IMG/VR virus record: IMGVR_UViG_3300044971_004534
From: a virus
DNA length: 64,000 bases
Direction: 5' to 3' (one strand)
Shown: positions 1 to 64,000 of the stretch, piece after piece
Position numbering within the stretch: the stretch's first letter is position 1
Layout of the letters: the number at the start of each line of letters is the position of its first letter
Notes under the pieces: model-generated
Databases searched by the model: none
Told to the model about the DNA's origin: nothing
Seen by the model: the letters and a program-made list of their open reading frames with translations, nothing else
Position numbers and translations under genes: made by a program

Positions 1-1
1 T

Positions 2-2410
2 ACACCTGTTGCTATTTTAGAAAATGGGAATGATGATTTCGCTGTTGGTTTTGTTCATAAATTTGGTTCATCTTTAATAATAGGAACAAGATCAATAAGT
101 GGAATAAATTCAGGTAAAGTTTTTAAGACAACAGATATGCAAACTTTCACTGAGATTGCGGTGTTGCCTGGTTCTGGAGCTACCTGTGCGTTCTTGTCAG
201 CATTCGATCAGAATCTGTATATTGGCACAGATGCATCTTTGTCTTCAGATCCTAATGGTTCTATAGTTGTGTACAACGGAGAATCTGTTTCTGCATTCAA
301 GAACAGGCTAGATAAAGCAATAATTTCTTTGTCTGGGTTTGAGCGCTTCTTGTTTGCTGGCACTTATGACTCTGGCTATGTTTATAGAATAGATATAGCT
401 TCTGGAGTCGTAGAAATAATTCATGCTGACGCATCAGACACGATACTATCCTTGACCTCATTAGGGACTGCTATATTTGGGGGAACTTCTGGTAGGGGCG
501 TAATCATAAGAGCTAAAGATAATGATGCAGGTTTTATCGATTCGTTTAGAACCGTTCCATCTGATGTTAAAGTCATGAAAACATTACAACTTGCAGATGA
601 TTCATTTAGAATATACGCAGGTGTTGGAAATAAGCTTTACAGTTTTAGGAATACGTGGACTTTAGAAGGTACTGCGGAATCTGACATAAATGATTTTATA
701 GTTGACGAAAATGATAGACTTATTTTCTGTTCTAACAGGCAGGTCAAATCTGTGCAGCCAGAAGGCTCTCAAGAAAGAAAGGTATTTGTCAAGCTTATAG
801 ATAATGCAGGCAATGAGACAGATATCAGATCCTCTCCTGACGCTATTAGTCCTCCTGACGGCTATAATGATAATTTAACCTTAACTTTGACTTCTGAAGA
901 ATTATCTGCAACTTATTTGCAATCAAAGATGTTAGAGGTAAATGGTGATGGCAATATCACTTATTCTATAAATGGAGATGCTCCATTCTATTCTGCAGAA
1001 AGAATAATGAAAGAGACTGGTGTTTATACAAGTGAAATTTTCAATGGCACCACTGGACATGTTTCATGGGGCAGATTTTCATGGGATGGATTTGCTCCAA
1101 ATGGAACAGATATAAGATTCTATATTAGAGTTTCTAATTCTAGAAGTGAAATTGCAAATCAGCCATATACGCTTGAGATAAATCAAAATCAAAATAATAT
1201 AGATATATCTTTCTTGAATGGCCAGTATTTGCAGGTAAAAGTAGTAATGAGATCTTTGGTGGACATAAGCCCATACGTATCTAAAATTGTTATTACCAAT
1301 AACGCAGGCTCTGCAAGTCATTTCTTTACAAATACATTCCCACTACCTGCTAATGTTAAAAGAGGTATAATAACACTAGAAAAAGACTTACCCATCGGAT
1401 CAGATATTATTGTTGGAGTGTCTGGTAAAGATGCAACTGATTTTTCTCAGTATCAAATTATCCCTGAAAACAGAATATTTAGTTTTAATAATGATAATCA
1501 GGGTAAGTCTTTGAGGGTTGGATTTAGATTTGTATCTCCTCAAAACGTATCTGATGTACCTGCTGGAAGTGATTTGGGAAGTCTGCAAGGTTTGGGTAGC
1601 ATATTGTCCAATTCAGTATATTTTGATTTTGAAAACATAACAGGCAATACAAGACTTGTTGATTTTAAAGTTGATATTTTTGAAGATCAGAATATGGAGA
1701 TTTTAAATTCATCTTTTGACTCTTTGTCTTCTCCTCAGTTATTTCGAGTAAACGGCAATCCATTCCCTGGCGGTGGTGGAGTAAATGTTCCATCTGGATT
1801 TAAATACAGGTTCCATTTTATACCGTTTGGTGCAGAATTGTCTTGTGATACAAACTACTTTGTTAAAGTTTCTGTAATAGAAGGTACTGGTGTAAGTCAG
1901 TATGGTAGTTTAATACCATTTAGAAAAGTATGCGGAGTTAACTTTGTAAATGATATTACTTTTAATTATATTAATCAACAAAGTAATGTTCAAAATTTGC
2001 ATTTTGAAGTAGCTTTTTATGAGGATGAATTAAGACAAAGTTTGGTAAAATCTTATTCTACTCTTTATCCAGCAGCTAATTTTACTTATTTGGCAGACTT
2101 TTTTCAGTACCCACTTTCTGGACTTACACTAGAGCCGAATCAGTCTTCTGTAATTTCTTTGAGTTTTATTAATCAAGAAATATCAAAATTTGATCCAACA
2201 AAAACATATTATGTTACTGTTAGTTATTTTGATATAAATCAATCTGATACTGCAAGAAGTGTGGAATCTATGAACTACACTTTCCGTGTTGTTTATGTTG
2301 ATTCTAGTATAGCATGCGGATCTTCTTCTGGAGTGCCCATCTTAAGAGGATTTGCTTTTATGTTTGAATTAGAGGATGGGCGATTAATTAAATTTAACTA
2401 CTTATCATAA
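2..2410 (+). CDS. Large structural-like protein with N-terminal beta-propeller-like repeats; probably 5' truncated by the window edge
   Basis: The track gives ORF 137..2410, but the same frame is open with no stop from nt 2 (TPVAILENGNDDF...GKVFKTTD then M137). The CDS therefore likely starts upstream of the window. It has repeated blade-like motifs (LIIGTRS, LYIGTDAS, LFAGTYDSGYVY, IFGGTSGRGVI, IYAGVGNKLY). Its stop overlaps the next start (TAATG at 2408-2412). Confidence 0.8.
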   Translation, partial: TPVAILENGNDDFAVGFVHKFGSSLIIGTRSISGINSGKVFKTTDMQTFTEIAVLPGSGATCAFLSAFDQNLYIGTDASLSSDPNGSIVVYNGESVSAFKNRLDKAIISLSGFERFLFAGTYDSGYVYRIDIASGVVEIIHADASDTILSLTSLGTAIFGGTSGRGVIIRAKDNDAGFIDSFRTVPSDVKVMKTLQLADDSFRIYAGVGNKLYSFRNTWTLEGTAESDINDFIVDENDRLIFCSNRQVKSVQPEGSQERKVFVKLIDNAGNETDIRSSPDAISPPDGYNDNLTLTLTSEELSATYLQSKMLEVNGDGNITYSINGDAPFYSAERIMKETGVYTSEIFNGTTGHVSWGRFSWDGFAPNGTDIRFYIRVSNSRSEIANQPYTLEINQNQNNIDISFLNGQYLQVKVVMRSLVDISPYVSKIVITNNAGSASHFFTNTFPLPANVKRGIITLEKDLPIGSDIIVGVSGKDATDFSQYQIIPENRIFSFNNDNQGKSLRVGFRFVSPQNVSDVPAGSDLGSLQGLGSILSNSVYFDFENITGNTRLVDFKVDIFEDQNMEILNSSFDSLSSPQLFRVNGNPFPGGGGVNVPSGFKYRFHFIPFGAELSCDTNYFVKVSVIEGTGVSQYGSLIPFRKVCGVNFVNDITFNYINQQSNVQNLHFEVAFYEDELRQSLVKSYSTLYPAANFTYLADFFQYPLSGLTLEPNQSSVISLSFINQEISKFDPTKTYYVTVSYFDINQSDTARSVESMNYTFRVVYVDSSIACGSSSGVPILRGFAFMFELEDGRLIKFNYLS

Positions 2411-5400
2411 TGCCATTTTATACTGAAAAATTTAATTTGCCATTTTTTTCTCGAGGAGAGATATACTCTGCATCTAAAGACAGAAAAAGATTTGAAATTA
2501 TTGATGAAGAGTTGTCATATTTATCTTCATTGATAGGTTCTGGAGTGGTAAATGGTTTAGAGGTTATAAAAATTTCGAATAGTCAAGTCCAGGTCAAATC
2601 AGGATTATTTTGCATAGACGGGAAAATGTATAGCAATTCAGTTGACCAAATACTTGAAGTTGGATCTGTGGGTTCTAATTATGTAAGAATAAATAATGGC
2701 TCTTCAAATGCCTTAATATTTGGAAGATCAAGTAATATCGCAGAAATTAGTTATACAGATACAGGAATAGATGCACTAATAGAAAATGTTGAATTTGAAT
2801 CAATCACTCCATACAGTGTAAAAATTAACATTATTTCTTTACTACCTGCTGATTCTAAAAAAATAAGAGCATACAGGTCTATTGATAATAGTTTTAACTC
2901 TGCTGTACCTATTGCCGCCATCGATTATCCATCTGTTGAATTTAATGATGAAGAAATTAATGCTGGTACAAATTATTACTATTGGTTTACAATAGAAGAT
3001 ATAAATGGTTTTGTATCAGAAGTTTCAAGTTCTTTTTTGTACACTAGTCCTTCTGATCTATCCATCCCAGACGTACCTTCTTCTTTAAAATGTTTTCCTG
3101 CTCATAGAAGTATTTGTGTAAATTGGAAGCATTCTTTTAGTAAAAATATTGATTATTACTATTTGACCCTAGTTCAGTCTGGTATTGTACAGGAAAGAGT
3201 AGTTCCAAAAAACATAAATCATGTTATATTTTCTAACTTAAAAAATGGTATTGCTTGCAATATTTCTATAAAAGCCATTAGTGCTTTTGGCATTGAGTCA
3301 TCTGAGGCTACTATTAGTGCTGTTCCAAGCTTTCATCCAGGAGCTAGGGATGCAGATTCTATTTACGGTGTGTTTTCTCCTGCGGTAGTAGAAAATACAG
3401 TGCGTTCTTTTATAGACATAACTTGGTCAGATCCGGTTATTGATCCTTCTTTGCAAGATCTTTCTGTTGGAGAGTTAAAAGAGCTTGAAGGCTTTGTTGT
3501 AAGTGTGCGTTATCAGGTCTGGGAATTAAGAGTTAATGGTACTTTTTCAATACAAGGAGAGCCTACGGAGGCTTTTATTCCTAATCAGATTAGATTTTCA
3601 AGTTATACAAGAAAGAACTCTCAAAATCAAATTGTTAACGAACCGCTTAAAGATAACACGAGTTATTTAATAAAGTTAACACGCGTTGTTAACGGCATGG
3701 AAAGTGTTGGAAGATATATAACTGTTGGAACTGGAGATGTTACGCCTCCATCAAAAGCTTTCAATATTTCTGGATCTTTACAAAACGATAGTACTATACT
3801 TTTTACGTGGTCTGTTGATAAAATATCTGAAATATTAAAACAAAAAGTTATAGTAAAAAGCGCACCTATAATTAGTACAACTTATAATTATGCTGGGTCT
3901 ACTTCAACTGGTATTAGATTTGAATCCATCACAAGCACTGGTGCTCAATCTGGAACTGCTATATCTGCTATATTTGAAGAAGATCCACCTTTTAAAATAG
4001 GATTTACTGGATCTTATATTACATGCAAAATAGATAAAGAAAGGATTCAGTCACTAAATAATAGTGCTTCTGTAGCTGGTTTTTCTAGTGTGTCTATTGA
4101 CATATTATCTGCATCAGAAGATATTTTAATATCTACAGAAAACAAAAATCTTGTTGACGTGATTGAGGAATTTAACTCAATACCTGCTGTGTTAAAGATA
4201 ACTTTTATTCCAGGATCTGGCTTTTCTAAATCTTTACTTGTTACGCCTGCACAATGTTTTGAGATACAAAATGCATCTTCATATTCTGATGAAGAAATAT
4301 TATTTGATAGACTACTGCCATCTGAACCCGCAAATTTCACGCCTGGAGTTGCTGAAGGGTATGGAGACGCTATTTCATATACAAGAGAATTGCTTTTGCT
4401 AAACAGTGGACTTTCTATATCTGATATACAGAAAAATGTCACCGTTGGCGAATATCAGCTCCAAATTTCTGAAGAAATAGGAAATAGTACTTCTTATGTT
4501 TTGCCTTATAGCTATGTTGTTCCAGATCGGCGCTATCATATAGCTGTTTCTTTGTATGATTTTTCTGGTAACGAAAGTGCAATTGCCGAGTATTATTTTG
4601 ATACTCCAAGTCCTTGGCAAATAGATCCAGAAACATCTCCTATGATGCAGGTAGTTTCAGCGCAGGACGGTTTCTTAAAAGTATCTTGGATTCCTTCGCC
4701 CTCTCAATATGTGTCTCAATATAAAGTATATAGAATTAATATTGGGCTAACGGACTCTTTAAGCTTCCAAAATGAAAGAAATGCTATCTGGGACTACGTT
4801 GGGCATGTTGATTCTTCAGATCATGAATTTATAGATTACTCTGTTATCCCTGGAAATTACTATATTTATAGGGTAGTTACGGTCGGTCTTTTAGGTCAGG
4901 TGTCTCCTATATTTTTTGGATTAATGGAAAACGATTCAACTACATCAGTCAAGAGGGCTAATAAATTAACTGGTGAAGAATTTACTCCTTCAATATCTAT
5001 AGCACAAAATAATAATGACATCCTCGTAAGCGTAAATACTCAAAGCGGAGATTTTGACGGATTTCAAATATATAGAAGTTTTAATATGGAAGAATTTAAG
5101 TTGATTGGATCTTTGTCAACTGGTGAATATCAATTTTTAGATCGCGGAGCTTTGCTGAAAAGTGGCTCTTATAGGTACCTCGCTATACCAGTTACCACTC
5201 AATCTTCTTTGATAATTACAAATGATGAAAATATATCAGACGGTATACTGTTGGCAGAAGTTGTTTTAGGCTTGAATTCATTAGATATTATTGACAGAAG
5301 ATCTTCTGTATTGCTTGGCTCTTCTGCCGTAACTCCTGAACTTAACAAGAAAATATCTGACCATAGGCATTTTGCATATTCTGAAGATGTTGATATGCGT

Positions 5401-7956
5401 GTATCTTTAAGCGATGAATATGTATTCACTTCATTTAATTCTGATAACTATCAAAGATTTTTTATTATTGATCGCATTCCAAAATTGCCAAATAATTTTG
5501 AAGTCGTAGTTCTTTTAAATAGTGAAGTGTCTTCTATTAATTATGAGTTTTTGCCGGATAGAAAATTGTTAAAATTTGCATCTCAATTAGCGCCTTTAGA
5601 AGGTCAGGAAAAAACTACTCAATTATTTGATTCTCTTCCCGACATTAAATTGATTATATATTGTGATGGAGAAGTAGGCGGAGATCTTTCTAAGGACAGA
5701 CTGAGTTCAGTTTTTGCTCAGCAAATTTCTTCAGGTAAAATAAAGCCAAATAGTATTCCAGATATCAATCACTCTGGTATATACGGAGAAAAAATGTCAG
5801 CTTTAGATTGTATTGCGGAGTCGGTAGATGGTTTTAAATTTTTAGTGACCAGAAATGAGAATAGAAATTACTTGCTATTTAATCAGCAAAATAATACTTT
5901 GTCTGAAATGTCAGATTTTGAATTTAATGACTTAGAACTATCAGATGGATTTTTGTCTAAAGTTGGTTTTCCTCTAAACAAGACAAGGCACTATCTTGTT
6001 TATGACGCATTTAATATACCTGGAACTGAAAATTTTATATTTTCAACAAGTCGTGGCGTTTACTACTATTGGCAAAATGGAGATTCATTTTCTACAAGTC
6101 TTATAGTTTCTTCTGAACCACCACAAGATTCTGGCCCATGTCATAAGATTGTGTATATGCCAATATCTAAATCTATATATTGCCTAAATTTTAGAAGTTT
6201 TGACATTTTAAAAGTTTCTGCAAATGGAGGGATTGCGTTAACATATGCTCAGCAAGCATTAAACTTTAACGCGCATGTGTTTAGAGATGCGGTTGAATTA
6301 AATGATGGCACTGTATTTATAAGCTCTGACATAGGTGTTTTTAGAGTGAAAACATCTGACAATGTAAATTATCAAAGTAACAACGAGTCATTTTTTGGTG
6401 ATGTTGCAAATATTAAAATAGATCAAATTGGTTTTTTCTCAGGATCTAGTACTGAAATATATGGAATGTGGACAGATGATTCTGGTTCTGTTGTTTATAT
6501 TAGTACGGAATTCGGAATATTTTATTCTACAGATAAGGGGGATCTTTTTGTAAAAGATACTGCATTAAGAAAAACTCCTATTCTATATCACATAATAAAG
6601 TATCAAAGTGTGCTATTTGCAGTTGGAGAAAGTGGTATTTATAGAAAAAGAACAAATGAAAATGAGTTTAAGAGAATATTTTATGATGATACATTTTCTT
6701 TCAAAAGAATAGTAGTCAAATATGGAAAATTACTGGTTACCACAAACGATGGTGTTTATGCAAGTGAAAGTTTAGTTAAATGTAAATATAACGAATCTGT
6801 AAGCTTGTATCCCATAGATTTGGAAAATGCAGAGAGTGGATTGCGTAAGCTCGTTTATTCGTTAGTCCCATTTGGTCCCTATCTTGTAGCATGTTTAGAG
6901 GGGAAAACAAAAATTATATATAATCTGGACAGATACGCAGATCACGTTGATTTTTCATCTACAATTACTATATTTGGTCACGACGATTTCCCGACTGTTA
7001 CTGTTAACGGTAAGCCAGAAAATATTCATGTGTATTTTCAATATAATTCAGACGGTACAAAAAATGATTGTTTGTTTTTTGACAAATTTATAGATCAAGA
7101 AAAGTCTGTTCGTGTAATACGACAGTATGCTTCTTTTAAACTTCCCTCTGGGGGTTGGGCTAGAAGAGATTTTGCTGCGACTTGCATACTGTATAAAAAC
7201 AATTCTGATCTTAATGAGGGAAGTAGGGCGCATAAGCCATTTAACCAGCTTGCATATTATGCTGACATATCTCATGCCTTAAATGATAAGGTAGCCAACA
7301 TAGTATCTGTGGAGTCTGGCATAGAGGATGTAAAATCTCATGCCCTTTACATGATGACTAACACTGTAGATAATGATGGAAATATTACTGAATTGGGAGT
7401 TCATCGTTTTACTAGAAATAATATTAGAATCATGATTGACAAGATTGATCAGGTGAATGCAAACATTTATGACGATACTGATGCTTCTAACATGGGTATT
7501 TTGAGTTCTTTGAGATTGCCTTACATGAATTTGCAGGTTGATTTTATATCTAATGTGTTGCCAAGTCCATATGGGGTATCAGTGGAACGTCTTAACGAAT
7601 TAGGAATTATTTCTCAGTCTTATTCAGAGCCTTCATATACAGGAACTCTTGGGACATATGACCCAGAAGACCCAAATTATTTGTTGCCTAATATTCCATT
7701 GACAACTCCTATAGATGGCACTGATGAGCCTAATTACGAGATAAGCGATGAGGATGCATTCTCTGACAGTCTAGAAGTTCCATATAGTGGATATTATGGC
7801 AGTAATAACGCTGGCGTAGCTGGATTCTCTTGGATTGGTGGTCGCAATAGACCATCTGGCACCGTAGAGCCTCCAGAGGGTGGAGACTTTGGATGTCGTT
7901 ATAATTGTGACGATGATTCTGGCGGAAGCGGTCCTGGTGGTGGAGGGTTAGGATAA
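2410..7956 (+). CDS. 1848-aa structural-like protein: FN3-like array, Asp-box-like propeller, Gly-rich C-terminus
   Basis: This is an uninterrupted 1848-codon frame in AT-rich DNA, with TAATG overlaps at both ends. The domain motifs are listed in the sub-features below. The C-terminus is ...GGSGPGGGGLG. Confidence 0.9.
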   Translation: MPFYTEKFNLPFFSRGEIYSASKDRKRFEIIDEELSYLSSLIGSGVVNGLEVIKISNSQVQVKSGLFCIDGKMYSNSVDQILEVGSVGSNYVRINNGSSNALIFGRSSNIAEISYTDTGIDALIENVEFESITPYSVKINIISLLPADSKKIRAYRSIDNSFNSAVPIAAIDYPSVEFNDEEINAGTNYYYWFTIEDINGFVSEVSSSFLYTSPSDLSIPDVPSSLKCFPAHRSICVNWKHSFSKNIDYYYLTLVQSGIVQERVVPKNINHVIFSNLKNGIACNISIKAISAFGIESSEATISAVPSFHPGARDADSIYGVFSPAVVENTVRSFIDITWSDPVIDPSLQDLSVGELKELEGFVVSVRYQVWELRVNGTFSIQGEPTEAFIPNQIRFSSYTRKNSQNQIVNEPLKDNTSYLIKLTRVVNGMESVGRYITVGTGDVTPPSKAFNISGSLQNDSTILFTWSVDKISEILKQKVIVKSAPIISTTYNYAGSTSTGIRFESITSTGAQSGTAISAIFEEDPPFKIGFTGSYITCKIDKERIQSLNNSASVAGFSSVSIDILSASEDILISTENKNLVDVIEEFNSIPAVLKITFIPGSGFSKSLLVTPAQCFEIQNASSYSDEEILFDRLLPSEPANFTPGVAEGYGDAISYTRELLLLNSGLSISDIQKNVTVGEYQLQISEEIGNSTSYVLPYSYVVPDRRYHIAVSLYDFSGNESAIAEYYFDTPSPWQIDPETSPMMQVVSAQDGFLKVSWIPSPSQYVSQYKVYRINIGLTDSLSFQNERNAIWDYVGHVDSSDHEFIDYSVIPGNYYIYRVVTVGLLGQVSPIFFGLMENDSTTSVKRANKLTGEEFTPSISIAQNNNDILVSVNTQSGDFDGFQIYRSFNMEEFKLIGSLSTGEYQFLDRGALLKSGSYRYLAIPVTTQSSLIITNDENISDGILLAEVVLGLNSLDIIDRRSSVLLGSSAVTPELNKKISDHRHFAYSEDVDMRVSLSDEYVFTSFNSDNYQRFFIIDRIPKLPNNFEVVVLLNSEVSSINYEFLPDRKLLKFASQLAPLEGQEKTTQLFDSLPDIKLIIYCDGEVGGDLSKDRLSSVFAQQISSGKIKPNSIPDINHSGIYGEKMSALDCIAESVDGFKFLVTRNENRNYLLFNQQNNTLSEMSDFEFNDLELSDGFLSKVGFPLNKTRHYLVYDAFNIPGTENFIFSTSRGVYYYWQNGDSFSTSLIVSSEPPQDSGPCHKIVYMPISKSIYCLNFRSFDILKVSANGGIALTYAQQALNFNAHVFRDAVELNDGTVFISSDIGVFRVKTSDNVNYQSNNESFFGDVANIKIDQIGFFSGSSTEIYGMWTDDSGSVVYISTEFGIFYSTDKGDLFVKDTALRKTPILYHIIKYQSVLFAVGESGIYRKRTNENEFKRIFYDDTFSFKRIVVKYGKLLVTTNDGVYASESLVKCKYNESVSLYPIDLENAESGLRKLVYSLVPFGPYLVACLEGKTKIIYNLDRYADHVDFSSTITIFGHDDFPTVTVNGKPENIHVYFQYNSDGTKNDCLFFDKFIDQEKSVRVIRQYASFKLPSGGWARRDFAATCILYKNNSDLNEGSRAHKPFNQLAYYADISHALNDKVANIVSVESGIEDVKSHALYMMTNTVDNDGNITELGVHRFTRNNIRIMIDKIDQVNANIYDDTDASNMGILSSLRLPYMNLQVDFISNVLPSPYGVSVERLNELGIISQSYSEPSYTGTLGTYDPEDPNYLLPNIPLTTPIDGTDEPNYEISDEDAFSDSLEVPYSGYYGSNNAGVAGFSWIGGRNRPSGTVEPPEGGDFGCRYNCDDDSGGSGPGGGGLG
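2800..5200 (+). other. FN3-like domain array (about 4-5 copies) inside the 1848-aa ORF
   Basis: A recurrent FN3-like signature is present. Examples are SICVNWKHS...YYYLTL...ISIKAISAFGIESS, FLKVSWIPS...YKVYRI...YYIYRVVTVGLLGQVSP, FDGFQIYRS...YRYLAIPVT and IRAYRS...YYYWFTIEDINGFVSEVS. Confidence 0.55.
5990..6790 (+). other. Asp-box/BNR-like beta-propeller repeats
   Basis: The blades are FSTSRGVYYYWQNGDSF, FISSDIGVFRVKTSDN, YISTEFGIFYSTDKGDLF (matches SxDxGxxF/W), FAVGESGIYRKRTNENEF and LVTTNDGVYASESL. Confidence 0.45.
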
Positions 7957-8597
7957 TGCCTGGTCCTGGAGGAGGTTCCAATACCGGTGGCGGAGGAGGT
8001 CAGGATGCTGGCTTTGGAGGATTTACGTCCTATCAAGCACTTGTAGATGCTGTAGTAAGCTGGACTCCAAAGTTGACAAGAATATTTCTTTCTAGATATC
8101 AGGGAAAGTATAGGGCTTGGGATTCTGCTTCTGCATTAGCAGCTGGCGCTCCTCAGCTACCCTCTAGTAGTACTTCTTCTGAGCAGTCTATACTTCAACA
8201 GTGGTCTGCTTTGACCGAAAAGCAAAGAATATCAATACTTCAATTTATTTTATCTTTTAGGGTTGGAGGTAGAGGTTGCACTAGGAAATACAATAGGCCA
8301 TATGTAGAGTGTGAAAAAGTAGTGACATATCAGGGAAAAAGTATATGTACAAGATACAAAACTGGACAAAATAAAGATATTTGTGATCAAGCTTCAGCTC
8401 CTGCTATTTGTAAAAAAGTAATAGCTACTTGGCAAGAAGTCGCTACTTGTGAATCTTTTTCTGATGAAGCAACGGATCAGTTTTTTGCCTGGTTATCATC
8501 TAAGTTTTCTAATGATTCTTACGCTAAAATAGCTCAAAAAAGTTTAGATGATCTTTATCTTAATGGGGTGCCGAGAAAAAGGAAAGACATACAATGA
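7956..8597 (+). CDS. 213-aa hypothetical protein with a Gly-rich N-terminus and a Cys-rich centre
   Basis: The ATG overlaps the upstream stop (TAATG). GGAGG at 7942-7946 lies 9 nt upstream of the ATG. The N-terminus is MPGPGGGSNTGGGGGQDAGFGG, and there are 8 Cys in the central/C-terminal part. No family is recognised. Confidence 0.7.
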   Translation: MPGPGGGSNTGGGGGQDAGFGGFTSYQALVDAVVSWTPKLTRIFLSRYQGKYRAWDSASALAAGAPQLPSSSTSSEQSILQQWSALTEKQRISILQFILSFRVGGRGCTRKYNRPYVECEKVVTYQGKSICTRYKTGQNKDICDQASAPAICKKVIATWQEVATCESFSDEATDQFFAWLSSKFSNDSYAKIAQKSLDDLYLNGVPRKRKDIQ

Positions 8598-10219
8598 ATT
8601 ATCCTATTGATGAAAGACCAATATATGGAGCTACTGCCATGTCCAGTAATAGGGTTTATCATGCTATTGCATCTTTAGATAAAAACGGATTTAATGTTGC
8701 TGGAAGAAAAAATAGCGATGCTTTTTATCAGGTTGGCAAAGGTGGATCTTTATCTGTATTGTTTTCTAATTACAAATCCGATTGCGGTATACACTATGTA
8801 AATTTTGAAGGAACAGTACCAATCTTTTTAGATCTACAGCGTCTTCATCATTCTTATAATGAAGTTACCAATTCTGACTTAGCTATCAATGGTATTGCAA
8901 CTAGCGTTAGTTACTTGATCTCTGGCAATTCTTATTGTTTAAGATATCCAAAAAGCTTTGGTAAAATATTATTTGAAAAAAATAATAATTATTTTTATAT
9001 TGACGAACTTTTAGAAAAAGATAATTATTACGAAATTATCATTCATCCAAGATCTGTCGCTAAATTTACATTTACAGTATCATTTCAAAATTTACCATTA
9101 GTATCTTTAAGATTTAATATATTTAAGCCGAAGCAGATAGATTCTGAAACATTAACATTAAAGCATTACTTAAATTTTTATAATTTTACATTAGAAAATG
9201 ATAAGTGGTTGTTGGATTCACCTTCAAAAATGGTGGTGACATTAAATGAAAAGAGTCAATACTCTTATTTTAAAACAAGTGGAGACAAAAATTGTTTTTA
9301 TATTAATGGATATAATTCTCCCATAGTGATTTTTGCTTATGATAAGCAGTATGTAATAGAAAATCAAAATAAAAAAGATAGTCCTTTTTATTTTGATTTC
9401 TATTCAGAGGGCATGTATAAAAAACCATATAATGATTTTGACAATGATATAAACACTGACAGATTAAATTTATTTTTTGTTTTTAAAAGTATGACAGATG
9501 CCTTTAGTCGTAGTTATGAAAATTTAGATATAGATCCATACATAGATTTAGATTTTGATAGAGCTGTAGCTTATGATCCAGATAATATGTATTATGCGTG
9601 TTCAAACAAGCGTTATGCTGGTAATAAAATTTATATAGGGAAAAAAAGTATATCTTATATTACTGGAATGTATGGCATGGTTGCTCCAGATTCTAAAAAA
9701 ATTACATTTGCTGATTCTGGTTCATATATTGTTTATGACTATTTTGAACACGTGTGTGGCAAAGTTATGAATGTAGAAGTTATTGATTATTCAACAAGAG
9801 TAATTACGTCTCAAGATGAAATATCTTCTATTGCTCTATCTAGTAAAGATTTTGTTTTTGTTGATCAAAAATCTAGTAATTTGTATTTGTCTTTAATAGG
9901 AGACATGTTTTCGAGTATAGATGAATTTGCAGCTTATGTAGTTTCTGGTGGTATTCCACCAGGGTTGCCACAGAGTGGCAATGTAACGATTAAGATTAAT
10001 ACTGCTTATTTTGAAGCAAATAAAAGCAGTTCTAGTCTTTTTGCTTATAACTATATGAAATATAAAACAGATTTATCAAATTTAAGTGATAATGATTTTT
10101 ATAATTATATGTATTCAGATATTGATATTTACATTAAAAAAATAGTATCTGTATTAAAGTCTTATAGAGTGTTTGAAGTTAATGTGGAATTCGAGAAAAC
10201 AAGTACTGCAAAAAGGTGA
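8594..10219 (+). CDS. 541-aa hypothetical protein (N/K/Y/F-rich)
   Basis: This is a long open frame with an ATGA overlap to the upstream gene and an AGGAA-like SD about 9 nt upstream. No family is recognised. Confidence 0.75.
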   Translation: MNYPIDERPIYGATAMSSNRVYHAIASLDKNGFNVAGRKNSDAFYQVGKGGSLSVLFSNYKSDCGIHYVNFEGTVPIFLDLQRLHHSYNEVTNSDLAINGIATSVSYLISGNSYCLRYPKSFGKILFEKNNNYFYIDELLEKDNYYEIIIHPRSVAKFTFTVSFQNLPLVSLRFNIFKPKQIDSETLTLKHYLNFYNFTLENDKWLLDSPSKMVVTLNEKSQYSYFKTSGDKNCFYINGYNSPIVIFAYDKQYVIENQNKKDSPFYFDFYSEGMYKKPYNDFDNDINTDRLNLFFVFKSMTDAFSRSYENLDIDPYIDLDFDRAVAYDPDNMYYACSNKRYAGNKIYIGKKSISYITGMYGMVAPDSKKITFADSGSYIVYDYFEHVCGKVMNVEVIDYSTRVITSQDEISSIALSSKDFVFVDQKSSNLYLSLIGDMFSSIDEFAAYVVSGGIPPGLPQSGNVTIKINTAYFEANKSSSSLFAYNYMKYKTDLSNLSDNDFYNYMYSDIDIYIKKIVSVLKSYRVFEVNVEFEKTSTAKR

Positions 10220-10227
10220 TTTTATAC

Positions 10228-11130
10228 ATGCATATATTGAACATATCAAAAAATTTTGACTATATTTACTTAGATGCAAAATCAAGTTCTGTAAATATAC
10301 ATGATATAAACAAACTTGTTGAGAACTCGTACATACAAAAAGTAGTTATAAAAAATTGGAACAAAAATTATATTGCCGCAAACTATAGAGCATTATATCA
10401 ATTAAAAAGTAATGCAACTTTGCAGTTCTCTATGATCAATGCATCTTCTGTTGATATCATGGCAATGCAGGCTTTTTTGGCACAAGAAGAAATTCCAAAA
10501 GAAGTGTCAGCATTTGACGTAAGCAGATCAATTTTTGTACCGCAGTGGATAAATAGAATAAATAACATTCTTGTGTGGGACCAAAATTTATTTTACAATA
10601 ACAGTTTTTCTTTTACGGTATCTAAGTACGTAAATCAGTATCCCTCAGCCGTCAAAAAAGTAGTAATATTCCCTAACAATTTATCATCTCTAGATCAAGC
10701 TAGTCTTTCGACTTTGATGAATATGAATGGCATGGAGCAAAGTTTCGTATCTTCTTATGCTGGTTCTGTTGTTTCAAAGTACGGTGTTGACACAATTTGG
10801 CCCATATCTGTTAGTTCTTACAGTGACATAGATAATTTGGCTGCTTCTTTACGAAGCTATCTTGATGCTTTTAACATATTAAGTGTAATGATCATTTTTA
10901 GCGATAATATTAACAAGTCAAGTCTTTCTCTTGAGGAATATTACAGTATATCTAATTTGGAGAATTACGTGAACGTATACCTGTATGGATTACCAGTTGA
11001 CAAGGCTGGCAAGGCTTCTAGAGATCTAGACAGGTTTAAATGGATATCTGATGTAAAATATAGTAATTATTTTAAATCGGGCGTTAACGTCTATAATAAA
11101 AATAATATTAATTTTATTTTGCTAAAATGA
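10228..11130 (+). CDS. About 300-aa hypothetical protein
   Basis: The track starts this ORF at GTG 10216 (GTGA overlap). ATG 10228 is preceded by AGGTGAT (10214-10220), a strong anti-SD complement at good spacing, so I prefer 10228. No family is recognised. Confidence 0.65.
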   Translation: MHILNISKNFDYIYLDAKSSSVNIHDINKLVENSYIQKVVIKNWNKNYIAANYRALYQLKSNATLQFSMINASSVDIMAMQAFLAQEEIPKEVSAFDVSRSIFVPQWINRINNILVWDQNLFYNNSFSFTVSKYVNQYPSAVKKVVIFPNNLSSLDQASLSTLMNMNGMEQSFVSSYAGSVVSKYGVDTIWPISVSSYSDIDNLAASLRSYLDAFNILSVMIIFSDNINKSSLSLEEYYSISNLENYVNVYLYGLPVDKAGKASRDLDRFKWISDVKYSNYFKSGVNVYNKNNINFILLK

Positions 11131-11137
11131 CAATACT

Positions 11138-14100
11138 ATGCCTATAAAAGGAATCTCTAAATATTCAGTTTCTTTACAATTTTCCGAAGTTGGTGGAGAT
11201 CCACGTCCAGGTTCAGTTGTTTCCTATATGGACGAGTCTGGTCACGAACATCATTTTGTTGTCACTTTTTATGCAGCGGGTATTAAGTCATTCGGCATAA
11301 AACCCATATCTGGAATTGGTAAAATAAATCCTGGAATATTGCCTGGTTCTTATCTGAGATCTTTAGATAAAAGTTTTTATATAAAAGTTGGCAATAATTC
11401 TGTTACGCTTTCAGATGGATCAAAAATACACCAACTTGCTGAGGTAACAGATGTCAGAGAATCTTTTATTTCAAATCGTCATAGTTTAATTATTGATGAC
11501 GCTAGAGGTATAAGGTGGAACCAGGCCTTTATGGATGGCTCAGACTTTGCCTACTCTGCATGTGATTTAAGTTTTTTGAGTGTGGTTTTTCCATATGAGA
11601 AAGAAGTAATCAGTGGGATATCTAATCATAGACCTAGTCCAGTAATTGCTTTAAGCAAGCAGTTTGGCATTATGCAAAGTAGCGATGTAAAACATTATAA
11701 AAATTATCCTGTATTATTTTTAGATAGAAACGCAAACGATTTTTATAAAGTTCAAGTTTCTGAATTTGTAAATCTTGGTGATTTTGCAGTCAATAATCTT
11801 TCTTACGCTGTAAAAGATGAATCATTTTTGCGTGAATTGCAAGATTATACTTTGTGTGTTTTTGCTAGCAATGACTATTTAAATAATAAAAATGTATTTG
11901 CAAGCTTTGCAGCTAATATTGGCGCTTTTAATTCTAAAGACGTAGTAAATGATTTACTTTCTTTAAATACTATATTATCTTGTGGTTTAGTAAGAGCCAA
12001 AACCTTAGCTAATGGAAGTGGTTATGAGTTTATAAAAAATGTAAATTCCATAGACAACACTATATCTAATGGATGTTTTGATGGAGACTATATAAATGAA
12101 TTTATTCCAACAGATGATTTGTCTTTATTGTTTTTAAAATACGACGGCAAATATTATTGTGTTGGAAACTTTACCTATGAAAACACTGAATACGTATCTG
12201 GTTGCAATATGATTAATGGCAGATATGTTTCAGAAGGTCGAAATTCATTTGGAGAATTCTCTAAATCACTCATTGACAGTGAAAATTATTGCTCAATCAA
12301 TAAAGTAAAAATGTTTTTTGACCAAAAGTTTTTTGATGTTGTAAATGCAATTGTTGCTCTTTATGGGGTAGAGCAATTTGTTCATGAGCCAATAGGTATT
12401 GTTAGCAAGACAATAGACGGCAATGACATCAATAGGGACTATCAGTCGTATGACCCTGTTGTATGCTTGCATAACTATATTGTTGGAGACACTGTGCCAT
12501 CTTACCTAGATGGAAAGTATAGGCTAAACGATCTGTGTGACAACTATGTTCCTGGAAGTGCATTTTTAGATCGTGACATTAGACCTTTAACAAAAAATAT
12601 CAACTCAAAAGGTTTAGCAGAAAAAAGTACTGGGGTAGCTTTTAGGCCTAGCTATGCATACAAGAAAAATCAAAATAAATCTTTTTCTATTGCTGTATCT
12701 GGTTTTTCTGATTTGCTAATACCTTTTAAAAATACAATTAAAGACATTTTAGTAGATTATAATTTTACTTCATTAGAATCTGTTGACTTGGGTCTTAAGA
12801 TTGTTGGGGATATTGAAAGTTCTCAAATTAAAAATTTATATATTTCTGGAGTTTCTTGCATAGAAGATAATAGCGTATTATCTGGTTCTGATGGCGTGCT
12901 TAAGTACATGAGAAAAGACGGCTCTGTCAGTAATGTTGTTCGCCATAATGATGCTTTGCTGTTATTAAGTTTATCTTTACAATTTTTATCTTTTTTAAAT
13001 AATAACAATTACTCAAAGAACATGTCCTCAAGGCCAAGTTTAGTATTTGAGTTTGGTAAAAGCGGTAGAAGTAAGGCTGTAAAGCTTGCGTTTGCTTTAT
13101 ATTGCAATAATAAAAATATATATCAACTCAATGAAAATGATAATATTTACTATGTCCATAGTCATGATAGGGATTTGGCAATTATTGAAATTAAAAGACT
13201 TATAAAAAGTTTAAGAAATTTTTATGGATCATTTTCCAATTCTGTTTATCAAGATCTTTTAAAGTTAATTAATTTTTATGATATGAAATATAAAAATTCA
13301 GCGATCTCTTCTATGAAAGATAAGATTGTAGATGCCGCTCATTTGCTTACAAAATTTGATTTTTACGTCAAGGGCCTTGGAGATCCTTTAGTAGATGTTT
13401 TTGGAATCTCTGAAAATTCAAGTGGTAAAGTGAATATTGAAAAAATATCTGGACTGTCATTAAACAACAAAGATCTTAAAAATTATATTCCATCTAATGT
13501 CAGTAAGCGCGTGTCAGGATATTCTGTTAGTAAATCTATGTCTCATGTTAGCATTTCTCCTATTTGGTCTGGTGCTGTGCTTTTTTCTGGCACTATAAGC
13601 AGCCCATATTCACCATCAGGTCAATATGCAGTTTATGATGATGTCAATAACGCTTTAGAGTCTATTATTTTAAGATGGATAAGCGGAATAGACTCTTTGA
13701 AAAATGAATGTGAAGGCTACATAATAGAATCAAAAGATGATGTTGGCATTGTTGATGAGAACGAAATAAGTGCACGTAATTTTATTTTAGTATCTTCCTT
13801 AAAAAACAAATCCGATGTATTGTTAAAAGACAATTTTAAAATAGGTATTTCTTATGCTTGCATCACTGATGTAGAATTCAGGGGTAAGAGTACGGTTCAT
13901 TTTAATAATGGTTATATTTTGCATAACAGAAGGATATTTAGCGCTATTGTTAAGCCTTCTATAGACGCTGGTGCTAGGGTAATTTTGCAAGAGCAAAACG
14001 TTGATCAATTAATTATAGATTATTTTTCTAACATTGATAGCGCTATTAATGGATCTGCAAGTAAAAAATCAGAAGATGCTTTATGTTTTTTTGAAAATGT

Positions 14101-14887
14101 ATATAATCCAGATTATGTTGAAAGAACTGCAATAACAGATATAGGCGGACAAGAAGTGGCTGTTTTTGAAGGAGTAAAGTTTAGCTTTTTTAGTCAAAAT
14201 GCTTTTGCAAATTATGATACTTACAAGGGAGAATATTATTTTGATTCTCGTATTGCTTACAAAGAATCTTACGCACCACAGGGTGCTGACATCGTAGATT
14301 TAAATGTTGACTTAGACAGGCTTAATGACAGAAAAAGATCTTTGTATGTTGCTCAAAATTTAATATCGGAACAAATATCTTCAGTTATAGATCAAATATC
14401 TTCTTATGAAATTACTCAAAACGTTAATAAAAGTTTACTTATATATGGATTAAGATCTTCAGCATTAAATGCGCCTAAAAGATTGACTGCAAATCTTTTT
14501 GGTCATAACTTTTTTAACTTTGTTATGGTTAAATTGGGTGAAGAAGTTCAAGACTCTTATTTTACTCACAATACTTTCCTGTCTCCATATGCTGGCCTTA
14601 AAGCAAATAGGATTCACGCGTTTACGACAGACGACAATTTTGTTATGAAAAAGATCTTTGATAGATCTTCAAGTGTCAAAGATTGTTACGTTGAAAGGTC
14701 TATTCTTGCTGATTGGGGTAAATTAAAGAACTTGTATCCAATTCCGCCCAATGAATATGCTACAGCTGATGGCATAAATATTAATAAGGGCGAAGGCTCT
14801 AATAATAATGATGACGATATAATATATAGATTTAAAATAAGTAATTTGCCTAATATAAAAAGTTACACAATTAATGGTATAATTTAA
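11138..14887 (+). CDS. 1249-aa hypothetical large structural-like protein
   Basis: This is an uninterrupted 1249-codon frame whose stop overlaps the next start (TAATG 14885-14889). I can name no motif. Confidence 0.85.
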   Translation: MPIKGISKYSVSLQFSEVGGDPRPGSVVSYMDESGHEHHFVVTFYAAGIKSFGIKPISGIGKINPGILPGSYLRSLDKSFYIKVGNNSVTLSDGSKIHQLAEVTDVRESFISNRHSLIIDDARGIRWNQAFMDGSDFAYSACDLSFLSVVFPYEKEVISGISNHRPSPVIALSKQFGIMQSSDVKHYKNYPVLFLDRNANDFYKVQVSEFVNLGDFAVNNLSYAVKDESFLRELQDYTLCVFASNDYLNNKNVFASFAANIGAFNSKDVVNDLLSLNTILSCGLVRAKTLANGSGYEFIKNVNSIDNTISNGCFDGDYINEFIPTDDLSLLFLKYDGKYYCVGNFTYENTEYVSGCNMINGRYVSEGRNSFGEFSKSLIDSENYCSINKVKMFFDQKFFDVVNAIVALYGVEQFVHEPIGIVSKTIDGNDINRDYQSYDPVVCLHNYIVGDTVPSYLDGKYRLNDLCDNYVPGSAFLDRDIRPLTKNINSKGLAEKSTGVAFRPSYAYKKNQNKSFSIAVSGFSDLLIPFKNTIKDILVDYNFTSLESVDLGLKIVGDIESSQIKNLYISGVSCIEDNSVLSGSDGVLKYMRKDGSVSNVVRHNDALLLLSLSLQFLSFLNNNNYSKNMSSRPSLVFEFGKSGRSKAVKLAFALYCNNKNIYQLNENDNIYYVHSHDRDLAIIEIKRLIKSLRNFYGSFSNSVYQDLLKLINFYDMKYKNSAISSMKDKIVDAAHLLTKFDFYVKGLGDPLVDVFGISENSSGKVNIEKISGLSLNNKDLKNYIPSNVSKRVSGYSVSKSMSHVSISPIWSGAVLFSGTISSPYSPSGQYAVYDDVNNALESIILRWISGIDSLKNECEGYIIESKDDVGIVDENEISARNFILVSSLKNKSDVLLKDNFKIGISYACITDVEFRGKSTVHFNNGYILHNRRIFSAIVKPSIDAGARVILQEQNVDQLIIDYFSNIDSAINGSASKKSEDALCFFENVYNPDYVERTAITDIGGQEVAVFEGVKFSFFSQNAFANYDTYKGEYYFDSRIAYKESYAPQGADIVDLNVDLDRLNDRKRSLYVAQNLISEQISSVIDQISSYEITQNVNKSLLIYGLRSSALNAPKRLTANLFGHNFFNFVMVKLGEEVQDSYFTHNTFLSPYAGLKANRIHAFTTDDNFVMKKIFDRSSSVKDCYVERSILADWGKLKNLYPIPPNEYATADGININKGEGSNNNDDDIIYRFKISNLPNIKSYTINGII

Positions 14888-17800
14888 TGGCACAATATAT
14901 TAATACATCACTTATTGCTGACAATGAATTTTGGGACGCATCTACTTGGAGAAGAATGTGTAGAGAGTTGGCTGGACTTCGTGGATTGGCTCCTGCTGTA
15001 CATTTTAGGAACACTGTTAACGACAGTGATTCTTCTCAAAACGTTGATGACGATAGAATTTTTCATACTCATACACACCAAAAAATTTACGTTTGGGGCG
15101 TTGAGATGTGTTCTGGAGGTTATGACACTTTAAAAATATACTGGAGAGCCCCCAGTAATCCGCCAGATGCTCAGTGGACTTTAGATAGTGGGTGGACTCT
15201 TATAAAGGGAGCTGGAGCTAAGACTAATGGAGGAAGCGGTACTGGTGCTGGTCAAACAAATCCGAACAATACCGCCAATATTCAGCCTGGGCCCAGCCCC
15301 TTTGGAAATATAGGAACTTCTGAAGCTACATTGGGTGGCACTGGTACTGGTTTACATTTCCCTCGCAGCAATCCGCTTCCTGACGGTTCTACTAATAACG
15401 TAGAATACTTTTATAATCAGTGGCTTTTAGAGATGAAACATAGTGGTGCGATTTATACTATGGCTGGTCCATCTCCAATCTATGATCAGGGTCAGGCTTA
15501 TACAACTCTTACTTCAAATTTTTTAAGAACTTTTTTACTAATGAAAGAAGGGTATTGGAAATTTGTATTAGATGAAACGGCGTCTCCTTGGTATAATCAA
15601 TCTTTAGGTTTGCCAACTACAAATTGGGATTCTGGATTAAAAACAGATTGGTTTAACTCAAAGGGTCGTTTATCTCCTGTTGATTATGCAACAAATCCTA
15701 CTCTTTATCAATCTTTGCCTGGTCATGTAGATGCTTCTAAAAATAGTCAAGTAGCTTCTACGGGAGTGAGATATAGGTCAAGGTTTACTAGATCTCTTAA
15801 TGTAAGAGCTTTTTTTCCTGAAAAAGATTTAGTTACTGGTTCTTTAATGACAAAAGTTTTTAAGACAATGACTCCTGGCGTAGCTACTAATGATTACCAG
15901 GTAGATGCTCCATATACAAAAGTTGTAGGTTACGGCGCTGAATGGGGTAGTTCTTTGCAGACTGCATCCAGTGCTCAATGGACAAAGTTTGTTAAAACAC
16001 GAAATTCTTCTGGGCAAGATGGAACTTCAGGATTCCCTCACACTACAGAAATTACATCAAATGAAAGATTTAGTAATGTAGAATGGAGGTATACTCCATT
16101 ATTTAAAAAGAGAGTTATTAATCGAAGACACTTGTTCATTGATGGAGTTACCATAAATGGTGGCGACAAGTTTGTAGACGGATATTACAGCGTTCAGGGG
16201 CTATGGGAGGAAGACCCAATTTACGTCAGGCCAGATGCGCCTGCAGCTCCTGGTACTTCTTTTCCATCTGGAGATGGGCAAGTCAAAGGATGGTTTGTTG
16301 ACTTTAGGGGTAGTGTATTTAGAAATTGCACTTTTAAAAATATTTTTATTGGCGGCAGGGACGAATCTTGTTGGTCTGGAGTATCTTTTGTAAACTGCAA
16401 ATTTATTAATTGTGCAGTAAATACAAATGGAGATTCTATTCTTTTTCATGAATGTTCTTTCATTGGTGGTTATAAAAATACCGCCATGTTTACGCCGACT
16501 ACATTTCATTCAAGTGCATTTATTAGTTGTCAGTTCTTAAATAATGATAGAGTGTTTATATTCTCTTCTGCCAAGGGGCCAGTTAGCGATAATCTTTGGT
16601 GGCGTAACATTTTTGATTATCAAGTTAATCAAAATGGTGGCGGCAGTGAAATATTTTGTACAGAATTTCCAAGCTTTATGAGATTCAGTGCTCAAACTTA
16701 TGCGTTTGATGCAACAGGTACTAGCATAACTTCCCATATAGTGCAGCAGCATGAATTCTCAAGAAATTTATTTATTAATAATCGTTTGCATAGTGGTCTT
16801 GGTGGTATAGTTTCATCATATGAGACTTTTAGTAGAGCTAATCTTTTCTATATGAATACCTTTAATGATACCATTAAGATATACGCGCATACTCCTGCTG
16901 GACTTAGCGAAGACAAGTGCCTGTATGAGTCTTGGGCGCATAACTTCATGCATAAGCTTTCTATTTCTCTAGATGGAAAAACTTATCATCATAGATTTAT
17001 ATGCAACGCTGTTTCTGAGCCTCAGTTTAGTAGTTTCAAGAGTATAGATAGTCACTATAGTCCCTATTCTCTTGGGACAGGAGTATGCGTCAATGCAGGT
17101 GGAGTTGAGGGCGACTCAAGCGCTCCATCTGGCCAATGGTATTGCGTTAATACAACTGCTATGGCTAATAAGGCTATAAGTAACGTCTTTTTAAACTGGG
17201 GCAATTACTTTATGGACAACCACTTGGGTCCATGTTCTATATTTAACGGATTTCATCATGTATATGATCCAAATTTTGATATTAATAAAAGTATAGATAA
17301 TTATTGGAGTCAAAATAATTTGTGGAAATACGTAAATGTTGCTCATAGAAATAAATTTAATTTGCCTTTTCCTGGTAAAAAATATGGTTGGCATGATGGT
17401 CTTATTGGTCGCTTAAATCCTGATGGAACCGAATGGTCTCCTCAGCATCACAACTCAAGTGGAGCAAGAAGTTTTTCTCCTTTGCCTTTAGAATGGAAGC
17501 TAGAGCATTACGACAATGGATGGAAAGTTTGGGATACATCTTACGGTGGACCTTCTGGTGGTTTTTATTGTTCACAAGATTCTTCTCATATTGCATCAAG
17601 AAATGAATGCCGTTCTATTTATGTTAAAAATTTAAGCAGTAATGTTTGGGAGAAGAAGAATAGCGGTGTTTTGTACAGTAATGAGGCTGTTTTGTCTTCT
17701 AGACAAGGTTGGGGTCAACAGATATTCAGAAATGATGTTATAACTGATGGTCTAATATTGGCTTTGAATGCGAGTGTCGTTAGCTCTTTCAACTATGGAA

Positions 17801-18543
17801 GTGGTAGCTCTTTTGATATAGGAAATAATACACAATGGAAAAATATGATGAGCAATGGATTCCATGGTTCTATTCAAAATTCTCCAAGATTTGCTGGTAC
17901 AACTTTGACTGCTCCTCCGGCAAATTGCACAAATACCAATAATGACGGCAGCGGAGGTTCTATTAGGTTTAATTGTACAGATACCGATGATTTTGTAAAC
18001 ATTTCTAATATCAATTCTTCTGGAGCTACAGTCTCAAATACTTTTAGTGCAAAAACTGATGGTTTTATCACTATTCAAACCTGGGTTCGTTTAAGAAGTG
18101 TTGCAAATCAAATGTTTTTTGGTAAAGGAACAAACAGTACTTCTGGCAATTGGGACGGCTATTCTGTAGGTACTGGTTCTTCTGGTGGGCTTTTGATAGT
18201 TACAAATGGTGCTTCAGTTTATAAAGAAAATAGTACTTCTGGATCTGGACTCATACTATCTGCAGATGTTTGGTATTTTATTACTGCTGTCATTAAGATT
18301 GGTGGCACAAGTGGAGACGTTAAGGGCTACGTTAATAATGTAAGATATATTAATGGTTCTCACGGCTCAGAAACATCCTATGATGACACTGTTAATCCGC
18401 TCGTGTTGGCTAAAGGCTTTAAAAATAGTACTTCTAATTTTCCATTTACTGGATGGATGGGAGAGTTTTATTTTTACAATCGTGAATTGACTGCTTCCGA
18501 GGTAGAAATAAATTATCAAGCTACTAGAGGAAGATTCTTATAA
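14887..18543 (+). CDS. Fibre/receptor-binding-like protein, paralogue 1 (1218 aa), with a C-terminal LamG-like domain
   Basis: It shares an N-terminal module (LAGLRGLAPAVHF...IYVWGVEMCSGGYDTLKIYW), the EGYWKFVLDET motif and the VDFRGSVFRNCTF beta-helix-like repeats with the next two ORFs. Confidence 0.9.
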   Translation: MAQYINTSLIADNEFWDASTWRRMCRELAGLRGLAPAVHFRNTVNDSDSSQNVDDDRIFHTHTHQKIYVWGVEMCSGGYDTLKIYWRAPSNPPDAQWTLDSGWTLIKGAGAKTNGGSGTGAGQTNPNNTANIQPGPSPFGNIGTSEATLGGTGTGLHFPRSNPLPDGSTNNVEYFYNQWLLEMKHSGAIYTMAGPSPIYDQGQAYTTLTSNFLRTFLLMKEGYWKFVLDETASPWYNQSLGLPTTNWDSGLKTDWFNSKGRLSPVDYATNPTLYQSLPGHVDASKNSQVASTGVRYRSRFTRSLNVRAFFPEKDLVTGSLMTKVFKTMTPGVATNDYQVDAPYTKVVGYGAEWGSSLQTASSAQWTKFVKTRNSSGQDGTSGFPHTTEITSNERFSNVEWRYTPLFKKRVINRRHLFIDGVTINGGDKFVDGYYSVQGLWEEDPIYVRPDAPAAPGTSFPSGDGQVKGWFVDFRGSVFRNCTFKNIFIGGRDESCWSGVSFVNCKFINCAVNTNGDSILFHECSFIGGYKNTAMFTPTTFHSSAFISCQFLNNDRVFIFSSAKGPVSDNLWWRNIFDYQVNQNGGGSEIFCTEFPSFMRFSAQTYAFDATGTSITSHIVQQHEFSRNLFINNRLHSGLGGIVSSYETFSRANLFYMNTFNDTIKIYAHTPAGLSEDKCLYESWAHNFMHKLSISLDGKTYHHRFICNAVSEPQFSSFKSIDSHYSPYSLGTGVCVNAGGVEGDSSAPSGQWYCVNTTAMANKAISNVFLNWGNYFMDNHLGPCSIFNGFHHVYDPNFDINKSIDNYWSQNNLWKYVNVAHRNKFNLPFPGKKYGWHDGLIGRLNPDGTEWSPQHHNSSGARSFSPLPLEWKLEHYDNGWKVWDTSYGGPSGGFYCSQDSSHIASRNECRSIYVKNLSSNVWEKKNSGVLYSNEAVLSSRQGWGQQIFRNDVITDGLILALNASVVSSFNYGSGSSFDIGNNTQWKNMMSNGFHGSIQNSPRFAGTTLTAPPANCTNTNNDGSGGSIRFNCTDTDDFVNISNINSSGATVSNTFSAKTDGFITIQTWVRLRSVANQMFFGKGTNSTSGNWDGYSVGTGSSGGLLIVTNGASVYKENSTSGSGLILSADVWYFITAVIKIGGTSGDVKGYVNNVRYINGSHGSETSYDDTVNPLVLAKGFKNSTSNFPFTGWMGEFYFYNRELTASEVEINYQATRGRFL
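17960..18540 (+). other. LamG / concanavalin-A-like lectin domain
   Basis: The matching segment is ...FITIQTWVRLRS...VWYFITAVIKIGG...GYVNNVRYINGSH...FTGWMGEFYFYNRELTASEVEINY. This has the typical Laminin_G_3 ending (hydrophobic-YNRaLsasEi). Confidence 0.7.
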
Positions 18544-18555
18544 AGAAGGTTTATT

Positions 18556-21138
18556 ATGTTTCAAGCTTATGATTCTCAATCTGCATTACGCGAAATGGTC
18601 GGCATAAGAGGCGCTGCACCTTCTATTCGTTTTAAAGAGTCTGTTCCTGGGCTCTCTGTTGAAAAAGAGGTCTTACATGTCCCAGCTAATGAGAGTGTTT
18701 ATGTTTGGGGAGTTGAGCTATTTAGTGGTGGTTTTGATTGTTTAAAAGTAACACATTATCCAGATGGGCAGCCGCCTGTGCTTATAAAAAATGGTGGCAA
18801 TGAAATATCTTTATTGAATAACAGGAAACAAATTAGTTACTTTTCAAACGGTGTAAAAATTGTTGAAACATTACCTTTTGATGATTTTTGGAACGAACCA
18901 TTTTTAGTTAATAAAAACGATGAAAAAATAGTAAAGAGTAATTTTTTTAGGTGTTTTATATTTGAGTCTGAGGGTTATTATAAATTTGAGATTGATGAGA
19001 CTTTTAATCCTAAATATTTAAGTCCTGATTTTTTACCTATCGATTATGCATCTGATCAGATCTATAGCTCTGGCAGTGGCAATAGGCAGGGAAACAGGGC
19101 TGCTACTTGGTCTGTCACAAAGTCAAAAAGCTCGACACCAGAAGATTACGCAAGATCTAACAGTTCATTAAAAAGAGAAATTTATTTAAGAGTTATATCT
19201 AGAGATAAAGACATAGTAAATGGCAGCACTATATCTAGAAATGTTTTCAATCTTTCTCCAGGTTTAGTGAAGTACGAAAATTTGCCTCCATGGACGGGTA
19301 CTAATCGTGATGCAAACGGAAATCCTCTCAGAGTTAATACGTTGGGTCCGTGGTATGTAGCTGGCAATAATGCTTACTACAATGTTGACGCCTATTATAA
19401 TAGCAACACTACCACTTCAGGTGCGCCTACTATAGACTTAAATCACGGCTGGCTGGGAAGGAACGCTGTATTTGCTCCGCAGTACACAATACAGGGCTTG
19501 ATGAATAATCTACTAGAAAATTCTTATAGACCATATTCAGACTATTTTAGGCAAGGCTGCCGGTATTACAATATGAGAAATGGTGTTATTGAAAACGTTA
19601 ATTTTTATGGGTCAGATTTTTCAGTAGTTCATCAATTTTTTATATTACCATATAGCTATTATAACGACTCTTTAAATGTTGCTTCTTCTGATGCAAATGT
19701 ATTTTTAAATACTACTAGATATTTACCATCAGGATCATCTCTGACTTCAGTTAGTATAGCTTCTGGCTCTCCTGCGATATTAACGTCAGCCAATCATGGC
19801 TTGACGGCTGGCACTCCCATTATGTTTAGTGGTGGCTCTTTGCCAGTTGGTATAAGTGCAAATACAATTTATTTTGTCACAAGTTCAAATTTAACGGCTA
19901 CTACTTTTACAATTAGTGCAACTTCTGGTGGTGCTCCAATAAATACTACTGGAGCTACGGCATCATCTTTTTATTACAGAGATTTTGTAAATATAGATTC
20001 AATTGATAATCTTGTAAGCTATTTAAACAATGGAGCAACTTTTCCAATATCGAGTCAAAACGCTTTGTCCACTCCTGATCAATATCAAAATAATGTTTTA
20101 GTAGATATGAGAGGTGCTGTTTTTAAGAATTGTACTTTTGATAAATATCAAATGAATTTAACACATAAATCTATGATGCTAGATGGTGCAGTATTTGAAA
20201 ATTGCACTTTTATTGGTTGTGGATCTGGCTATAACAATAGTGGTGGAATATTATACAAAAATTGTCATTTTGAAGAAATTAGTACGCAGGGTGATTTGAG
20301 TTTAACATGGGAGGCCGGTGGTTCTTGCTGCGTCATGGGATGTACTCAAAAATATACTGAAAGAGGCACTTTATTTTCTTTTCATAAAGGTGGCTTTAAT
20401 GATAGTATTTGGATAAGGCATTCATATCACGGCATAGACAGGTTTCAGATAGCAAATGAGCATTGGGTAATGGAATCTTGTTGTTGTGGAGATTGTGCTA
20501 CTTCAAATCGTTTTGACAATAATATGTTTATAATGAACAGAGGCTCTAAGGGGCCTTGCAGTATAGGTCTCTATAGAGCAAATTGTAAACTAAATTTAAT
20601 CGCATTTAATTCTTTTGAAGTTTATTCTGGAGGATCTAATTACTTTTTAGTCAATGATCCGGGTCGAGTTTTTGACTTAGAATGCAATGTTTTTCTGTAT
20701 AATGATTCAGTTGGGTGCGGTATTAGTATGCAATATTGGTCCCATAATAATAGGTTTATTAATTGTACATTTAGAAAAATTCAAAATTTTGCCAACCCAT
20801 GGGGTGGATATAATTGGGTAAGTCAGGATGAAGTGGATGGAAGAAATTTTTACACTTCTTATGGTTTTCTCAATTTACTTGGTACAGGTTCAGATGCTCC
20901 AACCAGTAATCTTATAATCAATTGTTCAATGATCGACTATCAAGATGATACCTATACTTGGGGCGCAGGTTATAGTTCAGATAATCTTTTTAGAATTAGT
21001 AATATTAATCCAGCCGTAAATGATTCTGAAATACTGTCAGGTAAAAATATTATTTATAATTTAAGAAGAATAATAGAAAACAGTGCAGATAGGACTCATC
21101 CTATAAGCAGTAGTAATCCTAATATAAGTAATTTGTAA
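18556..21138 (+). CDS. Fibre/receptor-binding-like protein, paralogue 2 (860 aa)
   Basis: The N-terminus MVGIRGAAPSIRF...VYVWGVELFSGGFDCLKVTH, plus EGYYKFEIDET and VDMRGAVFKNCTF...AVFENCTFIGC, are homologous to ORFs 14887 and 21140. An AAGG SD-like element lies 5-6 nt upstream. Confidence 0.9.
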   Translation: MFQAYDSQSALREMVGIRGAAPSIRFKESVPGLSVEKEVLHVPANESVYVWGVELFSGGFDCLKVTHYPDGQPPVLIKNGGNEISLLNNRKQISYFSNGVKIVETLPFDDFWNEPFLVNKNDEKIVKSNFFRCFIFESEGYYKFEIDETFNPKYLSPDFLPIDYASDQIYSSGSGNRQGNRAATWSVTKSKSSTPEDYARSNSSLKREIYLRVISRDKDIVNGSTISRNVFNLSPGLVKYENLPPWTGTNRDANGNPLRVNTLGPWYVAGNNAYYNVDAYYNSNTTTSGAPTIDLNHGWLGRNAVFAPQYTIQGLMNNLLENSYRPYSDYFRQGCRYYNMRNGVIENVNFYGSDFSVVHQFFILPYSYYNDSLNVASSDANVFLNTTRYLPSGSSLTSVSIASGSPAILTSANHGLTAGTPIMFSGGSLPVGISANTIYFVTSSNLTATTFTISATSGGAPINTTGATASSFYYRDFVNIDSIDNLVSYLNNGATFPISSQNALSTPDQYQNNVLVDMRGAVFKNCTFDKYQMNLTHKSMMLDGAVFENCTFIGCGSGYNNSGGILYKNCHFEEISTQGDLSLTWEAGGSCCVMGCTQKYTERGTLFSFHKGGFNDSIWIRHSYHGIDRFQIANEHWVMESCCCGDCATSNRFDNNMFIMNRGSKGPCSIGLYRANCKLNLIAFNSFEVYSGGSNYFLVNDPGRVFDLECNVFLYNDSVGCGISMQYWSHNNRFINCTFRKIQNFANPWGGYNWVSQDEVDGRNFYTSYGFLNLLGTGSDAPTSNLIINCSMIDYQDDTYTWGAGYSSDNLFRISNINPAVNDSEILSGKNIIYNLRRIIENSADRTHPISSSNPNISNL

Positions 21139-21139
21139 T

Positions 21140-22837
21140 ATGGGATACACAGATCTTAGTTTTTATCTTGGCTTACGTAGATTGGCTGGTATTAGATCAG
21201 CTGCTCCTGCGGTAATTGTTATTGATCAAAATTTAGGACAAGAAGTTTATGTGGTAAGGAAGAATGAAATTATCACATTATGGGGTTGTGAAATGATGCC
21301 TCTGCAATCAGATTGCATTCGTATAAGTTACAAATCCACTGCATCTTCTTCTTGGACTGTTTTAAAAGACTATTTAGCTCAGACATCATTGGGAATATTT
21401 GGAAGTAATGTTTCAACAGATCCTAATTTATTTTTATCTGGTTCTCCATCTCTGGCGGATAATTATGAGTTGAATGATCCTGTCTATAAGGACGGTTTTA
21501 AAATTAGTGGAGTGACTTATTGTAGAGAACATGATAGTCCTTTTAAAACAGTTGGGTATTCTGGATCATGGATATATAGGCAAGAACAGCAGATTCATGC
21601 CAAAGTTTCATACAACAATTTTGGACGAGGTTTTAGATTTTTTCAAGACGGATATTATAAGTTTGATTATGATGAATCAAAATCAGCATTGTACAAAAAA
21701 ACAACAGGTTCAGCTAATCCAGTAGATCCTGATGCTGCTGATTATAATACATTCAAATACAATGGTTCTGTGCCGTGGACCCCAGTAGATAGAAGCCTGT
21801 ATGAGCATGGCGATGTTTTATTAAGATCCATTATAATTAGATGTGCAACTAATTTTGATGCAGTTGCAAATGCAAGTTATAGCGATAGCGACTTGTCTTC
21901 TTTAAATCCAACAGTAAGTTCTTTGCCTATCAACACTAGTCAAAACATATGCAGAAAAATAGGGTTGCAAGTAAAGTCAAAATCTTATGATGTTTCTGGA
22001 GGTTCAAAGCCAACGTGTTCTGCTAATGGTTTTTTGATAGACATTTCATCTGCTGGAGTTGCATCGACTACTATTAATCAATTTGATACAAATATTTCGT
22101 TTACTAGTGGTACTATAGTTAAAAATATTAGAAATAGGACTTTTGACACTGTCAATTTTGTGGGTCCTGGCGATTTTGTTCAGCATATATCTCCAATTCC
22201 TGGTTCAGACTATTGTGCTCAGCCAGTTGATATGCGTAATTCTAGATTTTATAATTGCACATTTAAAAATGTTATTTTTGGATCTCCTGGAAAATCTCAA
22301 TTGATATTAGATGGTTCGATATTTTTTCAATGTAACTTTGAAAGTTGTAAGCTTTATTTAAATCCTAAAAACATATTATTTAAGAACTGTACTGTTAATA
22401 ATAGTTCAGTGTCTGAAGGATTTTTAATTATGAATGGATCTTTTGGTAATATGTTTACAGATCTTATTGTAAAAGACACTAACAGGCCATTTGTTTTTGT
22501 TAATAATGAAAATAGCAATAATAGTAATTTTATTATAATGAGTAATTTTAGTCAAGGTGGAGATGTGGAGCTAGGTAGCTGTCCATTTGTAAATGTAGTT
22601 CCTGGTTCTAATTCTGCTCATTCTTCTTCATTTTCTGGCAATATTATTATGCGTAATTATATTGATGATGGATCTGGAGATCCTGTCAGAATAGAAAAAA
22701 CTTCAGCTCATGGTAATTTTTTTGGTGGAAATTACATGATTTCCCATGGAAATCTATCTTTAGCAGAAGACTTGAAACAGAAGCAAAAAAATAAGGATTT
22801 TATTAGATATCCCAGTATTAAGCCCTATACTTCGTAA
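21140..22837 (+). CDS. Fibre/receptor-binding-like protein, paralogue 3 (565 aa)
   Basis: The N-terminus LAGIRSAAPAVIV...ITLWGCEMMPLQSDCIRISY, plus DGYYKFDYDES and VDMRNSRFYNCTFKNVIFG...FFQCNFESC, mark the same family as the two preceding ORFs. Confidence 0.85.
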   Translation: MGYTDLSFYLGLRRLAGIRSAAPAVIVIDQNLGQEVYVVRKNEIITLWGCEMMPLQSDCIRISYKSTASSSWTVLKDYLAQTSLGIFGSNVSTDPNLFLSGSPSLADNYELNDPVYKDGFKISGVTYCREHDSPFKTVGYSGSWIYRQEQQIHAKVSYNNFGRGFRFFQDGYYKFDYDESKSALYKKTTGSANPVDPDAADYNTFKYNGSVPWTPVDRSLYEHGDVLLRSIIIRCATNFDAVANASYSDSDLSSLNPTVSSLPINTSQNICRKIGLQVKSKSYDVSGGSKPTCSANGFLIDISSAGVASTTINQFDTNISFTSGTIVKNIRNRTFDTVNFVGPGDFVQHISPIPGSDYCAQPVDMRNSRFYNCTFKNVIFGSPGKSQLILDGSIFFQCNFESCKLYLNPKNILFKNCTVNNSSVSEGFLIMNGSFGNMFTDLIVKDTNRPFVFVNNENSNNSNFIIMSNFSQGGDVELGSCPFVNVVPGSNSAHSSSFSGNIIMRNYIDDGSGDPVRIEKTSAHGNFFGGNYMISHGNLSLAEDLKQKQKNKDFIRYPSIKPYTS

Positions 22838-22894
22838 AATATAATTTTTATTTATACGAAATAATAAGTATAGTCAATATTATTGGTAATTTAA
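22838..22894 (+). promoter_or_regulatory. Largest intergenic gap; candidate internal promoter region
   Basis: This is the longest intergenic gap in the window (57 nt). It is extremely AT-rich and has a TATAAT hexamer at 22840-22845. There is no convincing -35 element, no SD before ATG 22895 and no exact T4-type TATAAATA. Confidence 0.2.
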
Positions 22895-25800
22895 ATGACC
22901 TGGCCAGTTATTTCTTCAAGCAATCCTTTTGCTCAAACCATAAATCTCAGTTCTGATTCTGATTTACCACCTATAGCTAGATGGTCTAGCGTGCCCATGC
23001 AATGGGTTCACGATGGAGAATCGATAAGAGCATCTGTGGTAGCGTATCACTCTGCTGGTATACAAAGAGTTGATTTTATTTGCGACGGCGGAGAGTACGA
23101 GTCTGGTGGTCATATTATTAGCGTTATTAATCCTGTAGCGGACGCAGTTTCAAAGCAGGATGAGTATGCCTGTAGTATTGATATAGATAGTACTTGGCCT
23201 GAAGGAATTCATACAATCAGGGCTATTGTTTATTCTAATGCTGGCACTCAAAGAGTATTGCAGGGAACTTGGTTGCCAAAGTTTTCGTCCTCTTCAGACG
23301 AATATTCTTATGCATCGAATGGAGAGGTTGATTTTACTTTTATAGTTAATCGTGGATCTTATGACGGCATTACAGTTTATGTAGATTCTGTAAATGGCAA
23401 TGACGCTAATTCGGGTACTTTTGGCTCACCATTAAAAAATCTATGGAGCGCAATAGTTAAGATTCATGCAAGCCATACAGAAGGCTCTATTAGAGAAGAC
23501 GTTATTGTCTGTAAGGCTGGAGAGTATAGAATAAGCCCACTTGTCCAAAGCGATTATCCCGGCGGAGTGATTTCAGATGCACCATTGGGGTCTGGAAGAA
23601 TTGGTTGGTTGAAAATAAAGTCGATGGATGGTGTGAATAAAAAAGATGTGGTTATCACCAACCGTTCCATTAATTTTGGCAGTGTTGGATCTCCTTCAAG
23701 TTATACAGTACTTTCTAATTCTTTAGAATCTCGTTTTACTAATTTTGAAAATTTAACTTTAGAAAACTTTTATGATAGCAGTACAAATGTATCTGGAGAA
23801 AAGAATTTTATTATTAAAACTGGCGCGAATGTAGATAGCAGAGGAGTGTGGTTGAATGGCTGCAGTATTAGGGGAAAAGTAGGGGTATCTGTTGATACGT
23901 TAGTGTCTAGTTTAAATAGTCAGTCAAATATTTCTTTTAAAGCTTATCCTGGCATATCAGAGAATATAGTTGGGTTTGCTACTAATTGTTCAGTCAATGG
24001 CTTGTATAGAGGTTTTAAAGATTTTGCTTTAGTGAAGCAGTGTGGAATAGGCAGTGTCGTAGAGTACGCAGCAAAAAACTGTGCTGCTTTGATGTCGTGC
24101 AACATATCCAGTGTCGGGAATGTGGGAGCTGTATCTGGATCTGCAGTGATCAGCTTTACTGAAGATTCAGGAATAAAGAAAAATATTATTATATCTAAAA
24201 ATAATATTAATAAATCTGCTATTGCTCATTTTAGTTTTGATGCTAATGGAGCAACATTCAGTCCTAATGATTTTTACGAGAGTATAGCAATAGTCTCAAA
24301 TTATTTTACTAGATTTTCTGGTGGTCCAGGTAAGTCTTATATTTTTAATGGGATCAAGCAAGCATTTATTGTTCACAATAGTATGCTTGACAGTCTATCC
24401 TTTCATGATACACCAAATGGAGCGTGGACTAACCCAGCCAATGTGAGCAGCATATATTGCAGATACAATTTATTAAATGGAATTATAGTTGATTCAACAT
24501 CTGGCTCAACAGCTTCATTAGGTGCTGGTTTATCAAAGTTAAATACTTCTTTAACAAATTCAAATTCTGATATATCTGCAAATATATTTTTATTACCATC
24601 GGTTTCTTCTAACCCGCTTTTCTTATCTCTAATAGTAGCTAATCAGAACACGCAGGTAAATACAAGTTCACACAAAGTTGTCAAAAATTATTCTGAAGGA
24701 AATCTTGCTCTTTTGTGTGTTTCTCTTAATGGGGTTTCTAATCCAGCAAAAGGTTTAGAAAGTTCATCTATTTTGAATACTGACATTTTGGGTAATTCAT
24801 ATGAGAATTCTAAGGGAGATTGTGGTGCGAGACAGGATTGCACTGAAGAGGTTTCTCCAGATATTATAGAGACAACTGAAATTAAAACAGTTCCTATATC
24901 TGGATTTCCAATACTTGGAGCTAATCAAGTAGACTTCTTTCAGTCTTCTACTTTTGCTTTACAGTATCAGTTTAGCGCTTTTGATATGGTTCTTTGGTAT
25001 GATCAAAACGTAAGAAATTTTCCTGCTTCTGCTACAGAGACGGGATCACCTTACTACCCAGGTGGCTCTTATCAAGAGTGTCAGATTTGCACTTTGGGCC
25101 CAGGATTGTGCACAAGTACAGTTGATGGTGGCGCAAATTGGTTTAAGAGATGGAGTCTGCCTTCGAGTTTGACATTTGAGCTTTCTACTCTTCCTGCTTG
25201 TGACAGTGGGAATACTTCTAAGATAGCTGGTACTCGTGCTGCGTTTAGAGAGTATTTCGATGTTGATGGTATGGTGCGCGGAATGTCAAGGTATAACCCA
25301 GACTGGGCATTAGTATTTCTGCATGGTGGGTCAGAGCCATTGTGGTGGGATACTCAGATACCTGGAATGAGCCAATGGGCTTTGCTTAAAGATGATGGAG
25401 AAGAAAGCACTTCTATGGGTCTTGGAATGGACGTAGTGCAGGCCTACAAAGATGCATCAAATAAGTATAAGCAAAAATTGATGGCTTACTTTTTTCCATT
25501 TGCTTGGATTGAGTTAGATTCTTCTGTTTATCCTTATGCATTAGATATTTTTGGAAATCATGTTACTGAGGGCAGACATGGACCAACTATAAGCTATAGA
25601 TCTTCTTTTAATGATGCATTTGTTGACCTGCTATGCCAGATACATGTTGAGATGGCTCGCAAGTGTTTTGATATAGAAACAGGCTATGGATTCGCTGGGT
25701 GTATGTGGGATGCAGCTCCGATGTTGTATACACTTGACTTTAGTCCTGACGCAATTGCTGCATCTGGAATAGATGCTACTAAAGATTTTCCTTGGCCACT

Positions 25801-28800
25801 TAATAATCCGGCAGATGGTTCCAACACTGCTTTATTGACAGCATTTGTAAGTGAAGTTACCGCTAATGCGAATCCAGGTTCTCTCTTATTAAGAGATCCA
25901 AATCCCGCTAGAGGCTGGACACAGGATATTAAGGATAAGTTGCAGGCATATGTATATGCATTAAATAATCTTCAACCAGACATCATGCGCCGCATAAGAG
26001 AAGCTGTAGATGAAGCTGGATATTCTGATTTCGTGATCCTTCATGCTGTTGCAAACTCTCAGCCATCTTTTGAGTGGCCAGGCAATGCTGAAGATGTTGC
26101 ACTATATTCTTCTGGTGTCAAAACAGAAATAGGTGCAGAAGGCTATCTGAGAAGAAGGCAGGCTTCAAACGTTACTAGCAAAACTGGATCTAAAGCAGCT
26201 CCAGATTTATGGCTTGCCATGCATACAGATTTTTTAATGTCTCAGTCTAGAACTGGAAAAAGAGCTTATGGATGGCAAATTGGTCAATGGATTATACCAA
26301 ATTGGATAAGTGGTAGTGAATGTGACGCTACATTTAAATCTTGCTTAACAACTTTTGACGGTAATTATTCCAATAAAGTAGAGTTTAAAAACAATCTTCT
26401 TCCAAGAGATATAGCAGTACGTGGTTGGTTGGAAAACCAATCTTTATTAGCTCTGGCTTCTCACGTTACCCCAGAGTTTATGTATGGGTTTTATGATTGG
26501 TATAAATATGATCAAGTAGAAGACTTGTCAGGATTTGAGAATGCTGCAGACGCCTTTGCAATACAGCATCTTCCTTATATGAGAAGAATTTCTTCCATAC
26601 TTGGATCTGTTAGTGATGCAAACGTCAAGTTGCACAATAGATCAAATGTTGCATGGTGTGTTATATTGCATCGTCCAGAGCTGGGCTGGAAGACAAGTTT
26701 GTATATTAATACTGGTGTTAATGAATCATTCTCTGGCCCTGGTTTTGCTTACTACTGGCCAATATTTGGAGCTGTACAGACATGTGTTGAGCATGGCATT
26801 GCTCACGTTATTGCTCAGGATGATGCTTTTACTGCAAGTAATTTTGCAAATTCTGGAGTAGTTATAGTTCCTTTTGACAAAAATCTTTTGTCTGCTTCTG
26901 TGAGAAATGAGCTTGAATTATTTGATGGACTTGTCATATATGTGCAAGACGCCATAGCAAACGGTGAGCTTGATGATAATTTCCATAATACCCAGTCAGT
27001 TGGAAATAAAACAAGAGCTCAAGTTTCTAGAGATCAGTTGTGGAATTTGATGCAAAGAACTAATAAAAATTTAGTATTGCAAACAGAGTTTTCTTATCCT
27101 CAAAATTTGCCTGAATCTCCAATTCCGATGGTTGGTTATGAAATAGGAACTGATGTTTATGAAAATCAATCTCTACTTGTGACCTTAGTTGCAGATGCTG
27201 CTTGGCACGATGGTAGAAAATATGGATTCTTTGGTCTTACCGTCAATAACTATCCAGTAAATGGAGTTTGTGGTAGACAAAATTTGTTACTTGCATCTCC
27301 TAACGATCCAGAAAATGATCTTGTTAATTCTTTAAATTTAAGGAAAATATTAGATGTATGTAGTTGCACTTATACTGACACATTTACTACAATTAATACT
27401 ATAGCTGGTAGAGATTGCTATTATGTTAATCATTCTGCTGCTGGAGTAATACCGGTAGAGGTATTGCCAGCAAGAGGCAAGCTTAACTATTATGCTGGAT
27501 ATCCTCCAGTTTGGAATAGTAATAGAAGCGCAAGAATAACATTCAATGCTTCTCAAAAGCCTTATAGACTTAGACAGTTATTGTTAAATAAAGATGATGG
27601 AGTTTTTGGTCCAGTTGACATGTTTGTTAACAATGACTTTGTTGATGTTGTTCCGTTTGAAATTGGATCTTTTGTACAGGTTCAATTATCAGATGCTGAC
27701 ATTATCCCGCATGTTGGAATGTGTGTATCTGAAGATTTACTAAAAGTCGCCAGTGTTGATGATCTAATTTCTTTACTAAGTTTTTTAAGAGATCAGCCAG
27801 CATCATTCAACGTTATAAAAGTTAGATTGTCATGCGGTTCTTCAATGGTCGAAGGCGACGTAGTTGCTAATACTTTATTCACAGAAATCATTTCACATGC
27901 ACAGTCTAATCAAAATGCATATTCTTGGCTTGTAAATAATGTTGGGGAAATAGGAAGTCCTACTATTCACACTTTATTTGGCCTACTTAGATCTACGTCA
28001 CAAAATCCATGTGGAGATGGATCTTTCTCTGTTGGTGGAGTTTTAATACAAAATGAAGGTATCTGCAAAATTGCATCAGCGTTAACTTCACTATCTACTA
28101 TGTATAATCGTTTAACTAGCGATAGTCAATGTTACTGTGAATCTTCAGATACCTATAAGCTATACTCATCTAAGGTAAATTTAGACAGATCTTTAAGTCC
28201 TTCCGATGGCTCTAGCTGGGCTGCGACGGTAGAAGATGAAATCTCTGCCATATCAGACGCTAGCGATGGTTTAATGATGTACATTAGGCCTGTAAGTGAT
28301 ATTTCAAGTGATTACTACAATATTGACGTGAATGGTTTGCCAATTATAGATGGAATTGTTAAATATGTTTCTGATGTTAATGACGCAATACTTTCACATA
28401 CTGCTAACGTACAAGATGCTTCAGATTATTATGCAGGAGTCGTATTAGACTTTGAGCATCTTTTTAATATAAATAGCCCTCTTGCTACCTTGCACGCAGA
28501 CGCATGTTCTTACCCATTCTTTATAAATTCTCAGGGCTCAGATTCTTTTGACAATGTCAGGAGATCAATTGCTTATGTAAATGGCAGATTAATATCTGTG
28601 CTAAGTGCTATTAAATTTATAAATCCAAAACTACAGGTTTCTATAAGGGGTCTCGGAAGAATAGATGATGCTTTTGGCTTTGAGGAAAGTAAAGACTCTA
28701 GTGCAGTACATACGGCAGCAAATTGCACTCCAAAAGCACGTGAAGAGTTGTATAAAAGAGTATCAGAATTTTATGGTCCACTTTTAGAAGCTTGTGATTT

Positions 28801-31800
28801 CGTATACCTTTGGAATGCAAATGAATCTGAAGATGCAGATCTTTCTGGTATTATTCCTAGTATAGCCAAGGCTAATTTAAGACTTTCCTCTTTATCTAAG
28901 CACTTTGAATATAGACAAGCTAATCAGCCATTAATATTTGTTGAAATAAATGGAACATATTTGTCTTCTAATGGCAATTCGCCTAGTGATTACTGTGAAG
29001 TTTCAAGTGCAGAAATTCTCGCAGAGTCACTTGATCCGTTTATTCGTAATAGTATAGATGGATTTGTGTATTATGCTGGTCAAGAAAATATAGAAAAGTC
29101 TATTTTTGAAAATTGCCCAACTTCTATTTCTAATTCAGCAATTGCCGCAGCAGTATCTTCTTGCTGGGATGTTGCTATATCTAATTGCTCTAGTGAAAGC
29201 GGCGTAATATCTGCATTTGAATCTTCAATATTAAATCATATTGAGTTAATATCATCACATATTGGTGGAAGCACTACAGAATCTTATATTCCATTTATTA
29301 TTATGATGGGAGAGTCTAATGCTGGAGGTTTGGCAAAGAATTCAGAAGCTTTAGCTTCTGAATTAGGAACAAGAGATGAAGTTAAAATTTTAAATAATTA
29401 TACTTTAAATTTTGAAACTTTAAATATTAGTGCTACAGGTAATAATATTTTAGATCACCGTAACCCAAACGGTATACCAGATGTTACAGATTCTATATGG
29501 AATTCTAATGGTGGGCCTCCTCATGGCTGGGAGCTTGGTTTAGCTAATGCTGTAAGAGATGGAAAATTTGCAACAGATTTTGTCTATCTTCTAAAAACAG
29601 GTCATGGTGGTTCTAAGATTGGAGACAATGCTATTGATGGTGACTGGGACACCTCTGATACTTATTGGAATTTATTTGTCAATAGATTTAATGTCGCTAA
29701 ATCTGCTATTATTGCTGATGGATATACTCCACAGGTATATTTATGGTATGAAATAGGAATTAATGATTGCATATCTAATGTAAATCCATCTCAGTGGAAA
29801 ACAAAATTAGTACAAAAGTTTATAAATGTAAGATCTGCTGTAGGTGCAAATATACCAATATTCATAGTATTATTGCCAGATGTTGATATGTCCGGTGGCT
29901 CTATTGATAACATATCTGATTTCAATAATGCTATTTTAGAAATTTGTGCAGAAAATAACTTAATATATTGGGTTAAATCAGAAGATGCTCCATTAAAGTC
30001 TGGTGATATTTATCACTGGAATTATTATGGCATGAAAAATCTTGCTGATAAAATGTCGTACTTGACTGCAGATGTTATTGGTCAAGGCATAAATTATATT
30101 GCAAATATCGCAGTGGCTCCTAATCAGCCAGACTACAACAATTTTTCCCCAGTTATTGGATTTATACCTTACAGTAATTCATCAGATCCAGCTTTAGAGT
30201 TTGTTTATCCGTCATTCGAGGTTAGGGGTAGACTTTCTGGTAATGCCATAAATGACGAGCCAGGATCTGGTCCTTATCCAAGTAGTGATGGGTCTCCTTC
30301 GCAAGCTATATCTTTCTTTAATTCTAAGGGTATACCAGCAGCAAGAAGATCAGTATTCTATTTTAATATTGGATCATCAACATTTGATGGGGTATTTTCT
30401 GATCCTATATACAATAGAACTTATGAACAACTATATAATTCATCAGACAGTTGTATAGATGCAAATGGAGATATAGTAAGACAAGACACGTTAGATCCAA
30501 GAGAGGCTCAAAATCCTACTTATAGAGGAAGTCTAGCTTTTGTTTCTCCGTGGACATTAGGAGCAAATACAAGACTTGAACAATTTACTCGTCAATGGGT
30601 TGGAGAATATAAAAATTTAAATGGAAAGATTTATGGCTTTATATCTGATAATGAATCCCTCAACCCAACTGGCTTTTGGGCTGTCCCATCTTTAAGGTAT
30701 GACAACAATAACACTTCTCGCATTCCGCACTTCCAAAAAATAATTAATGATCCAAGATCCTTGCTTACTAATGAAAGTGCTGGATACGCTTTTGAAATTG
30801 GTAAAAACCTGAAAGACCAATTAAGGCTGAATGATTTTTACAACATAAACGATTTTGACTCCGTTGATTTTAGAACTATTGATGACCCGCAGTTCAGGGG
30901 AGGCTACCTGCACTGGGATTATGTGATGTATAGGCATGCCATATGGTATGCTCAAAAGCACTGGTACGATGCCATTAGTGATTATTTTCCAAATCATAAT
31001 TCAACACATGTTTGGACATTCTATATTCCCAAAGAAGATCATTTTAATGATATGAATGGTCATATTACTTACAGAGATATGCTTTGTGGTAATACTGCAA
31101 ATCCTTTATTGTTTGGAGAATGTGGTGGAATTGGAATCAACAGTGAAATAGATCCAAACAATAAAACACGAACAAGATTCTTATCTCAATACAATCCTGG
31201 TGGAACTCCTTTTGGCTCTAGGGCTTGGAATAGCTTGTTGTTGCAGCAACAGGAAATAAAGGCAATACGTAGACATCCAGAAAATCAAAAATTTATACCA
31301 TGGATAGGAAGTAGAAATCTTATTTTGAATAACGCTTTTGGTGGTGGATCAGATGTGAATCATGATTCTCTGTGGGCTGAGGGAGTATATCACTTAGCTT
31401 TACACAATCCAGAAGCTATATACATGTTCTACCCCAGAAATCCAGATGGAGCTGGGGACACTGCTTGGTATATTGAGAATGGTCTAGTTTCTTATCAATT
31501 ATTAAATTCTATATTGAAAGAAGTGAATGAAAGAACTGGAAATAAAATTGTTTCTCTTGTTGAAAGTTCTATACAAAGAATAAACCTTGATAGTAAAGTT
31601 TTAATAACTGGTTGCAAAACTATTAAAAATAAACATCTATGGAGAATAACGGCAGATGTTTTACATGTTAATTCTTTGAATATAGATGGTTCTGTTTTTG
31701 CAGTACAGTCTAGCAGTCCTGCCATATGGTATGAAACTGGAACAAATGTTGCAGCAATCAATATTCTTTCTTATGATCCAGTTACTAAGACTTTAAATCT

Positions 31801-34800
31801 TGTGTCTTCATCTGCAGAAGCTCCTTTGTGTAAGTCTTGTATGTCTGCATTCATTTCTCCAGCTATTACTGCTTCAGAGTTTAATGTTGATAAAAATTCA
31901 TTCCCTCAAAACATTTTCTCTATGATAGAAATTAGTGATCGTGTTTTGTCAAGAGATACTTATGATCCTAATGGCGCGTGTGCAGCCAATGCTTCCGCAA
32001 TAGTTTCTTGTAATAAATATGCATTTTATAAGAATGATACCAGTGATTACAATATTGATGGCGGAATTAACTATATTAATGACGTTGTTCTTGGCGCTTC
32101 AGCTGAAAATGCATTTAATTATACTGGCAATATAGGTTTTGAATTTAGTAAAATAAAACAATTGTTTATTGACTACCTGTCTGTTCCTTCAGGCCTTGCC
32201 GTTATGGGATCAGAATTAAACAAGGCCATCAGGCAGATGTTTGAGACTGTTGTTGTTTCTAAAAACTTTGCGCCAAAAGCAAAGATTGGTATAGTCAATT
32301 CTCCTGTAGTTCCTTTTAGTATGCCAAATTTTGATTGGAGCACAGCAAGTGAGTCTGAAAGATATAACATTATTGACAAGTGTGCTTCTTTAATCGAGGA
32401 TACTATATCAGAAGTAGATTTTATTGCCCTTGACATGAGGCAGCAATTTGAAATTCAAAATAATGTTCAATATGCTTCTTTCTTGTCTTATGCAATATCT
32501 GTAGTTAAGCACTTTAAGCAGTGGCTTTCCAGTAAGGGATTAACTAAAAAGATATTCGCAGTTGTATCTAAAGAAAGCTATCAAGATTTTACAGAAGTCC
32601 CAAACGACAAGTATACTACATTAATAGCTTCAGTATCAGAATATGTTGATGGATTTGTGTATAAGAGTTTAACTGCTGAAAAATGGATTCAACTATTTGA
32701 TGGTGACGCAAATAATGACCAGGCTGCTTTTGATTCACTTTCTTCTATATTAAACAGAAATGTTGGTTCGGCAGATACTGCTACTTACAATGCCATACAG
32801 TCTTACAATCTTAGCAACTTGACGACATTAAAGTCTACTGTATCTTTCAATTGCAGATCTTACAATGTCTCAAACAGTAGTGGAGATGTAATATCATTTA
32901 GAGCAACCAGAGGACCTAGTTACCCAGAGTGGATGAGTAGCGCAAGACTTATGATGAAATTTAGTCTTTCTGCAGAAAACATAAAGTCATGTGCAGCATT
33001 GGCTGTGCCTCATATGCCAGCTGCAAGTTCTCTATCTGATGAAGACACTATAGTTTGCGTATTTGTAAATACTCAATATGTGTCTAATAGTAGCCTGTTT
33101 ACAATAAGTGGTGCGTCTTGCAATGCAGTTAGAAAAATATCTACAGCAAGATCTGTTTTCTTAAATGCTCTTCAACTACAGCAGTTTGTTAACTATGCAG
33201 TCAGTTATGCGCCAGACGTTTTAGTATTTGATGCACATCAATTTGATGAACCCCTATGGTACAGTACTGCCACTCCAATTGGTACTTGGAATATATTAAC
33301 ATCGCATCCAGGATATGGTCTTGGTCCTGGTTTGGATATAATAGACACATATGTTGCTGCAGCCAGTACTGTTGGTTCCAAGTGTGTACTAGATATCAAT
33401 CCATGCTCTTTTGTTACTTTGCCTGCATCTCAATATCCTTATAGTCTAAATTGCTTTGGCGGAATCATTAAAGAAAATTTTGACAATGGCATTAACATAT
33501 CTATTAGAAGTTTCTTAAATCAAAACTTTGTTGATCTTACTTATCAGTATCATGATGAGCTATTTAGTAAGGGTGTTGATGGCGTTATGTGGAACAGAGA
33601 AGTTTTATCCGATTATGGAGACTTTTCCGCAAATGTTATTGAAAAATTTGCTCGGTATTTAGGATACGAATCTGCAAATGAGTTAGAATTTAAAGAAAGA
33701 TTCCCTTTCCCAGCAGTCTGCGGTTCATCACTTGGAAATTATCTATATAGTGCAGCAGGATTCACTGGGACTTGTGATAGTAGCGCTAATATCAGTGTTG
33801 AAGATTTGGTGTTTAAAATACCGAATTTTGGCACATTATATACACAGGAGATAAAAGACACTTTAATTGAATACTTTGCATTCTGTCATAATTTGGCAAA
33901 TGCAAACATACTGTATATACAAAACAAAATTGATTATTCTTATGGAACTTCAGGATTAAAAGTAATTATCCCCCATGTTGGATCGGATATAATTTATAAA
34001 TGGAAGTCATCTTTAAGTTCTGAAATATTAAACTCAGCCAGCGTCATCACTGTTAATTCTGGTATTGAAAAACAAGCTCGCTCTCGTAGAATAAAAAATG
34101 CCAATACTTCTAATAATACTCAAGAAATACAAAGACCTGGAGCTGCTACTGTAGAAAACTTTGGCTTAGACTTGCTGTCTTCTTCTGATGGTAAAAAGAT
34201 TATAATTAGAAAGTTGCCAAATATATTTAAATATGCAGATACCAGTGTGGCGTCTCAGTGGAATAATTTTGATAATGTTAATGCAACGAATATAGTTGAA
34301 GACGGAATTGTTAGAGAGGACGGGATCAAGGGGCATCTTGCTTCTTGTGTATTTGACTACATAAGAGCTGGTCATGCTGTAATGCTTGACATGCCTAATT
34401 GGTCTAATTATCAAGAAGACGGTGAAACTGTCAATTATTCATATGTGAATAATGACCCGCCCAGAAATGATATGCCATTTGTCTTAAATGTAGTAGATAT
34501 TAACTCTTTAATGTCTACTCTAATATCCACTAGTGCTCGTAATAATAAGCATGCATGGGTTGGAGTGCATTATCCAAACAGAGCCAGAAAGTATGTTCAC
34601 GTTTCTGATTCTGTGGCTTCTTTTGGACAGGAATTCTATAGTGATTCAAATCTTGAGCTAAGTCGCTATGGCTATTCTGGAAGCATGTCAATAGGTCAGT
34701 TTAACTGGCCTATTTTTGGCGTGTATGAATCTTGCATATATAGTGGAATATCTTGTGCTGTTATAAATGATACTAGTTTAGAGAATGGAGATTTTTCAGG

Positions 34801-37800
34801 TTTAAGCGTAATAGTTATACCTCACAAGAAATTGTTGAGTTCTATGCAAAAAGATAAGTTAGATCAGTTTAACGGATCAGTAATTTATCTGGAAGATTTG
34901 TATGGTCAAGGTTTGCAGAACTTATGGCATAGCTCTTTAAACACTATTTCAACCAACAATCCTGACTATGTCACACTTTATAACTTGTTGATAAACAAGA
35001 TAAATGCTGTTGCAGGAAATCCTCCGGTAAAGGTTTCTGTTAATATTGATAATTCTATCAACACTGATAGTGGTAATTATATTCTCAAGCCATTTAGCGT
35101 TTTTGAGGTAAGCGAGTCTCCTGAATCTACTAAGATTGTTGTATGCGTTGCTAATGACAGAAACTGGGCAGATGTTAGAAACAACATAGATGAAAATGGA
35201 ATATATGGACAGATAGAAAGAAATAATGATTTATTGAATATAAGTTCAGCTAATCCTGTCTTCAATACAATATACAGTGGGGATGATTTTTATGTCAATA
35301 ATTCATATCCAGTTTTAGGACAATTTAATTACTATGCTGGAGACCCACCAGCTGGATTTGGAAAAACATTCTCTGTCAGACTTAGCTTTAAAAATAACAT
35401 TTCTCTTTTGAGTGTTACTCAAATATCTTGTAACTACTCAGATAATAATGTTTCTGGAACCAGTCTTTCTTGGTCTAGCGGAGCAAGCGGTCAGTCTGTA
35501 ATTTCAAATCTTATTTCTGATTTTGCATGGTTTGAAATAGAATTTTCATACATTACTCCTAGTTCAAGTTCTTCATCTTCTAGCTCGTCTTCAAGTTCTT
35601 CTTCTATTGATGATGGATGTATTACATGGACAGGACCTGGATGTTTAGACCTAGATGGTGATGGTGTTATAAAAGGATCTGATTTGGCTGCACTGTTTGC
35701 AGCTTATTCAGTATATGATCCTAAAGCAGACTTTAATGGGGATGGTGTTGTAAATAGTTTAGATTTAGGAATTTTGCAAGTAAATTGGGGTAGATGTGTA
35801 ACGTGTCCTAATTGGAATCCAAGTTCTAGCAGTTCTAGTAGTTCCAGCAGTTCTAGTAGTTCCAGCAGTTCTAGTAGTTCCAGCAGTTCCAGTTCCAGCA
35901 GTTCCAGTTCCAGCAGTTCCAGTTCCAGCAGTTCCAGTTCCAGCAGTTCTGAATGCGTTACATGGAACGGACCTGGCTGTCCAGATATGAATGTAGACGG
36001 CAAAGTTGACGGAGTAGACTTGCAAATATGCTTATCCGCTCAGTCTGAATATAATCCCGTTGCAGACTTGGATGGTAATGGAATTGTAAATGGAAATGAT
36101 TTAGGAATATTGATGACCTATTGGGGACAATGTGTAATATGTCCTAATTGGCCTCCAAGTTCGTCTAGTTCTAGCTCCAGTGTATCCAGTTCTAGTTCTT
36201 CTAGTTCAAGCTCCAGTGCATCCAGTTCTAGTTCTTCAAGCTCAAGCTCCAGCTCATCTACAATAGAGTTGTTTAGTATTTTGCAAGCCAGACCTTCAGT
36301 TGGTCCTAAACAGCCATCCTGGTGGTCAACAGCAAGCGTGCATTTCCAATCTTTCAATCCATATGCAACTATTAAGCAAATTTATGAAGCAAATATGGAT
36401 GAATCTGCTCCGGCAATCACAGAGCCATCTTTACTTGAGGTTTACAATGAGCAGTCATCTGGATGTGGGGTGCGTCCATATTACGCAAATAGTCCAACTG
36501 GGTATCCTCCTGGCTATGAGTTTACGTATCGTTCAGATTATGCATGGATGCGCTCTAATGGTAATAGCTTCAAGGAAAGATTTGAAAATGCATTAAATGC
36601 TTGGTTTAACCCAGAACAAAGAGCATTAGTGGCTCATAGATATAGGCCAGATATAGTTATGATAGATTTGCATAATGGTGATGAGCCATTTATCTATAAT
36701 TCTGCAGTCCCAAATGCAAAAACGTCTTTAATGATTGATGATGTTAGTGGTCTTTCTGATTATGATATGGTAAGGCCATTCATAAGAAAATCACACGAAC
36801 TTGGCATGAAATGCACTGCTTATTTCAAGCCGCACTTTGCTTTCCTAAACGAGAGCGTATTCCCTGCTGCACTTACTGCAAACGGGCAAAAAATAAGGGC
36901 AGAAGTTAACTTAACTCAGTCTTGTACTATTCAGAGAAGCATATTCAATGAAAACTTTAAAAACTTCTTGAAAAATTGCATGATTGAAATAGTTACACCT
37001 GAATCCGGTGGTGGACTTGAATGTGATGGAATTTATTGGGATGCAAGTTTGCTAGAAGAGTTATTAGATTTCAGTTCAGACGCAATAGATGTATATGCAA
37101 AATATTTAGGTTATTCTGGATACGACGACCCAGAGTATGTTTTGTGGGCTCAAAGTAACTTCCCATTCCCAAAAACTTCAGGATGGATCGTATCACAAGA
37201 GGATGGCTATATTGGCGGAGGTTCAAGGCCTTCTTACAAGAATGTTTATCCAGATAGTAATTTTGAAGGTTTAGGATATTACAATTTAATTAACAACAAT
37301 GTTGATTTAAATGAAAATCATATTGAGAATTTAAAAACTTTCGTATCAGTAATAAAGAATAGATACTATGAAATTTTAGATGAAATTTCTCAGGCTGTTT
37401 CTGTAGCTAGCAATGGCAATGCAGTTTTCTTCCCGGCAGAATTACCGTCATGGCCGGATCAACCACATGCATCTGTTTCTTCTGAGGTGGCCAGGTACAC
37501 TCATGCAGTAAAAACTGAATTTGCAGTTGAACCAAGAGGCTACAGTGGATTAAGACGAAAGTCAGAGCTTACTCAAGCTGTGTTGTCAAATGAGATATTA
37601 TACTGTGACATACAAAGACCTTCAATGTCTTTGTCTATGACTTTAAATCAAAAATTAGACTTCTTCTCTGGCAATAAGACAGCGATACAGTGGAATCCAC
37701 AGCGAGTGTGGATATCTGATTTACCAATTGGTTCCTCTGGATCTGCAAACACTCTTACCACATTTAATAGTGACCAGTTCTATGTTTATCCAACTGGCTA

Positions 37801-40800
37801 TCCTCTTTTCTTTGAAAGAGGGCTTGGAAGAGAGGATAGTATACATGGTTACTTGCGAGCCGTATATCAGATAATGATTAAAAATGGAAACATATTTGAC
37901 TTTAACACCTGGTACGGCGCAGGATGGGTTGGAGATCAGGATCAGTTTATACAAGATGCGACTTTGATTAATAATGATGGGTACTTCAACAATCCAGACA
38001 TGGGTGTTTCTCCTGGAAATACTTATGCTTTCTGGCGTAAGGCAATATATCACGCTAGAAAGATGAAAGAAGAAATTATTAAAGAAGGTTTAATATTTAA
38101 TATTCGTGAGGCATATTCTTGGGCAGCCATTCATGTTCCAGTACGCGGTCGCATAGGTATAGATGCACCTGTTTCTTGGGGTCAAGATTATGTAATAGGA
38201 CAGAATAAAACTATCAACAGGACTGTTACTACTAATGAAAACAATCAAAATTGGGGTCAATTTTGGTGGCCAATTTTGGGGGCAATGCAGGCATTTGAAG
38301 ATAGATTTATTCCTTATAGTTTGTTGTTGGACGAGCAGCTCTATAATGGTGAGCTAAACGGAATTAGTGTTATAATTATACCTCATCGTGAATGGCTGAC
38401 TGTCACTGATCAAATAAGGTTGCTGCAATTTGAGACTGCTGGCGGCAAAGTCGTGTATATGGATAATGCGTTCTCCGATTCTGGTGGAGGATCTTCTGAT
38501 CCAAGAAGAAAAGGTCGTTGGTATTCTTATGAAGATCAAAATTCTGAGTCTATCAAATTTATAAACTATGTAAAATTAATTGCTGGAGAGCCAACATTCA
38601 GCGGATCTGTTACTAGTTATGAGTATGACGATGGCACTTATCGTCATAAGCAGGCGGGCTGGTTTAAATTATCTGAGCAAGACTCAGACGGCAAGCTGCT
38701 AGTTGGAGTTCATTTATTAAACGACATGTCTTGGATGGATATGCGCAAAAATGCTTCTATGCTAAGTGGTATCGATCCAAGATTCAATCAATTAGACCCA
38801 GTGACTGTTCCAGTTAAGGGATTAATGGATCAAGATTTATTTGGCTGGGGCGAAGATTGGAGAAATTGGTACAACGAAAACTTTGATCCTACTAATCCGC
38901 CACACGCCTCAATATTACCTTATCCTATTCCCAACCCTGATCCATCTGCAAATGTAAAGCAATATTTCTACGATCCACACGCTGAAAACATGTGGGGCAA
39001 GCCATTGATTGGATATGGACAATATTGGTCTGCAAATCTCCGTTTAAATTTGCCATCAGATTTTAGAATTAACAAAGTTTATAAATTCTATGTTGATCAA
39101 GAAAACGATCCAAACGATGCTGGTATTACAAAGAAGGCATTTAACTATAGAGCTGCTGCTGAGTCTACAGTCATGTCGTTAAGTAATATGCCATATCTGC
39201 CTAGACTAAATAGTATAAATACTTCTAATACGGCTAACGTTATAAATTATGGAGCTATAGGCGATGGTGTTTCTGATGATACTCAAGCATTTATCGATGC
39301 AATTGCATCTGGATTTAGCGCAATATATATACCTGCTGGTAAATATAGAATCACTTCTTCTTTAAATATTAGTGATTCAGTTAATATAATTGGAGATATC
39401 GGATCTAGTATATTAATGTCTGACATTCAAGGCGGAAATGCTTTGTTTAATATTGTCCCAGAAGGTTCCGCAGTAACCTATTCTTATGAAGGTCAAATAT
39501 TTAGTGGTCAAAAAGAATTCCAACTTTCTAGCACCATAGGCTTAAGCGTAGGTCAAAAATTAATTTTCAAAATTGGACATGAGTCTGCAAGTTCACTTTC
39601 GTTTGAATATGCCTACGATATAGAAATACAATCTATTAATGGAAATATTATTACATCTGCTAGCGGTGCTCCGTTTGCATCTGATAAATTGATTCATAAA
39701 ATCGACGTGTATGCTATGTCTCCTCATGATTTAGTCATAGAGGGAATAGATATTACTAGTTATGATGAAAATTCTTCTTATTATGCATTTAATTTACTTA
39801 ATTGCATTAATGTTAATTTAAGAAATATTAATATATTTAATTCTTCTTTCCATGGTATAAGGATTAATAAATCTTCAAAAATTAGTATTGAAAGATGTGT
39901 ATTTGACAATATTGGTGCTGGTAGTGGTGCAATGCCAAGTGCAACAGCTATAACAGTCACCTATGCTTATGATCTTAATCTTTACAGGAATTATGTTAAG
40001 AACAGTCTTAGTGGATTATTGAATCTATTTAAATCAAGAAAAATCAATGGATCATATCTGTGGGTAAACAATTGTCAGGATGCATGCTCTTTTGCTTACA
40101 TAAGAGATATATTAGAATTTGAAGTAACTAATGTTTATATAAACAATAAAGACTTAATATTTGTAACAGATTTAGGAGTATCAAGTCCATACAGTACAAG
40201 TAATGTATATCTGCTGCAAAAACCATTTGAATTTAATGTTTCTAATCATAGTGGAATTTTGCGCATAGAAAATAGGGTTTTCAATGGCGTTACGTCTGGA
40301 GTGATTACTATTCCAGTCAATCCTCCAATTGTCTCAAGTTCTTCTGGAAATGAATCTTTAGATGTAATTGCATGGGGTGCTGGTTCTGATCCTTCCAAAT
40401 ATCAAAGAGCAAATAGTTGGAATGATTTATATGTCACTGTTCCTAGAAGCTATGCGCACAAAGACCAGTCATATATACCGTATATTGATAATCCAGAAAA
40501 GGTAGAAATACAAGAGGGCAATACCTTTGTTCTTGATGCTAATGGGAAAATGTATTCTTCTGGAAGCACCAAATTTAACATGAGACCGCTTCCGGCTAGC
40601 ATAACTGATAATACAGTAATAGATTTTTCATCATCTTTATATCAGTTAGGTTTAATTATATCAGATAATGGGACGGGAGACTTGAGTGTTCTTGTACATG
40701 GTAGAAAACAGTATAACTTGTGCAGAACATTAAAGTTTAATAATAACAGCAATGAAATATTTTATGTTAATGCAAATGGAAAAATAGGTAGAGTCAACGT

Positions 40801-43800
40801 ATTTAGTCAGCAAGAAATTGATGGAATAGTTTATGGTCACAACGATGTATGGTCAGATGGAAATCCACTGTATCAAATTTCATGCAACAGTATACAATTT
40901 ACACAAAACGGAAAGCTTGGTATATTTGGAGCTTTGTGGAGTTGGGAATTTGGAGCATATAATATAGCTCAAGTTTATAATTTAGAAACAAAACAAAATG
41001 ATCATATTACTCCAAAATCAGTCCTGCTTTTAAGAAGAGATGATCCTCAAAATGCTTGGATACCAGAGTGGGCATGGTCTAGTCAAGATACAGTACAGGA
41101 CAGAATGCTGTGTCATTCATTGTCTGATAGTAATGATCATATATTCATATTTGGATTATGGTACATCTATAAAATAGATATAGTAACTAAAGAAATAATT
41201 AGTAAGAAAAAAATATGGGACATATTCACTCCAGGTATGTTCTCTGATGATCCATGCCCAATAGGGTATGCAAAATACTTACCACAATCTTCAAAATGGG
41301 TTATCATGCTTCTCGACACTTATAATTATCCAGTGTTGAATGGATATCTTGGAGTAGTTACTGATTCTGACTTTAATGTTTTACATTATATAGAAGATCC
41401 TTCAAATGATGGTCAAGGATCTTTGATGTATCCTAATGTTCATAAGCAAGTAGACATTAGTAGTGATGAAAAAAGATTAGTTATTTCTTCTTATTCTTAC
41501 AGCGGTGAAAAAACTTTTGTCAATTTAATTAATTTAGCTAGTGGGGGAAGTAGTCTGTGGACATTAGAATTAAATTCAGAAACAGAAGACGACTTTGTTG
41601 CAAGATTTGTAAAGTTTACTCAAGATAACAGCTATATTGTAGTTGGACTAGTAAGGAATATAAAAATATTAAACTTGGCAGGAGCTCCTATTGATATTAA
41701 TGATTCAGAAAATTCATATACAAGCTTTGCATCTACAATTGATGATGTTTCTACGGGTGTTTTGAATAACGATATTATAGTTTGCACTCGTTCTACTGGA
41801 GGTTGGTGTATATCTGGATGGGAGTCTGTCGCTGAATTTGCGCCAACTGAAAATCAAATACAAAAATTCACCTTTGACAATGGTGGCGTAAGAAAATTTG
41901 CTTTTTCTCCTGATGGTCTAAGGTGTAGTTATTGGGGATGGTCTAATTATTATAGGGTTTCAAATTCACCAAGACTTGAAGACTTTAGCTTTGTTGATAC
42001 TAATTTTACTATCAAAGATAGATCTAATTTGGCTATAGATATATTTGACTATATAGGCGATGCTGTTCCAGTGTCTATAGCAACCGGTGTAGAAAATGCT
42101 GCTGTTGTGCTTTCTAACGGTTCTTTGTTCTGCTGGGGAACTAATCGTCAAAACGAAACTGATTATCCAGATGTTTCAAATGCAAAAAGTGTTCATTATG
42201 TTTCTGAGCATTGGTCAAACACTCTTTTTGACAGTGAGGGGCGGCCTCTTAGAGGAAGAGGTTACATAGTATTACTTAAAGATGGAACAATAAAACTATG
42301 GGGTAGTTGGGTATTCTTGGAGGGATATGCAGACCTGTTGCAAATAAACGATGCTATAAAAATATCTTGCAGCTCTTGGTATGTCACTGTGTTGCATTCT
42401 AATGGCGTTGCATCTTTGCATGGCAGAACTGACGTTGTGCCTCCAACAGAGCCTTTCCCTGAAAATGAGAGCAATATTATAGACATTGCTTCTACTAGAT
42501 TGGGTGGAATGTTGCTTAAAGCAAGCGGAGACGTAATTACTTGGGGATATGAATCTGTAGATAGTAATCCAGCTTCATGGACATATGGATCTGGATTGAC
42601 TCACAGGCCGAGTGCAGCTATAGGTAAAGTTGCCAAGTTAGGCACCTCTTATTTTGGAGCATATCCTGTTATTAAGCAAGATGGAAGAATCGCATGTTGG
42701 GGCTGGGATAGCTTTAGATTATGCGCTGGAGGTGATGATGCTAATGGAGACGGAATTCCTGATTATGTTTGCAATGGTATAGTTAGAGAAGGTTACAATT
42801 ACAATAACACTCCTCCATTAAGAAGTAGTTTCATAGATATTTCTGCTGGAAGAATGCATACTTCTTTCGTATTAAATGACAAAACTGCTTATTTTACGGA
42901 TTGGTCTTCGGATAAAATTGATAATTATGTTGACTATGGACAATTTGGTCCATTACAGGACTGGTATCCTGCTGCTAATTCATTCGCACAGTCTGATATG
43001 CCATCTCCTTTGAATAAAAATATAAAGAGTGTTTCTAGTGGATTTGGTTACACATATTTTATAAGAGAAGACAATTCTATATTCTCTATTGGAGCAGATC
43101 CTGGCATGGGATTGGTAAATGTTTTATGGGCCTGGCTATTTGAGTGGGATGTTGATTTTGAAATGCCACTTTTTGCTCCCATAACGTTCCAGGCAATAAC
43201 TCCTAGTGATCTCACCCATGCTAAGAAAATAGCTGCCGGAGATTTCCATACAGCAGCAATTACTATGGAAAATACGGTTAGGTGCTGGGGTTATAATAAA
43301 TTTGGTCAATGTGATGTGCCTGCAGAAGCTGTAGACATAGTGGATATTGCAGTTGGAAGGTATCATACCGTTGCTGTTAAGGCAGATGGTTCAGTGATTT
43401 GCTGGGGAAGAGACAATAAGGGGCAATGTGCTGTTCCCTCAAGCATTCCACCAATTAAAAAGGTTGCGGCATGCATGAGTCACAATGTGGCGTTGACAAC
43501 TAGTGGCAACTTGGTTTATTGGGGCAGTGGTGATCATTATGATGCATTAAGTTTATTTAATGGCAATCCGTTCCCCTCTGAGTCTCCTAATCAGCGTGGA
43601 GATTATGCATCCAGTGGAAATTACACTGATGTATCTACAGGAGTTTTCCATACGATAGCTCTTAAGAACGATGGAACAGTTGCAGTGTGGGGTAAGGCAA
43701 ATTATAATACCGGTATTCCAGGTTTTGACAATAATTTTGGTCAATTTGATTATCCAGAGCTTAATGGTAAAAAGGTAGTAAAAATTTCTGCTGGACATTA

Positions 43801-46291
43801 CCATAATGTAATATTGGTGAAAAATCAAAATATTGTTACTGAACAAAGAAGTGCTAATTTAGCTGACGGCATATTAAAGAAAGTAGAATTTAATTTAACC
43901 AACTCAAGTGGCATTAGTGAATTGTACTTAAATAACTCTTCTGGTCAATCTGTAATCGTTGTTCCAGAAAGTCTTGGGCCAACGGTAAATAAGCCAATAT
44001 CTGGAATAGACTATTTTGGTAACAACCATTTGTTCAATGACTATTCTGACAAGTCGTTTAATTGGACTATTAATTCTCTTGCAAATGAACAGAATATAAG
44101 TTTTAAGGTAGACTATTTTGATTACTCAAATTCTTATCTTGTTTCTGATGACAATGAGATTAGTCTATATTATGATGAGGATGCTTCTCAGTGGAACGTT
44201 AATGTAGAAAAGATTGGTATGCACGCTTTTGTTGTCATGGAAATGCAGCAAATGATGGTGTCTTCAAGTTCAAGTTCTTCTGAATCTTCTTCCAGTAGTT
44301 CCAGTTCCAGTAGTTCCAGTTCCAGTAGTTCCAGTTCCAGTAGTTCCAGTTCCAGTAGTTCCAGTTCCAGTAGTTCCAGTTCCAGTAGTTCCAGTTCTAG
44401 TAGTTCCAGTTCCAGTAGTTCTGTTTGTACTAGAATATGGAGTGGTCCATATGGCTGCCCTGACATCAATGGTGATGGTTTTGTTGACTTTAGAGACTTG
44501 GATGCTATGATATCTCTATCTGGTACAGTTAATCCAAGCTCTAGGCAATCTGTGTCTGCAGACTTAAATGGGGACGGCTCTATAAATGTTGCAGACCAAA
44601 TATTGTTACTTAATTTTGGATATGGCTGTTGTGAATGCCCAAATTTTGTATGGCCCATATCAAGTAGTTCAACCAGTGCTGGATCTAGTAGTTCATCTTC
44701 TTTTGAAGATGAAGATATAGATTTTACTTCTTCTTCAAGTAGTTCAAGACCTATTGGTTCTTCTTCTAGTTCTTCTTCTAGTTCTTCTTCAGAAGAATCA
44801 AGCTCATCAAGCTCAAATGAATTTGATCAAGCTGCTAATTTCTCTCAAATATCTACTCAAAGGTCTTCTAGTATAGACGCAGAATTTGGAATTCAGTTCT
44901 ACAACACTGGATTTGGAGGAGCAGTTGCTGATAGTTTAAATATTAATTTTGCTCAATTAAGTCCAGTTTCAATAGCTAGGGGAGACTCTTATTCAGGAAT
45001 AGTCACTTTTTACAATGGTACAAGAATTGGTAAATACGATACTGTATCTCTAGAGGTTAAAAATGAGTCTGTAAAGTATGCAGGCTCGGTGCCTCACACG
45101 GTTCTAGAAGATTCATTTGAAGGAGTGAATACCGGCTTGGCTGCAGGCCTCGGTCAAGTGCAAAATATTAATATTGTTTCTCAAAGAAGTAAAATGTTAA
45201 GTATGTATGTTGAGGATCTAAGATATGAGACAAATTATTTTGGTTACAATATGTATTTTGCAAAACAAAAAGAATCTGTAGAAAGAAATGGATCTTTCGT
45301 CACCAACTTTGATGCGATTACGGAGTCAAATATTGATCATGTATCTTCTGATATTTACTACAAGAAAGTTATATCTAGTTCTACAATTATTAAATCAATA
45401 GGATTATTGCAGCAAGTAGTTCTTTTAGAAGATAATAAAGTTATGGTAATTGGTAATAAGAATATTGGAATTCTAGATGGTGATCTTAATTTTGAATTTA
45501 TAAACTTTAGTTTTGAAGACGGTGAAAATGTATTAAGTGCAAATATATTTGACGATGGTATAGTGGTATGCACATCAAATAGATTTGTAGTATTTGATAT
45601 TTCTATTAAGTTTATGTATTCAGTTGGATATCCAGGTAGTATTGGCACTCCAATATGTGGTTATGGGAACAATAGCGAACTTGTATTAAGCACCAGTAAT
45701 GGTATTTACTACAAACTTTTTGATGCCCCAAGTTTTGTGAGAACATATATACCATCAATATCTGGATCAAACAATCCAGATGGTGTATATAAATTTATAG
45801 ATAATAATAATGCGACCATAGGAATAGGTAAAAATATATATTGGACAAATAATAATCAATTATTTTCTAAAGTTTCTACGGAGACTGTTAATTACAATAT
45901 TCGTTCAGTTGCCAAATTCTTTAATCGGTACGTTTTTGCTACTGACAAAGGCGTATTTGTTTCAGCACTTAACATGTTGGGTTCAAATAGCGTGCAGGCT
46001 TCTCTAGCTTCTCAGTCTATATTGCCAAATAGTCCCATATCTTTTATAGATATTGCGGTAGAACAGAACCAGGTGGGTGCAAATCTTGTTAGTGCTACCG
46101 TGTATGCAATACGTTCTGACGGCGTATTATTTATATCTGAAGATCCAGCTAATTATTTTGACACTATTGAAACCCCAATTAAAAAGCCTATTATGTTACT
46201 TGTTAAGGGGTCTGATGTTTTAGTGTTCTCTAATAATAATGTATATTCGAAAAATACTAATGTGATAAAGACTTTAACTAGGAGTTTGTAA
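22895..46291 (+). CDS. 7798-aa mosaic megaprotein with carbohydrate-active-like modules, dockerin-like modules, propellers and poly-Ser linkers
   Basis: This is a single uninterrupted frame of 7798 sense codons. Alternative-frame and antisense ORFs inside it are all under 160 codons. Multiple recognisable domain motifs are listed as sub-features. The stop overlaps the next start (TAATG 46289-46293). Confidence 0.9.
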   Translation: MTWPVISSSNPFAQTINLSSDSDLPPIARWSSVPMQWVHDGESIRASVVAYHSAGIQRVDFICDGGEYESGGHIISVINPVADAVSKQDEYACSIDIDSTWPEGIHTIRAIVYSNAGTQRVLQGTWLPKFSSSSDEYSYASNGEVDFTFIVNRGSYDGITVYVDSVNGNDANSGTFGSPLKNLWSAIVKIHASHTEGSIREDVIVCKAGEYRISPLVQSDYPGGVISDAPLGSGRIGWLKIKSMDGVNKKDVVITNRSINFGSVGSPSSYTVLSNSLESRFTNFENLTLENFYDSSTNVSGEKNFIIKTGANVDSRGVWLNGCSIRGKVGVSVDTLVSSLNSQSNISFKAYPGISENIVGFATNCSVNGLYRGFKDFALVKQCGIGSVVEYAAKNCAALMSCNISSVGNVGAVSGSAVISFTEDSGIKKNIIISKNNINKSAIAHFSFDANGATFSPNDFYESIAIVSNYFTRFSGGPGKSYIFNGIKQAFIVHNSMLDSLSFHDTPNGAWTNPANVSSIYCRYNLLNGIIVDSTSGSTASLGAGLSKLNTSLTNSNSDISANIFLLPSVSSNPLFLSLIVANQNTQVNTSSHKVVKNYSEGNLALLCVSLNGVSNPAKGLESSSILNTDILGNSYENSKGDCGARQDCTEEVSPDIIETTEIKTVPISGFPILGANQVDFFQSSTFALQYQFSAFDMVLWYDQNVRNFPASATETGSPYYPGGSYQECQICTLGPGLCTSTVDGGANWFKRWSLPSSLTFELSTLPACDSGNTSKIAGTRAAFREYFDVDGMVRGMSRYNPDWALVFLHGGSEPLWWDTQIPGMSQWALLKDDGEESTSMGLGMDVVQAYKDASNKYKQKLMAYFFPFAWIELDSSVYPYALDIFGNHVTEGRHGPTISYRSSFNDAFVDLLCQIHVEMARKCFDIETGYGFAGCMWDAAPMLYTLDFSPDAIAASGIDATKDFPWPLNNPADGSNTALLTAFVSEVTANANPGSLLLRDPNPARGWTQDIKDKLQAYVYALNNLQPDIMRRIREAVDEAGYSDFVILHAVANSQPSFEWPGNAEDVALYSSGVKTEIGAEGYLRRRQASNVTSKTGSKAAPDLWLAMHTDFLMSQSRTGKRAYGWQIGQWIIPNWISGSECDATFKSCLTTFDGNYSNKVEFKNNLLPRDIAVRGWLENQSLLALASHVTPEFMYGFYDWYKYDQVEDLSGFENAADAFAIQHLPYMRRISSILGSVSDANVKLHNRSNVAWCVILHRPELGWKTSLYINTGVNESFSGPGFAYYWPIFGAVQTCVEHGIAHVIAQDDAFTASNFANSGVVIVPFDKNLLSASVRNELELFDGLVIYVQDAIANGELDDNFHNTQSVGNKTRAQVSRDQLWNLMQRTNKNLVLQTEFSYPQNLPESPIPMVGYEIGTDVYENQSLLVTLVADAAWHDGRKYGFFGLTVNNYPVNGVCGRQNLLLASPNDPENDLVNSLNLRKILDVCSCTYTDTFTTINTIAGRDCYYVNHSAAGVIPVEVLPARGKLNYYAGYPPVWNSNRSARITFNASQKPYRLRQLLLNKDDGVFGPVDMFVNNDFVDVVPFEIGSFVQVQLSDADIIPHVGMCVSEDLLKVASVDDLISLLSFLRDQPASFNVIKVRLSCGSSMVEGDVVANTLFTEIISHAQSNQNAYSWLVNNVGEIGSPTIHTLFGLLRSTSQNPCGDGSFSVGGVLIQNEGICKIASALTSLSTMYNRLTSDSQCYCESSDTYKLYSSKVNLDRSLSPSDGSSWAATVEDEISAISDASDGLMMYIRPVSDISSDYYNIDVNGLPIIDGIVKYVSDVNDAILSHTANVQDASDYYAGVVLDFEHLFNINSPLATLHADACSYPFFINSQGSDSFDNVRRSIAYVNGRLISVLSAIKFINPKLQVSIRGLGRIDDAFGFEESKDSSAVHTAANCTPKAREELYKRVSEFYGPLLEACDFVYLWNANESEDADLSGIIPSIAKANLRLSSLSKHFEYRQANQPLIFVEINGTYLSSNGNSPSDYCEVSSAEILAESLDPFIRNSIDGFVYYAGQENIEKSIFENCPTSISNSAIAAAVSSCWDVAISNCSSESGVISAFESSILNHIELISSHIGGSTTESYIPFIIMMGESNAGGLAKNSEALASELGTRDEVKILNNYTLNFETLNISATGNNILDHRNPNGIPDVTDSIWNSNGGPPHGWELGLANAVRDGKFATDFVYLLKTGHGGSKIGDNAIDGDWDTSDTYWNLFVNRFNVAKSAIIADGYTPQVYLWYEIGINDCISNVNPSQWKTKLVQKFINVRSAVGANIPIFIVLLPDVDMSGGSIDNISDFNNAILEICAENNLIYWVKSEDAPLKSGDIYHWNYYGMKNLADKMSYLTADVIGQGINYIANIAVAPNQPDYNNFSPVIGFIPYSNSSDPALEFVYPSFEVRGRLSGNAINDEPGSGPYPSSDGSPSQAISFFNSKGIPAARRSVFYFNIGSSTFDGVFSDPIYNRTYEQLYNSSDSCIDANGDIVRQDTLDPREAQNPTYRGSLAFVSPWTLGANTRLEQFTRQWVGEYKNLNGKIYGFISDNESLNPTGFWAVPSLRYDNNNTSRIPHFQKIINDPRSLLTNESAGYAFEIGKNLKDQLRLNDFYNINDFDSVDFRTIDDPQFRGGYLHWDYVMYRHAIWYAQKHWYDAISDYFPNHNSTHVWTFYIPKEDHFNDMNGHITYRDMLCGNTANPLLFGECGGIGINSEIDPNNKTRTRFLSQYNPGGTPFGSRAWNSLLLQQQEIKAIRRHPENQKFIPWIGSRNLILNNAFGGGSDVNHDSLWAEGVYHLALHNPEAIYMFYPRNPDGAGDTAWYIENGLVSYQLLNSILKEVNERTGNKIVSLVESSIQRINLDSKVLITGCKTIKNKHLWRITADVLHVNSLNIDGSVFAVQSSSPAIWYETGTNVAAINILSYDPVTKTLNLVSSSAEAPLCKSCMSAFISPAITASEFNVDKNSFPQNIFSMIEISDRVLSRDTYDPNGACAANASAIVSCNKYAFYKNDTSDYNIDGGINYINDVVLGASAENAFNYTGNIGFEFSKIKQLFIDYLSVPSGLAVMGSELNKAIRQMFETVVVSKNFAPKAKIGIVNSPVVPFSMPNFDWSTASESERYNIIDKCASLIEDTISEVDFIALDMRQQFEIQNNVQYASFLSYAISVVKHFKQWLSSKGLTKKIFAVVSKESYQDFTEVPNDKYTTLIASVSEYVDGFVYKSLTAEKWIQLFDGDANNDQAAFDSLSSILNRNVGSADTATYNAIQSYNLSNLTTLKSTVSFNCRSYNVSNSSGDVISFRATRGPSYPEWMSSARLMMKFSLSAENIKSCAALAVPHMPAASSLSDEDTIVCVFVNTQYVSNSSLFTISGASCNAVRKISTARSVFLNALQLQQFVNYAVSYAPDVLVFDAHQFDEPLWYSTATPIGTWNILTSHPGYGLGPGLDIIDTYVAAASTVGSKCVLDINPCSFVTLPASQYPYSLNCFGGIIKENFDNGINISIRSFLNQNFVDLTYQYHDELFSKGVDGVMWNREVLSDYGDFSANVIEKFARYLGYESANELEFKERFPFPAVCGSSLGNYLYSAAGFTGTCDSSANISVEDLVFKIPNFGTLYTQEIKDTLIEYFAFCHNLANANILYIQNKIDYSYGTSGLKVIIPHVGSDIIYKWKSSLSSEILNSASVITVNSGIEKQARSRRIKNANTSNNTQEIQRPGAATVENFGLDLLSSSDGKKIIIRKLPNIFKYADTSVASQWNNFDNVNATNIVEDGIVREDGIKGHLASCVFDYIRAGHAVMLDMPNWSNYQEDGETVNYSYVNNDPPRNDMPFVLNVVDINSLMSTLISTSARNNKHAWVGVHYPNRARKYVHVSDSVASFGQEFYSDSNLELSRYGYSGSMSIGQFNWPIFGVYESCIYSGISCAVINDTSLENGDFSGLSVIVIPHKKLLSSMQKDKLDQFNGSVIYLEDLYGQGLQNLWHSSLNTISTNNPDYVTLYNLLINKINAVAGNPPVKVSVNIDNSINTDSGNYILKPFSVFEVSESPESTKIVVCVANDRNWADVRNNIDENGIYGQIERNNDLLNISSANPVFNTIYSGDDFYVNNSYPVLGQFNYYAGDPPAGFGKTFSVRLSFKNNISLLSVTQISCNYSDNNVSGTSLSWSSGASGQSVISNLISDFAWFEIEFSYITPSSSSSSSSSSSSSSSIDDGCITWTGPGCLDLDGDGVIKGSDLAALFAAYSVYDPKADFNGDGVVNSLDLGILQVNWGRCVTCPNWNPSSSSSSSSSSSSSSSSSSSSSSSSSSSSSSSSSSSSSSSSSSSECVTWNGPGCPDMNVDGKVDGVDLQICLSAQSEYNPVADLDGNGIVNGNDLGILMTYWGQCVICPNWPPSSSSSSSSVSSSSSSSSSSSASSSSSSSSSSSSSTIELFSILQARPSVGPKQPSWWSTASVHFQSFNPYATIKQIYEANMDESAPAITEPSLLEVYNEQSSGCGVRPYYANSPTGYPPGYEFTYRSDYAWMRSNGNSFKERFENALNAWFNPEQRALVAHRYRPDIVMIDLHNGDEPFIYNSAVPNAKTSLMIDDVSGLSDYDMVRPFIRKSHELGMKCTAYFKPHFAFLNESVFPAALTANGQKIRAEVNLTQSCTIQRSIFNENFKNFLKNCMIEIVTPESGGGLECDGIYWDASLLEELLDFSSDAIDVYAKYLGYSGYDDPEYVLWAQSNFPFPKTSGWIVSQEDGYIGGGSRPSYKNVYPDSNFEGLGYYNLINNNVDLNENHIENLKTFVSVIKNRYYEILDEISQAVSVASNGNAVFFPAELPSWPDQPHASVSSEVARYTHAVKTEFAVEPRGYSGLRRKSELTQAVLSNEILYCDIQRPSMSLSMTLNQKLDFFSGNKTAIQWNPQRVWISDLPIGSSGSANTLTTFNSDQFYVYPTGYPLFFERGLGREDSIHGYLRAVYQIMIKNGNIFDFNTWYGAGWVGDQDQFIQDATLINNDGYFNNPDMGVSPGNTYAFWRKAIYHARKMKEEIIKEGLIFNIREAYSWAAIHVPVRGRIGIDAPVSWGQDYVIGQNKTINRTVTTNENNQNWGQFWWPILGAMQAFEDRFIPYSLLLDEQLYNGELNGISVIIIPHREWLTVTDQIRLLQFETAGGKVVYMDNAFSDSGGGSSDPRRKGRWYSYEDQNSESIKFINYVKLIAGEPTFSGSVTSYEYDDGTYRHKQAGWFKLSEQDSDGKLLVGVHLLNDMSWMDMRKNASMLSGIDPRFNQLDPVTVPVKGLMDQDLFGWGEDWRNWYNENFDPTNPPHASILPYPIPNPDPSANVKQYFYDPHAENMWGKPLIGYGQYWSANLRLNLPSDFRINKVYKFYVDQENDPNDAGITKKAFNYRAAAESTVMSLSNMPYLPRLNSINTSNTANVINYGAIGDGVSDDTQAFIDAIASGFSAIYIPAGKYRITSSLNISDSVNIIGDIGSSILMSDIQGGNALFNIVPEGSAVTYSYEGQIFSGQKEFQLSSTIGLSVGQKLIFKIGHESASSLSFEYAYDIEIQSINGNIITSASGAPFASDKLIHKIDVYAMSPHDLVIEGIDITSYDENSSYYAFNLLNCINVNLRNINIFNSSFHGIRINKSSKISIERCVFDNIGAGSGAMPSATAITVTYAYDLNLYRNYVKNSLSGLLNLFKSRKINGSYLWVNNCQDACSFAYIRDILEFEVTNVYINNKDLIFVTDLGVSSPYSTSNVYLLQKPFEFNVSNHSGILRIENRVFNGVTSGVITIPVNPPIVSSSSGNESLDVIAWGAGSDPSKYQRANSWNDLYVTVPRSYAHKDQSYIPYIDNPEKVEIQEGNTFVLDANGKMYSSGSTKFNMRPLPASITDNTVIDFSSSLYQLGLIISDNGTGDLSVLVHGRKQYNLCRTLKFNNNSNEIFYVNANGKIGRVNVFSQQEIDGIVYGHNDVWSDGNPLYQISCNSIQFTQNGKLGIFGALWSWEFGAYNIAQVYNLETKQNDHITPKSVLLLRRDDPQNAWIPEWAWSSQDTVQDRMLCHSLSDSNDHIFIFGLWYIYKIDIVTKEIISKKKIWDIFTPGMFSDDPCPIGYAKYLPQSSKWVIMLLDTYNYPVLNGYLGVVTDSDFNVLHYIEDPSNDGQGSLMYPNVHKQVDISSDEKRLVISSYSYSGEKTFVNLINLASGGSSLWTLELNSETEDDFVARFVKFTQDNSYIVVGLVRNIKILNLAGAPIDINDSENSYTSFASTIDDVSTGVLNNDIIVCTRSTGGWCISGWESVAEFAPTENQIQKFTFDNGGVRKFAFSPDGLRCSYWGWSNYYRVSNSPRLEDFSFVDTNFTIKDRSNLAIDIFDYIGDAVPVSIATGVENAAVVLSNGSLFCWGTNRQNETDYPDVSNAKSVHYVSEHWSNTLFDSEGRPLRGRGYIVLLKDGTIKLWGSWVFLEGYADLLQINDAIKISCSSWYVTVLHSNGVASLHGRTDVVPPTEPFPENESNIIDIASTRLGGMLLKASGDVITWGYESVDSNPASWTYGSGLTHRPSAAIGKVAKLGTSYFGAYPVIKQDGRIACWGWDSFRLCAGGDDANGDGIPDYVCNGIVREGYNYNNTPPLRSSFIDISAGRMHTSFVLNDKTAYFTDWSSDKIDNYVDYGQFGPLQDWYPAANSFAQSDMPSPLNKNIKSVSSGFGYTYFIREDNSIFSIGADPGMGLVNVLWAWLFEWDVDFEMPLFAPITFQAITPSDLTHAKKIAAGDFHTAAITMENTVRCWGYNKFGQCDVPAEAVDIVDIAVGRYHTVAVKADGSVICWGRDNKGQCAVPSSIPPIKKVAACMSHNVALTTSGNLVYWGSGDHYDALSLFNGNPFPSESPNQRGDYASSGNYTDVSTGVFHTIALKNDGTVAVWGKANYNTGIPGFDNNFGQFDYPELNGKKVVKISAGHYHNVILVKNQNIVTEQRSANLADGILKKVEFNLTNSSGISELYLNNSSGQSVIVVPESLGPTVNKPISGIDYFGNNHLFNDYSDKSFNWTINSLANEQNISFKVDYFDYSNSYLVSDDNEISLYYDEDASQWNVNVEKIGMHAFVVMEMQQMMVSSSSSSSESSSSSSSSSSSSSSSSSSSSSSSSSSSSSSSSSSSSSSSSSSSSSSVCTRIWSGPYGCPDINGDGFVDFRDLDAMISLSGTVNPSSRQSVSADLNGDGSINVADQILLLNFGYGCCECPNFVWPISSSSTSAGSSSSSSFEDEDIDFTSSSSSSRPIGSSSSSSSSSSSEESSSSSSNEFDQAANFSQISTQRSSSIDAEFGIQFYNTGFGGAVADSLNINFAQLSPVSIARGDSYSGIVTFYNGTRIGKYDTVSLEVKNESVKYAGSVPHTVLEDSFEGVNTGLAAGLGQVQNINIVSQRSKMLSMYVEDLRYETNYFGYNMYFAKQKESVERNGSFVTNFDAITESNIDHVSSDIYYKKVISSSTIIKSIGLLQQVVLLEDNKVMVIGNKNIGILDGDLNFEFINFSFEDGENVLSANIFDDGIVVCTSNRFVVFDISIKFMYSVGYPGSIGTPICGYGNNSELVLSTSNGIYYKLFDAPSFVRTYIPSISGSNNPDGVYKFIDNNNATIGIGKNIYWTNNNQLFSKVSTETVNYNIRSVAKFFNRYVFATDKGVFVSALNMLGSNSVQASLASQSILPNSPISFIDIAVEQNQVGANLVSATVYAIRSDGVLFISEDPANYFDTIETPIKKPIMLLVKGSDVLVFSNNNVYSKNTNVIKTLTRSL
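23365..24560 (+). other. N-terminal right-handed parallel beta-helix-like segment
   Basis: The entry motif ITVYVDSVNGNDANSGTFGSPLKNLWSAIVKI resembles the DUF1565/pectin-lyase-fold N-terminus (yVd..Gsd.n.Gt...Pl.ti..A). It is followed by roughly 25-residue repeats rich in N/G/S/V. Confidence 0.5.
24900..27700 (+). other. GH42-like three-domain module A (TIM-barrel-like, GH42M-like and beta-sandwich parts)
   Basis: The segment AWCVILHRPELGW...YYWPIFGAVQTCVEHGIAHVIAQDD...SGVVIVPFDKNLLSASVRNELELFDGLVIYVQD parallels the beta-galactosidase trimerisation (GH42M) pattern. That pattern is vAilfd..., gi.vdvv, then yklvvaPalyllseelaekLeeyVenGG.lv. The upstream part (GFAGCMWDAAP...) is paralogous to modules B and C. 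Confidence 0.5.
29285..30075 (+). other. SGNH / SASA-type carbohydrate esterase domain
   Basis: The SGNH blocks appear in the correct order. They are block I FIIMMGESNAGG (about 29305), block II KTGHGGSKIG, block III YEIGINDC (about 29750) and block V SGDIYHWN (about 30000, DxxH). Confidence 0.65.
33165..35560 (+). other. GH42-like three-domain module B
   Basis: It is paralogous to modules A and C. The matches are PDVLVFDAHQFDEPLWY, GVDGVMWNREVLSDYGDFSANVIEKFARYLGY and HAWVGVHYP...NWPIFGVYESCIYSGISCAVIND...LSVIVIPHKKLLSSMQKDKLDQFNGSVIYLED. Confidence 0.5.
35561..35605 (+). repeat. Poly-Ser linker 1 (15 Ser codons)
   Basis: There is an in-frame run of mixed AGT/TCA/TCT/AGC/TCG codons between module B and dockerin-like module 1. 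Confidence 0.95.
35606..35821 (+). other. Dockerin-like module 1 (two Ca-loop repeats, Cys-bracketed)
   Basis: The sequence is C-ITW-TGPG-C-LDLDGDGVIKGSD...DFNGDGVVNSLDLGILQVNWGR-C-VT-C-PNW. It has two 12-residue DxDGDGxxxxxD EF-hand-like loops, as in type I dockerins. Confidence 0.7.
35822..35950 (+). repeat. Poly-Ser linker 2 (43 Ser codons) built from perfect tandem repeats
   Basis: AGTTCTAGTAGTTCCAGC (18 nt) occurs 3 times, followed by AGTTCCAGTTCCAGC (15 nt) 4 times, all in frame. Confidence 0.95.
35951..36157 (+). other. Dockerin-like module 2
   Basis: The sequence is C-VTW-NGPG-C-PDMNVDGKVDGVD...DLDGNGIVNGNDLGILMTYWGQ-C-VI-C-PNW, with the same Cys bracket as module 1. Confidence 0.7.
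36158..36259 (+). repeat. Poly-Ser linker 3 (Ser run with single V and A interruptions)
   Basis: The in-frame translation is SSSSSSSSVSSSSSSSSSSSASSSSSSSSSSSSS. Confidence 0.95.
36260..39170 (+). other. GH42-like three-domain module C
   Basis: The matches to modules A and B are PDIVMIDLHNGDEPFIY, ECDGIYWDASLLEELLDFSSDAIDVYAKYLGY and YSWAAIHVP...FWWPILGAMQAFEDRFIPYSLLLDE...ISVIIIPHREWLTVTDQIRLLQFETAGGKVVYMDN. Confidence 0.5.
39235..40330 (+). other. Pectate-lyase-superfamily (tailspike/depolymerase-type) beta-helix
   Basis: NVINYGAIGDGVSDDTQAFIDAIASGFSAIYIPAGKYRITSSLNI is the classic Pectate_lyase_3 N-terminal signature (GAkGDGvtDDt.Aiq.Ai...PaG.Y). It is followed by repeated N/I/S-rich coils (NLLNCINVNLRNINIFNSSFHGIRINKSSKISIERCVF). 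Confidence 0.75.
40800..41960 (+). other. WD40/PD40-like beta-propeller region
   Basis: The blade-like motifs are SSDEKRLVISSYSYSGEKTFVNLINLASG, FTQDNSYIVVGLVRNIKILNLAG and FAFSPDGLRCSYWGW. Confidence 0.35.
42050..43830 (+). other. RCC1-like repeat propeller(s), about 11-12 blades
   Basis: The repeats include KIAAGDFHTAAITMENTVRCWGYNKFGQCDVP, IAVGRYHTVAVKADGSVICWGRDNKGQCAVP, VSTGVFHTIALKNDGTVAVWGKANY and AAVVLSNGSLFCWGTNRQNE. These match the canonical RCC1 pattern (G..H..al..dG.v..WG.n..GQ.g). Confidence 0.8.
44261..44422 (+). repeat. Poly-Ser linker 4 (54 codons, one Glu) with a 15-nt tandem repeat
   Basis: AGTAGTTCCAGTTCC is repeated about 8 times in frame, with one TCT variant. Confidence 0.95.
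44423..44660 (+). other. Dockerin-like module 3
   Basis: The sequence is C-TRIWSGPYG-C-PDINGDGFVDFRD...DLNGDGSINVADQILLLNFGYG-C-CE-C-PNF, with the same four-Cys bracket as modules 1 and 2. Confidence 0.65.
44661..44818 (+). repeat. Ser/acidic-rich linker 5
   Basis: The in-frame translation is SSSSTSAGSSSSSSFEDEDIDFTSSSSSSRPIGSSSSSSSSSSSEESSSSSSNE. Confidence 0.9.
45350..46288 (+). other. C-terminal propeller-like repeats of the megaprotein
   Basis: The blade motifs VLSTSNGIYYKLFD, IGIGKNIYWTNNNQLF, VFATDKGVFVSALN, YAIRSDGVLFISEDP and LVFSNNNVYSKNTN are of the same style as in ORF 2410..7956. Confidence 0.4.
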
Positions 46292-47781
46292 TGGCTTACA
46301 TGGCAGCTTTGTCAAATGAATATGAACTTGAATGTTCTGGATTTTCTGGATCTGGAGGAGACAAGTCTTTCATATATAGAGAAAATGTTTATTTTTTGGG
46401 CAAGATACAAGCTTCAAACGTTTCTGCAGGCTATCTGGGCTTCCCGGGTTATTTTAAGATTGATGAAGCTCCATTTGCGATTGTATCTCAATTTGATGCA
46501 AGTACAAATTCTTTAAAATTAGTATGCAATGGTTACAGTTCTCCAGTTTTTAGAAATAGAGGCATTTGCAGGGATGACATTGTTGTTGGGGCCAAAAGCG
46601 GTGCAGTTAGATATGCTGGAAGAAATTTCAAAGTGTACACTGCAGACGGGGCTTCAATAGAAAAAACGGGCATTAAAGAAATTGGCTATAATCCTTTGCA
46701 CCACGATTTATTTGATTTTTCTTCTGATCCAGAAGTCATGTCTTTTGACAGATCTTTTCCTTTAAATAGAAATTTTTATAAAAACACTGTTTTTAATAAT
46801 TTAGATCAAAAGTTTGCTTGCATCGCCTTATTTGATAGAATTCCGCTACCTGTGCCATATACGGCAAATAAACATGGGTTTAGGCAGGCAGTAGCAGTTA
46901 CTCCTAGACATGTTTGTTTTTCAGATCACGTTTGGCCTTATATGGGTCACGACATTTCTTTTTACGATGTGGTACAAAAAACTATAGTTAATAGGACAAT
47001 AGTTAAAAAATTTAATTTTAATCTTCCAAATTATATATTAAAAAATGAAGATAACAATAATCTATCTTTTGGTCAAAGCGATCAAGGTATAGGCATATTA
47101 AACGAACCTTTGCCTCCAGGGGTTCCACTTGCGTATGTACCAGACGTAGCTTATAAGTCATATCCAGAAGCTACAAGAGTTAGAAAGATGCCAGCACTCG
47201 CTATTGATCTTTCAGCAAGAGGTTTATGCTGTAACGCTATAGTGGGTTTTTTAGGTAATGAAAATATTACTTCTAATATCACTATTATTAAAGCTGATCA
47301 ATTTACTGATGCTCTTGCATATCAAAACGCATGCTTAGATCACTGTAATGTTGGAGATTCTAGCACTATGTTTTTTACCTGTATTGATAACAGGTTAATT
47401 TACATGGGGTCTTTGGCTTCTGTTTCAAACAGTGTACATGGATTGTCTGGAACATTTTTGAACCAAGAATATGGATATGGAAAAATAGACTTGTCTTTCT
47501 TTCATTATCCTAATAGATCTGGAGTTATATCTTCTGAGGTAAAGGATAGATATTTACAAAATCAAAGCTATGGTACATCATTGAATTTTTGGTCTCGTGT
47601 TGGAAACAGGGCTTTAAGCTATATTTTTACTGATTTTGATGTATGGGAAACGAGCATAGACCCCTCTCATGTTCCATCAAGGATAAAAATAACTAATGAT
47701 ATAAATATTACAGAGTCTAATTCATATTTTGATTTGTCTAACGATAACTTATTAGACAGAAAAATAAAATTTATATCATGA
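46291..47781 (+). CDS. 496-aa hypothetical protein with possible chymotrypsin-fold (S1-like) His/Asp/Ser motifs
   Basis: A strong SD (AGGAG, 46280-46284) lies 6 nt before the ATG, and the ATGA overlap joins it to the next gene. The motifs are AVTPRHVCF (H207), SDQGIGILNEPL (D264) and NVGDSSTMFF (S357). Their order and spacing are 57 and 93 residues. Confidence 0.8.
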   Translation: MAYMAALSNEYELECSGFSGSGGDKSFIYRENVYFLGKIQASNVSAGYLGFPGYFKIDEAPFAIVSQFDASTNSLKLVCNGYSSPVFRNRGICRDDIVVGAKSGAVRYAGRNFKVYTADGASIEKTGIKEIGYNPLHHDLFDFSSDPEVMSFDRSFPLNRNFYKNTVFNNLDQKFACIALFDRIPLPVPYTANKHGFRQAVAVTPRHVCFSDHVWPYMGHDISFYDVVQKTIVNRTIVKKFNFNLPNYILKNEDNNNLSFGQSDQGIGILNEPLPPGVPLAYVPDVAYKSYPEATRVRKMPALAIDLSARGLCCNAIVGFLGNENITSNITIIKADQFTDALAYQNACLDHCNVGDSSTMFFTCIDNRLIYMGSLASVSNSVHGLSGTFLNQEYGYGKIDLSFFHYPNRSGVISSEVKDRYLQNQSYGTSLNFWSRVGNRALSYIFTDFDVWETSIDPSHVPSRIKITNDINITESNSYFDLSNDNLLDRKIKFIS

Positions 47782-50700
47782 TTAACTTTACTAAATGCTC
47801 ATTAACTGGTTCTAGTTTTAAGCTTTTGTATGACGAAAACTCGTCTACTTTAGACAGTCAGCTATCGTATTTGGCGGTAAATTTTACAAATTCTGATTCC
47901 TTTTGGGTGCCATACAGGACCAGCTATAATGCCTTGAATGATGTATCTATGAAGCTTGGCAGGGTATCTATGGCCTCTTCGTTGGCTGATAGTGCTGAAA
48001 GTTCTTATGGACAGCTTGATTTTTCTGTTAATATTAAGGATGAGGGGGACTATGTAGCAGCTTTTAAGGTATCAAAAGAAGACGGTATTACTTTATGTTC
48101 TTCTGTATCTTTGATGCATTCAATGTTGCCTGGAAAAAATGTAACTTCATATGTCATATTAAATGACAGATACGGAATACCCAATGAATTTGCATTTGAT
48201 AGAAAAACAGAAGTTTTTGAATTTCAGCATAATATGTCTCAAATTGCACAGGATGCTGTATGGATTACTATAGAATTTCCTGCACTAGTGTCTGGAGAAT
48301 ATTCTTTTAGTATCAGATTAAGTGGTTCTGAGTCATTTGATTTTATTAATATTGATAGTGCAAACTTTATAGTAGAAGGTTTTACTATATTTAAGAAAAC
48401 CAATTTTACATCCGATGGGCTCGTTCTTAGAAATCAGGTTACAAGCAATTCTTCTGTTTTTAGCTCATACAGAATATCTAGCATAGAAGATTCTCATCCA
48501 CTATCTAAGGTGTCTTTTTTAAATACTCTGCAACAAGGTGAGGCTAGGATATCTGGCTTGATAGGAATGCAGAGCGGAAATACTTTTTATTCTTTAGAAA
48601 AAAGTGTATTTTTTAAGTTGTCAGATTTTTCAGAAAATGAAAGATCTGTAACTGCCATTATTCCTTATAGTATATCAGTAAATGAAAATGATCTAGATAA
48701 AATCTGCATTATTTTTAGTGAACACTATGACAAAAGTCTTTGGCATTTTTCGTATTCTGCTGATAGCTCCGGCGTGGCGGGTAAAACGTTTAAGCTTGTT
48801 GGCGAAGAATTGGAATTGCAAGAAAAAACTATTTCGCTGAACTTGTTTGAATCGGATCAAAAATATAGACCTATTACTTCTGGTCAAGATTCAGATGATA
48901 GTAAAAACGTGGTAGTTATTGAGCCACCTGTAGGAGTCCCACTTAATATTAATAGCGTTACAGATTCTTCTATATCAGAATCTGTAAAGGATAATTTTGC
49001 ACTACTTTCGGACGATAATGGAAATTATTATGCTTTAAATCTTCCAGATAGGCATCAAGCTTTTGTGCTCGACCATAGTGGAAGTATGTCTTGGTCTGAT
49101 GCTGGTGGTGAGCGTTTTAAATTGATTAATGAAATAGTAGACAGGTTTGAGCAAATTTATCCTGGCAAGGTAAGCTATTCACTTACTACATTCAAGGGCA
49201 CTCCTGTTATAGTAGAATGGTTTGGTGCTATTGAAAATAACGTGAGTGACAGCAATGATCCTGATTCAGTAAGAACTGGATTTCTTCAGGGTAAGTATAC
49301 TAATTTTAGAGGTTGTCATATAGTCAGGAAAAAGAGTATAGCGCCATCTAGTCCTACGGATGGAGATATAGTTTTTAATGGTTTTGACAAAGTGCTTTAT
49401 GACACTGATTTAGAAGAAGATGCTGATTATTATTATGCAATTTATCCAATTGATAGTAACAATCGCTTAGGTTCACCATCTATCATAAGAGCTAAAACTA
49501 GAGCAAATGAAATCGTTAAGGGAATAAAGAGCTTATCTGGTGATGAATTTATTGGTACTGGTATAAGAAAAGATGATAGGTCTGTTTTTATATATCACAT
49601 GAATGAAGGTTATGGCAGTAGAATTTATGATTTTTCTGGCAATAAAATGAACCTTGTCATTCCTGATGCAGCCAAAAATTCTGTTATTTGGCTTGACGAG
49701 TCTGAATCTCCTGCGATAGATATAGATTCAGATATAGGCAAAGGCTCTGGATTAAGACTAACAGGACGTAACTCATATTGCCAGTGGTCTGGCCTGTGTG
49801 ACAAGGATTTTGCTGGTCTTAATCTTTCTTTGTGGATTTATTTGTTTCAAAATATAACTCCCAGAGAAAAAAATATTATATCTATATATAATGCTTTTGG
49901 TCAAATAGATTTTAAAATTGGTAGTGAAAGTATTTTTATAAGACTTAATGGCACAACTGTGGGCGTTTTGTCGCATGTATTTTTAACAGAGTCTTGGAAT
50001 CATATTTCTATAAATGTAGATGCTGAATGGAACACTTGTTCTCTTTATGTTAATGGTGTGCTGTATGATAGTTTCTCTTTTGGATATTATTCTTCTGCAA
50101 TAAGTAATTTTTTCAATGAAAGTATTGTCAAAGTTGTATTGGGTGAAGAATTTGAGAACGGATTCAAAGGCAAAGTGTCTGAGATAAGTCTTAGAAATGA
50201 GGCAATTTCGCTAGAGGAAATAGAGCAAGAAAGCTTATTTATACCAAAAGACAACGGAGATAGGCTATTGCGTCTTTCTTGGTTTACTAATTTAGATAAT
50301 ACGGATCATAAAATAGTTATCAATTACAAGCAAGAATCAGGTCCACTCAGGCTGCTTGATGAAGACATTGCTGGACCAGCAAATTATGGTAGGTATCAGG
50401 GTGATTCTACGATTGGCAATCCTCCCAATAGTCCACCAGGTCAAATTGCTCAGTCTGACTTAAAAGCTCGTATCTGCTATGGAGATGACATAGGTCCTGT
50501 GTCTGCGGAAGATGGAATTACTGTATTTGATTCTTCAATTGATGGTAACTTAAATGAATGTACAGTTATTCAAAATTTTAGTTCTTCAATTGAGAAAAAA
50601 TATCGATTCTCTGTAGATGCTCCTGGCTTTAGAAACTTTTTCAGAATATTTAGAATCAATGCTAATGGCGAGCAAAGCTATCCAGACGATAGCGGCTTAC

Positions 50701-53700
50701 TTGAGTATACTCCCAAAGATTATGAAAATGCCTTATTGCCATCTAGTGAAGTCTCACAAGTTGAAAATGTTTCAGTTGTTTTAGGAAATAGAAAGATAAG
50801 ACTTAAATGGGATGTTCCAGTAGATAGCAATATTGAATCTGTGATAATATATTATGCAGACGAACCATTTGAATCTGATTTTATTGAACGTAGTGATAAC
50901 TTTCCTCAAAAATACCCAGTTTTTGCAGGTATAAAAAGTCAAAATAGTTTTACACATTTTTACGGGAGAGTTAGAGACTCTCAAAGAAAAAGCGCAGCTC
51001 CCGGTTCTTTTCAAAATACACTGACTGCTGCTATAGTCGAATCAGAAGACGATCTTGATAATGGAAAAATTGCATATTATGCTATAGTATCTCGAGATAG
51101 ATATGGAAGAATGTCTGATCCCATTTTTGTAAATGGGACTCCAAGTGCTGCAAGCAATGATGCAGGCATACCTCCAGAGGGTATTATAGCAGCAAGAGCT
51201 TATGGAGTAGATTACAATACTGTTTCTTTGCGTTGGATAAACCCAGTATCTGCTTCTAGATTTTTTGACATAGAAGGCTGGCTAGACGATAACGTTGTTT
51301 TGTATTTTAGAGTTACAGATATTTATGGAAGAAGAATTGACGAGCAGGGTAATTTTGAAATTAAATTTAGATTTAATGATTTTCTTAACGGAATAGTGTT
51401 TACCAACATAGGTGGCGGAGACGACACTAAGGTTGCATCAATTATTGGTAATTTTGATACAGAAACTAGATTGCCAGTTGTAGAAAATATTAGTTTTTCA
51501 GAATTGATTTCTTATAACTTAAGTAATCTAAGTAATGGTTGGACTCGAATAACTGTAAACACAAATAATGCTTCTTTGTCTGATAGGAACTGGGCGGATG
51601 CAGTATATACAGAAGTTTCTATGGTATTTGTTCGCAATAATAATGTTGGCGAAGATCCTATATTTTCTTTTTCAACTCAGCCAATTAGGATATATTTAAG
51701 ACATCCATTGAAGCTTGATCTTGTCACTAATGATGCGGTATTTTATAATCCTCAATCTTACAGTATTTTTGTGCCAACTTATGCTGCTGGTTCTCCTATA
51801 TGCGACATTGTTTATAATGGCGGCAATACAGATATTGGTGGAGAATTTCTCGTATATGGAGCATATAACGGAAGGGCTTTGCCTTATACTTTTACGGTAA
51901 ATGCTTCATATAAAAATTCTCCTTTGCCTGCTGGTTCTACTGCTACTATAGATATTTTTGAAGATTCTGAGCCGACCACAGGAGTTAGTCAGGACGGTGC
52001 GTATGCAAATTTGCGTGGTGGTTTTTCTGGCATTATTGGCGCAAATCCAGAATTGGGAACTCCGGCTTCTCAGGCTGGACTTAATTCAGAAGAAATAGTA
52101 GTAAGAGATTCATATCCGCTTAGTACTACTATACAGTCAGTCTCAAATCAGATTATTTTTGAAGATTCTCCTTCTGGAAAAGAGTCTTTTGGTATTGGTG
52201 AAATAAGAGTTCCTGGTTCAAGATCTTTTGGTAGGGTATTTGCCAGTGTAAGGGTTGGACTGTTTTACAGATCTGCAGGTTTTTATATTGGCTTTATGCC
52301 GACTTTATATGTCAAAATGAATGCTTCTGCTCCCAATCCAGATGGAGAAGATGTAGCAACTCAGTATGCATATGCTTATGTAATCGATCCAAATAGATTC
52401 AGAGTTTCTATGTTTGACAGCTTTAGCAACAATTTTTCAATAGAAAATTATGCTCAACCAGTTCCAGATGGCACAACAGTTTTATGGAGACTTAATAAAC
52501 TAAGAAACGGCATAGATAGGCCATTTTACTCTACATCTCAAAGAAGTATTTCTGGTAGTGCAGTTGACAAAACAATTGATGGTATTTCTCAAAATGTAGT
52601 TTTTGGTCCAGCATCTAATATTAATTCTAGCATAATCCAGGCAGACAGTGATAGTGTTCTTTTAATACCAGAGGAGTATATCATTACTGCGACTGTTTCT
52701 TATAATGGGGTCACTTCTTCTGCTGCTCAATCTGTATGTATTTATCCGGTCACCGTAAATCCAGATCAAGTTCTTCCTGCTATAAGTCAAACTTCTTTTT
52801 ACTTTGCCGGAAAATCTTTTGGCAAAACTGATCAATATACTCAATCAGTATATGCAGATGGTGAAGATTTTTCAGTATTAGAAATAGTAAAAGATCCTAG
52901 ACTTTTATTGGGTGAAGAAGGAGACGCAAGAATAGATGATATTAAAGCATTCTGTAAATGCTATAATGCAGATGGTGCAAGCAATGGTATAGAAAATGCG
53001 TCACTTACAGTTTTGCCTACTAATCAATTAATTGAGATAAAAGCCAATAAACTACCAGATTGTCAATCATCGGGACTGTCTTCATATATACGTGGACGCA
53101 TAGAGATACTTCATGGATCAACTTTGAATTATTATGTTGGAAGTAGTGGCAAGATTCTGGTATCTTCTAGTGAAATTGGCTCAGACACAGCTTTAGTGGA
53201 GGTGAGAAGCAGCAACAGATCTGATATAGTTGTCAGAGCAAATACTTTTATACCCTTAAAATGGAAGTATCACACTAAACTTGAAGCAGATCCAGGACCT
53301 CTTTCTCCAGTGTTTTGTAATTTTATAAATTCTGGTTTTGGAAATTCTGTGTATCATAATGTTACTATGTCTGCATCTACTTCAGTAATTATAAATGGAA
53401 CAGAAAGATCAGTATTTAGTGACGGTGGTATTGCTTCGGGCAATCCGCCTAAGATGATTAAATTTGTTGAGCCTTTGTATATGCAATTTGCATATATATT
53501 AAAAAATGGTCAAAAGGTAAACGGAGAATTAATTGAGGTTGATGGAGCAAGTATATATGAATTTGTTTTTGCTATAAAATTTGCAGGGCTACCAGTGCCT
53601 GATGGGACTGAAGTTAAGTTTTATAAATGTGGTAGCAATGATCTTATTTTGGAATCCAGTGTAGGCTATACTGTTACAAAGCAAGAAATTGGACCATGGA

Positions 53701-56700
53701 GTTATGGTCCAAACGGGAATTTAGAAACTTCATCAATCAGTATGGTGTATATGAAGATAGCACCTATATCACCAGTTAGTCCAGTTTTTGGATCTTTATT
53801 TGCAGAAATAAATTATGACAAAAGTGGTCAAGTATTTAGGCAAAGAGTTGCTGGTATAGACTTTGTATATACTGGCGGCAACAACTTGGCTGTAACATCT
53901 TCTAACTTACCGGATACTGGTTCTGGTTCTGTTAATACTGGAAATGATCCAGGTAATGGTCAGCTTGGATCTGGCTTGCCGTCTGGTGGAAATAGCTCTG
54001 GCAGTAACAATCAGTCTAATTCTTTTGGATCTGTTGGCGGTGGTACTTCTAATAATCCACCTGGATCAAACCCATCCTCTTCTCTTTTCCCATTCCCAGA
54101 AATATTTGCTGAGATGGAAAATGCAACATCAAGACTTTTGGTAAACACTGCTTTTAGCAATGAATGCTATATATATGATGCCTTGGTAACTGATGTTGAT
54201 TATAGGTGGAGAAAAATAGCTAATATGAATTTAAGAAGAGCTATGCATGTATCTGAATTCGTTGATGAAAAAATATATTCAATAGGCGGACTTGCTGGCT
54301 ATACAAGTGGAGAAGCGAATGCAGAAGCAACAGTTTTGCTAACTGACACGTGTGAGGTTTGGAACTCATCCGAAAATAGGTGGACTACTGCAAGAAAATG
54401 TTTGTCAAAACGATTTGGATGCCTATCTTGTGCTGATAATAGATTTATCTATGTAATTGGTGGATTTGAGACTAGGCTTAAGGGTTCTATATCTCCTAGC
54501 GGTCAGACTGTGCAAACCAGAGTCCCCTATGTGAGTAGGCGTGTTGAGCGATATGATACTATCTCTAATACATGGCTATCTTTATCTCCAATGCCAGTTT
54601 TTGACTCTATGGGTAATCAAGTAGAAATACCTGCAGAAAATACGTTAACTGACAGAATAGGTAATGATGATGTAAATTTTGATCAATATGGTTGTGCGCT
54701 AGGAAAAGCCTACATAAAAGACAATAAAATTATAGTTTTGTGTGGTGCAAGAAAAGTAGATGACAAATTAAATGTTGAGAAATATAATAACGCTATTTTG
54801 GTGTATGATATAAGCAATAATAGCTGGTCTGTTAGCGATAGATTTTCTGCAGAATTGGCTTCAGAATTGTGCAGACTATATCCAGTTGTGTGGGAGCAAG
54901 ATGAAAATATATACATATACGGAGGGTCTTCATCTATTGTAGAAAATGTAAATGCTCAAGTCGGTGATGAAGAGTTTATTATAGAAAAGAATAAGGTTTT
55001 TGGTTTACAAAATTCGTTTGGCATTCCTTTATCCGATTTAGTCAATGATTTAACTATAAATAATATATACAGAGCAGATTATTTGTTTGGTAATTTACCA
55101 AAGTCTAGAGACCAAGTGTCTTTTGCAAATATTGATGGAGAAGGTGTATATTTGTTTGGTGGAAGAGTATTTGCTCAAAATGAAAACTTAGGAACCAATG
55201 CAACTCGTACTGCAGAAAGAATTGTTAATTTAAACGAATTGTATGTTGTAGAAAACATGGTAAAACCTTCATTTGGATTTAGTAATGCAGGTTGCGCCTC
55301 TGATGGTCTGAGATTCATATACATTACTGGAGGAACTACGACTAATCAGTCTCCTGGATTTGTAAGGTTGGAAATTGAGGTATACGGAGAGCAAACAGAA
55401 CAAATTAATTCTGAAAGATTTAGTGCAGTAGAGCCAGCCGATGCAACTGTAAGACTTGATGGATTCTCTGGAGTTGATTTAAAAATAAGTGCATATGATG
55501 ATGAAGGTGAATATGTTGTTGGCGATTTGCAGGTAGAAATATCTGGACTTCTTTCTTATGGCACAGGAGATGACGATCTTGAAGGTGGGGGAGCCTCAAT
55601 AGGAGGCAACCAAAGAGCTCCTACTTTTAATAGGAGAAGAAGACGAAAGGGCACTAGAATTTATCCTATTGTATTGAGTCCTTACAGGGTAACCTTGAAA
55701 AATGGTATTGGTTATTCTAGACTTGAGGGTAGAAGTGAAGATGTGCTAAAAAGCATTACTGAAATACAGGAAATATTAAATGCTGACTTATCAGCGGATC
55801 AAGCTGTTTTAGGAACAGCTTCCGAGTTGCAATTAAAACAGGGCAGTGTAAGGTTCCCTTATAGGATAAGTATAGTTGGTCGTGTAACTGATGATTTTTA
55901 TTTTGGCAAAACAGCATACACTTCAACAGAGGATCAAAATACAGAGCAAGAAGTATTCTTGCCAGAAAATGAGATTAATGACGTAATTGCAGATGCTGGT
56001 GACTTTGGTAATGCCATCGTAATGCCTCCAATGCTACCAGCTTATGCAAGTGCTTCTTCTCCGTTACCAATTGCTGACTATGGTCCAGTCCTTACTTGCA
56101 GCGCAGTTGGTGTCATAGGTCCCATTGGTGACGTAGATTTATTTGCATTTATTCCACCAAAATCTGGAGTTTATACTGTTACGATAGAGCAGAGAGGTTT
56201 TTCTCAACTACTTCCCCTTGTGTCGGTATTTAATAGTTCACAAAGTCCATATCCAATTAATGGTACAGCGTCAAATGAAATAAAGTTTGATAGTTTTGGA
56301 TATTCTACGGATGGAAGAACTGCTAACTTAGAGCTTTTGAAAGATGTTGTATACTATTTCCAAGTTTCTACATATGCTGGAGCTGAAAGTCAAGATGTTA
56401 ACAAAGTCGGAGCTTATAGGATAAGATTTACTATTCCTATAGCAATTATACAAAATCAAAACACAAGTGGTTCTAGCAGCAGCTCTAGCAGTAGCTCTAG
56501 TAGCAGCTCTAGTAGCAGCTCTAGTAGTAATCAAGGCGGCAACGGATCTAGTAGTAGTTCTAGCAGTAGTTCTAGCAGTAGTCAAAATTCAGGAGAAGTG
56601 GTTTCTTTTAACATTTTTGAATATTTAACAGATAGTACGGTGTCAGGTCTAAGCGATTCTTGGTCTTCTGTTTTAAGAGATTTTTATAATACTTATTTTA

Positions 56701-59700
56701 GATTTTTACTAGTAAATGGCGGTTATAGCAGTCAATCATTACAGGTTGCCATAGATACAATAAATTCAATAGCATCTTGTCCTTTTAAATGTCCCACTTG
56801 TGTTGAGTCTACTGGAGGAAATACACCTTGTGAGTCAGGATCTTTGGATTGTACGGGTTCTGACAACACTACTTGCGTAACCATATTGGGTTTGGGAAAT
56901 ATAGTATTACCAAGCAATTCAGCCACAAGTTCTAGCTCAAGTTCTAGCTCAAGTTCTAGCTCAAGTTCTAGCAGTTATTCAGATAGTCAATATGACCCTT
57001 ATACTGAAGCTTCAGATGGCACTACTCAGATAGAACCATATCAGTCTGATATACCTCCATTCGAATTACCTCCTGCAGGTGCAAACGAATTGATTATTGA
57101 AGATTTGCCATTTGAAAGATTATCTATTCCTGCACGAGTTATATTTGCCGGTGAAAGCGCAGCTCCATTAACTGAGGGTGATAGTCCAATAGTTCAATAC
57201 TATTCTGATATTGATTGGATTCCAGAAATTAATACTGACCTATTCACTGGAATTGATGCAGCTTCAAATATAAAGTTAAAAGTAAAAAAGATAAAACAAA
57301 GCATACCATTTGGTTCATCTCCTGTTTATGATGGAATCAACGATGCTGCAAGAATTATAAAATCTACTTTTGATTCAGACGAAATAATTAAAAATATATT
57401 ATTACTAAGTGATAATGATGAAAACACTAGTGGCATTTCTCCATTACAAGCTATAGAAAATGTTGACGCTATTGACGGGAAGCGTAAGGTAAAAGTAAAT
57501 TCATTTAACATAAGTACTTTTTATCCAGTTACCATAAGTGCTCAGGCTTCTAGAGCAAATATGTCTGGTGTCGGTGATGTAATCCGTCAAACTGGTGGAG
57601 CTAATTTTGCTTTGTTGTCATCCAGCCTATTTGATGAAGGTGTAGAATTTGCCTTCACTGGATCTGCTGGATCTGCTGGTGCTGGTAGACTTTCTTTAGT
57701 TGTAGATTTTGATCAAGACATTATTGTCAATACTGTTAATCCTGGAGTTGAATTAGGTAAAGCTGATTTTATCTCTTACGCAATATCGTATTCAAGTGAT
57801 GGAGAAAATTATACTAATATTCCTGATGAATTTGACGCTGGGTCGGCATGTCAAGTTGGTGCAAAATGCAGATTTATAAAGATAGACTTTGAGGGCGTAA
57901 TAGACTTCGATAAAATTGAGAACAATTTTGTTGCAGATCCATATGATCCATATAGTGATTTTGTAAAGATTAGTAAATATGATTTGTCTAAAATTAGAAG
58001 TATAGCATTTAATGTTTCTGCGGCAGATGATAACTATATATACTTAGAAAAGATTCCATTAATATCTGCACCTCAGCAAATAGTAATATTTGTTAACTGG
58101 GACGGTCCTTCAGACTCAGAGATATCAGCAGGAGCATCTACTGTTGATAGCGGCGACTGGAAGGATTATAGTAGAGATGCACAAAACGTTGCAATGGGTT
58201 CTGGAAAAGTTATAATACCTATAAGATACAAAGACAAATTTAATGTTGTCAAAGAAGAATTAACACCAATAACTCCATTCATATTTGAGTTACCACATGG
58301 GTCCGTGCATAAAAATGCCGTTATTGAAGTTTTTGATGCATCTGGACTGACTATAAATCCTAATGACTACATGATAGATAGAGATGCTGGCTTAATAAGA
58401 TTCCAATACTCTTTTTATGGCCAAAAGATTTATGTAGCAGTTGAAGAAGAGAAGAGTATTAAAATAGGAGTAAAAGCATCGTTTGGAGTAAAGCCTGGAA
58501 ATATTACTATTCAAAGCATTGGGTACATGCTTACTGTAAATGAGGATCTTGCTCCAGCAGAAACAAATCAGCCTCCACTCGCAGTAAATGTAAGAATTAA
58601 TCCAATTATAGTATACCCTTACACTAACGTAACAGCTTCTTACCGTTATTTAGATCAAGAAGGTGATGTGGAGGACGTTGATAAGAGAGTAATAAAGTGG
58701 TATAAGAACGGTATAGAAATTCCTCAGCTTGAAAATATAATTTCTTTTAATGATCTGCATAACAGCGAAGATGTGACTTATTCTTTCTATTATACATCAA
58801 ACTATGCAGAAATAGAGGCAATGTCTCCTGGTGTTACTGCAGAATTGCTTGCTAGTTTTGCTAATGAAAGAATTTTTGAGCCTGGGGATCAGATATATTT
58901 TACAGTTCAGGTTCACGATGGCAATCAGTTAAGCGGCGCGTTTAGAAGTCCAACTGTTACAGTTTCGGACTATCCGGTTGCTCCATCTGCCATTACTATA
59001 AGATCTAGATATGCAAGTGCAGCTGAAATACAGCTTTCTGATGGTGGTAATCAAGGAGGTGGTGCAGGTGGTGGCGGAGACCCCGCTAATTTTGGAGAGC
59101 TTGCTAATGAGTTTACTAACAGAACAAGATTATTCTTAGATTTTGATCTGTTCTCTCCTGCAGTGTTTAATAAAGCTGTAGTAACTTGGTACGTAATTGA
59201 TAATGCCGGTAATATAATTACTTTTAAATCTGGCAGAATATCTGACACTCAGTCTGGCATGTTCTCAATTGGACCTTCTGACACTAATATATTAAATATT
59301 GAAGCGGTAAAAATTGGTCATCAAATATATGCAGATATGTTTATTCCAAAAAATTCTGCTCCTAGTATTCTTAATGATATTACAATAAGAAGTAATACAG
59401 TCATAATAACTAATATAGTTCCAAGAGCTTCAAATGTTGTTTTGGAAAAACTGGTTGATGCAGGTACGTTTATATCTTATTGGAGATTTGCTTATACTTT
59501 TGAAGACGAAGATGTATATCAAAATGAGCCCAATCAGTCTGACAGGAGCATATTGAGATTGTATAAAAAGCTTCCAGCTGAAGACACCTTTACCTTAGAG
59601 ACAAGAATAACAGATCCCCTTAATTTCTTCATTCCTTCTGATTACTATGATGAGGGTGCTAAAATTTATCTTGAAGTTATACCTTTTGACAATGTTGCAT

Positions 59701-59762
59701 ACGGAACATCAGTAAAAAGCGAAATAGCCGAGTGGAGAAGGCCAACAGGTCCGCCGCTATAA
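47778..59762 (+). CDS. 3994-aa mosaic structural/adhesin-like protein (vWA-like, LamG, FN3-like, Kelch, PPC, discoidin-like)
   Basis: This is an uninterrupted 3994-codon frame, and embedded alternative ORFs are all under 90 codons. Domain motifs are listed as sub-features. Confidence 0.9.
   Translation: [3994 protein letters not shown]
49050..49215 (+). other. vWA-like N-terminal half with a MIDAS DxSxS motif
   Basis: [47 protein letters not shown] matches beta1 (DxSxS), alpha1 and beta2 of vWA domains. The match then breaks off into an FN3-like segment ([21 protein letters not shown]). Confidence 0.5.
49740..50235 (+). other. LamG / concanavalin-A-like domain
   Basis: The matching segment is [15 protein letters not shown]...LSLWIYLF...[26 protein letters not shown]...[22 protein letters not shown]. 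Confidence 0.7.
54130..55390 (+). other. Kelch-repeat propeller (about 6 blades)
   Basis: The blade cores are [55 protein letters not shown] and [11 protein letters not shown]. Intervening W residues (RWTTA, TWLSL, SWSVS) are present. Confidence 0.75.
56095..56450 (+). other. PPC (bacterial pre-peptidase C-terminal)-like domain
   Basis: The matching segment is [27 protein letters not shown]...[10 protein letters not shown]...[10 protein letters not shown]. This has the typical D.D.y.F....G.y.i.v ... G.Y.l pattern. Confidence 0.6.
56466..56583 (+). repeat. Poly-Ser linker (two Ser runs split by NQGGNG)
   Basis: These are in-frame AGC/TCT/AGT tandem-like repeats (AGCTCTAGTAGC units) translating as [39 protein letters not shown]. 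Confidence 0.95.
56928..56975 (+). repeat. Poly-Ser linker (16 Ser) from a 12-nt tandem repeat
   Basis: AGTTCTAGCTCA occurs 3 times, followed by AGTTCTAGCAGT, all in frame. Confidence 0.95.
57290..57640 (+). other. vWA-like C-terminal half
   Basis: The segment is [20 protein letters not shown]...[15 protein letters not shown]...VKVNSFNIS...[14 protein letters not shown]. It resembles the alpha3 to beta6 part of vWA domains (..T.l..al..A, iiLlTDG..n, v.v..igig, la..tGG.y). Confidence 0.4.
57690..57910 (+). other. Discoidin/F5-8 type C-like (galactose-binding-like) segment
   Basis: [18 protein letters not shown]...[12 protein letters not shown] resembles the v.yS.DG..W......aRYvRi ending of discoidin domains. 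Confidence 0.4.
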
Positions 59763-59784
59763 TAAAGAATTACGATAAAGCAGT

Positions 59785-60510
59785 ATGAATTTGTTAATTG
59801 GCATATTGCAATATAATAAATATAATGTTACGTTAAAATGTATAGAGTCTATAGAAGCTTTTACGGGCTCTGTAGACTATACAATTTATTTATTAGATAA
59901 TAATTCCTATGACGGAAGTTTTGATCACATCAAAAATACATGCTCGTCTAAAAACAATATTGTTTTAGAAAAAAGCGAAACCAATAAGGGTGTTATAGGT
60001 GGCAGAAACGCTATATTTGAATATTTTAATCTTCATCAAAATTATACTCATTTGTTATTTATTGATAACGATCAATTTGTAAAAGACAAATGGATTGATG
60101 GATACATTGAAATATTTAAGAAATCACCTAATGCTATATGTGGTATAGAAGCATGGATACTGTCTAGCAACTTTACTCCATTGAGAAAATGTTCAGAAAA
60201 AGATTTTGGTTTTTCTTATGTTGGTTGCGGTGGCATGATGGTGTCTAGAGAAGCTTTTAACTCTATAGGTAAATTTGACGATGATTTTAATCCGGCTTAC
60301 TTTGAAGATCCAGATTATTGCTTAAGAGCTTTCTTTGAAAAAATTCCTGTTATATGGAATAGGGTTTCAAGAATTGATCATCTTCCTCATCAAACGCTTG
60401 GTCAAAGATCATTAAAAGCTGGTTTATCTTTTAGAAAATCCTTAAATGCGTTCAGGCAAAAATGGAAAGGCAAGTTTGGTGGTGGTATTATTTTTAGAGA
60501 TAATTTATGA
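59785..60510 (+). CDS. Family 2 glycosyltransferase (GT-A fold)
   Basis: The motifs are IYLLDNNSYDGS, the DxD-like LFIDNDQF, and GCGGMMVSREAFNSIGKFDDDFNPAYFEDPDYCLRA. The last is typical of GT2 (gg..l.rr..f..iGgfDe.f...yEDvDlclR). Confidence 0.85.
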   Translation: MNLLIGILQYNKYNVTLKCIESIEAFTGSVDYTIYLLDNNSYDGSFDHIKNTCSSKNNIVLEKSETNKGVIGGRNAIFEYFNLHQNYTHLLFIDNDQFVKDKWIDGYIEIFKKSPNAICGIEAWILSSNFTPLRKCSEKDFGFSYVGCGGMMVSREAFNSIGKFDDDFNPAYFEDPDYCLRAFFEKIPVIWNRVSRIDHLPHQTLGQRSLKAGLSFRKSLNAFRQKWKGKFGGGIIFRDNL

Positions 60511-61583
60511 AAAAAACTTGCATACTTTCTAACCATATATATCCATTTCATGTAGGCGGTTCTGAGATGGTTATAAAAAACGTAACAGAAAATCTTTTTG
60601 AAAAAGGTATTGTTGTAGACATTTTTGGGTGGGACGTTCCTCGTGATGATGTTGTAAATAATATTAAAATAAACAAAATGTCAATAGAAAGAATAAGAAG
60701 TATTCTTTCGACGTATGATAATATTATTGTATATAGCGATGCATTTATTAATTTAATTCATTTATTAAAAATGAATTCTATGTTCAATAAAAAAATTATT
60801 ATTTTTCCTGTTGGATTTACGGGCATAAAGTCAAGTTCTGCTTTAAAAGAAATGGTCATAAAAAATATTGATAAGTTACATTTTGTATGTCACGATTCAA
60901 GTTATGTAGATGCTAAATTTTTAAATGAGAATAGTATAACATACGACATAATTCCTAATGGGGTTTGCCAGAAAGAATTTAAATTTACTAATAAACTTTT
61001 GTCTAGTAATTTAAGGAAGAAAATTGTATGTGTTGCAAACACTTTTCCCAAAAAGGGACACGCAGAACTTTTGCAAGTTTGTGATTTGTTGTCTAAAGAA
61101 TTAGAATTAGAGCTTGAAGTATTTTGCCACACTCCATCTTGGGATGTTGGCAAGCGTCTTCAAAATCAATTGTTACAATTTTGTAAATCAAAAAATTATA
61201 AAGTAAGCTTCCAAATTGACAAATCTAGATCAGATATTATTAAAGGTTTGGAATCTAGTGATTTATTTTTGTTTTGTTCTTTAAAAGAAGTTGCACCTTT
61301 GTGCATTATTGAAAGTGCTGCTGCTGGTTTACCATGGATATCTTTTAATGTAGGAAATGTTAGCCAGGTAAAAGGTGGATTGGTAAATGAGTCGTGTCAA
61401 TATGATCAAGGTGGATACGTTATTCCAAGTCCATCTTTGATTGAATCTCATGCAAAATTGGCTGTAAATATTTTGAGCAATGAAGACACATATAATCAAA
61501 TGTCATTTGATGGAGTATGTTTTGCTAAGCAGTTTACTTGGCAAGTTATAGTGGAAAAGTATGCATCAATTATACAAAATTAA
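60507..61583 (+). CDS. GT-B fold glycosyltransferase (GT4-like)
   Basis: The ATGA overlap joins it to the upstream gene. The EX7E motif EVAPLCIIE is followed by SAAAGLPWISFNVGNV, which is typical of GT4 (E.fg...lEAma.G.Pvi......g). Confidence 0.8.
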   Translation: MKKTCILSNHIYPFHVGGSEMVIKNVTENLFEKGIVVDIFGWDVPRDDVVNNIKINKMSIERIRSILSTYDNIIVYSDAFINLIHLLKMNSMFNKKIIIFPVGFTGIKSSSALKEMVIKNIDKLHFVCHDSSYVDAKFLNENSITYDIIPNGVCQKEFKFTNKLLSSNLRKKIVCVANTFPKKGHAELLQVCDLLSKELELELEVFCHTPSWDVGKRLQNQLLQFCKSKNYKVSFQIDKSRSDIIKGLESSDLFLFCSLKEVAPLCIIESAAAGLPWISFNVGNVSQVKGGLVNESCQYDQGGYVIPSPSLIESHAKLAVNILSNEDTYNQMSFDGVCFAKQFTWQVIVEKYASIIQN

Positions 61584-62352
61584 ATCTAATTTAAAAAAAC
61601 AAGATCATGATGTATGCGTAATATGTTGTGCAAAAAATGGTGCTATATACGCAAAAGAATGTTTAGAGTCAATAGTAAATCAAAAATCTTGTAATTTTAA
61701 ATTGATGATTCTTGATGATGGTTCTGACGACAGTACTACTCAAGTCTGCCTTGACATATTGAGTAATGACTTAATTGATTACGAAATATATCGATCTCAT
61801 ATCAATATTGGTGTTCCTGCAGCAAGAAACGCTCTTATAAATATCTGCACATCAAAATATATAGCTATTCATGATATTGATGATATAATGATGCCTTTTA
61901 GATTATGTATTCAAAGCAATTTTTTAAACCAGTTTTTAGACATTGACTGTGTTGGTGGCCACGCTTATAAGATTAACGTGGATGGCGACTTCGTTGACAC
62001 AATGTCTTATCCTCCAAGAGATAATGCCGATATAGTTGATATGCTTCCTGGAAGGGTTAATCCGATGATTGATCCAACGATGATGATGCGACTTAGTTCT
62101 TTCAAAAAAATGAATGGCTATTCAGAAAATGAAAACTTGAGACTTGCTCAGGACTTTGATTTGTGGATTAGAATGTGCAAATCTGGCATGAAGCTGGCAA
62201 ACATTCAATCTTTTTTTACTCAATATAGAGTTTCAGATTCTAGTCTGACTGTATCAAAAAAGAATGAGATGATTAAAGCGCATGTGTATGTGCAGTCTGT
62301 GCACAGACCTTTTTTAGAAAATATTAGGAGAAACAATGGCAAAAGCAAATAG
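61561..62352 (+). CDS. Family 2 glycosyltransferase (GT-A fold)
   Basis: The motifs are VCVICCAKNGAIYAKECLESIVNQ...KLMILDDGSDDST and IAIHDIDDIMMPFRL (DxD). The ATG overlaps the upstream gene by 23 nt, so the true start is uncertain. Confidence 0.8.
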   Translation: MHQLYKIKSNLKKQDHDVCVICCAKNGAIYAKECLESIVNQKSCNFKLMILDDGSDDSTTQVCLDILSNDLIDYEIYRSHINIGVPAARNALINICTSKYIAIHDIDDIMMPFRLCIQSNFLNQFLDIDCVGGHAYKINVDGDFVDTMSYPPRDNADIVDMLPGRVNPMIDPTMMMRLSSFKKMNGYSENENLRLAQDFDLWIRMCKSGMKLANIQSFFTQYRVSDSSLTVSKKNEMIKAHVYVQSVHRPFLENIRRNNGKSK

Positions 62353-63556
62353 CAAAACAGCTGCCGATGGCGGATCTGAGAGTGGCTCTTGGAGTGTAGA
62401 AGATTTAGAGTATTTATATCTTGCTAAGATGCAGGGGGTTCCCTATGCGGTGATCGCAGAAGAGCTGAAAAGGTCTGTAGAAGCTTGCAAGAGCAAATGG
62501 CTTAAGCACGACTGGGATTCATCTGGCATAGCTGACATTGTTCTTGAAAGAAATGCAAAAGCAAAAAGAGCAGCATTTGAACAAAAGCATATGAAGTCTG
62601 TTGAAGATAGGCTTAGTATGTATAGAATGCGATACGACATTATTGCAGATCGCATGGAAAAGGCAATAGATAAATTGCCAGAAATTAAAAGATGCAATTG
62701 GAATCCCCCAAAGAGAAAGGTTCATCGTGGAGAAGAGCATGTTGGGCTGATACTGAGCGACCTTCATATTGGGCATTCACACTCAATGGAAGAGACTGGA
62801 GGGTTATCTGAATATAATCTAGATATATTTATTAAAAGACTTCACTCTTTGCAGAAAAGTGTTTCTGATATTTATGAGCTTCATAGTTATCTTTATGAAT
62901 TGCCAACTTTACACATATTTTGTCTTGGTGATATCGTAGATGGAAGCAATGCTGCAGGTGCTTGGTCTCCAGTCTATATTGATACGCCAGTTTATGACCA
63001 GTTGATGCTTGGGTTTGAGCACTTGTCTCAAAGCATACAGTATCTTTTGACAATTTTTAAGAACATTAAATTCTATGGAGTTCGAGGAAATCACGGACGC
63101 ATTGCACCAAATGGTGTTGAAAAAGATTATGCAAACTGGGACAATGTAATATATCACATGTTGCGTGTCAAATTTGCAGATAATCCGCGTATCGAATTTA
63201 ATATACCAAAAACTTGGTGGATTATGGAAAACATAAAAGAGCACAATTTCTTATTAGTTCACGGCGACGATGTAAGAGGTAGTGGAAATGCTATTAAAAA
63301 TCTTGAAAGATTTTCTGCCAGTATGTCTGGCATGCTAAAAGCAAGGCCTGATTACACAATATGTGGTCACTTTCACGAATCTACCGAATTGACTTCTAAC
63401 TTTGGCAAAATGATCATAAATGGTTCTTTTGTCGGTGCTGACGTATATGCCATAAAAAACCTACATAAGTATAGCAGGCCAGAACAGAAGATTTTTGGTA
63501 TTAATAATAGTCATGGAGTGACATGGCGTTATGATCTTGACTTGGGACACATGTAA
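62336..63556 (+). CDS. Calcineurin-like metallophosphoesterase with an N-terminal SANT/Myb-like segment
   Basis: A strong SD (AGGAG, 62325-62329) precedes the ATG. The full phosphoesterase motif set is present in order: LSDLHIGH, GDIVDG, RGNHGR, LVHGDD and CGHFHE. The N-terminus WSVEDLEYLYLAKMQGVPYAVIAEELKRSVEACKSKWLKH resembles a SANT/Myb helix-turn-helix repeat. Confidence 0.8.
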   Translation: MAKANSKTAADGGSESGSWSVEDLEYLYLAKMQGVPYAVIAEELKRSVEACKSKWLKHDWDSSGIADIVLERNAKAKRAAFEQKHMKSVEDRLSMYRMRYDIIADRMEKAIDKLPEIKRCNWNPPKRKVHRGEEHVGLILSDLHIGHSHSMEETGGLSEYNLDIFIKRLHSLQKSVSDIYELHSYLYELPTLHIFCLGDIVDGSNAAGAWSPVYIDTPVYDQLMLGFEHLSQSIQYLLTIFKNIKFYGVRGNHGRIAPNGVEKDYANWDNVIYHMLRVKFADNPRIEFNIPKTWWIMENIKEHNFLLVHGDDVRGSGNAIKNLERFSASMSGMLKARPDYTICGHFHESTELTSNFGKMIINGSFVGADVYAIKNLHKYSRPEQKIFGINNSHGVTWRYDLDLGHM

Positions 63557-64000
63557 TGTTAAACATACCTGATTGGGCTCACAATTTTATGAAAAAAAGG
63601 GAATGTCCCCATTGCTCTAATTCAATGAGGGATGCTACAATAGTCCAAGTTGGCATAAAGATGCAGGACAAAAAGCCTTGCTTGTTTTACGAAAGCAAGT
63701 GCAAGTTTTGTAATAAAGTTTCTCATACCACAATTTATACAGATGCAAACCTTTCTGCATATCAATTAGCTGCAGAGATTCTCAATAGTTTTGACGAAGA
63801 CTCTTTAGTTGTTGAACACTCAAAGGTGGGATCTGCTAAAAAGAAAAAAAGTAAAATGGCAGGTTTTGAAAAAGACTTTTTAAAGTTAAAAAGTTTTATG
63901 AAAAATAATGACAATTACTTAGAATTTTTAAAATACGTAGGTTTAACAGACGCAGAAATAGAAATGTATGCAAGATGGGACAATAACGAAAATGAAGACA
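63556..64000 (+). CDS. Small zinc-ribbon-like hypothetical protein, 3' truncated by the window edge (absent from the ORF track)
   Basis: ATG 63556 overlaps the upstream stop (TAATG). I translated the frame by hand and found no stop through nt 64000 (148 codons: MLNIPDWAHNFMKKRECPHCSNS...CKFCNKV...KKKKSKMAGFEKDFLKLK...). The CPHC...CKFC pair suggests a Zn ribbon. Confidence 0.55.
   Translation, partial: MLNIPDWAHNFMKKRECPHCSNSMRDATIVQVGIKMQDKKPCLFYESKCKFCNKVSHTTIYTDANLSAYQLAAEILNSFDEDSLVVEHSKVGSAKKKKSKMAGFEKDFLKLKSFMKNNDNYLEFLKYVGLTDAEIEMYARWDNNENED

Follow-up and report, generated by a model that had tools for sequence, protein, structure and literature searches.

Three tandem tailspike-like paralogues in an uncultured phage as a candidate fixed set of spike stems

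The window, meaning the whole 64,000-nucleotide stretch of viral DNA that was analysed, carries three tandem genes which, like all other features described here, lie on the plus strand. The first, P1 (paralogue a, 14887..18543), encodes 1218 aa and consists of a core of ~700 aa, an a-specific conserved extension to about residue 950 and a lineage-specific C-terminus. It is followed by P2 (paralogue b, 860 aa, 18556..21138), delimited by BLASTP, alignment and the family profile, and by P3 (paralogue c, 565 aa, 21140..22837), which is essentially the bare core. These ORF coordinates had been given correctly in the original prediction. The genes are tightly coupled: the stop of an upstream 1249-aa ORF (11138..14887) and the P1 start overlap by one base (TAATG), a 12-nt gap with an AGAAGG Shine-Dalgarno-like site separates P1 from P2, and a single base lies between the P2 stop and the P3 start. 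No excess of promoter-like or terminator-like sites was found around the three genes. Behind P3, an AT-rich spacer of 57 nt (22838..22894) leads to a giant ORF of 7798 aa (22895..46291), the second half of which contains RCC1 repeats, a dockerin domain and a pectate-lyase-like domain.

Judged by their sequences, P1, P2 and P3 are true paralogues, with a similarity far beyond chance matching. Two collinear BLASTP blocks were found in every pair, with E-values of 2e-19 (residues 26-344 against 12-247) and 1e-8 (start of the beta-helix) for P1 and P2, 2e-10 and 3e-9 for P1 and P3, and 3e-9 and 2e-7 for P2 and P3. At best values of 2e-19 to 3e-9 the similarity is not compositional only, and the homologues did not turn out to be cytoplasmic enzymes. 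A hidden Markov model of the N-module alone recovered exactly these three proteins in the window at ~1e-36 each (next best 0.85), and searching the window with this model and the family profile yielded neither a fourth paralogue nor an N-module on any other protein. The original prediction of three paralogues with four shared features was thus borne out, and all of its motifs had been placed within one base. Its N-module of 70-80 aa is present in all three proteins (LAGLRGLAPAV...YVWGVEM...DTLKI in P1, with counterparts in P2 and P3), but the similarity extends over a shared core of ~550 aa, in which profile positions 1-631 match residues 5-704 of P1, 5-704 of P2 and 5-569 of P3. The central motif reads EGYWKFVLDET in P1 (from nt 15547; originally 15546), EGYYKFEIDET in P2 (from nt 18970, as originally placed) and DGYYKFDYDES in P3 (from nt 21647; originally 21648). 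Further downstream follow VDFRGSVFRNCTF in P1 (from nt 16297) and VDMRGAVFKNCTF in P2 (from nt 20101), both as originally placed, and VDMRNSRFYNCTF in P3 (from nt 22226; originally 22227).

The core is predicted to consist of an N-terminal beta-sandwich, with the N-module and the EGYYKF motif both inside it, followed by a right-handed beta-helix. In P1, the N-terminal beta-sandwich region (14962..15579) runs from the RELAGLRGLAPAV...YVWGVEM...DTLKI module through EGYWKFVLDET (15547-15579). Transferred by homology from the P3 model, confident strands fall on the conserved motifs of this region and low confidence on its variable stretches; the region as a whole may form a single domain. The shared beta-helix, located by alignment, BLASTP and profile, spans 16297..16998 in P1 and 20101..20670 in P2, starting at VDFRGSVFRNCTF and VDMRGAVFKNCTF, respectively, and carries invariant Cys, Phe and Asn positions in the alignments. 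For P3, an AF2 prediction of the single chain (pLDDT 73.9, pTM 0.83) showed an all-beta N-terminal half, with a domain at residues 12-245 (21173..21874), and a C-terminal half forming a right-handed parallel beta-helix, as in tailspikes, at residues ~340-540 (22157..22759). According to DSSP and pLDDT, which is mostly 80-95 in this part, the predicted coils have ~19-26 residues.

Foldseek searches with the P3 model gave weak best matches to pentapeptide-repeat proteins and to the tailspikes of Dettilon, HK620, Sf6 and Det7 (PDB E >= 1.6e-3 with TM <= 0.42; BFVD E >= 3e-4). When the N-domain of P3 was modelled alone (AF2, pLDDT 63.6), Foldseek returned only antibody/Ig-like noise at E >= 0.12. 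This gave no assignment for the putative attachment domain, whose docking role would follow from conservation and analogy. Among solved structures searched with the family profile, only MfpA was found (E 0.027). Pfam, PHROGs and NCBIfam contain no model for the family, and the three proteins matched nothing there apart from a sub-threshold Pentapeptide_4, phrog_4390 and LamG; no glycosidase, lyase, pectate-lyase or Pfam Beta_helix match was obtained in Pfam and the other family scans. The conservation profile identified the N-terminus and the start of the beta-helix as the best-conserved regions across distant phages, which for the helix is unlike host-specific depolymerases. The original prediction had assumed a conserved N-terminus with swapped distal domains; the distal parts do diverge, but the beta-helix is not swapped and is, together with the N-terminus, the most conserved part.

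Lineage-specific sequence is added to this core at several places. P1 ends in a LamG/concanavalin A-like lectin domain (residues 1045-1206, 18019..18504; PF13385, phrog_4390), which scored 45.8 bits (E 9.4e-12), above the Pfam gathering threshold of 27.6, in a scan restricted to the last 278 aa; the full-length Pfam scan missed it. As originally noted, P1 is the only one of the three to carry it. The orthologue P0004 also has a LamG domain (48 bits), and the restriction of the domain to the window, P0001, P0002, P0004 and L013 marks it as a lineage-specific add-on. The alignment likewise confirmed a Gly-rich insertion in the N-region of P1 only (residues 108-160, nt 15208-15366) and an extra insert in P2 (residues ~345-505, 19588..20070) between the N-terminal half and the beta-helix. 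The P2 insert contains a small domain common to annotated phage tail proteins, matching by tblastn a Rhizobium phage 'putative tail protein' with 48% identity over 76 aa (E 2e-7). It is lineage-specific as well, with 0-13% conservation among orthologues and a core found only in the window and P0034. In addition, P1 and P2 have ~250-400 aa of conserved sequence beyond the end point of P3.

The giant ORF shares its reading frame with P3, and read-through or recoding from one into the other was rejected because the 57-nt spacer contains several stop codons. Collinearity of paralogue c plus the N-terminus of the giant protein with the longer a and b proteins was also rejected, since the C-termini of a and b are without similarity to the giant ORF. 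In four related loci (L010, L014, L020 and L022), the c core is fused in frame to pieces homologous to residues 3-662, 2467-2972 and 2549-3400 of the giant ORF, most of these fusions being single contigs, each from one or two samples. In L026, the c-type ORF has an insertion of ~900 aa between N-domain and helix and continues for at least 1380 aa past the beta-helix; the comparison of tails with the giant ORF covered the other four loci. Further long c-type representatives are P0025, P0030, P0031 and P0032. P3 thus appears to be a stem holding a 7,798-residue adhesin-like protein. The giant ORF would be the distal payload of paralogue c, and in the window the two separate proteins would presumably associate non-covalently. 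Taken together, the LamG domain, the phage-tail domain and the giant RCC1/dockerin/pectate-lyase-like partner look like binding domains.

The 1249-aa ORF upstream of P1 is, from synteny and hhalign, a candidate partner of the trio. It accompanies the trio in L006, L008, L010, L013, L026 and L027. In a distant clade, only its C-terminal ~120 aa are conserved (residues 1113-1237, nt 14474-14848), and hhalign matched it to a 1267-aa protein upstream of the trio in L015, L022 and L019 at the same C-terminal position (95%, E 2.5e-8). This conserved domain at the C-terminus of the ~1250-aa protein may be where the trio docks. Sequence searches against solved structures found nothing for the 1249-aa ORF and only an fn3 domain for an 1848-aa ORF. 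The families of the neighbouring 213-, 541- and 304-aa proteins all stayed below 6% in hhalign against T4 gp53, gp5, gp6-gp15 and wac, as did the trio and the 1249-aa family against T4 gp6-gp12 and wac, and Pfam, PHROGs and NCBIfam scans assigned no family to the trio's neighbours.

In L015, the trio is part of a tailed phage's virion structural module. This T4-ordered structural operon, whose portal shares 49% identity with the portal of cyanophage S-CAM9, runs from a gp15-like sheath stabilizer over the 1267-aa ORF, a, b and c to TerS, TerL, sheath, tube, portal and protease. In the window's own genome, only giant ORFs without assigned function flank the trio. A walk outward for capsid, portal or sheath genes met more giant ORFs upstream and a replication module downstream, without any hallmark structural gene, and the replication module is of a non-T4 type (DnaB, DnaG and a split PolIII alpha). 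The T4-like context therefore comes from the distant clade only. The trio is probably located on the virion. That the proteins are structural, as originally proposed, agrees with the weakly matched tailspike-like fold and the L015 operon; interchangeable attachment to one site, which was part of the same proposal, conflicts with slot-specific residues in the N-module.

The family is small: a search of 1.84 billion proteins yielded 42 representatives below 1e-10. So far, all members come from viral or metagenomic contigs. A tblastn search with P3 did not find it in 50,697 GenBank phage records, nor was it found in 185,579 GTDB genomes, and a prophage or cellular origin was rejected as the GTDB genome scan gave no relative. 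The set occurs in uncultured low-GC phages (30-38% G+C) seen in metagenomes only. From the accessible part of the 'moraphage' paper on aquatic jumbo phages (PMC12619734), no link to the window's lineage could be established. In all related loci with enough sequence (12 of 12), the order a-b-c is kept with 1:1:1 orthology. Copy number had been suggested as something that might vary among relatives, and it does not: each of the 12 loci has exactly a, b and c. What varies is the LamG domain on P1, the phage-tail domain in P2 and the payload of P3. When the two phage clades are compared, BLAST still detects the trio but nothing else of the neighbourhood, whereas fast-evolving receptor-binding cassettes behave in the opposite way. 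Moreover, each paralogue has its own conserved positions within the N-module, and this speaks against their attaching interchangeably to a single site. The three genes of this uncultured giant water phage are old duplicates of a single tailspike-like protein that had not been described before.

Tandem tailspike-like genes with beta-helix bodies and N-terminal assembly domains are also found in phage CBA120 of the Ackermannviridae. There, the beta-helix varies, is enzymatic and is specific to the host, and the assembly domains at the N-terminus have been called gp10-like. In the trio, by contrast, the helix forms part of the conserved core, there are always three members with 1:1:1 orthology, and variation sits in add-ons before or after the helix; a gp10-like N-terminal domain was not found when the family profile was compared with T4 gp10 (hhalign 0.2% probability). 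The CBA120 tailspikes TSP1-4 (ORF210-213) form a branched complex in which one of them anchors the others, resulting in a multi-armed adhesion organ on a myovirus baseplate (PMC8825819, PMC7506556, PMC11414711). The original alternative of a branched fibre comes closer to the evidence in so far as c is covalently continuous with pieces of the giant protein in L010, L014, L020 and L022.

T4 offers a second comparison in gp10, gp11 and gp12, which are encoded by adjacent baseplate-periphery genes and for which Leiman et al. reportedly proposed a common ancestral fold (J Mol Biol, 2006). Like the trio, these would be three neighbouring, anciently related and non-interchangeable parts of a peripheral tail apparatus. 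However, hhalign gave at most 0.2% for the trio against T4 gp9, gp10, gp11, gp12 and wac, the predicted fold of a beta-sandwich and a single-chain beta-helix differs from gp10, gp11 and gp12, and the T4 genes precede wac and gp13, whereas the trio of L015 follows gp15. With the homotrimeric tailspikes of P22, Sf6, HK620, Det7 and Dettilon (gp208), the trio would share the arrangement of an N-terminal particle-binding domain and then a beta-helix. It differs from these classical tailspikes in low TM-scores (<= 0.29), the lack of a Pfam Beta_helix or Pectate_lyase match, a conserved Cys/Phe/Asn helix pattern, the absence of any enzymatic domain in our scans, and the binding domains and payloads appended beyond the helix. 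Pentapeptide-repeat proteins (PF00805/PF13599) resemble the trio in the F-x-N-C-x-F periodicity, which corresponds roughly to positions i-2 (Cys) and i (Phe). In an exhaustive HMMER search they made up the weak tail, and among PDB structures they gave the best fold matches, with weak Foldseek hits of P3 to EfsQnr, AlbG and MfpA (E 1.6e-3 to 1e-2, TM (target) 0.25-0.42). Against the Pfam gathering threshold, P3 reached 17.6 bits for Pentapeptide_4 at a cut-off of 38 (E 0.004), and P1 and P2 gave no match. Unlike the regular 20-residue coils of the right-handed quadrilateral beta-helix in pentapeptide-repeat proteins, those of the P3 model may be irregular, strand spacing suggesting ~19-26 residues, and the helix of the trio lies within large multi-domain proteins of a phage structural operon.

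We lean, with some reserve, towards the reading that P1-P3 are three spike stems that cannot stand in for one another in a tail adhesion apparatus, rather than a host-range cassette in flux. They would represent an old, fixed three-member set of tailspike-like structural proteins, in which the N-terminal beta-sandwich probably docks each protein on the virion, going by conservation and analogy, and the right-handed beta-helix probably serves as a rigid stem. Host-facing function would reside in lineage-specific add-ons hung on this core: a would carry the C-terminal LamG lectin domain, b a small phage-tail decoration domain before the helix, and c would hold the giant multi-domain adhesin-like protein, which in the window's lineage is a polypeptide of its own (7,798 aa, encoded after the 57-nt spacer) and elsewhere is fused to c. 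Slot-specific orthologues and conserved residues argue, therefore, for three distinct positions of one apparatus, which might be three kinds of spike or one hetero-oligomer.

A different reading, close to the original one, sees in the trio three independent homotrimeric receptor-binding proteins or depolymerases that use one kind of site via the N-module and swap distal parts, resulting in multivalent binding or an expanded host range. The common N-terminal domain with diverging distal parts, the tailspike-like beta-helix fold and the C-terminal add-ons that differ among lineages would all fit. It nevertheless seems unlikely, as copy number and order are constant in 12 loci with slot-specific orthologues, few parts are as conserved as the beta-helix, which has no pectate-lyase or glycosidase signature, the sequence conservation of the trio outlasts that of its neighbours, and the N-module has paralogue-specific residues. 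The idea of a host-range-expanding cassette is not the favoured one, given a fixed a-b-c set in 12 loci that outlasts its neighbours between clades.

Quite unlikely, in our view, is a co-assembly of a, b and c at 1:1:1 into a pseudo-threefold heterotrimeric spike, with N-domains and helices side by side and different distal arms. Such a hetero-oligomeric stem of one a, one b and one c could have evolved by triplication of a homotrimeric tailspike, each chain bearing a different arm. It would account for the strictly 1:1:1 gene set with its fixed order and translational coupling, for cores of similar length, for positions conserved separately in each paralogue and for very asymmetric payloads, one of which comprises thousands of residues and could hardly be accommodated in triplicate on a homotrimer. 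However, a tightly packed trimer would be thrown out of register by the large insertions that single chains have between N-domain and helix (~150 aa in P2, ~900 aa in c of L026), and a and b are conserved for ~250-400 aa beyond the end of c. That the genes encode non-virion proteins of a late operon, either intracellular or secreted pentapeptide-repeat-like proteins (DNA mimics of the Qnr/MfpA type) or surface-modifying factors, is highly improbable: top PDB fold matches do include EfsQnr, AlbG and MfpA, and there are weak sub-threshold Pentapeptide and HalA profile matches, but these remain weak (17.6 bits against a cut-off of 38, TM <= 0.42), and the proteins have 565-1218 aa and an additional large N-domain, are encoded between tail and packaging genes in L015, carry LamG and phage-tail domains and, in the case of c, are fused to multi-thousand-residue proteins partly homologous to the RCC1/dockerin-bearing giant ORF.

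To our knowledge, huge and aquatic T4-like phages have many giant ORFs of unknown role, and we know of no account of how their products are mounted on the particle. With three non-interchangeable stems, the trio would link such giant ORFs to the particle, a, b and c being the constant part and the lectin, the decoration domains and the 7,798-residue adhesin-like protein the exchangeable one. A profile of the trio also lets annotators label ~40 otherwise nameless proteins. If the three proteins did form a hetero-oligomer, trimer symmetry would be broken in a manner new for phage adhesion organs, and a heterotrimer would mean that a symmetry-breaking way to mount giant proteins on the phage tail is common to T4-ordered and ~400-kb huge phages. 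More generally, spike genes that are paralogous and lie in tandem do not have to form a changing host-range cassette; in the present case they are a fixed set with a conserved beta-helix.

The window consists of very large ORFs packed tightly together, all on one strand, and the three ORFs named in the original prediction are present on the plus strand at 14887–18543 (P1, 1218 aa), 18556–21138 (P2, 860 aa), and 21140–22837 (P3, 565 aa). The four motif sets reported for them were located correctly to within one base. Pairwise BLASTP with composition-based statistics yielded two collinear blocks for each pair (P1–P2, 2e-19 and 1e-8; P1–P3, 2e-10 and 3e-9; P2–P3, 3e-9 and 2e-7), and a profile built from the first 120 aa and searched against the six frames of the window found only P1, P2, and P3, at about 1e-36 each, with the next best match at 0.85. 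The paralogy, which was to be told from compositional similarity by alignment, is therefore real. Within the window, P1, P2, P3, and an upstream 1249-aa ORF are coupled genes: that ORF overlaps P1 by one base, a 12-nt gap with an AGAAGG site lies between P1 and P2, and a single base separates P2 from P3. Promoter-like and terminator-like sites do not exceed background.

The number and order of these genes were compared across 12 loci with enough sequence (the window, L006, L008, L010, L013, L014, L015, L018, L019, L020, L022, and L026). Exactly three family genes in identical order, here called slots a, b, and c for P1, P2, and P3, were found in 12/12, so that the copy-number variation anticipated among related genomes does not occur. 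Orthology per slot is clear in the bit-score matrix: P1 scored 942, 818, and 360 with a-slot proteins from three relatives but only 62–129 with any b or c protein. As judged from gene order and orthology, the triplication is old and the copy number constant. Between the clade of the window and a second, distant phage group (L015, L019, L022), BLAST detects nothing of the neighbourhood except the trio, at 28–38% identity. Within the N-terminal module, 12 columns are at least 80% conserved in all three paralogue groups, eight of them with the same residue throughout, and further columns are conserved in one group only (16 in a, 11 in b, and nine in c). These group-specific columns point to specialised, non-interchangeable roles for a, b, and c.

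Similarity had been described as a shared module of 70–80 aa plus isolated motifs; the motifs are present, but similarity is not confined to them, as the family profile aligns end to end with residues 5–704 of P1 and of P2 and with the whole of P3. An AlphaFold2 model of P3 built from 22 family sequences (pLDDT 73.9, pTM 0.83) is all-beta in its N-terminal half and forms a beta-helix between residues 340 and 540 or so. Confident strands cover the N-terminal module (residues 12–80) and the EGYYKF motif (160–180), with low confidence between them. In this model, both would be core strands of a single predicted beta-sandwich domain, and length differences in the N-terminal domain, including the Gly-rich insert of P1, would be loops. 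The F-x-N-C-x-F coils are predicted to form a right-handed beta-helix of about 19–26 residues per coil. Fold searches gave only weak matches, to pentapeptide-repeat proteins and the Dettilon, HK620, and Sf6 tailspikes in the PDB (E at least 1.6e-3, TM at most 0.42) and to tail-spike and beta-helix proteins in BFVD (E at least 3e-4), and the N-terminal domain modelled alone found no specific match. Membership in the pentapeptide-repeat family failed the Pfam threshold.

A varying C-terminus behind a conserved N-terminal module had also been proposed. The add-ons do vary, and the most conserved parts of the orthologue alignments are the N-terminal 100 aa or so and the start of the helix. A LamG domain was indeed found in P1 only (PF13385, residues 1045–1206, E 9.4e-12), and the alignment bore out both the Gly-rich stretch in P1 and the additional insert in P2. 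The hmmscan of full-length P1 returned no Pfam family at E ≤ 0.01, and Laminin_G_3 appeared at 9.4e-12 with the C-terminal 278 aa alone; real domains can escape full-length scans of such large, compositionally odd proteins. The LamG C-terminus in slot a is restricted to the nearest relatives of the window. Besides the window, only one protein (81% identical) has the core of the P2 insert, which resembles a small domain known from phage proteins annotated as tail proteins. Proteins of slot c range from a bare core of 533–569 aa to 1079, 1090, 1668, at least 2589, and at least 2864 aa. In a c-type paralogue of L026 (10001–18592), about 900 aa lie between the N-terminal domain and the beta-helix, at the same junction as the 150-aa insert of P2, and this junction therefore appears to be a hot spot at which domains are inserted.

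The longer c proteins link P3 to the giant ORF directly downstream (22895–46291, plus strand), a single ORF of 7,798 aa. At L010, the c-slot ORF is P3-like over residues 5–560 and continues uninterrupted into homology with the giant ORF (38% identity to residues 3–662, later residues 2549–3400). At L014, L020, and L022, a homologue of giant-ORF residues 2467–2972 or so is joined to the c core, the L026 protein extends at least 1380 aa beyond its helix, and further c-type proteins among the HMMER representatives measure 1134–3146 aa. In the window, both genes share a frame, but read-through is ruled out by several stops in the 57-nt AT-rich spacer, and they are therefore separate genes. By Rosetta-stone logic, the fusions suggest that P3 acts as a proximal stem for the giant protein, with which it probably associates end to end. 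The second half of the giant ORF contains RCC1 propeller repeats, a dockerin domain, and a pectate-lyase-like domain; no Pfam domain was found in its first 4,000 aa and no strong internal repeats in a self-BLAST at 1e-10. Orthologues in relatives have 5,607 and 7,788 aa. This domain make-up fits an extracellular adhesin.

Evidence for a virion context comes from L015, a 118-kb IMG/VR contig, where a gp15-like tail sheath stabilizer (phrog_227, 1e-69) and a 1267-aa protein precede a, b, and c, followed by small terminase, large terminase, sheath, tube, portal, and prohead protease. This structural gene order matches T4, and the portal shares 49% identity with its counterpart in Synechococcus phage S-CAM9, in which gp16 directly follows gp15. 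Gene order and the comparison to S-CAM9 thus assign the trio to a late operon of structural genes in a contractile-tailed phage. The body of the 1267-aa protein consists of Ig-like repeats that match 'major tail protein' PHROGs, and both clades retain a protein of about 1250 aa encoded upstream of the trio. In the 1249-aa ORF, recognisable conservation with L015, L019, and L022 is limited to the C-terminal 120 aa or so (14474–14848, plus strand; hhalign 95%, E 2.5e-8), which makes this domain a candidate docking partner.

The window itself comes from a huge phage (contigs up to 401 kb), with more giant ORFs without known family upstream; genes for glycosyltransferases and a nuclease resembling SbcD, together with DnaB, DnaG, PolIII alpha in split form, and an IF3-like gene, lie downstream. 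The stretches covered on either side contained no tail hallmark gene. The 757-aa ORF at 137–2410 (plus strand) is the C-terminal part of a 2,807-aa ORF extending past the window start, preceded at L023 (1578–10001) by ORFs of 356 and 1,708 aa; none of the three had a PHROG match. Between its 524-aa and 295-aa genes, L006 (3915–5209) has two additional small ORFs, of 216 and 215 aa, that are absent from the window. On the plus strand beyond the giant ORF, a 496-aa ORF without family precedes a second giant ORF (47778–59762, 3,994 aa, Kelch/beta-propeller repeats, weak VWA match). Directly after the structural-looking giant ORFs, GT2, GT1, and GT2 glycosyltransferases in a row (59785–62352, plus strand) might glycosylate virion proteins or alter the host surface. 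Past the SbcD/Mre11-like nuclease (62336–63556, plus strand; phrog_284, 1e-44), and outside the window, L031 (11221–21221) encodes a DEAD-box helicase, a protein with an IF3 N-terminal domain, DnaB, a DnaG zinc ribbon, and PolIII alpha split between two ORFs. This replication module is not T4-type, though distant relatives of the trio occupy T4-ordered operons.

The family is rare. Word-indexed searches of 5.8 billion proteins gave 15 matches with the family alignment and six with P3, and exhaustive HMMER of 1.84 billion representatives gave 117 below 1e-3 and 42 below 1e-10. Ten weaker HMMER matches were sampled, comprising two pentapeptide-repeat proteins, two with sub-threshold Beta_helix, and the rest with no Pfam family. 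No match to P3 was found by tblastn in 50,697 GenBank phage records, and relatives of the trio were absent from 185,579 prokaryotic species (one genome each); loci with the family numbered 10 in IMG/VR and two more in JGI metagenomes. The trio is a previously unannotated family, and tandem tailspike paralogues are already known as a theme.

The evidence best supports three spike stems that form a fixed set and carry lineage-specific binding payloads, in which each stem would consist of a conserved docking domain and a beta-helix and the giant-ORF product would be the payload of c. The general picture of virion adhesion proteins with conserved proximal and varying distal parts stands in part, and P1, P2, and P3 may form one hetero-oligomer as an alternative to separate homo-oligomers. 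Of the two arrangements offered originally, a branched fibre is the closer; a copy-number-variable, host-range-expanding cassette at one site does not fit the data. T4 gp10/11/12, three adjacent, anciently related peripheral tail genes, are an analogy for the trio; homology to them was tested and not found. In the branched tailspike complex of the Ackermannviridae, the helix is variable and enzymatic and the linking domains are gp10-like. In the trio, by contrast, the helix is conserved and similarity to gp10 is lacking. This complex is the closest working analogy (PMC8825819, PMC7506556, PMC11414711). The trio is a real feature, and its importance lies mainly in the fixed set of three and in the link to one of the largest ORFs of the window.

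Follow-up and report, generated by a model that had tools for sequence, protein, structure and literature searches.

A single uninterrupted reading frame at 22895..46291 (+ strand) of the window, by which we mean the whole 64-kb stretch of DNA analysed here, is a real gene of an uncultivated huge phage. Its product is a protein of 858 kDa (pI 4.8) in which glycosidase-like modules, an esterase, a beta-helix, a beta-propeller and dockerins are predicted to follow one another along one chain. With a confidence somewhat better than even, we read it as a 'beads-on-a-string' protein from the late or structural region of the phage genome, carried on the virion as a fibre that would recognise and degrade a complex polysaccharide of the host surface (capsule, EPS or sheath).

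The open reading frame is a genuine gene

The frame comprises 7,798 codons plus a stop and begins with an ATG that is unambiguous because an in-frame TAA lies immediately 5' of it; the translation contains one stop, the terminal one. It occupies 36.6% of the window, as the original prediction (about 37%) had it. Given the base composition of the window, each codon has a stop probability of 0.075, and the chance of 7,798 codons in a row without a stop is P ~1e-265. The longest open stretch in the other five frames is 212 codons, which exceeds the 160 codons within which those frames had been said to close, although the longest ATG-started antisense ORF (156 aa) does fall within that figure.

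Five contigs from different samples (NCBI GCA_043537505.1; JGI 3300042945, 3300036398 and 3300044611; Logan SRR11637992) are 100% identical in DNA to the window over the part held by each, and three long ones among them cover window positions 36291-57781. On two of these contigs the gene was called at 7,798 aa; another contig, of 240 kb, has it at 7,788 aa. In a relative with ~70% amino acid identity the gene is collinear, with 53-85% identity per domain and almost no indels; whole-gene dN/dS against this relative is 0.115, with values of 0.05-0.23 in all domains with estimable dS. The chance probability, the identical assemblies and a dN/dS of about 0.12 together bear out the proposal that the frame is genuinely coding.

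That the frame is an assembly artefact or chimera, produced by collapsed or mis-joined serine-repeat regions, is almost certainly wrong and in practice already refuted. The serine linkers are short tandem arrays of 15-nt units, up to 162 nt long, that could slip, and both the 7,788-aa variant and a 1-nt frameshift in a distant relative contig (L014) might be taken as signs of such trouble; against this stand the base identity of the five assemblies, the collinearity of the relative across all linkers, repeat units that are in every case a multiple of three bases, and purifying selection on either side of every linker.

Domain organisation

The features recognised along the megaprotein are as follows.

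22895..25111, + strand: N-terminal ~740 aa, matched only by Big_7 (E 0.045) and by a stretch of 6kqs (E 0.75)
25112..27694, + strand: module A (aa 740-1600), predicted GH42-type three-domain fold, distant GHL6/GH151 kin
27692..29194, + strand: conserved segment (aa 1600-2100), no Pfam or PDB match
29282..30094, + strand: SASA/SGNH carbohydrate esterase domain, Pfam SASA (PF03629), E 2.1e-8
30152..33034, + strand: two segments (aa 2420-2960 and aa 2960-3380), no Pfam or PDB match
33032..35539, + strand: module B (aa 3380-4215), same fold family as module A
35561..36259, + strand: serine linker, dockerin 1, serine linker, dockerin 2, serine linker, from self-BLAST and Ca2+ loops
36263..39214, + strand: module C (aa 4457-5440), third GH42-fold module
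39236..40324, + strand: pectate-lyase-like right-handed beta-helix, Pfam Pect-lyase_RHGA_epim (PF12708)
40322..41884, + strand: segment aa 5810-6330, no Pfam or PDB match, dN/dS 0.22
42062..43864, + strand: RCC1-type beta-propeller, WD40_RLD and RCC1_2
44261..44854, + strand: serine linker (54 aa, 15-nt units), dockerin 3 (aa 7177-7256), serine-rich linker
44855..46288, + strand: C-terminal domain (aa 7321-7798), 48% identical to the homologous part of L014

A Kyte-Doolittle scan revealed no signal peptide and no convincing transmembrane helix in the megaprotein, and ~45% of its residues have no family match.

Three paralogous GH42-fold modules

Modules A, B and C, each of ~850 aa, are mutually paralogous in self-comparison (24-31% identity). 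At the sequence level they could not be placed in GH42, since no Pfam family matched any of the three at E<=1; PF14871 (GHL6) gave no direct match, and PDB sequence matches were likewise lacking for these modules. Their distant kinship emerged from profiles: the module profile matched GHL6-bearing proteins in hhalign (99.8%, E 1e-28, 572 columns), and the GHL6 profile matched the GH151 fucosidase 6TVK (E 4.9e-10) with its nucleophile Asp aligned.

An AF2 model of module A built from a 30-sequence alignment reached pLDDT 73 and pTM 0.82 (a model from the three paralogs only had pLDDT 30 and was discarded). Its top PDB matches in Foldseek were the GH42 structures 5xb7, 5dfa and 6lvw and the GH164 structure 6t7g, along with an alpha-agarase and a beta-1,2-glucosyltransferase, over the full length (770-900 aligned columns) and with E-values of 2e-11 to 1e-9. 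As modelled, the module thus has the GH42 three-domain fold of TIM barrel, Rossmann-like trimerisation domain and beta-sandwich. The paralogy, the GHL6 homology and this model uphold the earlier view that the protein contains three GH42-like modules. Known GH42, GH164 and GH151 (GHL6) glycosidases have the same three domains over the full length (TIM barrel, a Rossmann-like domain for oligomerisation, beta-sandwich), whereas identity to the structural matches is 8-14%, the modules measure 850-980 aa with large insertions instead of ~650-700 aa, and here they form part of a giant phage protein.

The candidate catalytic residues of module A are D939 (nt 25709-25711) and E1078 (nt 26126-26128). 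D939 aligns with the GH151 nucleophile D154 of ALfuk2 at the end of beta4, as does D4716 in module C, and in the model of module A it is found where strand 192-199 ends (pLDDT 94). The second residue is the Glu of a conserved K-[TS]-E motif (E1078 in A, E4875 in C), located where strand 335-340 of the model ends; the alignment to 6TVK ends before the acid/base E235 of ALfuk2 (end of beta6) and leaves this Glu uncovered. Both the Asp and the Glu are kept in modules A and C and in all their homologs, and in module B they are replaced by N3567 and N3721 (S and N in the relative). The relative repeats this pattern, with the candidate pair kept in A and C and lost in B. Residue conservation therefore suggests that modules A and C are catalytic and that module B is probably non-catalytic.

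The module family is rare, with 31 relatives among 1.84 billion cluster representatives; neither the 50,697 deposited phage genomes nor the BFVD library of viral structures yielded a match. Among viral structures, module A came closest to a Goslar tail protein, at E 2.8e-3, which is not significant at E<=0.001. The GHL6/GH42-fold relatives are bacterial proteins of saccharolytic type.

Esterase, beta-helix and propeller domains

Three further domains anticipated by the original prediction, an SGNH/SASA esterase, a pectate-lyase-fold helix and an RCC1 propeller, all exceed the Pfam gathering thresholds. The SASA domain, read as an SGNH O-acetyl-esterase, scores 34.5 bits against a cut-off of 24.8 and carries the motifs GESN (with Ser2141) and DxxH (DIYH, with His2374). 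The beta-helix (E 5.5e-12, 46.4 bits against 27) opens with the start motif YGAIGDGxxDDT and matches phage 'pectin lyase' genes in tblastn. The propeller was matched by WD40_RLD (E 3.7e-50, 171.7 bits against 150) and RCC1_2 (E 3.2e-39, 132 bits against 22), and its RCC1-like match to phage RCC1 proteins spans ~aa 6465 to 6990. Together with the GH42-fold modules, the SASA domain and the pectate-lyase-like helix support the idea that several classes of glycan-processing domain are combined in one chain.

Conserved segments without family matches

Pfam and PHROG scans of the ORF halves returned nothing in the first 4,000 aa, where tiling added only the SASA domain, and PDB sequence searches with eight tiles or profiles yielded nothing significant. 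Several domains first assigned by eye could not be confirmed. The N-terminal region, 70-81% identical to the relative with dN/dS 0.10 over aa 1-660, had been described as an Ig-like domain followed by a first beta-helix; the former found nothing stronger than the Big_7 match, and the latter nothing beyond a cap-like beta-helix stretch, that of 6kqs. Two segments described as paralogous and TIM-like (aa 1600-2100 and aa 2960-3380) gave a profile-profile probability in hhalign of 1.2%, and all-against-all hhalign rejected kinship among the remaining family-less segments as well. Neither the supposed WD40-like region (aa 5810-6330) nor the supposed C-terminal propeller, which has blade-like repeats by eye, showed significant blade periodicity.

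These segments are conserved to differing degrees. The one at aa 2420-2960 is strongly constrained (82% identity, dN/dS 0.07) and also occurs at the C-terminus of P0002, aa 2960-3380 is the most divergent part of the protein (53% identity to the relative), and aa 1600-2100 accompanies module A in P0001, P0002 and P0011.

Dockerins and serine linkers

At the sequence level, three canonical type-I dockerins between poly-serine linkers are confirmed, at positions that agree with the domain order originally proposed. Pfam Dockerin_1 (PF00404) matched the whole ORF at E 7.6e-13 (48.9 bits against a cut-off of 22.9) in two stretches, the reported one being dockerin 3 (aa 7190-7238). Dockerin 1 (aa 4241-4309) and dockerin 2 (aa 4353-4421) were recognised through self-BLAST to dockerin 3, with 41-42% identity and E-values of 2e-10 to 1e-8. 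In every one of the three dockerins the two Ca2+ loops (D-x-[DN]-x-[DN]-G-x5-D) are intact and each precedes a helix; the counterparts in two relatives carry both loops as well. A pair of cysteines flanks each dockerin (CxxxWxGPxGCP ... WGxCxxCPN); the dockerins are kept together with these flanks in the 70% relative, dockerins are also found in a 43% relative, and few parts of the gene are as well conserved as dockerin 3 (85% identity, dN 0.088). The five serine linkers measure 16, 44, 35, 54 and 12 residues.

A cellulosome-type assembly requires a cohesin partner. No cohesin family matched any ORF of the window at E<=0.01, and tiled scans of the neighbouring giant proteins found none at E<=0.5. 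The cellulosome-style assembly that had been proposed is thus unsupported, a scaffoldin with cohesins being absent within the 64-kb window. Cellulosomal enzymes with type-I dockerins share with this protein the duplicated F-hand Ca2+ loops, the Dockerin_1 match and serine-rich linkers beside carbohydrate-active modules; their dockerins are C-terminal, however, whereas those found here are internal, three per chain and bracketed by cysteines, in a protein that has no signal peptide and no cohesin in its window.

Relatives and gene fission

The single polypeptide is real here but not conserved. In the ~70% relative, which sits on an IMG/VR viral contig (the only related contig in IMG/VR), the region is encoded by two genes of 5,596 and 2,587 aa, so a single polypeptide is not obligatory. 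A split of the frame in close relatives, especially at the repeats, had been named beforehand as evidence that would count against a single megaprotein, and this applies in part: the split of the relative falls inside module C (aa 5194-5203, nt ~38474) and not at the serine repeats, and the frame is intact here. The relative also has an N-terminal extension of 383 aa in which a GDSGTP motif suggested a trypsin-like domain, but Pfam did not support it. An apparently separate 409-aa C-terminal gene in L014 was traced to a 1-nt frameshift in an A run and, there being no clean gene boundary, was not counted as a fission.

In cultured phages, megablast and tblastn found no match to the region or to module A, and no dockerin match; only the RCC1 and pectin-lyase pieces were matched. 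Judged by sequence, cultured phages do not show this combination of modules. GTDB genomes, scanned by pattern, yielded no relative, and a literature search found no paper on a dockerin-bearing phage structural protein.

Genomic context

The assignment of this DNA to a phage agrees with the IMG/VR contig of the relative, with the largest contig of the lineage, which at 401 kb makes this a phage of at least that size, and with the replication genes among those downstream (a phrog_284 exonuclease, DnaB, DnaG, IF3 and a split PolIII alpha). The gene lies within a co-oriented run of giant ORFan genes. Three fibre-like paralogs with a common N-terminal domain are encoded upstream, a weak tail-fibre-J match (E 0.0034) was found nearby, and a 3,994-aa protein with VWA, LamG and Kelch domains is encoded downstream. 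Three adjacent glycosyltransferase genes occupy 59785-62352. The megaprotein N-terminus lacks the anchor-like domain of the upstream paralogs, none of the known tail-fibre or anchor families proved homologous, and no PHROG tail family matched, the only PHROG hit being phrog_25750 (E 1e-4), whose function is not annotated. No capsid, portal, sheath, tail or baseplate gene was recognised in or beside the window. The three paralogs with their common N-terminal domain favour the suggested host-recognition operon, but it is plausible only, as the neighbours are almost without Pfam or PHROG matches.

Comparison with known systems

Phage depolymerases and deacetylases reportedly include pectate-lyase-fold tailspikes, the SGNH esterase spike gp63.1 of G7C and the multi-depolymerase fibres of the Klebsiella jumbo phage PhiK64-1. 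Hyperbranched fibres are found in another Klebsiella jumbo phage, phiKp24. The megaprotein has in common with such tailspikes a depolymerase-type beta-helix and an SGNH esterase, and with phiKp24 and PhiK64-1 the gathering of several glycan-active functions in one phage. Those systems, however, distribute their activities over numerous individual proteins (500-1,300 aa) that N-terminal adaptors hold together, whereas one 7,798-aa chain here bears GH42-fold modules, dockerins and poly-serine linkers.

The DUF7941 'fibre cloud' of Goslar (Chimalliviridae) consists of virion proteins with glycoside-hydrolase, carbohydrate-binding and beta-helix/LRR domains that serve host recognition. The mixture of carbohydrate-binding and glycoside-hydrolase domains is alike, but the Goslar proteins assemble non-covalently through head-to-tail DUF7941 modules of separate proteins, and the two systems have no DUF7941, dockerin or serine linker in common. 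Giant dockerin-type proteins of Omnitrophota have been interpreted as serving attachment to and degradation of the surface of another cell (West-Roberts et al., 10.1101/2023.11.21.568195). Compared by description, they too are giant ORFs of metagenomic origin in which dockerin/EF-hand repeats occur beside domains for glycan binding and processing. They are cellular, membrane-anchored and at least 30,000 aa long with many dockerin/TSP3 repeats, whereas the megaprotein comes from a virus, lacks an anchor and has three dockerins and another set of enzymes.

Proposed function and alternative explanations

In favour of the fibre reading are the upstream fibre-like paralogs, the weak tail-fibre-J match, the domains of the downstream 3,994-aa protein and the lack of a signal peptide or transmembrane helix, and the Goslar virion proteins offer a precedent; against it count the absence of a recognisable capsid, tail or baseplate gene in or beside the window, the missing anchor-like domain and the lack of a PHROG tail-family match. 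As a virion-borne fibre, the protein would be assembled in the cytoplasm onto the particle. Its esterase, beta-helix and glycosidase modules would cut different bonds of one heteropolysaccharide, and the propeller, the apparently dead module B (as binder or scaffold) and the family-less domains would hold the substrate. The serine stretches could serve as flexible tethers, and the dockerins as Ca2+-stabilised joints or as plugs for some partner. Three parallel chains may form successive trimeric 'beads', an architecture that would be natural given that GH42/GH164 enzymes and tailspike beta-helices are trimers. Covalent linkage would be convenient but not essential, since two genes supply this assembly in the close relative.

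The dockerins might instead be functional plugs in a cellulosome-style docking system. The cohesins could belong to another phage protein, in which case the enzymes would form a branched network on the virion, or to a scaffoldin on the host surface, which would then act as the receptor. The canonical Dockerin_1 score, the intact Ca2+ loops, the persistence of the dockerins in both relatives (with their Cys flanks in the closer one) and the strong conservation of dockerin 3 would all fit, but no cohesin was matched in the ORFs of the window, tiled giants included, and dockerin-like modules are widespread outside cellulosomes, for example in the giant proteins of Omnitrophota that have been interpreted as attachment proteins; we consider docking unlikely, while granting it some weight. 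That the conserved, Cys-bracketed dockerins are working cohesin plugs and form the first phage-encoded cellulosome-like system is a long shot.

It is also quite unlikely that the protein is a pure adhesin, with enzyme-like modules turned into lectins, that together with the VWA/LamG/Kelch giant would tether the particle to host or non-host surfaces with no degradation. Module B, which has lost both candidate catalytic residues and is still under purifying selection, would suit such a role, as would the propeller and the VWA, LamG and Kelch domains, which are binding modules; it is harder to reconcile with the Asp and Glu kept in A, C and all homologs, with the GESN and DxxH motifs of the SASA domain, and with a beta-helix family that is typically catalytic in phage tailspikes. 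We hold it very unlikely that the product is a non-virion enzyme, made late and either freed at lysis or placed on the infected cell, that digests matrix or particulate polysaccharide as a 'public good'. The saccharolytic-type bacterial relatives, the poly-serine linkers and dockerins typical of secreted polysaccharide degraders, and the lack of a PHROG tail-family match point that way; the absence of a signal peptide and the position of the gene among co-oriented giant ORFans, including fibre-like paralogs, and not among metabolic genes, argue against it, and an 858-kDa soluble enzyme would be a costly way to free sugars.

Implications

If the protein is virion-borne as we favour, it would be a multi-specific glycan-degrading adsorption organelle on one chain, of which we found no description, with a single 858-kDa polypeptide of enzymes, lectin-like modules and dockerins replacing many spikes on adaptors. 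Should the dockerins prove to be plugs, the virion would carry a self-assembling enzyme network docked to cohesin-bearing phage proteins, and the division of the chain over separate genes in relatives would then have an explanation; alternatively, the cohesins of a host surface scaffoldin would be used as the phage receptor. The GH42-fold/GHL6-related module family is newly brought into phage biology, and the ~3,500 conserved family-less residues may hold new carbohydrate-active or binding folds. In addition, the locus illustrates how genes for giant phage proteins undergo fusion and fission in nature, and the megaprotein is a concrete, testable case of cohesin-dockerin biology outside cellular cellulosomes.

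A single intact reading frame

In the window, the megagene (22895..46291, + strand, ATG start, 7,798 codons) is translated with its terminal stop codon as the only stop, and the start is unambiguous because an in-frame TAA directly precedes the ATG. At the base composition of the window the stop probability per codon is p = 0.075, or about one stop expected every 13 codons, and an open run of 7,798 codons would arise by chance with P ~1e-265. The longest open run in the remaining five frames of this region is 212 codons, and the longest open antisense frame falls on an AGT/TCC serine repeat. A 156-aa antisense ORF (44188-44658, - strand) over the longest serine linker was rejected as a gene, as the AGT/TCC repeat leaves the opposite strand open. 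The megaprotein is acidic (858 kDa, pI 4.8), and neither an N-terminal signal peptide nor a convincing transmembrane helix was found in it.

The neighbouring 496-aa protein occurs in residue-identical copies on 12 contigs. Five contigs from different samples or sources (NCBI GCA_043537505.1; JGI 3300042945, 3300036398 and 3300044611; Logan SRR11637992) are 100% identical to the window across the part that each holds, which for the three long ones is window 36291-57781. The megagene is called at 7,798 aa in two of these records, at 7,788 aa on a further 240-kb contig and at 5,306 aa on the 161-kb contig, which stops within the gene. The five serine linkers (16, 44, 35, 54 and 12 residues) use mixed serine codons and are short tandem arrays with mostly 15-nt units, the longest spanning 162 nt; a length difference of 10 codons would correspond to two units. 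A related phage contig of 223.6 kb (IMGVR_UViG_3300042326_002445, hereafter the relative) is syntenic with the window across the region, and its homolog shares 70% protein identity (53-85% per domain), collinear through all linkers with almost no indels. NG86 dN/dS against the relative came to 0.115 for the gene as a whole, with saturated dS, and to 0.05-0.23 in each of the domains that allowed an estimate of dS; purifying selection has therefore acted on the whole length of the megagene. The identical contigs from separate samples and the collinear relative under purifying selection argue against the long frame being an assembly artefact, which we regard as extremely improbable. Together with the single terminal stop and the negligible chance probability, this selection confirms the original prediction of one genuine 7,798-codon coding ORF.

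Assigned domains and unmatched segments

Segments of the megaprotein (residue numbering of the megaprotein; all encoded on the + strand)
1-740, unmatched segment
740-1600, module A, GH42-type fold (self-comparison)
1600-2130, unmatched segment
2208-2387, SASA/SGNH esterase (Pfam E 2.1e-8, found after tiling)
2400-3380, unmatched segment
3380-4215, module B, GH42-type fold (self-comparison)
4241-4309, dockerin (self-comparison)
4353-4421, dockerin (self-comparison)
4457-5440, module C, GH42-type fold (self-comparison)
5810-6390, unmatched segment
6990-7122, unmatched segment
7177-7256, dockerin (self-comparison)
7257-7798, unmatched segment

The second half of the megaprotein contains an RCC1 propeller (Pfam WD40_RLD, E 3.7e-50), Dockerin_1 (E 7.6e-13) and a pectate-lyase-like beta-helix (E 1e-10 to 5e-12), and the esterase has a GESN block with Ser2141 and a DxxH block with His2374. 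Both Ca2+ loops are intact in all three dockerins, each of which is flanked on either side by conserved cysteine pairs. The relative keeps this dockerin and cysteine-pair arrangement, and a 43%-identical relative also has dockerins. The Pfam matches and self-comparison thus bear out the predicted multi-enzyme, dockerin-bearing content.

Other parts of the predicted domain order were not confirmed, and some 3,500 residues (45%) are without a match in Pfam, PHROG or the PDB sequences. For the Ig-like N-terminus the sole match is Big_7 at E 0.045, and for the first beta-helix there is a cap-like motif, YVDSVNGNDANSGTFGSPLKNL, with a 6kqs match at E 0.75. Two TIM-like segments had been called paralogous, and no paralogy was detectable between them (hhalign 1.2%); blade periodicity was not significant in the regions proposed as WD40-like and as C-terminal propeller. 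The unmatched segments are still conserved and constrained in comparison with the relative.

Three divergent modules with a GH42-type fold

Modules A, B and C are paralogs of 850-980 aa with 24-31% identity, and they match no Pfam model and no PDB sequence. When 1.84 billion cluster representatives were searched exhaustively by HMMER, a three-paralog profile returned only 31 proteins, some being other large proteins with one module copy each (P0001, 3,146 aa; P0002, 4,412 aa; P0004; P0005) and others weak matches bearing Pfam GHL6 (PF14871). A profile of the modules and their homologs matched a GHL6-protein profile with 99.8% probability (E 1e-28, 572 columns), and the GHL6 profile in turn matched the GH151 alpha-L-fucosidase ALfuk2 (PDB 6TVK, E 4.9e-10), which consists of a TIM barrel, a Rossmann-fold domain and a beta-sandwich, with D154 as nucleophile and E235 as acid/base (PMC10154630). 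The Asp of the GHL6 "fyfD" motif aligns with 6TVK chain residue 183, which would be D154 given a 29-residue tag (689 versus 660 residues).

A first AF2 model of module A from three sequences was useless (pLDDT 30), and a model built on 30 aligned sequences (paralogs, homologs and GHL6 proteins) reached pLDDT 73.4 and pTM 0.82. In a Foldseek comparison with the PDB, this model matched a GH42 arabinopyranosidase and beta-galactosidases, a GH164 beta-mannosidase, an alpha-agarase and a beta-1,2-glucosyltransferase over 770-900 columns (E 2e-11 to 1e-9, probability 1.0). Each match covers essentially the whole module, in keeping with a shared three-domain architecture. Because of these full-length matches, the earlier label "GH42-like" is right for fold and architecture; it does not extend to family membership, as by sequence the modules are a highly divergent branch whose nearest kin are GHL6/GH151. 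No structure in the BFVD viral library matched the model at E<=0.001, the best being a Goslar tail protein (E 2.8e-3), and module A together with the segment after it found no tblastn match in 50,697 phage records.

The D154-equivalent Asp and a conserved K-[TS]-E Glu lie at the ends of confident strands of the AF2 model (beta4 and beta6 by our own count). Both are kept in module A (D939, E1078), module C (D4716, E4875) and every homolog; in module B they are replaced by N3567 and N3721 (S and N in the relative). Modules A and C are therefore predicted to be active glycosidases, and module B a non-catalytic binding or scaffolding copy.

Gene architecture in relatives

The relative encodes the region as two genes, so the single-chain state is not conserved. 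In gene 1 (5,596 aa) a serine linker attaches an additional N-terminal extension of 383 aa, and the gene product ends "...GGKVVYMDEIFNVT*", with TGA as stop codon. Gene 2 (2,587 aa) starts "MNDPRNKGRWYSY" after a 63-nt spacer that contains AAGGA. The break interrupts module C where its Rossmann-like domain gives way to the C-terminal beta domain (megaprotein aa ~5194-5203). Two independent gene fragments, P0015 (100% identical to the relative) and P0007 (99.6%), reproduce this stop and start, which shows the split to be genuine in this lineage. P0004, P0005, P0013 and a third lineage, L014, are continuous at this position. The 383-aa domain (L010, the relative's contig, 6638-7783) has no counterpart in the window; a trypsin-like reading by eye (AHYVG, GDSGTP) found no Pfam match.

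In L014 (Ga0247840_10008483), an ORF of at least 3,045 aa is 43% identical to megaprotein aa 4457-7118, with the same order of GH42-fold module, pectate-lyase helix, RCC1 and dockerins. Its C-terminal domain follows a 1-nt frameshift in an A run (AGGAAAG, L014 9100-9160), ambiguous between sequencing error, mutation and slippage, and is succeeded by a homolog of the 496-aa neighbour. P0001 and P0002 contain module A and the aa 1600-2100 segment at 43% identity, arranged differently, with the RCC1 domain preceding the module in P0002.

Genomic neighbourhood

Genes around the megagene
137-2410, + strand, first ORF of the window, the C-terminal 757 aa of a 2,807-aa gene starting before it
14887-18543, + strand, 1,218 aa, directly upstream
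18556-21138, + strand, 860 aa, directly upstream
21140-22837, + strand, 565 aa, directly upstream
47778-59762, + strand, 3,994 aa, VWA_2, Laminin_G_3 (ConA-like lectin) and Kelch propeller
59785-62352, + strand, three glycosyltransferase genes (GT2, GT1-type, GT2) between the giant and the replication genes
L007 (same contig, downstream of the window) 11221-21221, replication block: DEAD helicase, IF3_N gene, DnaB, DnaC-like loader, DnaG, PolIII alpha

All window ORFs of at least 150 aa are tightly packed on the + strand, except one antisense artefact. The series of giant genes upstream of the megagene is practically devoid of family matches (1,708, 356, 2,807, 1,848, 213, 541, ~300, 1,249, 1,218, 860 and 565 aa); the 2,807-aa gene and the 356-aa and 1,708-aa genes further upstream, outside the window (L012), have no Pfam or PHROG match. 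A JGI 3300047094 contig (L006) is 99.55% identical to window 81-7225, with a single gap of ~31 nt that splits the 1,848-aa ORF (2410..7956) into two called genes. The three proteins directly upstream have a common N-terminal domain of ~200 aa and a pentapeptide-like middle region. A common N-terminal domain is typical of alternative fibres or spikes on one anchor; the megaprotein lacks it.

Downstream lie the conserved 496-aa gene and the 3,994-aa giant, which is syntenic in the relative at 77% identity and looks like another adhesin-type protein. The glycosyltransferases are followed by a phrog_284 exonuclease (E 1e-44), and in the replication block DNA polymerase III alpha is split into two genes. 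Our preferred reading of the element is an uncultivated huge phage that lacks close relatives in culture. Four results point to it: the largest contig with this element reaches 401 kb, the relative is filed in IMG/VR, deposited phages have no DNA match to the window, and the exonuclease is at most 27% identical to those of cultured phages. Neither capsid nor tail hallmark genes were recognised in the window or neighbouring genes, and we therefore infer, rather than observe, that the megaprotein is associated with the virion.

Proposed function

The module inventory, conserved catalytic motifs, lack of secretion signals and phage context lead us to favour, by a little over even chances, a fibre carried by the virion that binds a complex surface polysaccharide and takes it apart. 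The esterase would remove O-acetyl groups, and the beta-helix with modules A and C would cleave glycosidic bonds, while the RCC1 propeller, the dead module B and the family-less domains may bind substrate. The serine stretches would act as flexible spacers and the dockerins as Ca2+-stabilised joints, or as plugs for a putative partner. The adjacent glycosyltransferases might O-glycosylate the poly-serine stretches or modify host glycans. Since GH42/GH164 enzymes and tailspikes are trimers, a parallel trimer of megaprotein chains is plausible.

Docking of the dockerins to a cohesin on a phage or host scaffold would be compatible with such a fibre, but no cohesin was detected in any window ORF; we consider this docking unlikely, and the cellulosome-style assembly first proposed is unsupported. 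A purely adhesive role for the megaprotein, set beside the catalytic motifs kept in modules A and C, appears quite unlikely, and we give still less credence to a non-virion enzyme released at lysis.

In function, the megaprotein resembles the multi-depolymerase fibres of jumbo phage phiKp24 and the carbohydrate-binding and hydrolase "fibre cloud" proteins of Goslar, but those are assemblies of separate proteins, whereas here the modules lie on one chain. Cellulosomal enzymes likewise combine dockerins and linkers; the megaprotein, however, has no cohesin partner in the window and no signal peptide. The Omnitrophota Dockerin-type giant proteins (West-Roberts et al., bioRxiv 10.1101/2023.11.21.568195) are alike in concept, but the megaprotein is viral and differently built. 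A literature search, incomplete in coverage, found no paper on a phage protein with dockerins or GH42-fold modules. As relatives differ in gene split and module arrangement, the megaprotein belongs to a small family of giant phage-type proteins with shuffled modules, and a single chain of 7,798 aa is one of several ways in which such proteins are encoded. It is a variant of an already known kind, the glycan-degrading host-recognition proteins of phages.

Follow-up and report, generated by a model that had tools for sequence, protein, structure and literature searches.

A 64,000-nt stretch of viral DNA, hereafter called the window, encodes a protein of 7,798 residues in which short cysteine-bearing segments with calcium-loop repeats are set between long runs of serine. 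The locus raises the question of whether these segments are true dockerins, what their bracketing cysteines do, and what such modules are for in a phage protein of this size. We addressed it by profile and structure comparison, by alignment of related modules and by searches of protein, genome and metagenome collections.

Three modules with paired calcium loops in one giant protein

The ORF encoding the megaprotein extends from position 22895 to 46291 (22895..46291) on the plus strand, on which all the features given below are also located. An identical product was called on several independent assemblies, with contigs of up to 401 kb, and therefore the ORF is not an assembly artefact. The phage comes from freshwater and has a genome of roughly 400 kb with a GC content of about 35%.

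Translation and a six-frame regular-expression scan revealed exactly six calcium loops of 12 residues in the whole window, two in each of three modules of 70-80 residues, just as had been described at first sight for this ORF. The module M1 (35606..35821, aa 4238-4309) has its loops at 35648-35683 and 35729-35764 and its cysteine codons at 35618, 35642, 35795 and 35804. In M2 (35951..36157, aa 4353-4421) the loops are at 35984-36019 and 36065-36100 and the frame cysteines at 35954, 35978, 36131 and 36140, with an extra cysteine at 36029. M3 (44423..44662, aa 7177-7256), which represents a subtype B with a longer segment between the loops, has loops at 44462-44497 and 44561-44596 and cysteine codons at 44426, 44456, 44627, 44630 and 44636. 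The three loop pairs, in the order in which they were listed, are DLDGDGVIKGSD and DFNGDGVVNSLD, DMNVDGKVDGVD and DLDGNGIVNGND, and DINGDGFVDFRD and DLNGDGSINVAD. The two repeats inside each module are not symmetric, and all three modules are internal in the megaprotein, none being terminal.

A common frame of four cysteines is present in every module, as previously noted; however, the N-terminal spacing needs correction, since the first cysteine is separated from the GP pair by four or five residues and not by three or four (C-x4-GP-x1-C in M1 and M2, C-x5-GP-x2-C in M3). At the other end M3 reads G-Y-G-C-C-E-C-P-N-F, and the motif CxxCPN[WF] was found in the six frames of the window at the three module ends only. 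The fifth cysteine of M2 and that of M3 are not conserved.

Family assignment and predicted fold

The first-pass annotation, made from the sequence alone, had interpreted the segments as type I dockerins. All three passed the gathering cut-off of the Pfam family Dockerin_1 (PF00404, 22.9 bits), with scores of 28.7 bits for M1 (E-value 1.5e-6), 24.4 bits for M2 (3.5e-5) and 35.5 bits for M3 (1.1e-8), and on a half-protein the same family scored 49.5 bits. The AF2 model of M1 (pLDDT 88, pTM 0.72) contains helices at residues 25-33 and 52-60, and confidence is lowest at its C-terminal end (pLDDT by block 83, then 56). When this model was compared with the PDB by Foldseek, the top 22 matches were all dockerins, the best of them being 2y3n_B (target TM 0.81, rmsd 2.0 Å), and it superposed on solved dockerins at 1.2-2.1 Å; the small size of the domain keeps the Foldseek E-values weak (best 4.4e-3).

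Ordinary EF-hand pairs or thrombospondin-type-3-like (TSP3) calcium repeats might mimic the dockerin signature, and Pfam did return weak EF-hand hits (E 2e-4 to 0.07), while the sequence search of the PDB brought up calmodulin-like chains. However, every EF-hand model, including PF00036 and PF13499, stayed below its own curated cut-off whereas Dockerin_1 exceeded its own, and calmodulin-like EF-hand proteins aligned to the M1 model with an rmsd of about 11 Å and a probability <0.1, compared with the close superposition of dockerins. No TSP3 family matched the modules in Pfam at E<=1, and the TSP3-like sequences that a DNA pattern retrieved (see below) have a quite different context, DxDxDGxGDACDNCPN. 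An EF-hand or TSP3 identity is thus extremely improbable, and the Pfam cut-offs and the fold comparison effectively refute it. The dockerin assignment has held up: the profiles place the segments in neither of these two families, the predicted fold is matched by dockerins and not by EF-hand proteins, and the cysteine bracket is invariant in homologues. The Pfam E-values, together with the conservation of the modules in related phages, indicate that the matches exceed chance. We concluded that all three segments are genuine modules of the dockerin fold, with a predicted duplicated F-hand consisting of two Ca2+-binding loops and a helix after each.

Conservation of the cysteine frame and a predicted double clasp

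Ten distinct modules, taken from the window and from the loci L007/L013, L009, L024 and L025 of four related huge-phage contigs, were aligned. Their identity is only 39-65%. In the numbering of the M1 model, the residues C6, W9, P12, G13, C14, C65, C68, P69, N70 and W71 (the last three forming PN[WF]) are invariant, and so are D16, G21, D27, D43, G46, G48 and D54 in the loops, loop positions 1 and 12 being invariant throughout. A module identical to M3 is present in independent metagenome contigs.

DSSP assigned short strands at residues 7-8, 22-23, 63-64 and 66-67 of the M1 model, a pattern that we read as the C-terminal GRCVT segment packing on the N-terminal strand. In each module the four cysteines would link the strand at the N-terminus with the tail at the C-terminus, most likely through two nested disulfides, an outer one between C6 and C68 and an inner one between C14 and C65. 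The result would be a clasp like the non-covalent intramolecular one by which cellulosomal dockerins are stabilised, but covalent and doubled. In the cellulosomal clasp, too, the two termini meet: residues at positions -1 to -3, ahead of the first loop, contact others that follow the last helix (Slutzki et al. 2013, PMC3821032). C14 of the phage modules, counted from the first loop Asp, has position -1. The mutation W(-1)A lowered the Tm of a dockerin from 61 to 41 °C, and all clasp mutants bound cohesin about ten-fold less (Slutzki et al. 2013, PMC3821032). The difference is that aromatic stacking, hydrophobic contacts or salt bridges hold the known clasps, whereas in the phage modules two cysteine pairs could give a clasp that is both covalent and doubled.

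Alternatively, the four cysteines may coordinate a metal such as Zn2+ in a Cys4 site, which would clasp the termini already in the reducing cytoplasm, the place of virion assembly. The invariance of all four residues would suit such a site, as would the C-terminal C-x2-C, which has the form of a classic metal-binding knuckle. Disulfides are also disfavoured in the cytoplasm, in which the proteins of tailed phages fold. On the other hand, the N-terminal pair (C-x7-C or C-x9-C) makes no knuckle, and the homologous modules of planctomycetes and of other secreted proteins carry the inner two cysteines only; such a pair fits a disulfide and cannot form a Cys4 site. In our own reading of the strand pattern, moreover, C6 appears to lie opposite C68 in an antiparallel ladder, as is typical of a cross-strand disulfide. 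We consider the metal site unlikely and prefer the two disulfides.

Relatives of the modules and distribution of the frame

The only NCBIfam model that matched all three modules was dockerin_GC (NF041540), with 25.4, 20.6 and 14.4 bits, all below its curated cut-off of 29. The GC-type dockerins of Planctomycetota/Phycisphaerae that it describes are the best sequence relatives of the phage modules. Both have a cysteine just before the first loop and, behind the last helix, a Gly-Cys motif (W-G-x-C, its cysteine being residue 23 of the second repeat), which reads WGRC, WGQC and GYGC in the modules and occupies the same position in the planctomycete hits. In the databases the closest relatives were planctomycete modules that read C-P-A-D...W-G-x-C; for P0024, one of the cellular relatives, the identity is 74% across the second repeat and 'NWGRC'. 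Compared with the phage modules, however, the GC-type dockerins have two cysteines and not four, the N-terminal one is offset by one residue, and the prefix C-x-x-W-x-G-P and the suffix C-P-N-[WF] are lacking. GC-type modules are C-terminal anchors according to the NCBIfam description, whereas those of the phage are internal. Dockerins with multiple cysteines also exist in Phycisphaerales.

A word-indexed protein search with a profile of the three modules retrieved only short dockerins of the planctomycete type, none of them with the four-cysteine frame. When 1.84 billion representatives were searched exhaustively with a profile, 24,041 hits emerged, of which the best 150 were mostly multi-copy dockerin proteins; the frame occurred in none of these 150, and other cysteine-bearing variants were seen. 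The DNA patterns WGxCxxCPNW and DxNGDG-x16-CxxCPN were scanned over viral, genome and metagenome collections, where they matched this phage lineage alone, apart from planctomycete inter-repeat linkers and chance hits. In the 185,579 species genomes the exact frame was not found; what matched there was limited to inter-repeat linkers of planctomycetes ('WGxCxxCPNCPAD') and chance hits of thrombospondin-like sequence. Searching 50,697 GenBank phage records with the modules by tblastn gave one marginal hit, and no PHROG family matches them. Nothing relevant on natural disulfide-clasped dockerins or on dockerins in huge phages was found in the literature. A dockerin-like fold is already present in public predictions for viral proteins in BFVD (A0A516MFS6 and A0A8S5NQH0, 'Dockerin type 1 [Myoviridae sp. 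ctagO6]').

The question of whether the CxxCPNW bracket occurs elsewhere is answered by these scans: outside this phage lineage the exact frame was not found in the collections covered. The modules had also been proposed to form a structurally distinct dockerin subfamily. This stands in so far as the exact four-cysteine frame is lineage-specific, but the distinctness is smaller than supposed, for the inner pair is that of the curated GC-type dockerin bar the one-residue N-terminal offset, multi-cysteine dockerins occur in Phycisphaerales, and the bracket is located where ordinary dockerins have their non-covalent clasp (PMC3821032). Dockerin-annotated viral proteins (UniProt/BFVD) and curated cysteine-bearing dockerins are already known. 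The phage modules are a variant, peculiar to their lineage, of a docking domain that is already known, with a frame that is not wholly new, and their subfamily has so far been seen in a single lineage of huge freshwater phages only.

Poly-Ser cassettes in a tail-spike-like protein

The middle part of the megaprotein matches PHROG families of tail spikes, pre-neck appendages and tail proteins, and Pfam pectate-lyase-like and RCC1 repeat families match it as well. The pectate-lyase-like beta-helix, which is tail-spike-like, spans 39236..39919 (PF12708, E 2e-10; PHROG tail spike/pre-neck appendage), and the best-scoring stretch of RCC1-like beta-propeller repeats spans 43334..43837 (PF25390, PF13540). 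On these hits the megaprotein reads as a tail-spike-like structural protein. Self-BLAST of 300-aa chunks and alignment also disclosed three paralogous orphan units, namely A (24992..27694, aa 700-1600), B (32912..35539, aa 3340-4215) and C (36392..39214, aa 4500-5440), B being directly upstream and C directly downstream of the tandem M1-M2. Even with a profile of the three sequences, these flanking units of roughly 850 residues found no relatives in Pfam, the PDB or the databases, and an early guess that they are glycoside-hydrolase-like was dropped for this reason.

The modules are flanked by poly-Ser, as the first reading had stated. A tract of 15 Ser (35561..35605) precedes M1, one of 43 Ser (35822..35950) lies between M1 and M2, and 34 residues that are all Ser but for one Val and one Ala follow M2 (36158..36259); M3 is preceded by a linker of 54 residues (44261..44422) and followed by a Ser-rich region with three shorter Ser runs (44684..44815). 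The tracts use mixed AGY and TCN codons and, within the megaprotein, were found around the three modules only. Each module is a self-contained cassette with poly-Ser flanks, located at one of the only two low-complexity joints of the megaprotein, the first between units B and C and the second before the C-terminal domain. Long pure-Ser linkers likewise part functional modules in the carbohydrases of Saccharophagus degradans and Cellvibrio japonicus, which are large secreted polysaccharide-active proteins (PMC2386152), whereas the phage linkers sit in a virion protein and flank dockerin cassettes only.

The same cassette is present in a second giant protein of related phages. At L009 the type-A module of the second protein is 91% identical to M1 of that phage's megaprotein, whereas the orthologous M1 of the window is only 64% identical. 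In the more distant orthologues at L024 and L025 just 'GLGSQ' is present between the poly-Ser runs at the type-A module site. These observations suggest that the cassette, flanked by poly-Ser, has moved between giant phage proteins. The domain that follows M3 is not homologous to the one that follows the type-B module in the second protein. A region of the L009/L024 protein that looked Hint/intein-like by eye is not claimed as such, because its only Pfam hit was sub-threshold (E 0.0025) and did not recur in another search.

A proposed docking function and its alternatives

The phage modules resemble type I dockerins (PF00404), such as those of Bacteroides cellulosolvens (2Y3N_B) and Clostridium cellulolyticum (2VN5), in having, within about 70 residues, two 12-residue calcium loops of the pattern D1, D/N3, D/N5, D12 with a helix after each. 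They differ in the four invariant bracketing cysteines, in being internal and not C-terminal, in their asymmetric repeats, in belonging to a tail protein made in the cytoplasm and not to a secreted enzyme, and in that no cohesin was detected for them. The double-dockerin protein Clo1313_0689 of C. thermocellum (PDB 8X39/8X3A), a sequence match in the PDB search, also has two dockerins in tandem, which pack into one rigid unit according to Chen et al. (2024) as reported in PMC12484212; M1 and M2, by comparison, are parted by the 43-Ser linker and are probably independent of each other.

Because free Ca2+ is low in the cytoplasm and thiols are reduced there, folding and locking of the modules probably wait until lysis. 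From then on each would serve as a small, rigid knob on a flexible tether for protein-protein docking, and the putative partner, cohesin-like or other, would belong to the virion or the host surface. That the window contains no recognisable cohesin, as first reported, agrees with Pfam for all window proteins; nor did Pfam give one for the modules of the second protein that carries dockerins, or in its precomputed lists covering the next 10 kb of DNA beyond the downstream end of the window. For the beta-rich segment of 138 residues before M3, the PDB sequence search gave not even a weak cohesin match, and its single-sequence AF2 model (pLDDT 38) is unusable. Taken as a whole, a calcium-dependent dockerin knob with a cysteine double clasp, carried as a poly-Ser cassette in a tail-spike-like megaprotein and predicted to serve in docking, is the explanation that we favour, and we think it somewhat probable. 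The docking function, which we infer, is its weakest step.

The modules could also work with no partner at all, as purely structural beads, rigidified by Ca2+ and covalently stapled, that punctuate the poly-Ser tethers and set spacing, limit entanglement or proteolysis, or toughen a very long tail appendage. The lack of a detectable cohesin in the Pfam searches above speaks for this, as do the restriction of the modules to the poly-Ser joints and the orthologue pair that has kept the protein while having no type-A module at the same linker. Cohesin is recognised in cellulosomal dockerins by helix positions 10, 11, 17 and 18, and in our reading of the alignment these putative recognition positions are poorly conserved, varying even between close orthologues. 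Many non-cellulosomal dockerin-like modules, to our knowledge, have no known partner. Yet protein-protein docking is, as far as we know, the sole experimentally established role of the dockerin fold, and a mere spacer would need neither two intact calcium sites nor a W/GP/PN[WF] surface kept invariant across such divergence. The 91% identity of modules in two proteins of one genome, as against 64% for the orthologue pair, also resembles the within-species uniformity of cellulosomal dockerins, but a recent duplication would account for it just as well. We regard the bead as possible but doubtful. A further alternative is that the modules were captured from a host with GC-type dockerins and bind its cohesin-like surface proteins, the docking system of the host being the phage receptor. 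The closest cellular relatives are Planctomycetota/Phycisphaerales dockerins, some of that order have multiple cysteines, and the megaprotein is tail-spike-like; but the GC content of the phage is far below that typical of Planctomycetota genomes, and no species genome scanned had the exact frame. Such mimicry is very unlikely in our estimation, and we retain the tethered docking knob as the preferred reading.

Implications

Going further, huge phages may assemble or deploy giant tail appendages by a plug-and-socket system of the cohesin-dockerin type, in which knobs on poly-Ser tethers, folded by environmental Ca2+ and locked by disulfides after lysis, would plug into a common socket on the virion or else into cohesin-like proteins of the host surface, and the poly-Ser tracts would be recombination sites through which the knobs are shuffled from protein to protein. 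This extension is quite unlikely as it stands; if true, it would mean a virion-borne, cellulosome-like assembly joining several giant enzyme-like proteins. The cysteine frame on its own would represent a natural covalent dockerin clasp, which may be useful for engineering hyper-stable dockerins in designer cellulosomes. If the modules do not dock, they are still a clean case of domain-cassette shuffling via poly-Ser linkers in structural genes of huge phages. If they really dock, modular assembly in the style of cohesin and dockerin would extend from bacterial cellulosomes to virions, and the modules would help in working out how tail proteins of thousands of residues are organised in 400-kb phages.

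Modules and carrier protein

All three dockerin modules (M1, M2 and M3) lie inside a single ORF of 7,798 aa (22895-46291, plus strand), the megaprotein, in a window of about 35% GC in which the plus strand holds every long ORF. The identical product was called in independent assemblies, with contigs up to 401 kb; therefore, the giant ORF is not an assembly artefact. Its middle third matches the PHROG tail spike, pre-neck appendage and tail protein families, and Pfam matches to a pectate-lyase-like beta-helix and to RCC1 propeller repeats were also obtained, which mark the megaprotein as a predicted structural, tail-spike-like protein. In the related phage locus L007, the megaprotein frame is broken at about nt 12220-12250, between stretches of 4,073 and 2,599 aa, which may reflect a genuine split, a frameshift or an error in sequencing.

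Translation placed M1 at 35606-35821 (aa 4238-4309), M2 at 35951-36157 (aa 4353-4421) and M3 at 44423-44662 (aa 7177-7256), all on the plus strand. Each module carries two 12-residue DxNxDGxxxxxD loops between a starting bracket, C-x4/5-G-P-x1/2-C-[PL]-D, and an ending bracket, G-x-C-x2-C-P-N-[WF]. A six-frame regex scan found exactly six Ca-loops in all 64 kb, all within M1-M3, and the CxxCPN[WF] ending is likewise confined to these modules within the window. The poly-Ser tracts around the modules (15, 43, 34 and 54 residues) use AGY as well as TCN codons and, within the megaprotein, are found solely there. Translation and scan thus confirmed the first-pass annotation of three modules with paired Ca-loops, a cysteine bracket and poly-Ser flanks; the four-Cys frame is present in all three, and only its N-terminal spacing, given as x3-4, had to be corrected to x4/5. 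M2 and M3 each have a fifth, non-conserved Cys. Minus-strand ORFs of 86-99 aa (35704-36025) overlap the poly-Ser coding tracts and are almost certainly low-complexity artefacts.

Three further units of the megaprotein, each about 850 aa long, are paralogues with 24-27% pairwise identity: A (24992-27694, aa 700-1600), B (32912-35539, aa 3340-4215) and C (36392-39214, aa 4500-5440). Pfam, PDB and database searches, including profile searches, returned no relatives of these units, which make up a large orphan domain family. The tandem M1-M2 pair is placed exactly between B and C, and M3 separates a beta-rich segment, which follows the RCC1 propeller, from the 490-aa domain at the C-terminus; the cassettes therefore sit at the only joints of low complexity that the megaprotein has. 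A single DDANGDGIPDYVCNG motif (42722-42775, aa 6610-6627), resembling a thrombospondin-type-3 or Ca-loop, sits within the propeller region and lacks dockerin pairing.

Dockerin identity

M1, M2 and M3 scored 28.7, 24.4 and 35.5 bits, respectively, against Pfam Dockerin_1, whose gathering score is 22.9. An AlphaFold2 model of M1, built from 58 aligned sequences, had a mean pLDDT of 88 and a pTM of 0.72, and its best Foldseek matches in the PDB were dockerins in 22 of 22 cases. The best of them, 2Y3N_B, gave a target TM of 0.81 and an rmsd of 2.0 A over 57 columns, and further dockerins superposed at 1.2-2.1 A; the Foldseek E-values were modest (4.4e-3 at best), in keeping with a domain of only 70 residues. 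The assignment of the modules as dockerins was thus upheld by both profile and model.

EF-hand or thrombospondin-type-3 (TSP3) identity was rejected, because the EF-hand Pfam models all stayed under their own cut-offs on M1-M3, no TSP3 model appeared, and calmodulin-like proteins superposed on the M1 model at about 11 A (probability <0.1). Profiles thus assigned the modules to neither rival family, and the cysteine bracket is kept in homologues; the modules are dockerin-type.

The cysteine frame within and outside the phage lineage

In the related huge phage IMGVR_UViG_3300042326_002445, 79% identical in the flanking unit, all three modules keep their four Cys. The contig of this phage and that of a further related locus, L012, contain two additional modules in a second giant protein, which is likewise poly-Ser-linked and has a length of 1,723 aa or more. 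Two relatives at a greater distance, the ENA scaffolds MEHR18-4 (281 kb) and LIAN20-1, with about 50% identity in the C-terminal domain of the second protein, retain the subtype-B module with the four-Cys frame. When ten distinct modules (39-65% identity) were aligned, the invariant positions in M1 model numbering were C6, W9, P12, G13, C14, C65, C68, P69, N70 and W71 in the bracket and D16, G21, D27, D43, G46, G48 and D54 in the loops. Subtype A (M1/M2-like) follows the pattern CxxWxGPGCPD...YNPxAD...WGxCVxCPNW, and subtype B (M3-like) has CT[RK]IWSGP(Y)GCPD, a longer inter-loop segment and GCxxCPNFxW.

A DNA-pattern scan with D-x-[DN]-G-[DN]-G-x16-C-x-x-C-P-N matched nothing but this phage lineage in IMG/VR, and nothing but the same phage and a planctomycete in the metagenome set. 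Among 185,579 species, with one genome each, the matches were confined to planctomycete dockerins whose two repeats are joined by the linker WGSCDDCPNCPAD, and thrombospondin-like chance matches. The four-Cys frame was absent among the best 150 of the 24,041 matches of an exhaustive profile search (E<=1e-3). The nearest sequence relatives are planctomycete modules with C-P-A-D-(loop)...A-W-G-x-C-P, the form of the GC-type dockerin (NCBIfam NF041540), which is the sole NCBIfam model matching all of M1-M3, in each case below its cut-off (25.4, 20.6 and 14.4 vs 29). P0084 and P0187 bear 'VWTGPCPD...GQSGFxCN', and the Phycisphaerales protein MCK4873526.1, among others, has multi-Cys brackets at different spacing. 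Because such Cys-bearing dockerins exist, the inner pair (C14-C65) is common to known variants, while the outer pair (C6-C68) and the W/GP/PN[WF] context are, in the collections scanned, lineage-specific. The proposal of a distinct subfamily is supported in part.

Possible role of the cysteines

The dockerin 'intramolecular clasp' is a non-covalent contact in which residues ahead of the first loop, at positions -1 to -3, meet residues that follow the last helix (PMC3821032). Substitution W(-1)A in R. flavefaciens ScaADoc lowered the Tm from 61 to 41 C, and cohesin binding was down about ten-fold in all clasp mutants (Slutzki et al. 2013, PMC3821032). The inner N-terminal Cys of the phage modules occupies position -1, and their C-terminal Cys is residue 23 of the second repeat, as it is in GC-type dockerins. 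DSSP assigned short strands in the M1 model at residues 7-8, 22-23, 63-64 and 66-67. As we read the model, the C-terminal G-R-C-V-T segment would pack with the N-terminal strand on one side and the first loop on the other, so that C6 would face C68 and C14 would be left for C65; two nested disulfides probably make a covalent double clasp. The main alternative is a Cys4 metal site, which could form already in the cytoplasm; however, disulfides are favoured by the homologues that have only two Cys and by the length of the C-x7/9-C spacing. We found no description of a natural disulfide-clasped bacterial dockerin in the open-access papers searched.

Function and partner

To our knowledge, the sole established function of the dockerin fold is Ca2+-dependent docking to cohesin. 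As free Ca2+ is sub-micromolar and thiols are reduced in the cytoplasm, we propose that the modules would fold and lock only after cell lysis, and would then be rigid putative docking knobs on flexible tethers. As the first-pass annotation had noted, no cohesin was recognised in the window: Pfam gave no cohesin match in any window protein, nor in the remaining modules of that second protein or the 10 kb downstream of the window. The beta-rich segment before M3 gave no PDB match and no usable model. In addition, the cohesin-recognising helix positions, in an alignment read by eye, differ among orthologues. With no cohesin found and these positions variable, it remains a serious rival, although in our view the less probable one, that the modules are structural beads without a partner.

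Cassette mobility

The type-A module in the second protein of the related phage is 91% identical to M1 of the megaprotein in the same genome, whereas the window M1 and the orthologous M1 of the related phage are 64% identical. At the same linker, more distant orthologues have 'GLGSQ' alone between two poly-Ser runs. These data indicate a recent copying of the module, inside one genome, into a poly-Ser linker, and it is plausible that poly-Ser-coding DNA is a recombination substrate. The type-A dockerin is present in L009 (IMGVR_UViG_3300042326_002445) and missing from the same linker in the more distant loci L024 and L025.

The second protein is encoded at L009 52-5223, L024 3478-9885 and L025 4327-9981. 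Cys-rich segments are present in it too, as are a tachylectin/NHL-like propeller, with Pfam matches below threshold, and a region judged by eye to resemble Hint/intein domains, for which Pfam gave no better than E 0.0025. Our search returned no close orthologue of it in the window's own phage.

Neighbouring genes

Just upstream of the megaprotein (14887-22837) are three consecutive, paralogous fibre-like proteins of 1,218, 860 and 565 aa, which have in common about 200-330 aa at the N-terminus and, internally, a repeat-like region; by appearance, these are alternative fibres or receptor-binding proteins that form a set. The first, of 1,218 aa, has a weak C-terminal PHROG match. The genes downstream encode a protein of 496 aa and one of 3,994 aa (47778-59762); the latter has Kelch repeats, a weak VWA match and poly-Ser runs near its C-terminus, and the dockerin module is absent from it. 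Three glycosyltransferase genes (GT2, GT1, GT2; 59785-62352) directly follow these giant structural genes, and a role for them in glycosylating either the poly-Ser linkers or the surface of the host is pure speculation. The replication module comes next; past the window (L027 11221-21221, NCBI GCA_043537505.1) a DEAD/ResIII helicase, DnaB, a DnaG-type primase and DNA polymerase III alpha are encoded, together with an IF3 N-terminal domain protein, a translation-factor type that fits a huge-phage genome.

Relation to known systems

The phage modules share with type I dockerins the sequence signature, profile membership and predicted fold, but differ in their putative four-Cys clasp, their internal position between poly-Ser linkers, their carrier, a phage structural protein, and the lack of a visible cohesin. 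Tandem dockerins are known but rare; the pair of C. thermocellum Clo1313_0689 packs together (PMC12484212), whereas a stretch of 43 Ser separates phage M1 from M2. Secreted carbohydrases of Saccharophagus and Cellvibrio are known to contain poly-Ser linkers (PMC2386152). Dockerin-like folds are already among predicted viral proteins (A0A516MFS6; 'Dockerin type 1 [Myoviridae sp. ctagO6]'), and a jumbo-phage preprint lists a dockerin gene uncommented. No PHROG family matches M1-M3, and tblastn found essentially no similar module in GenBank phage genomes. We regard the modules as a lineage-specific, probably cysteine-clasped dockerin subfamily that tail proteins of huge phages carry as a mobile cassette. 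Precedents exist both for viral dockerins and for Cys-bearing dockerins, and the clean, well-conserved frame suggests a 'covalent clasp' and, possibly, a system for docking on the virion.
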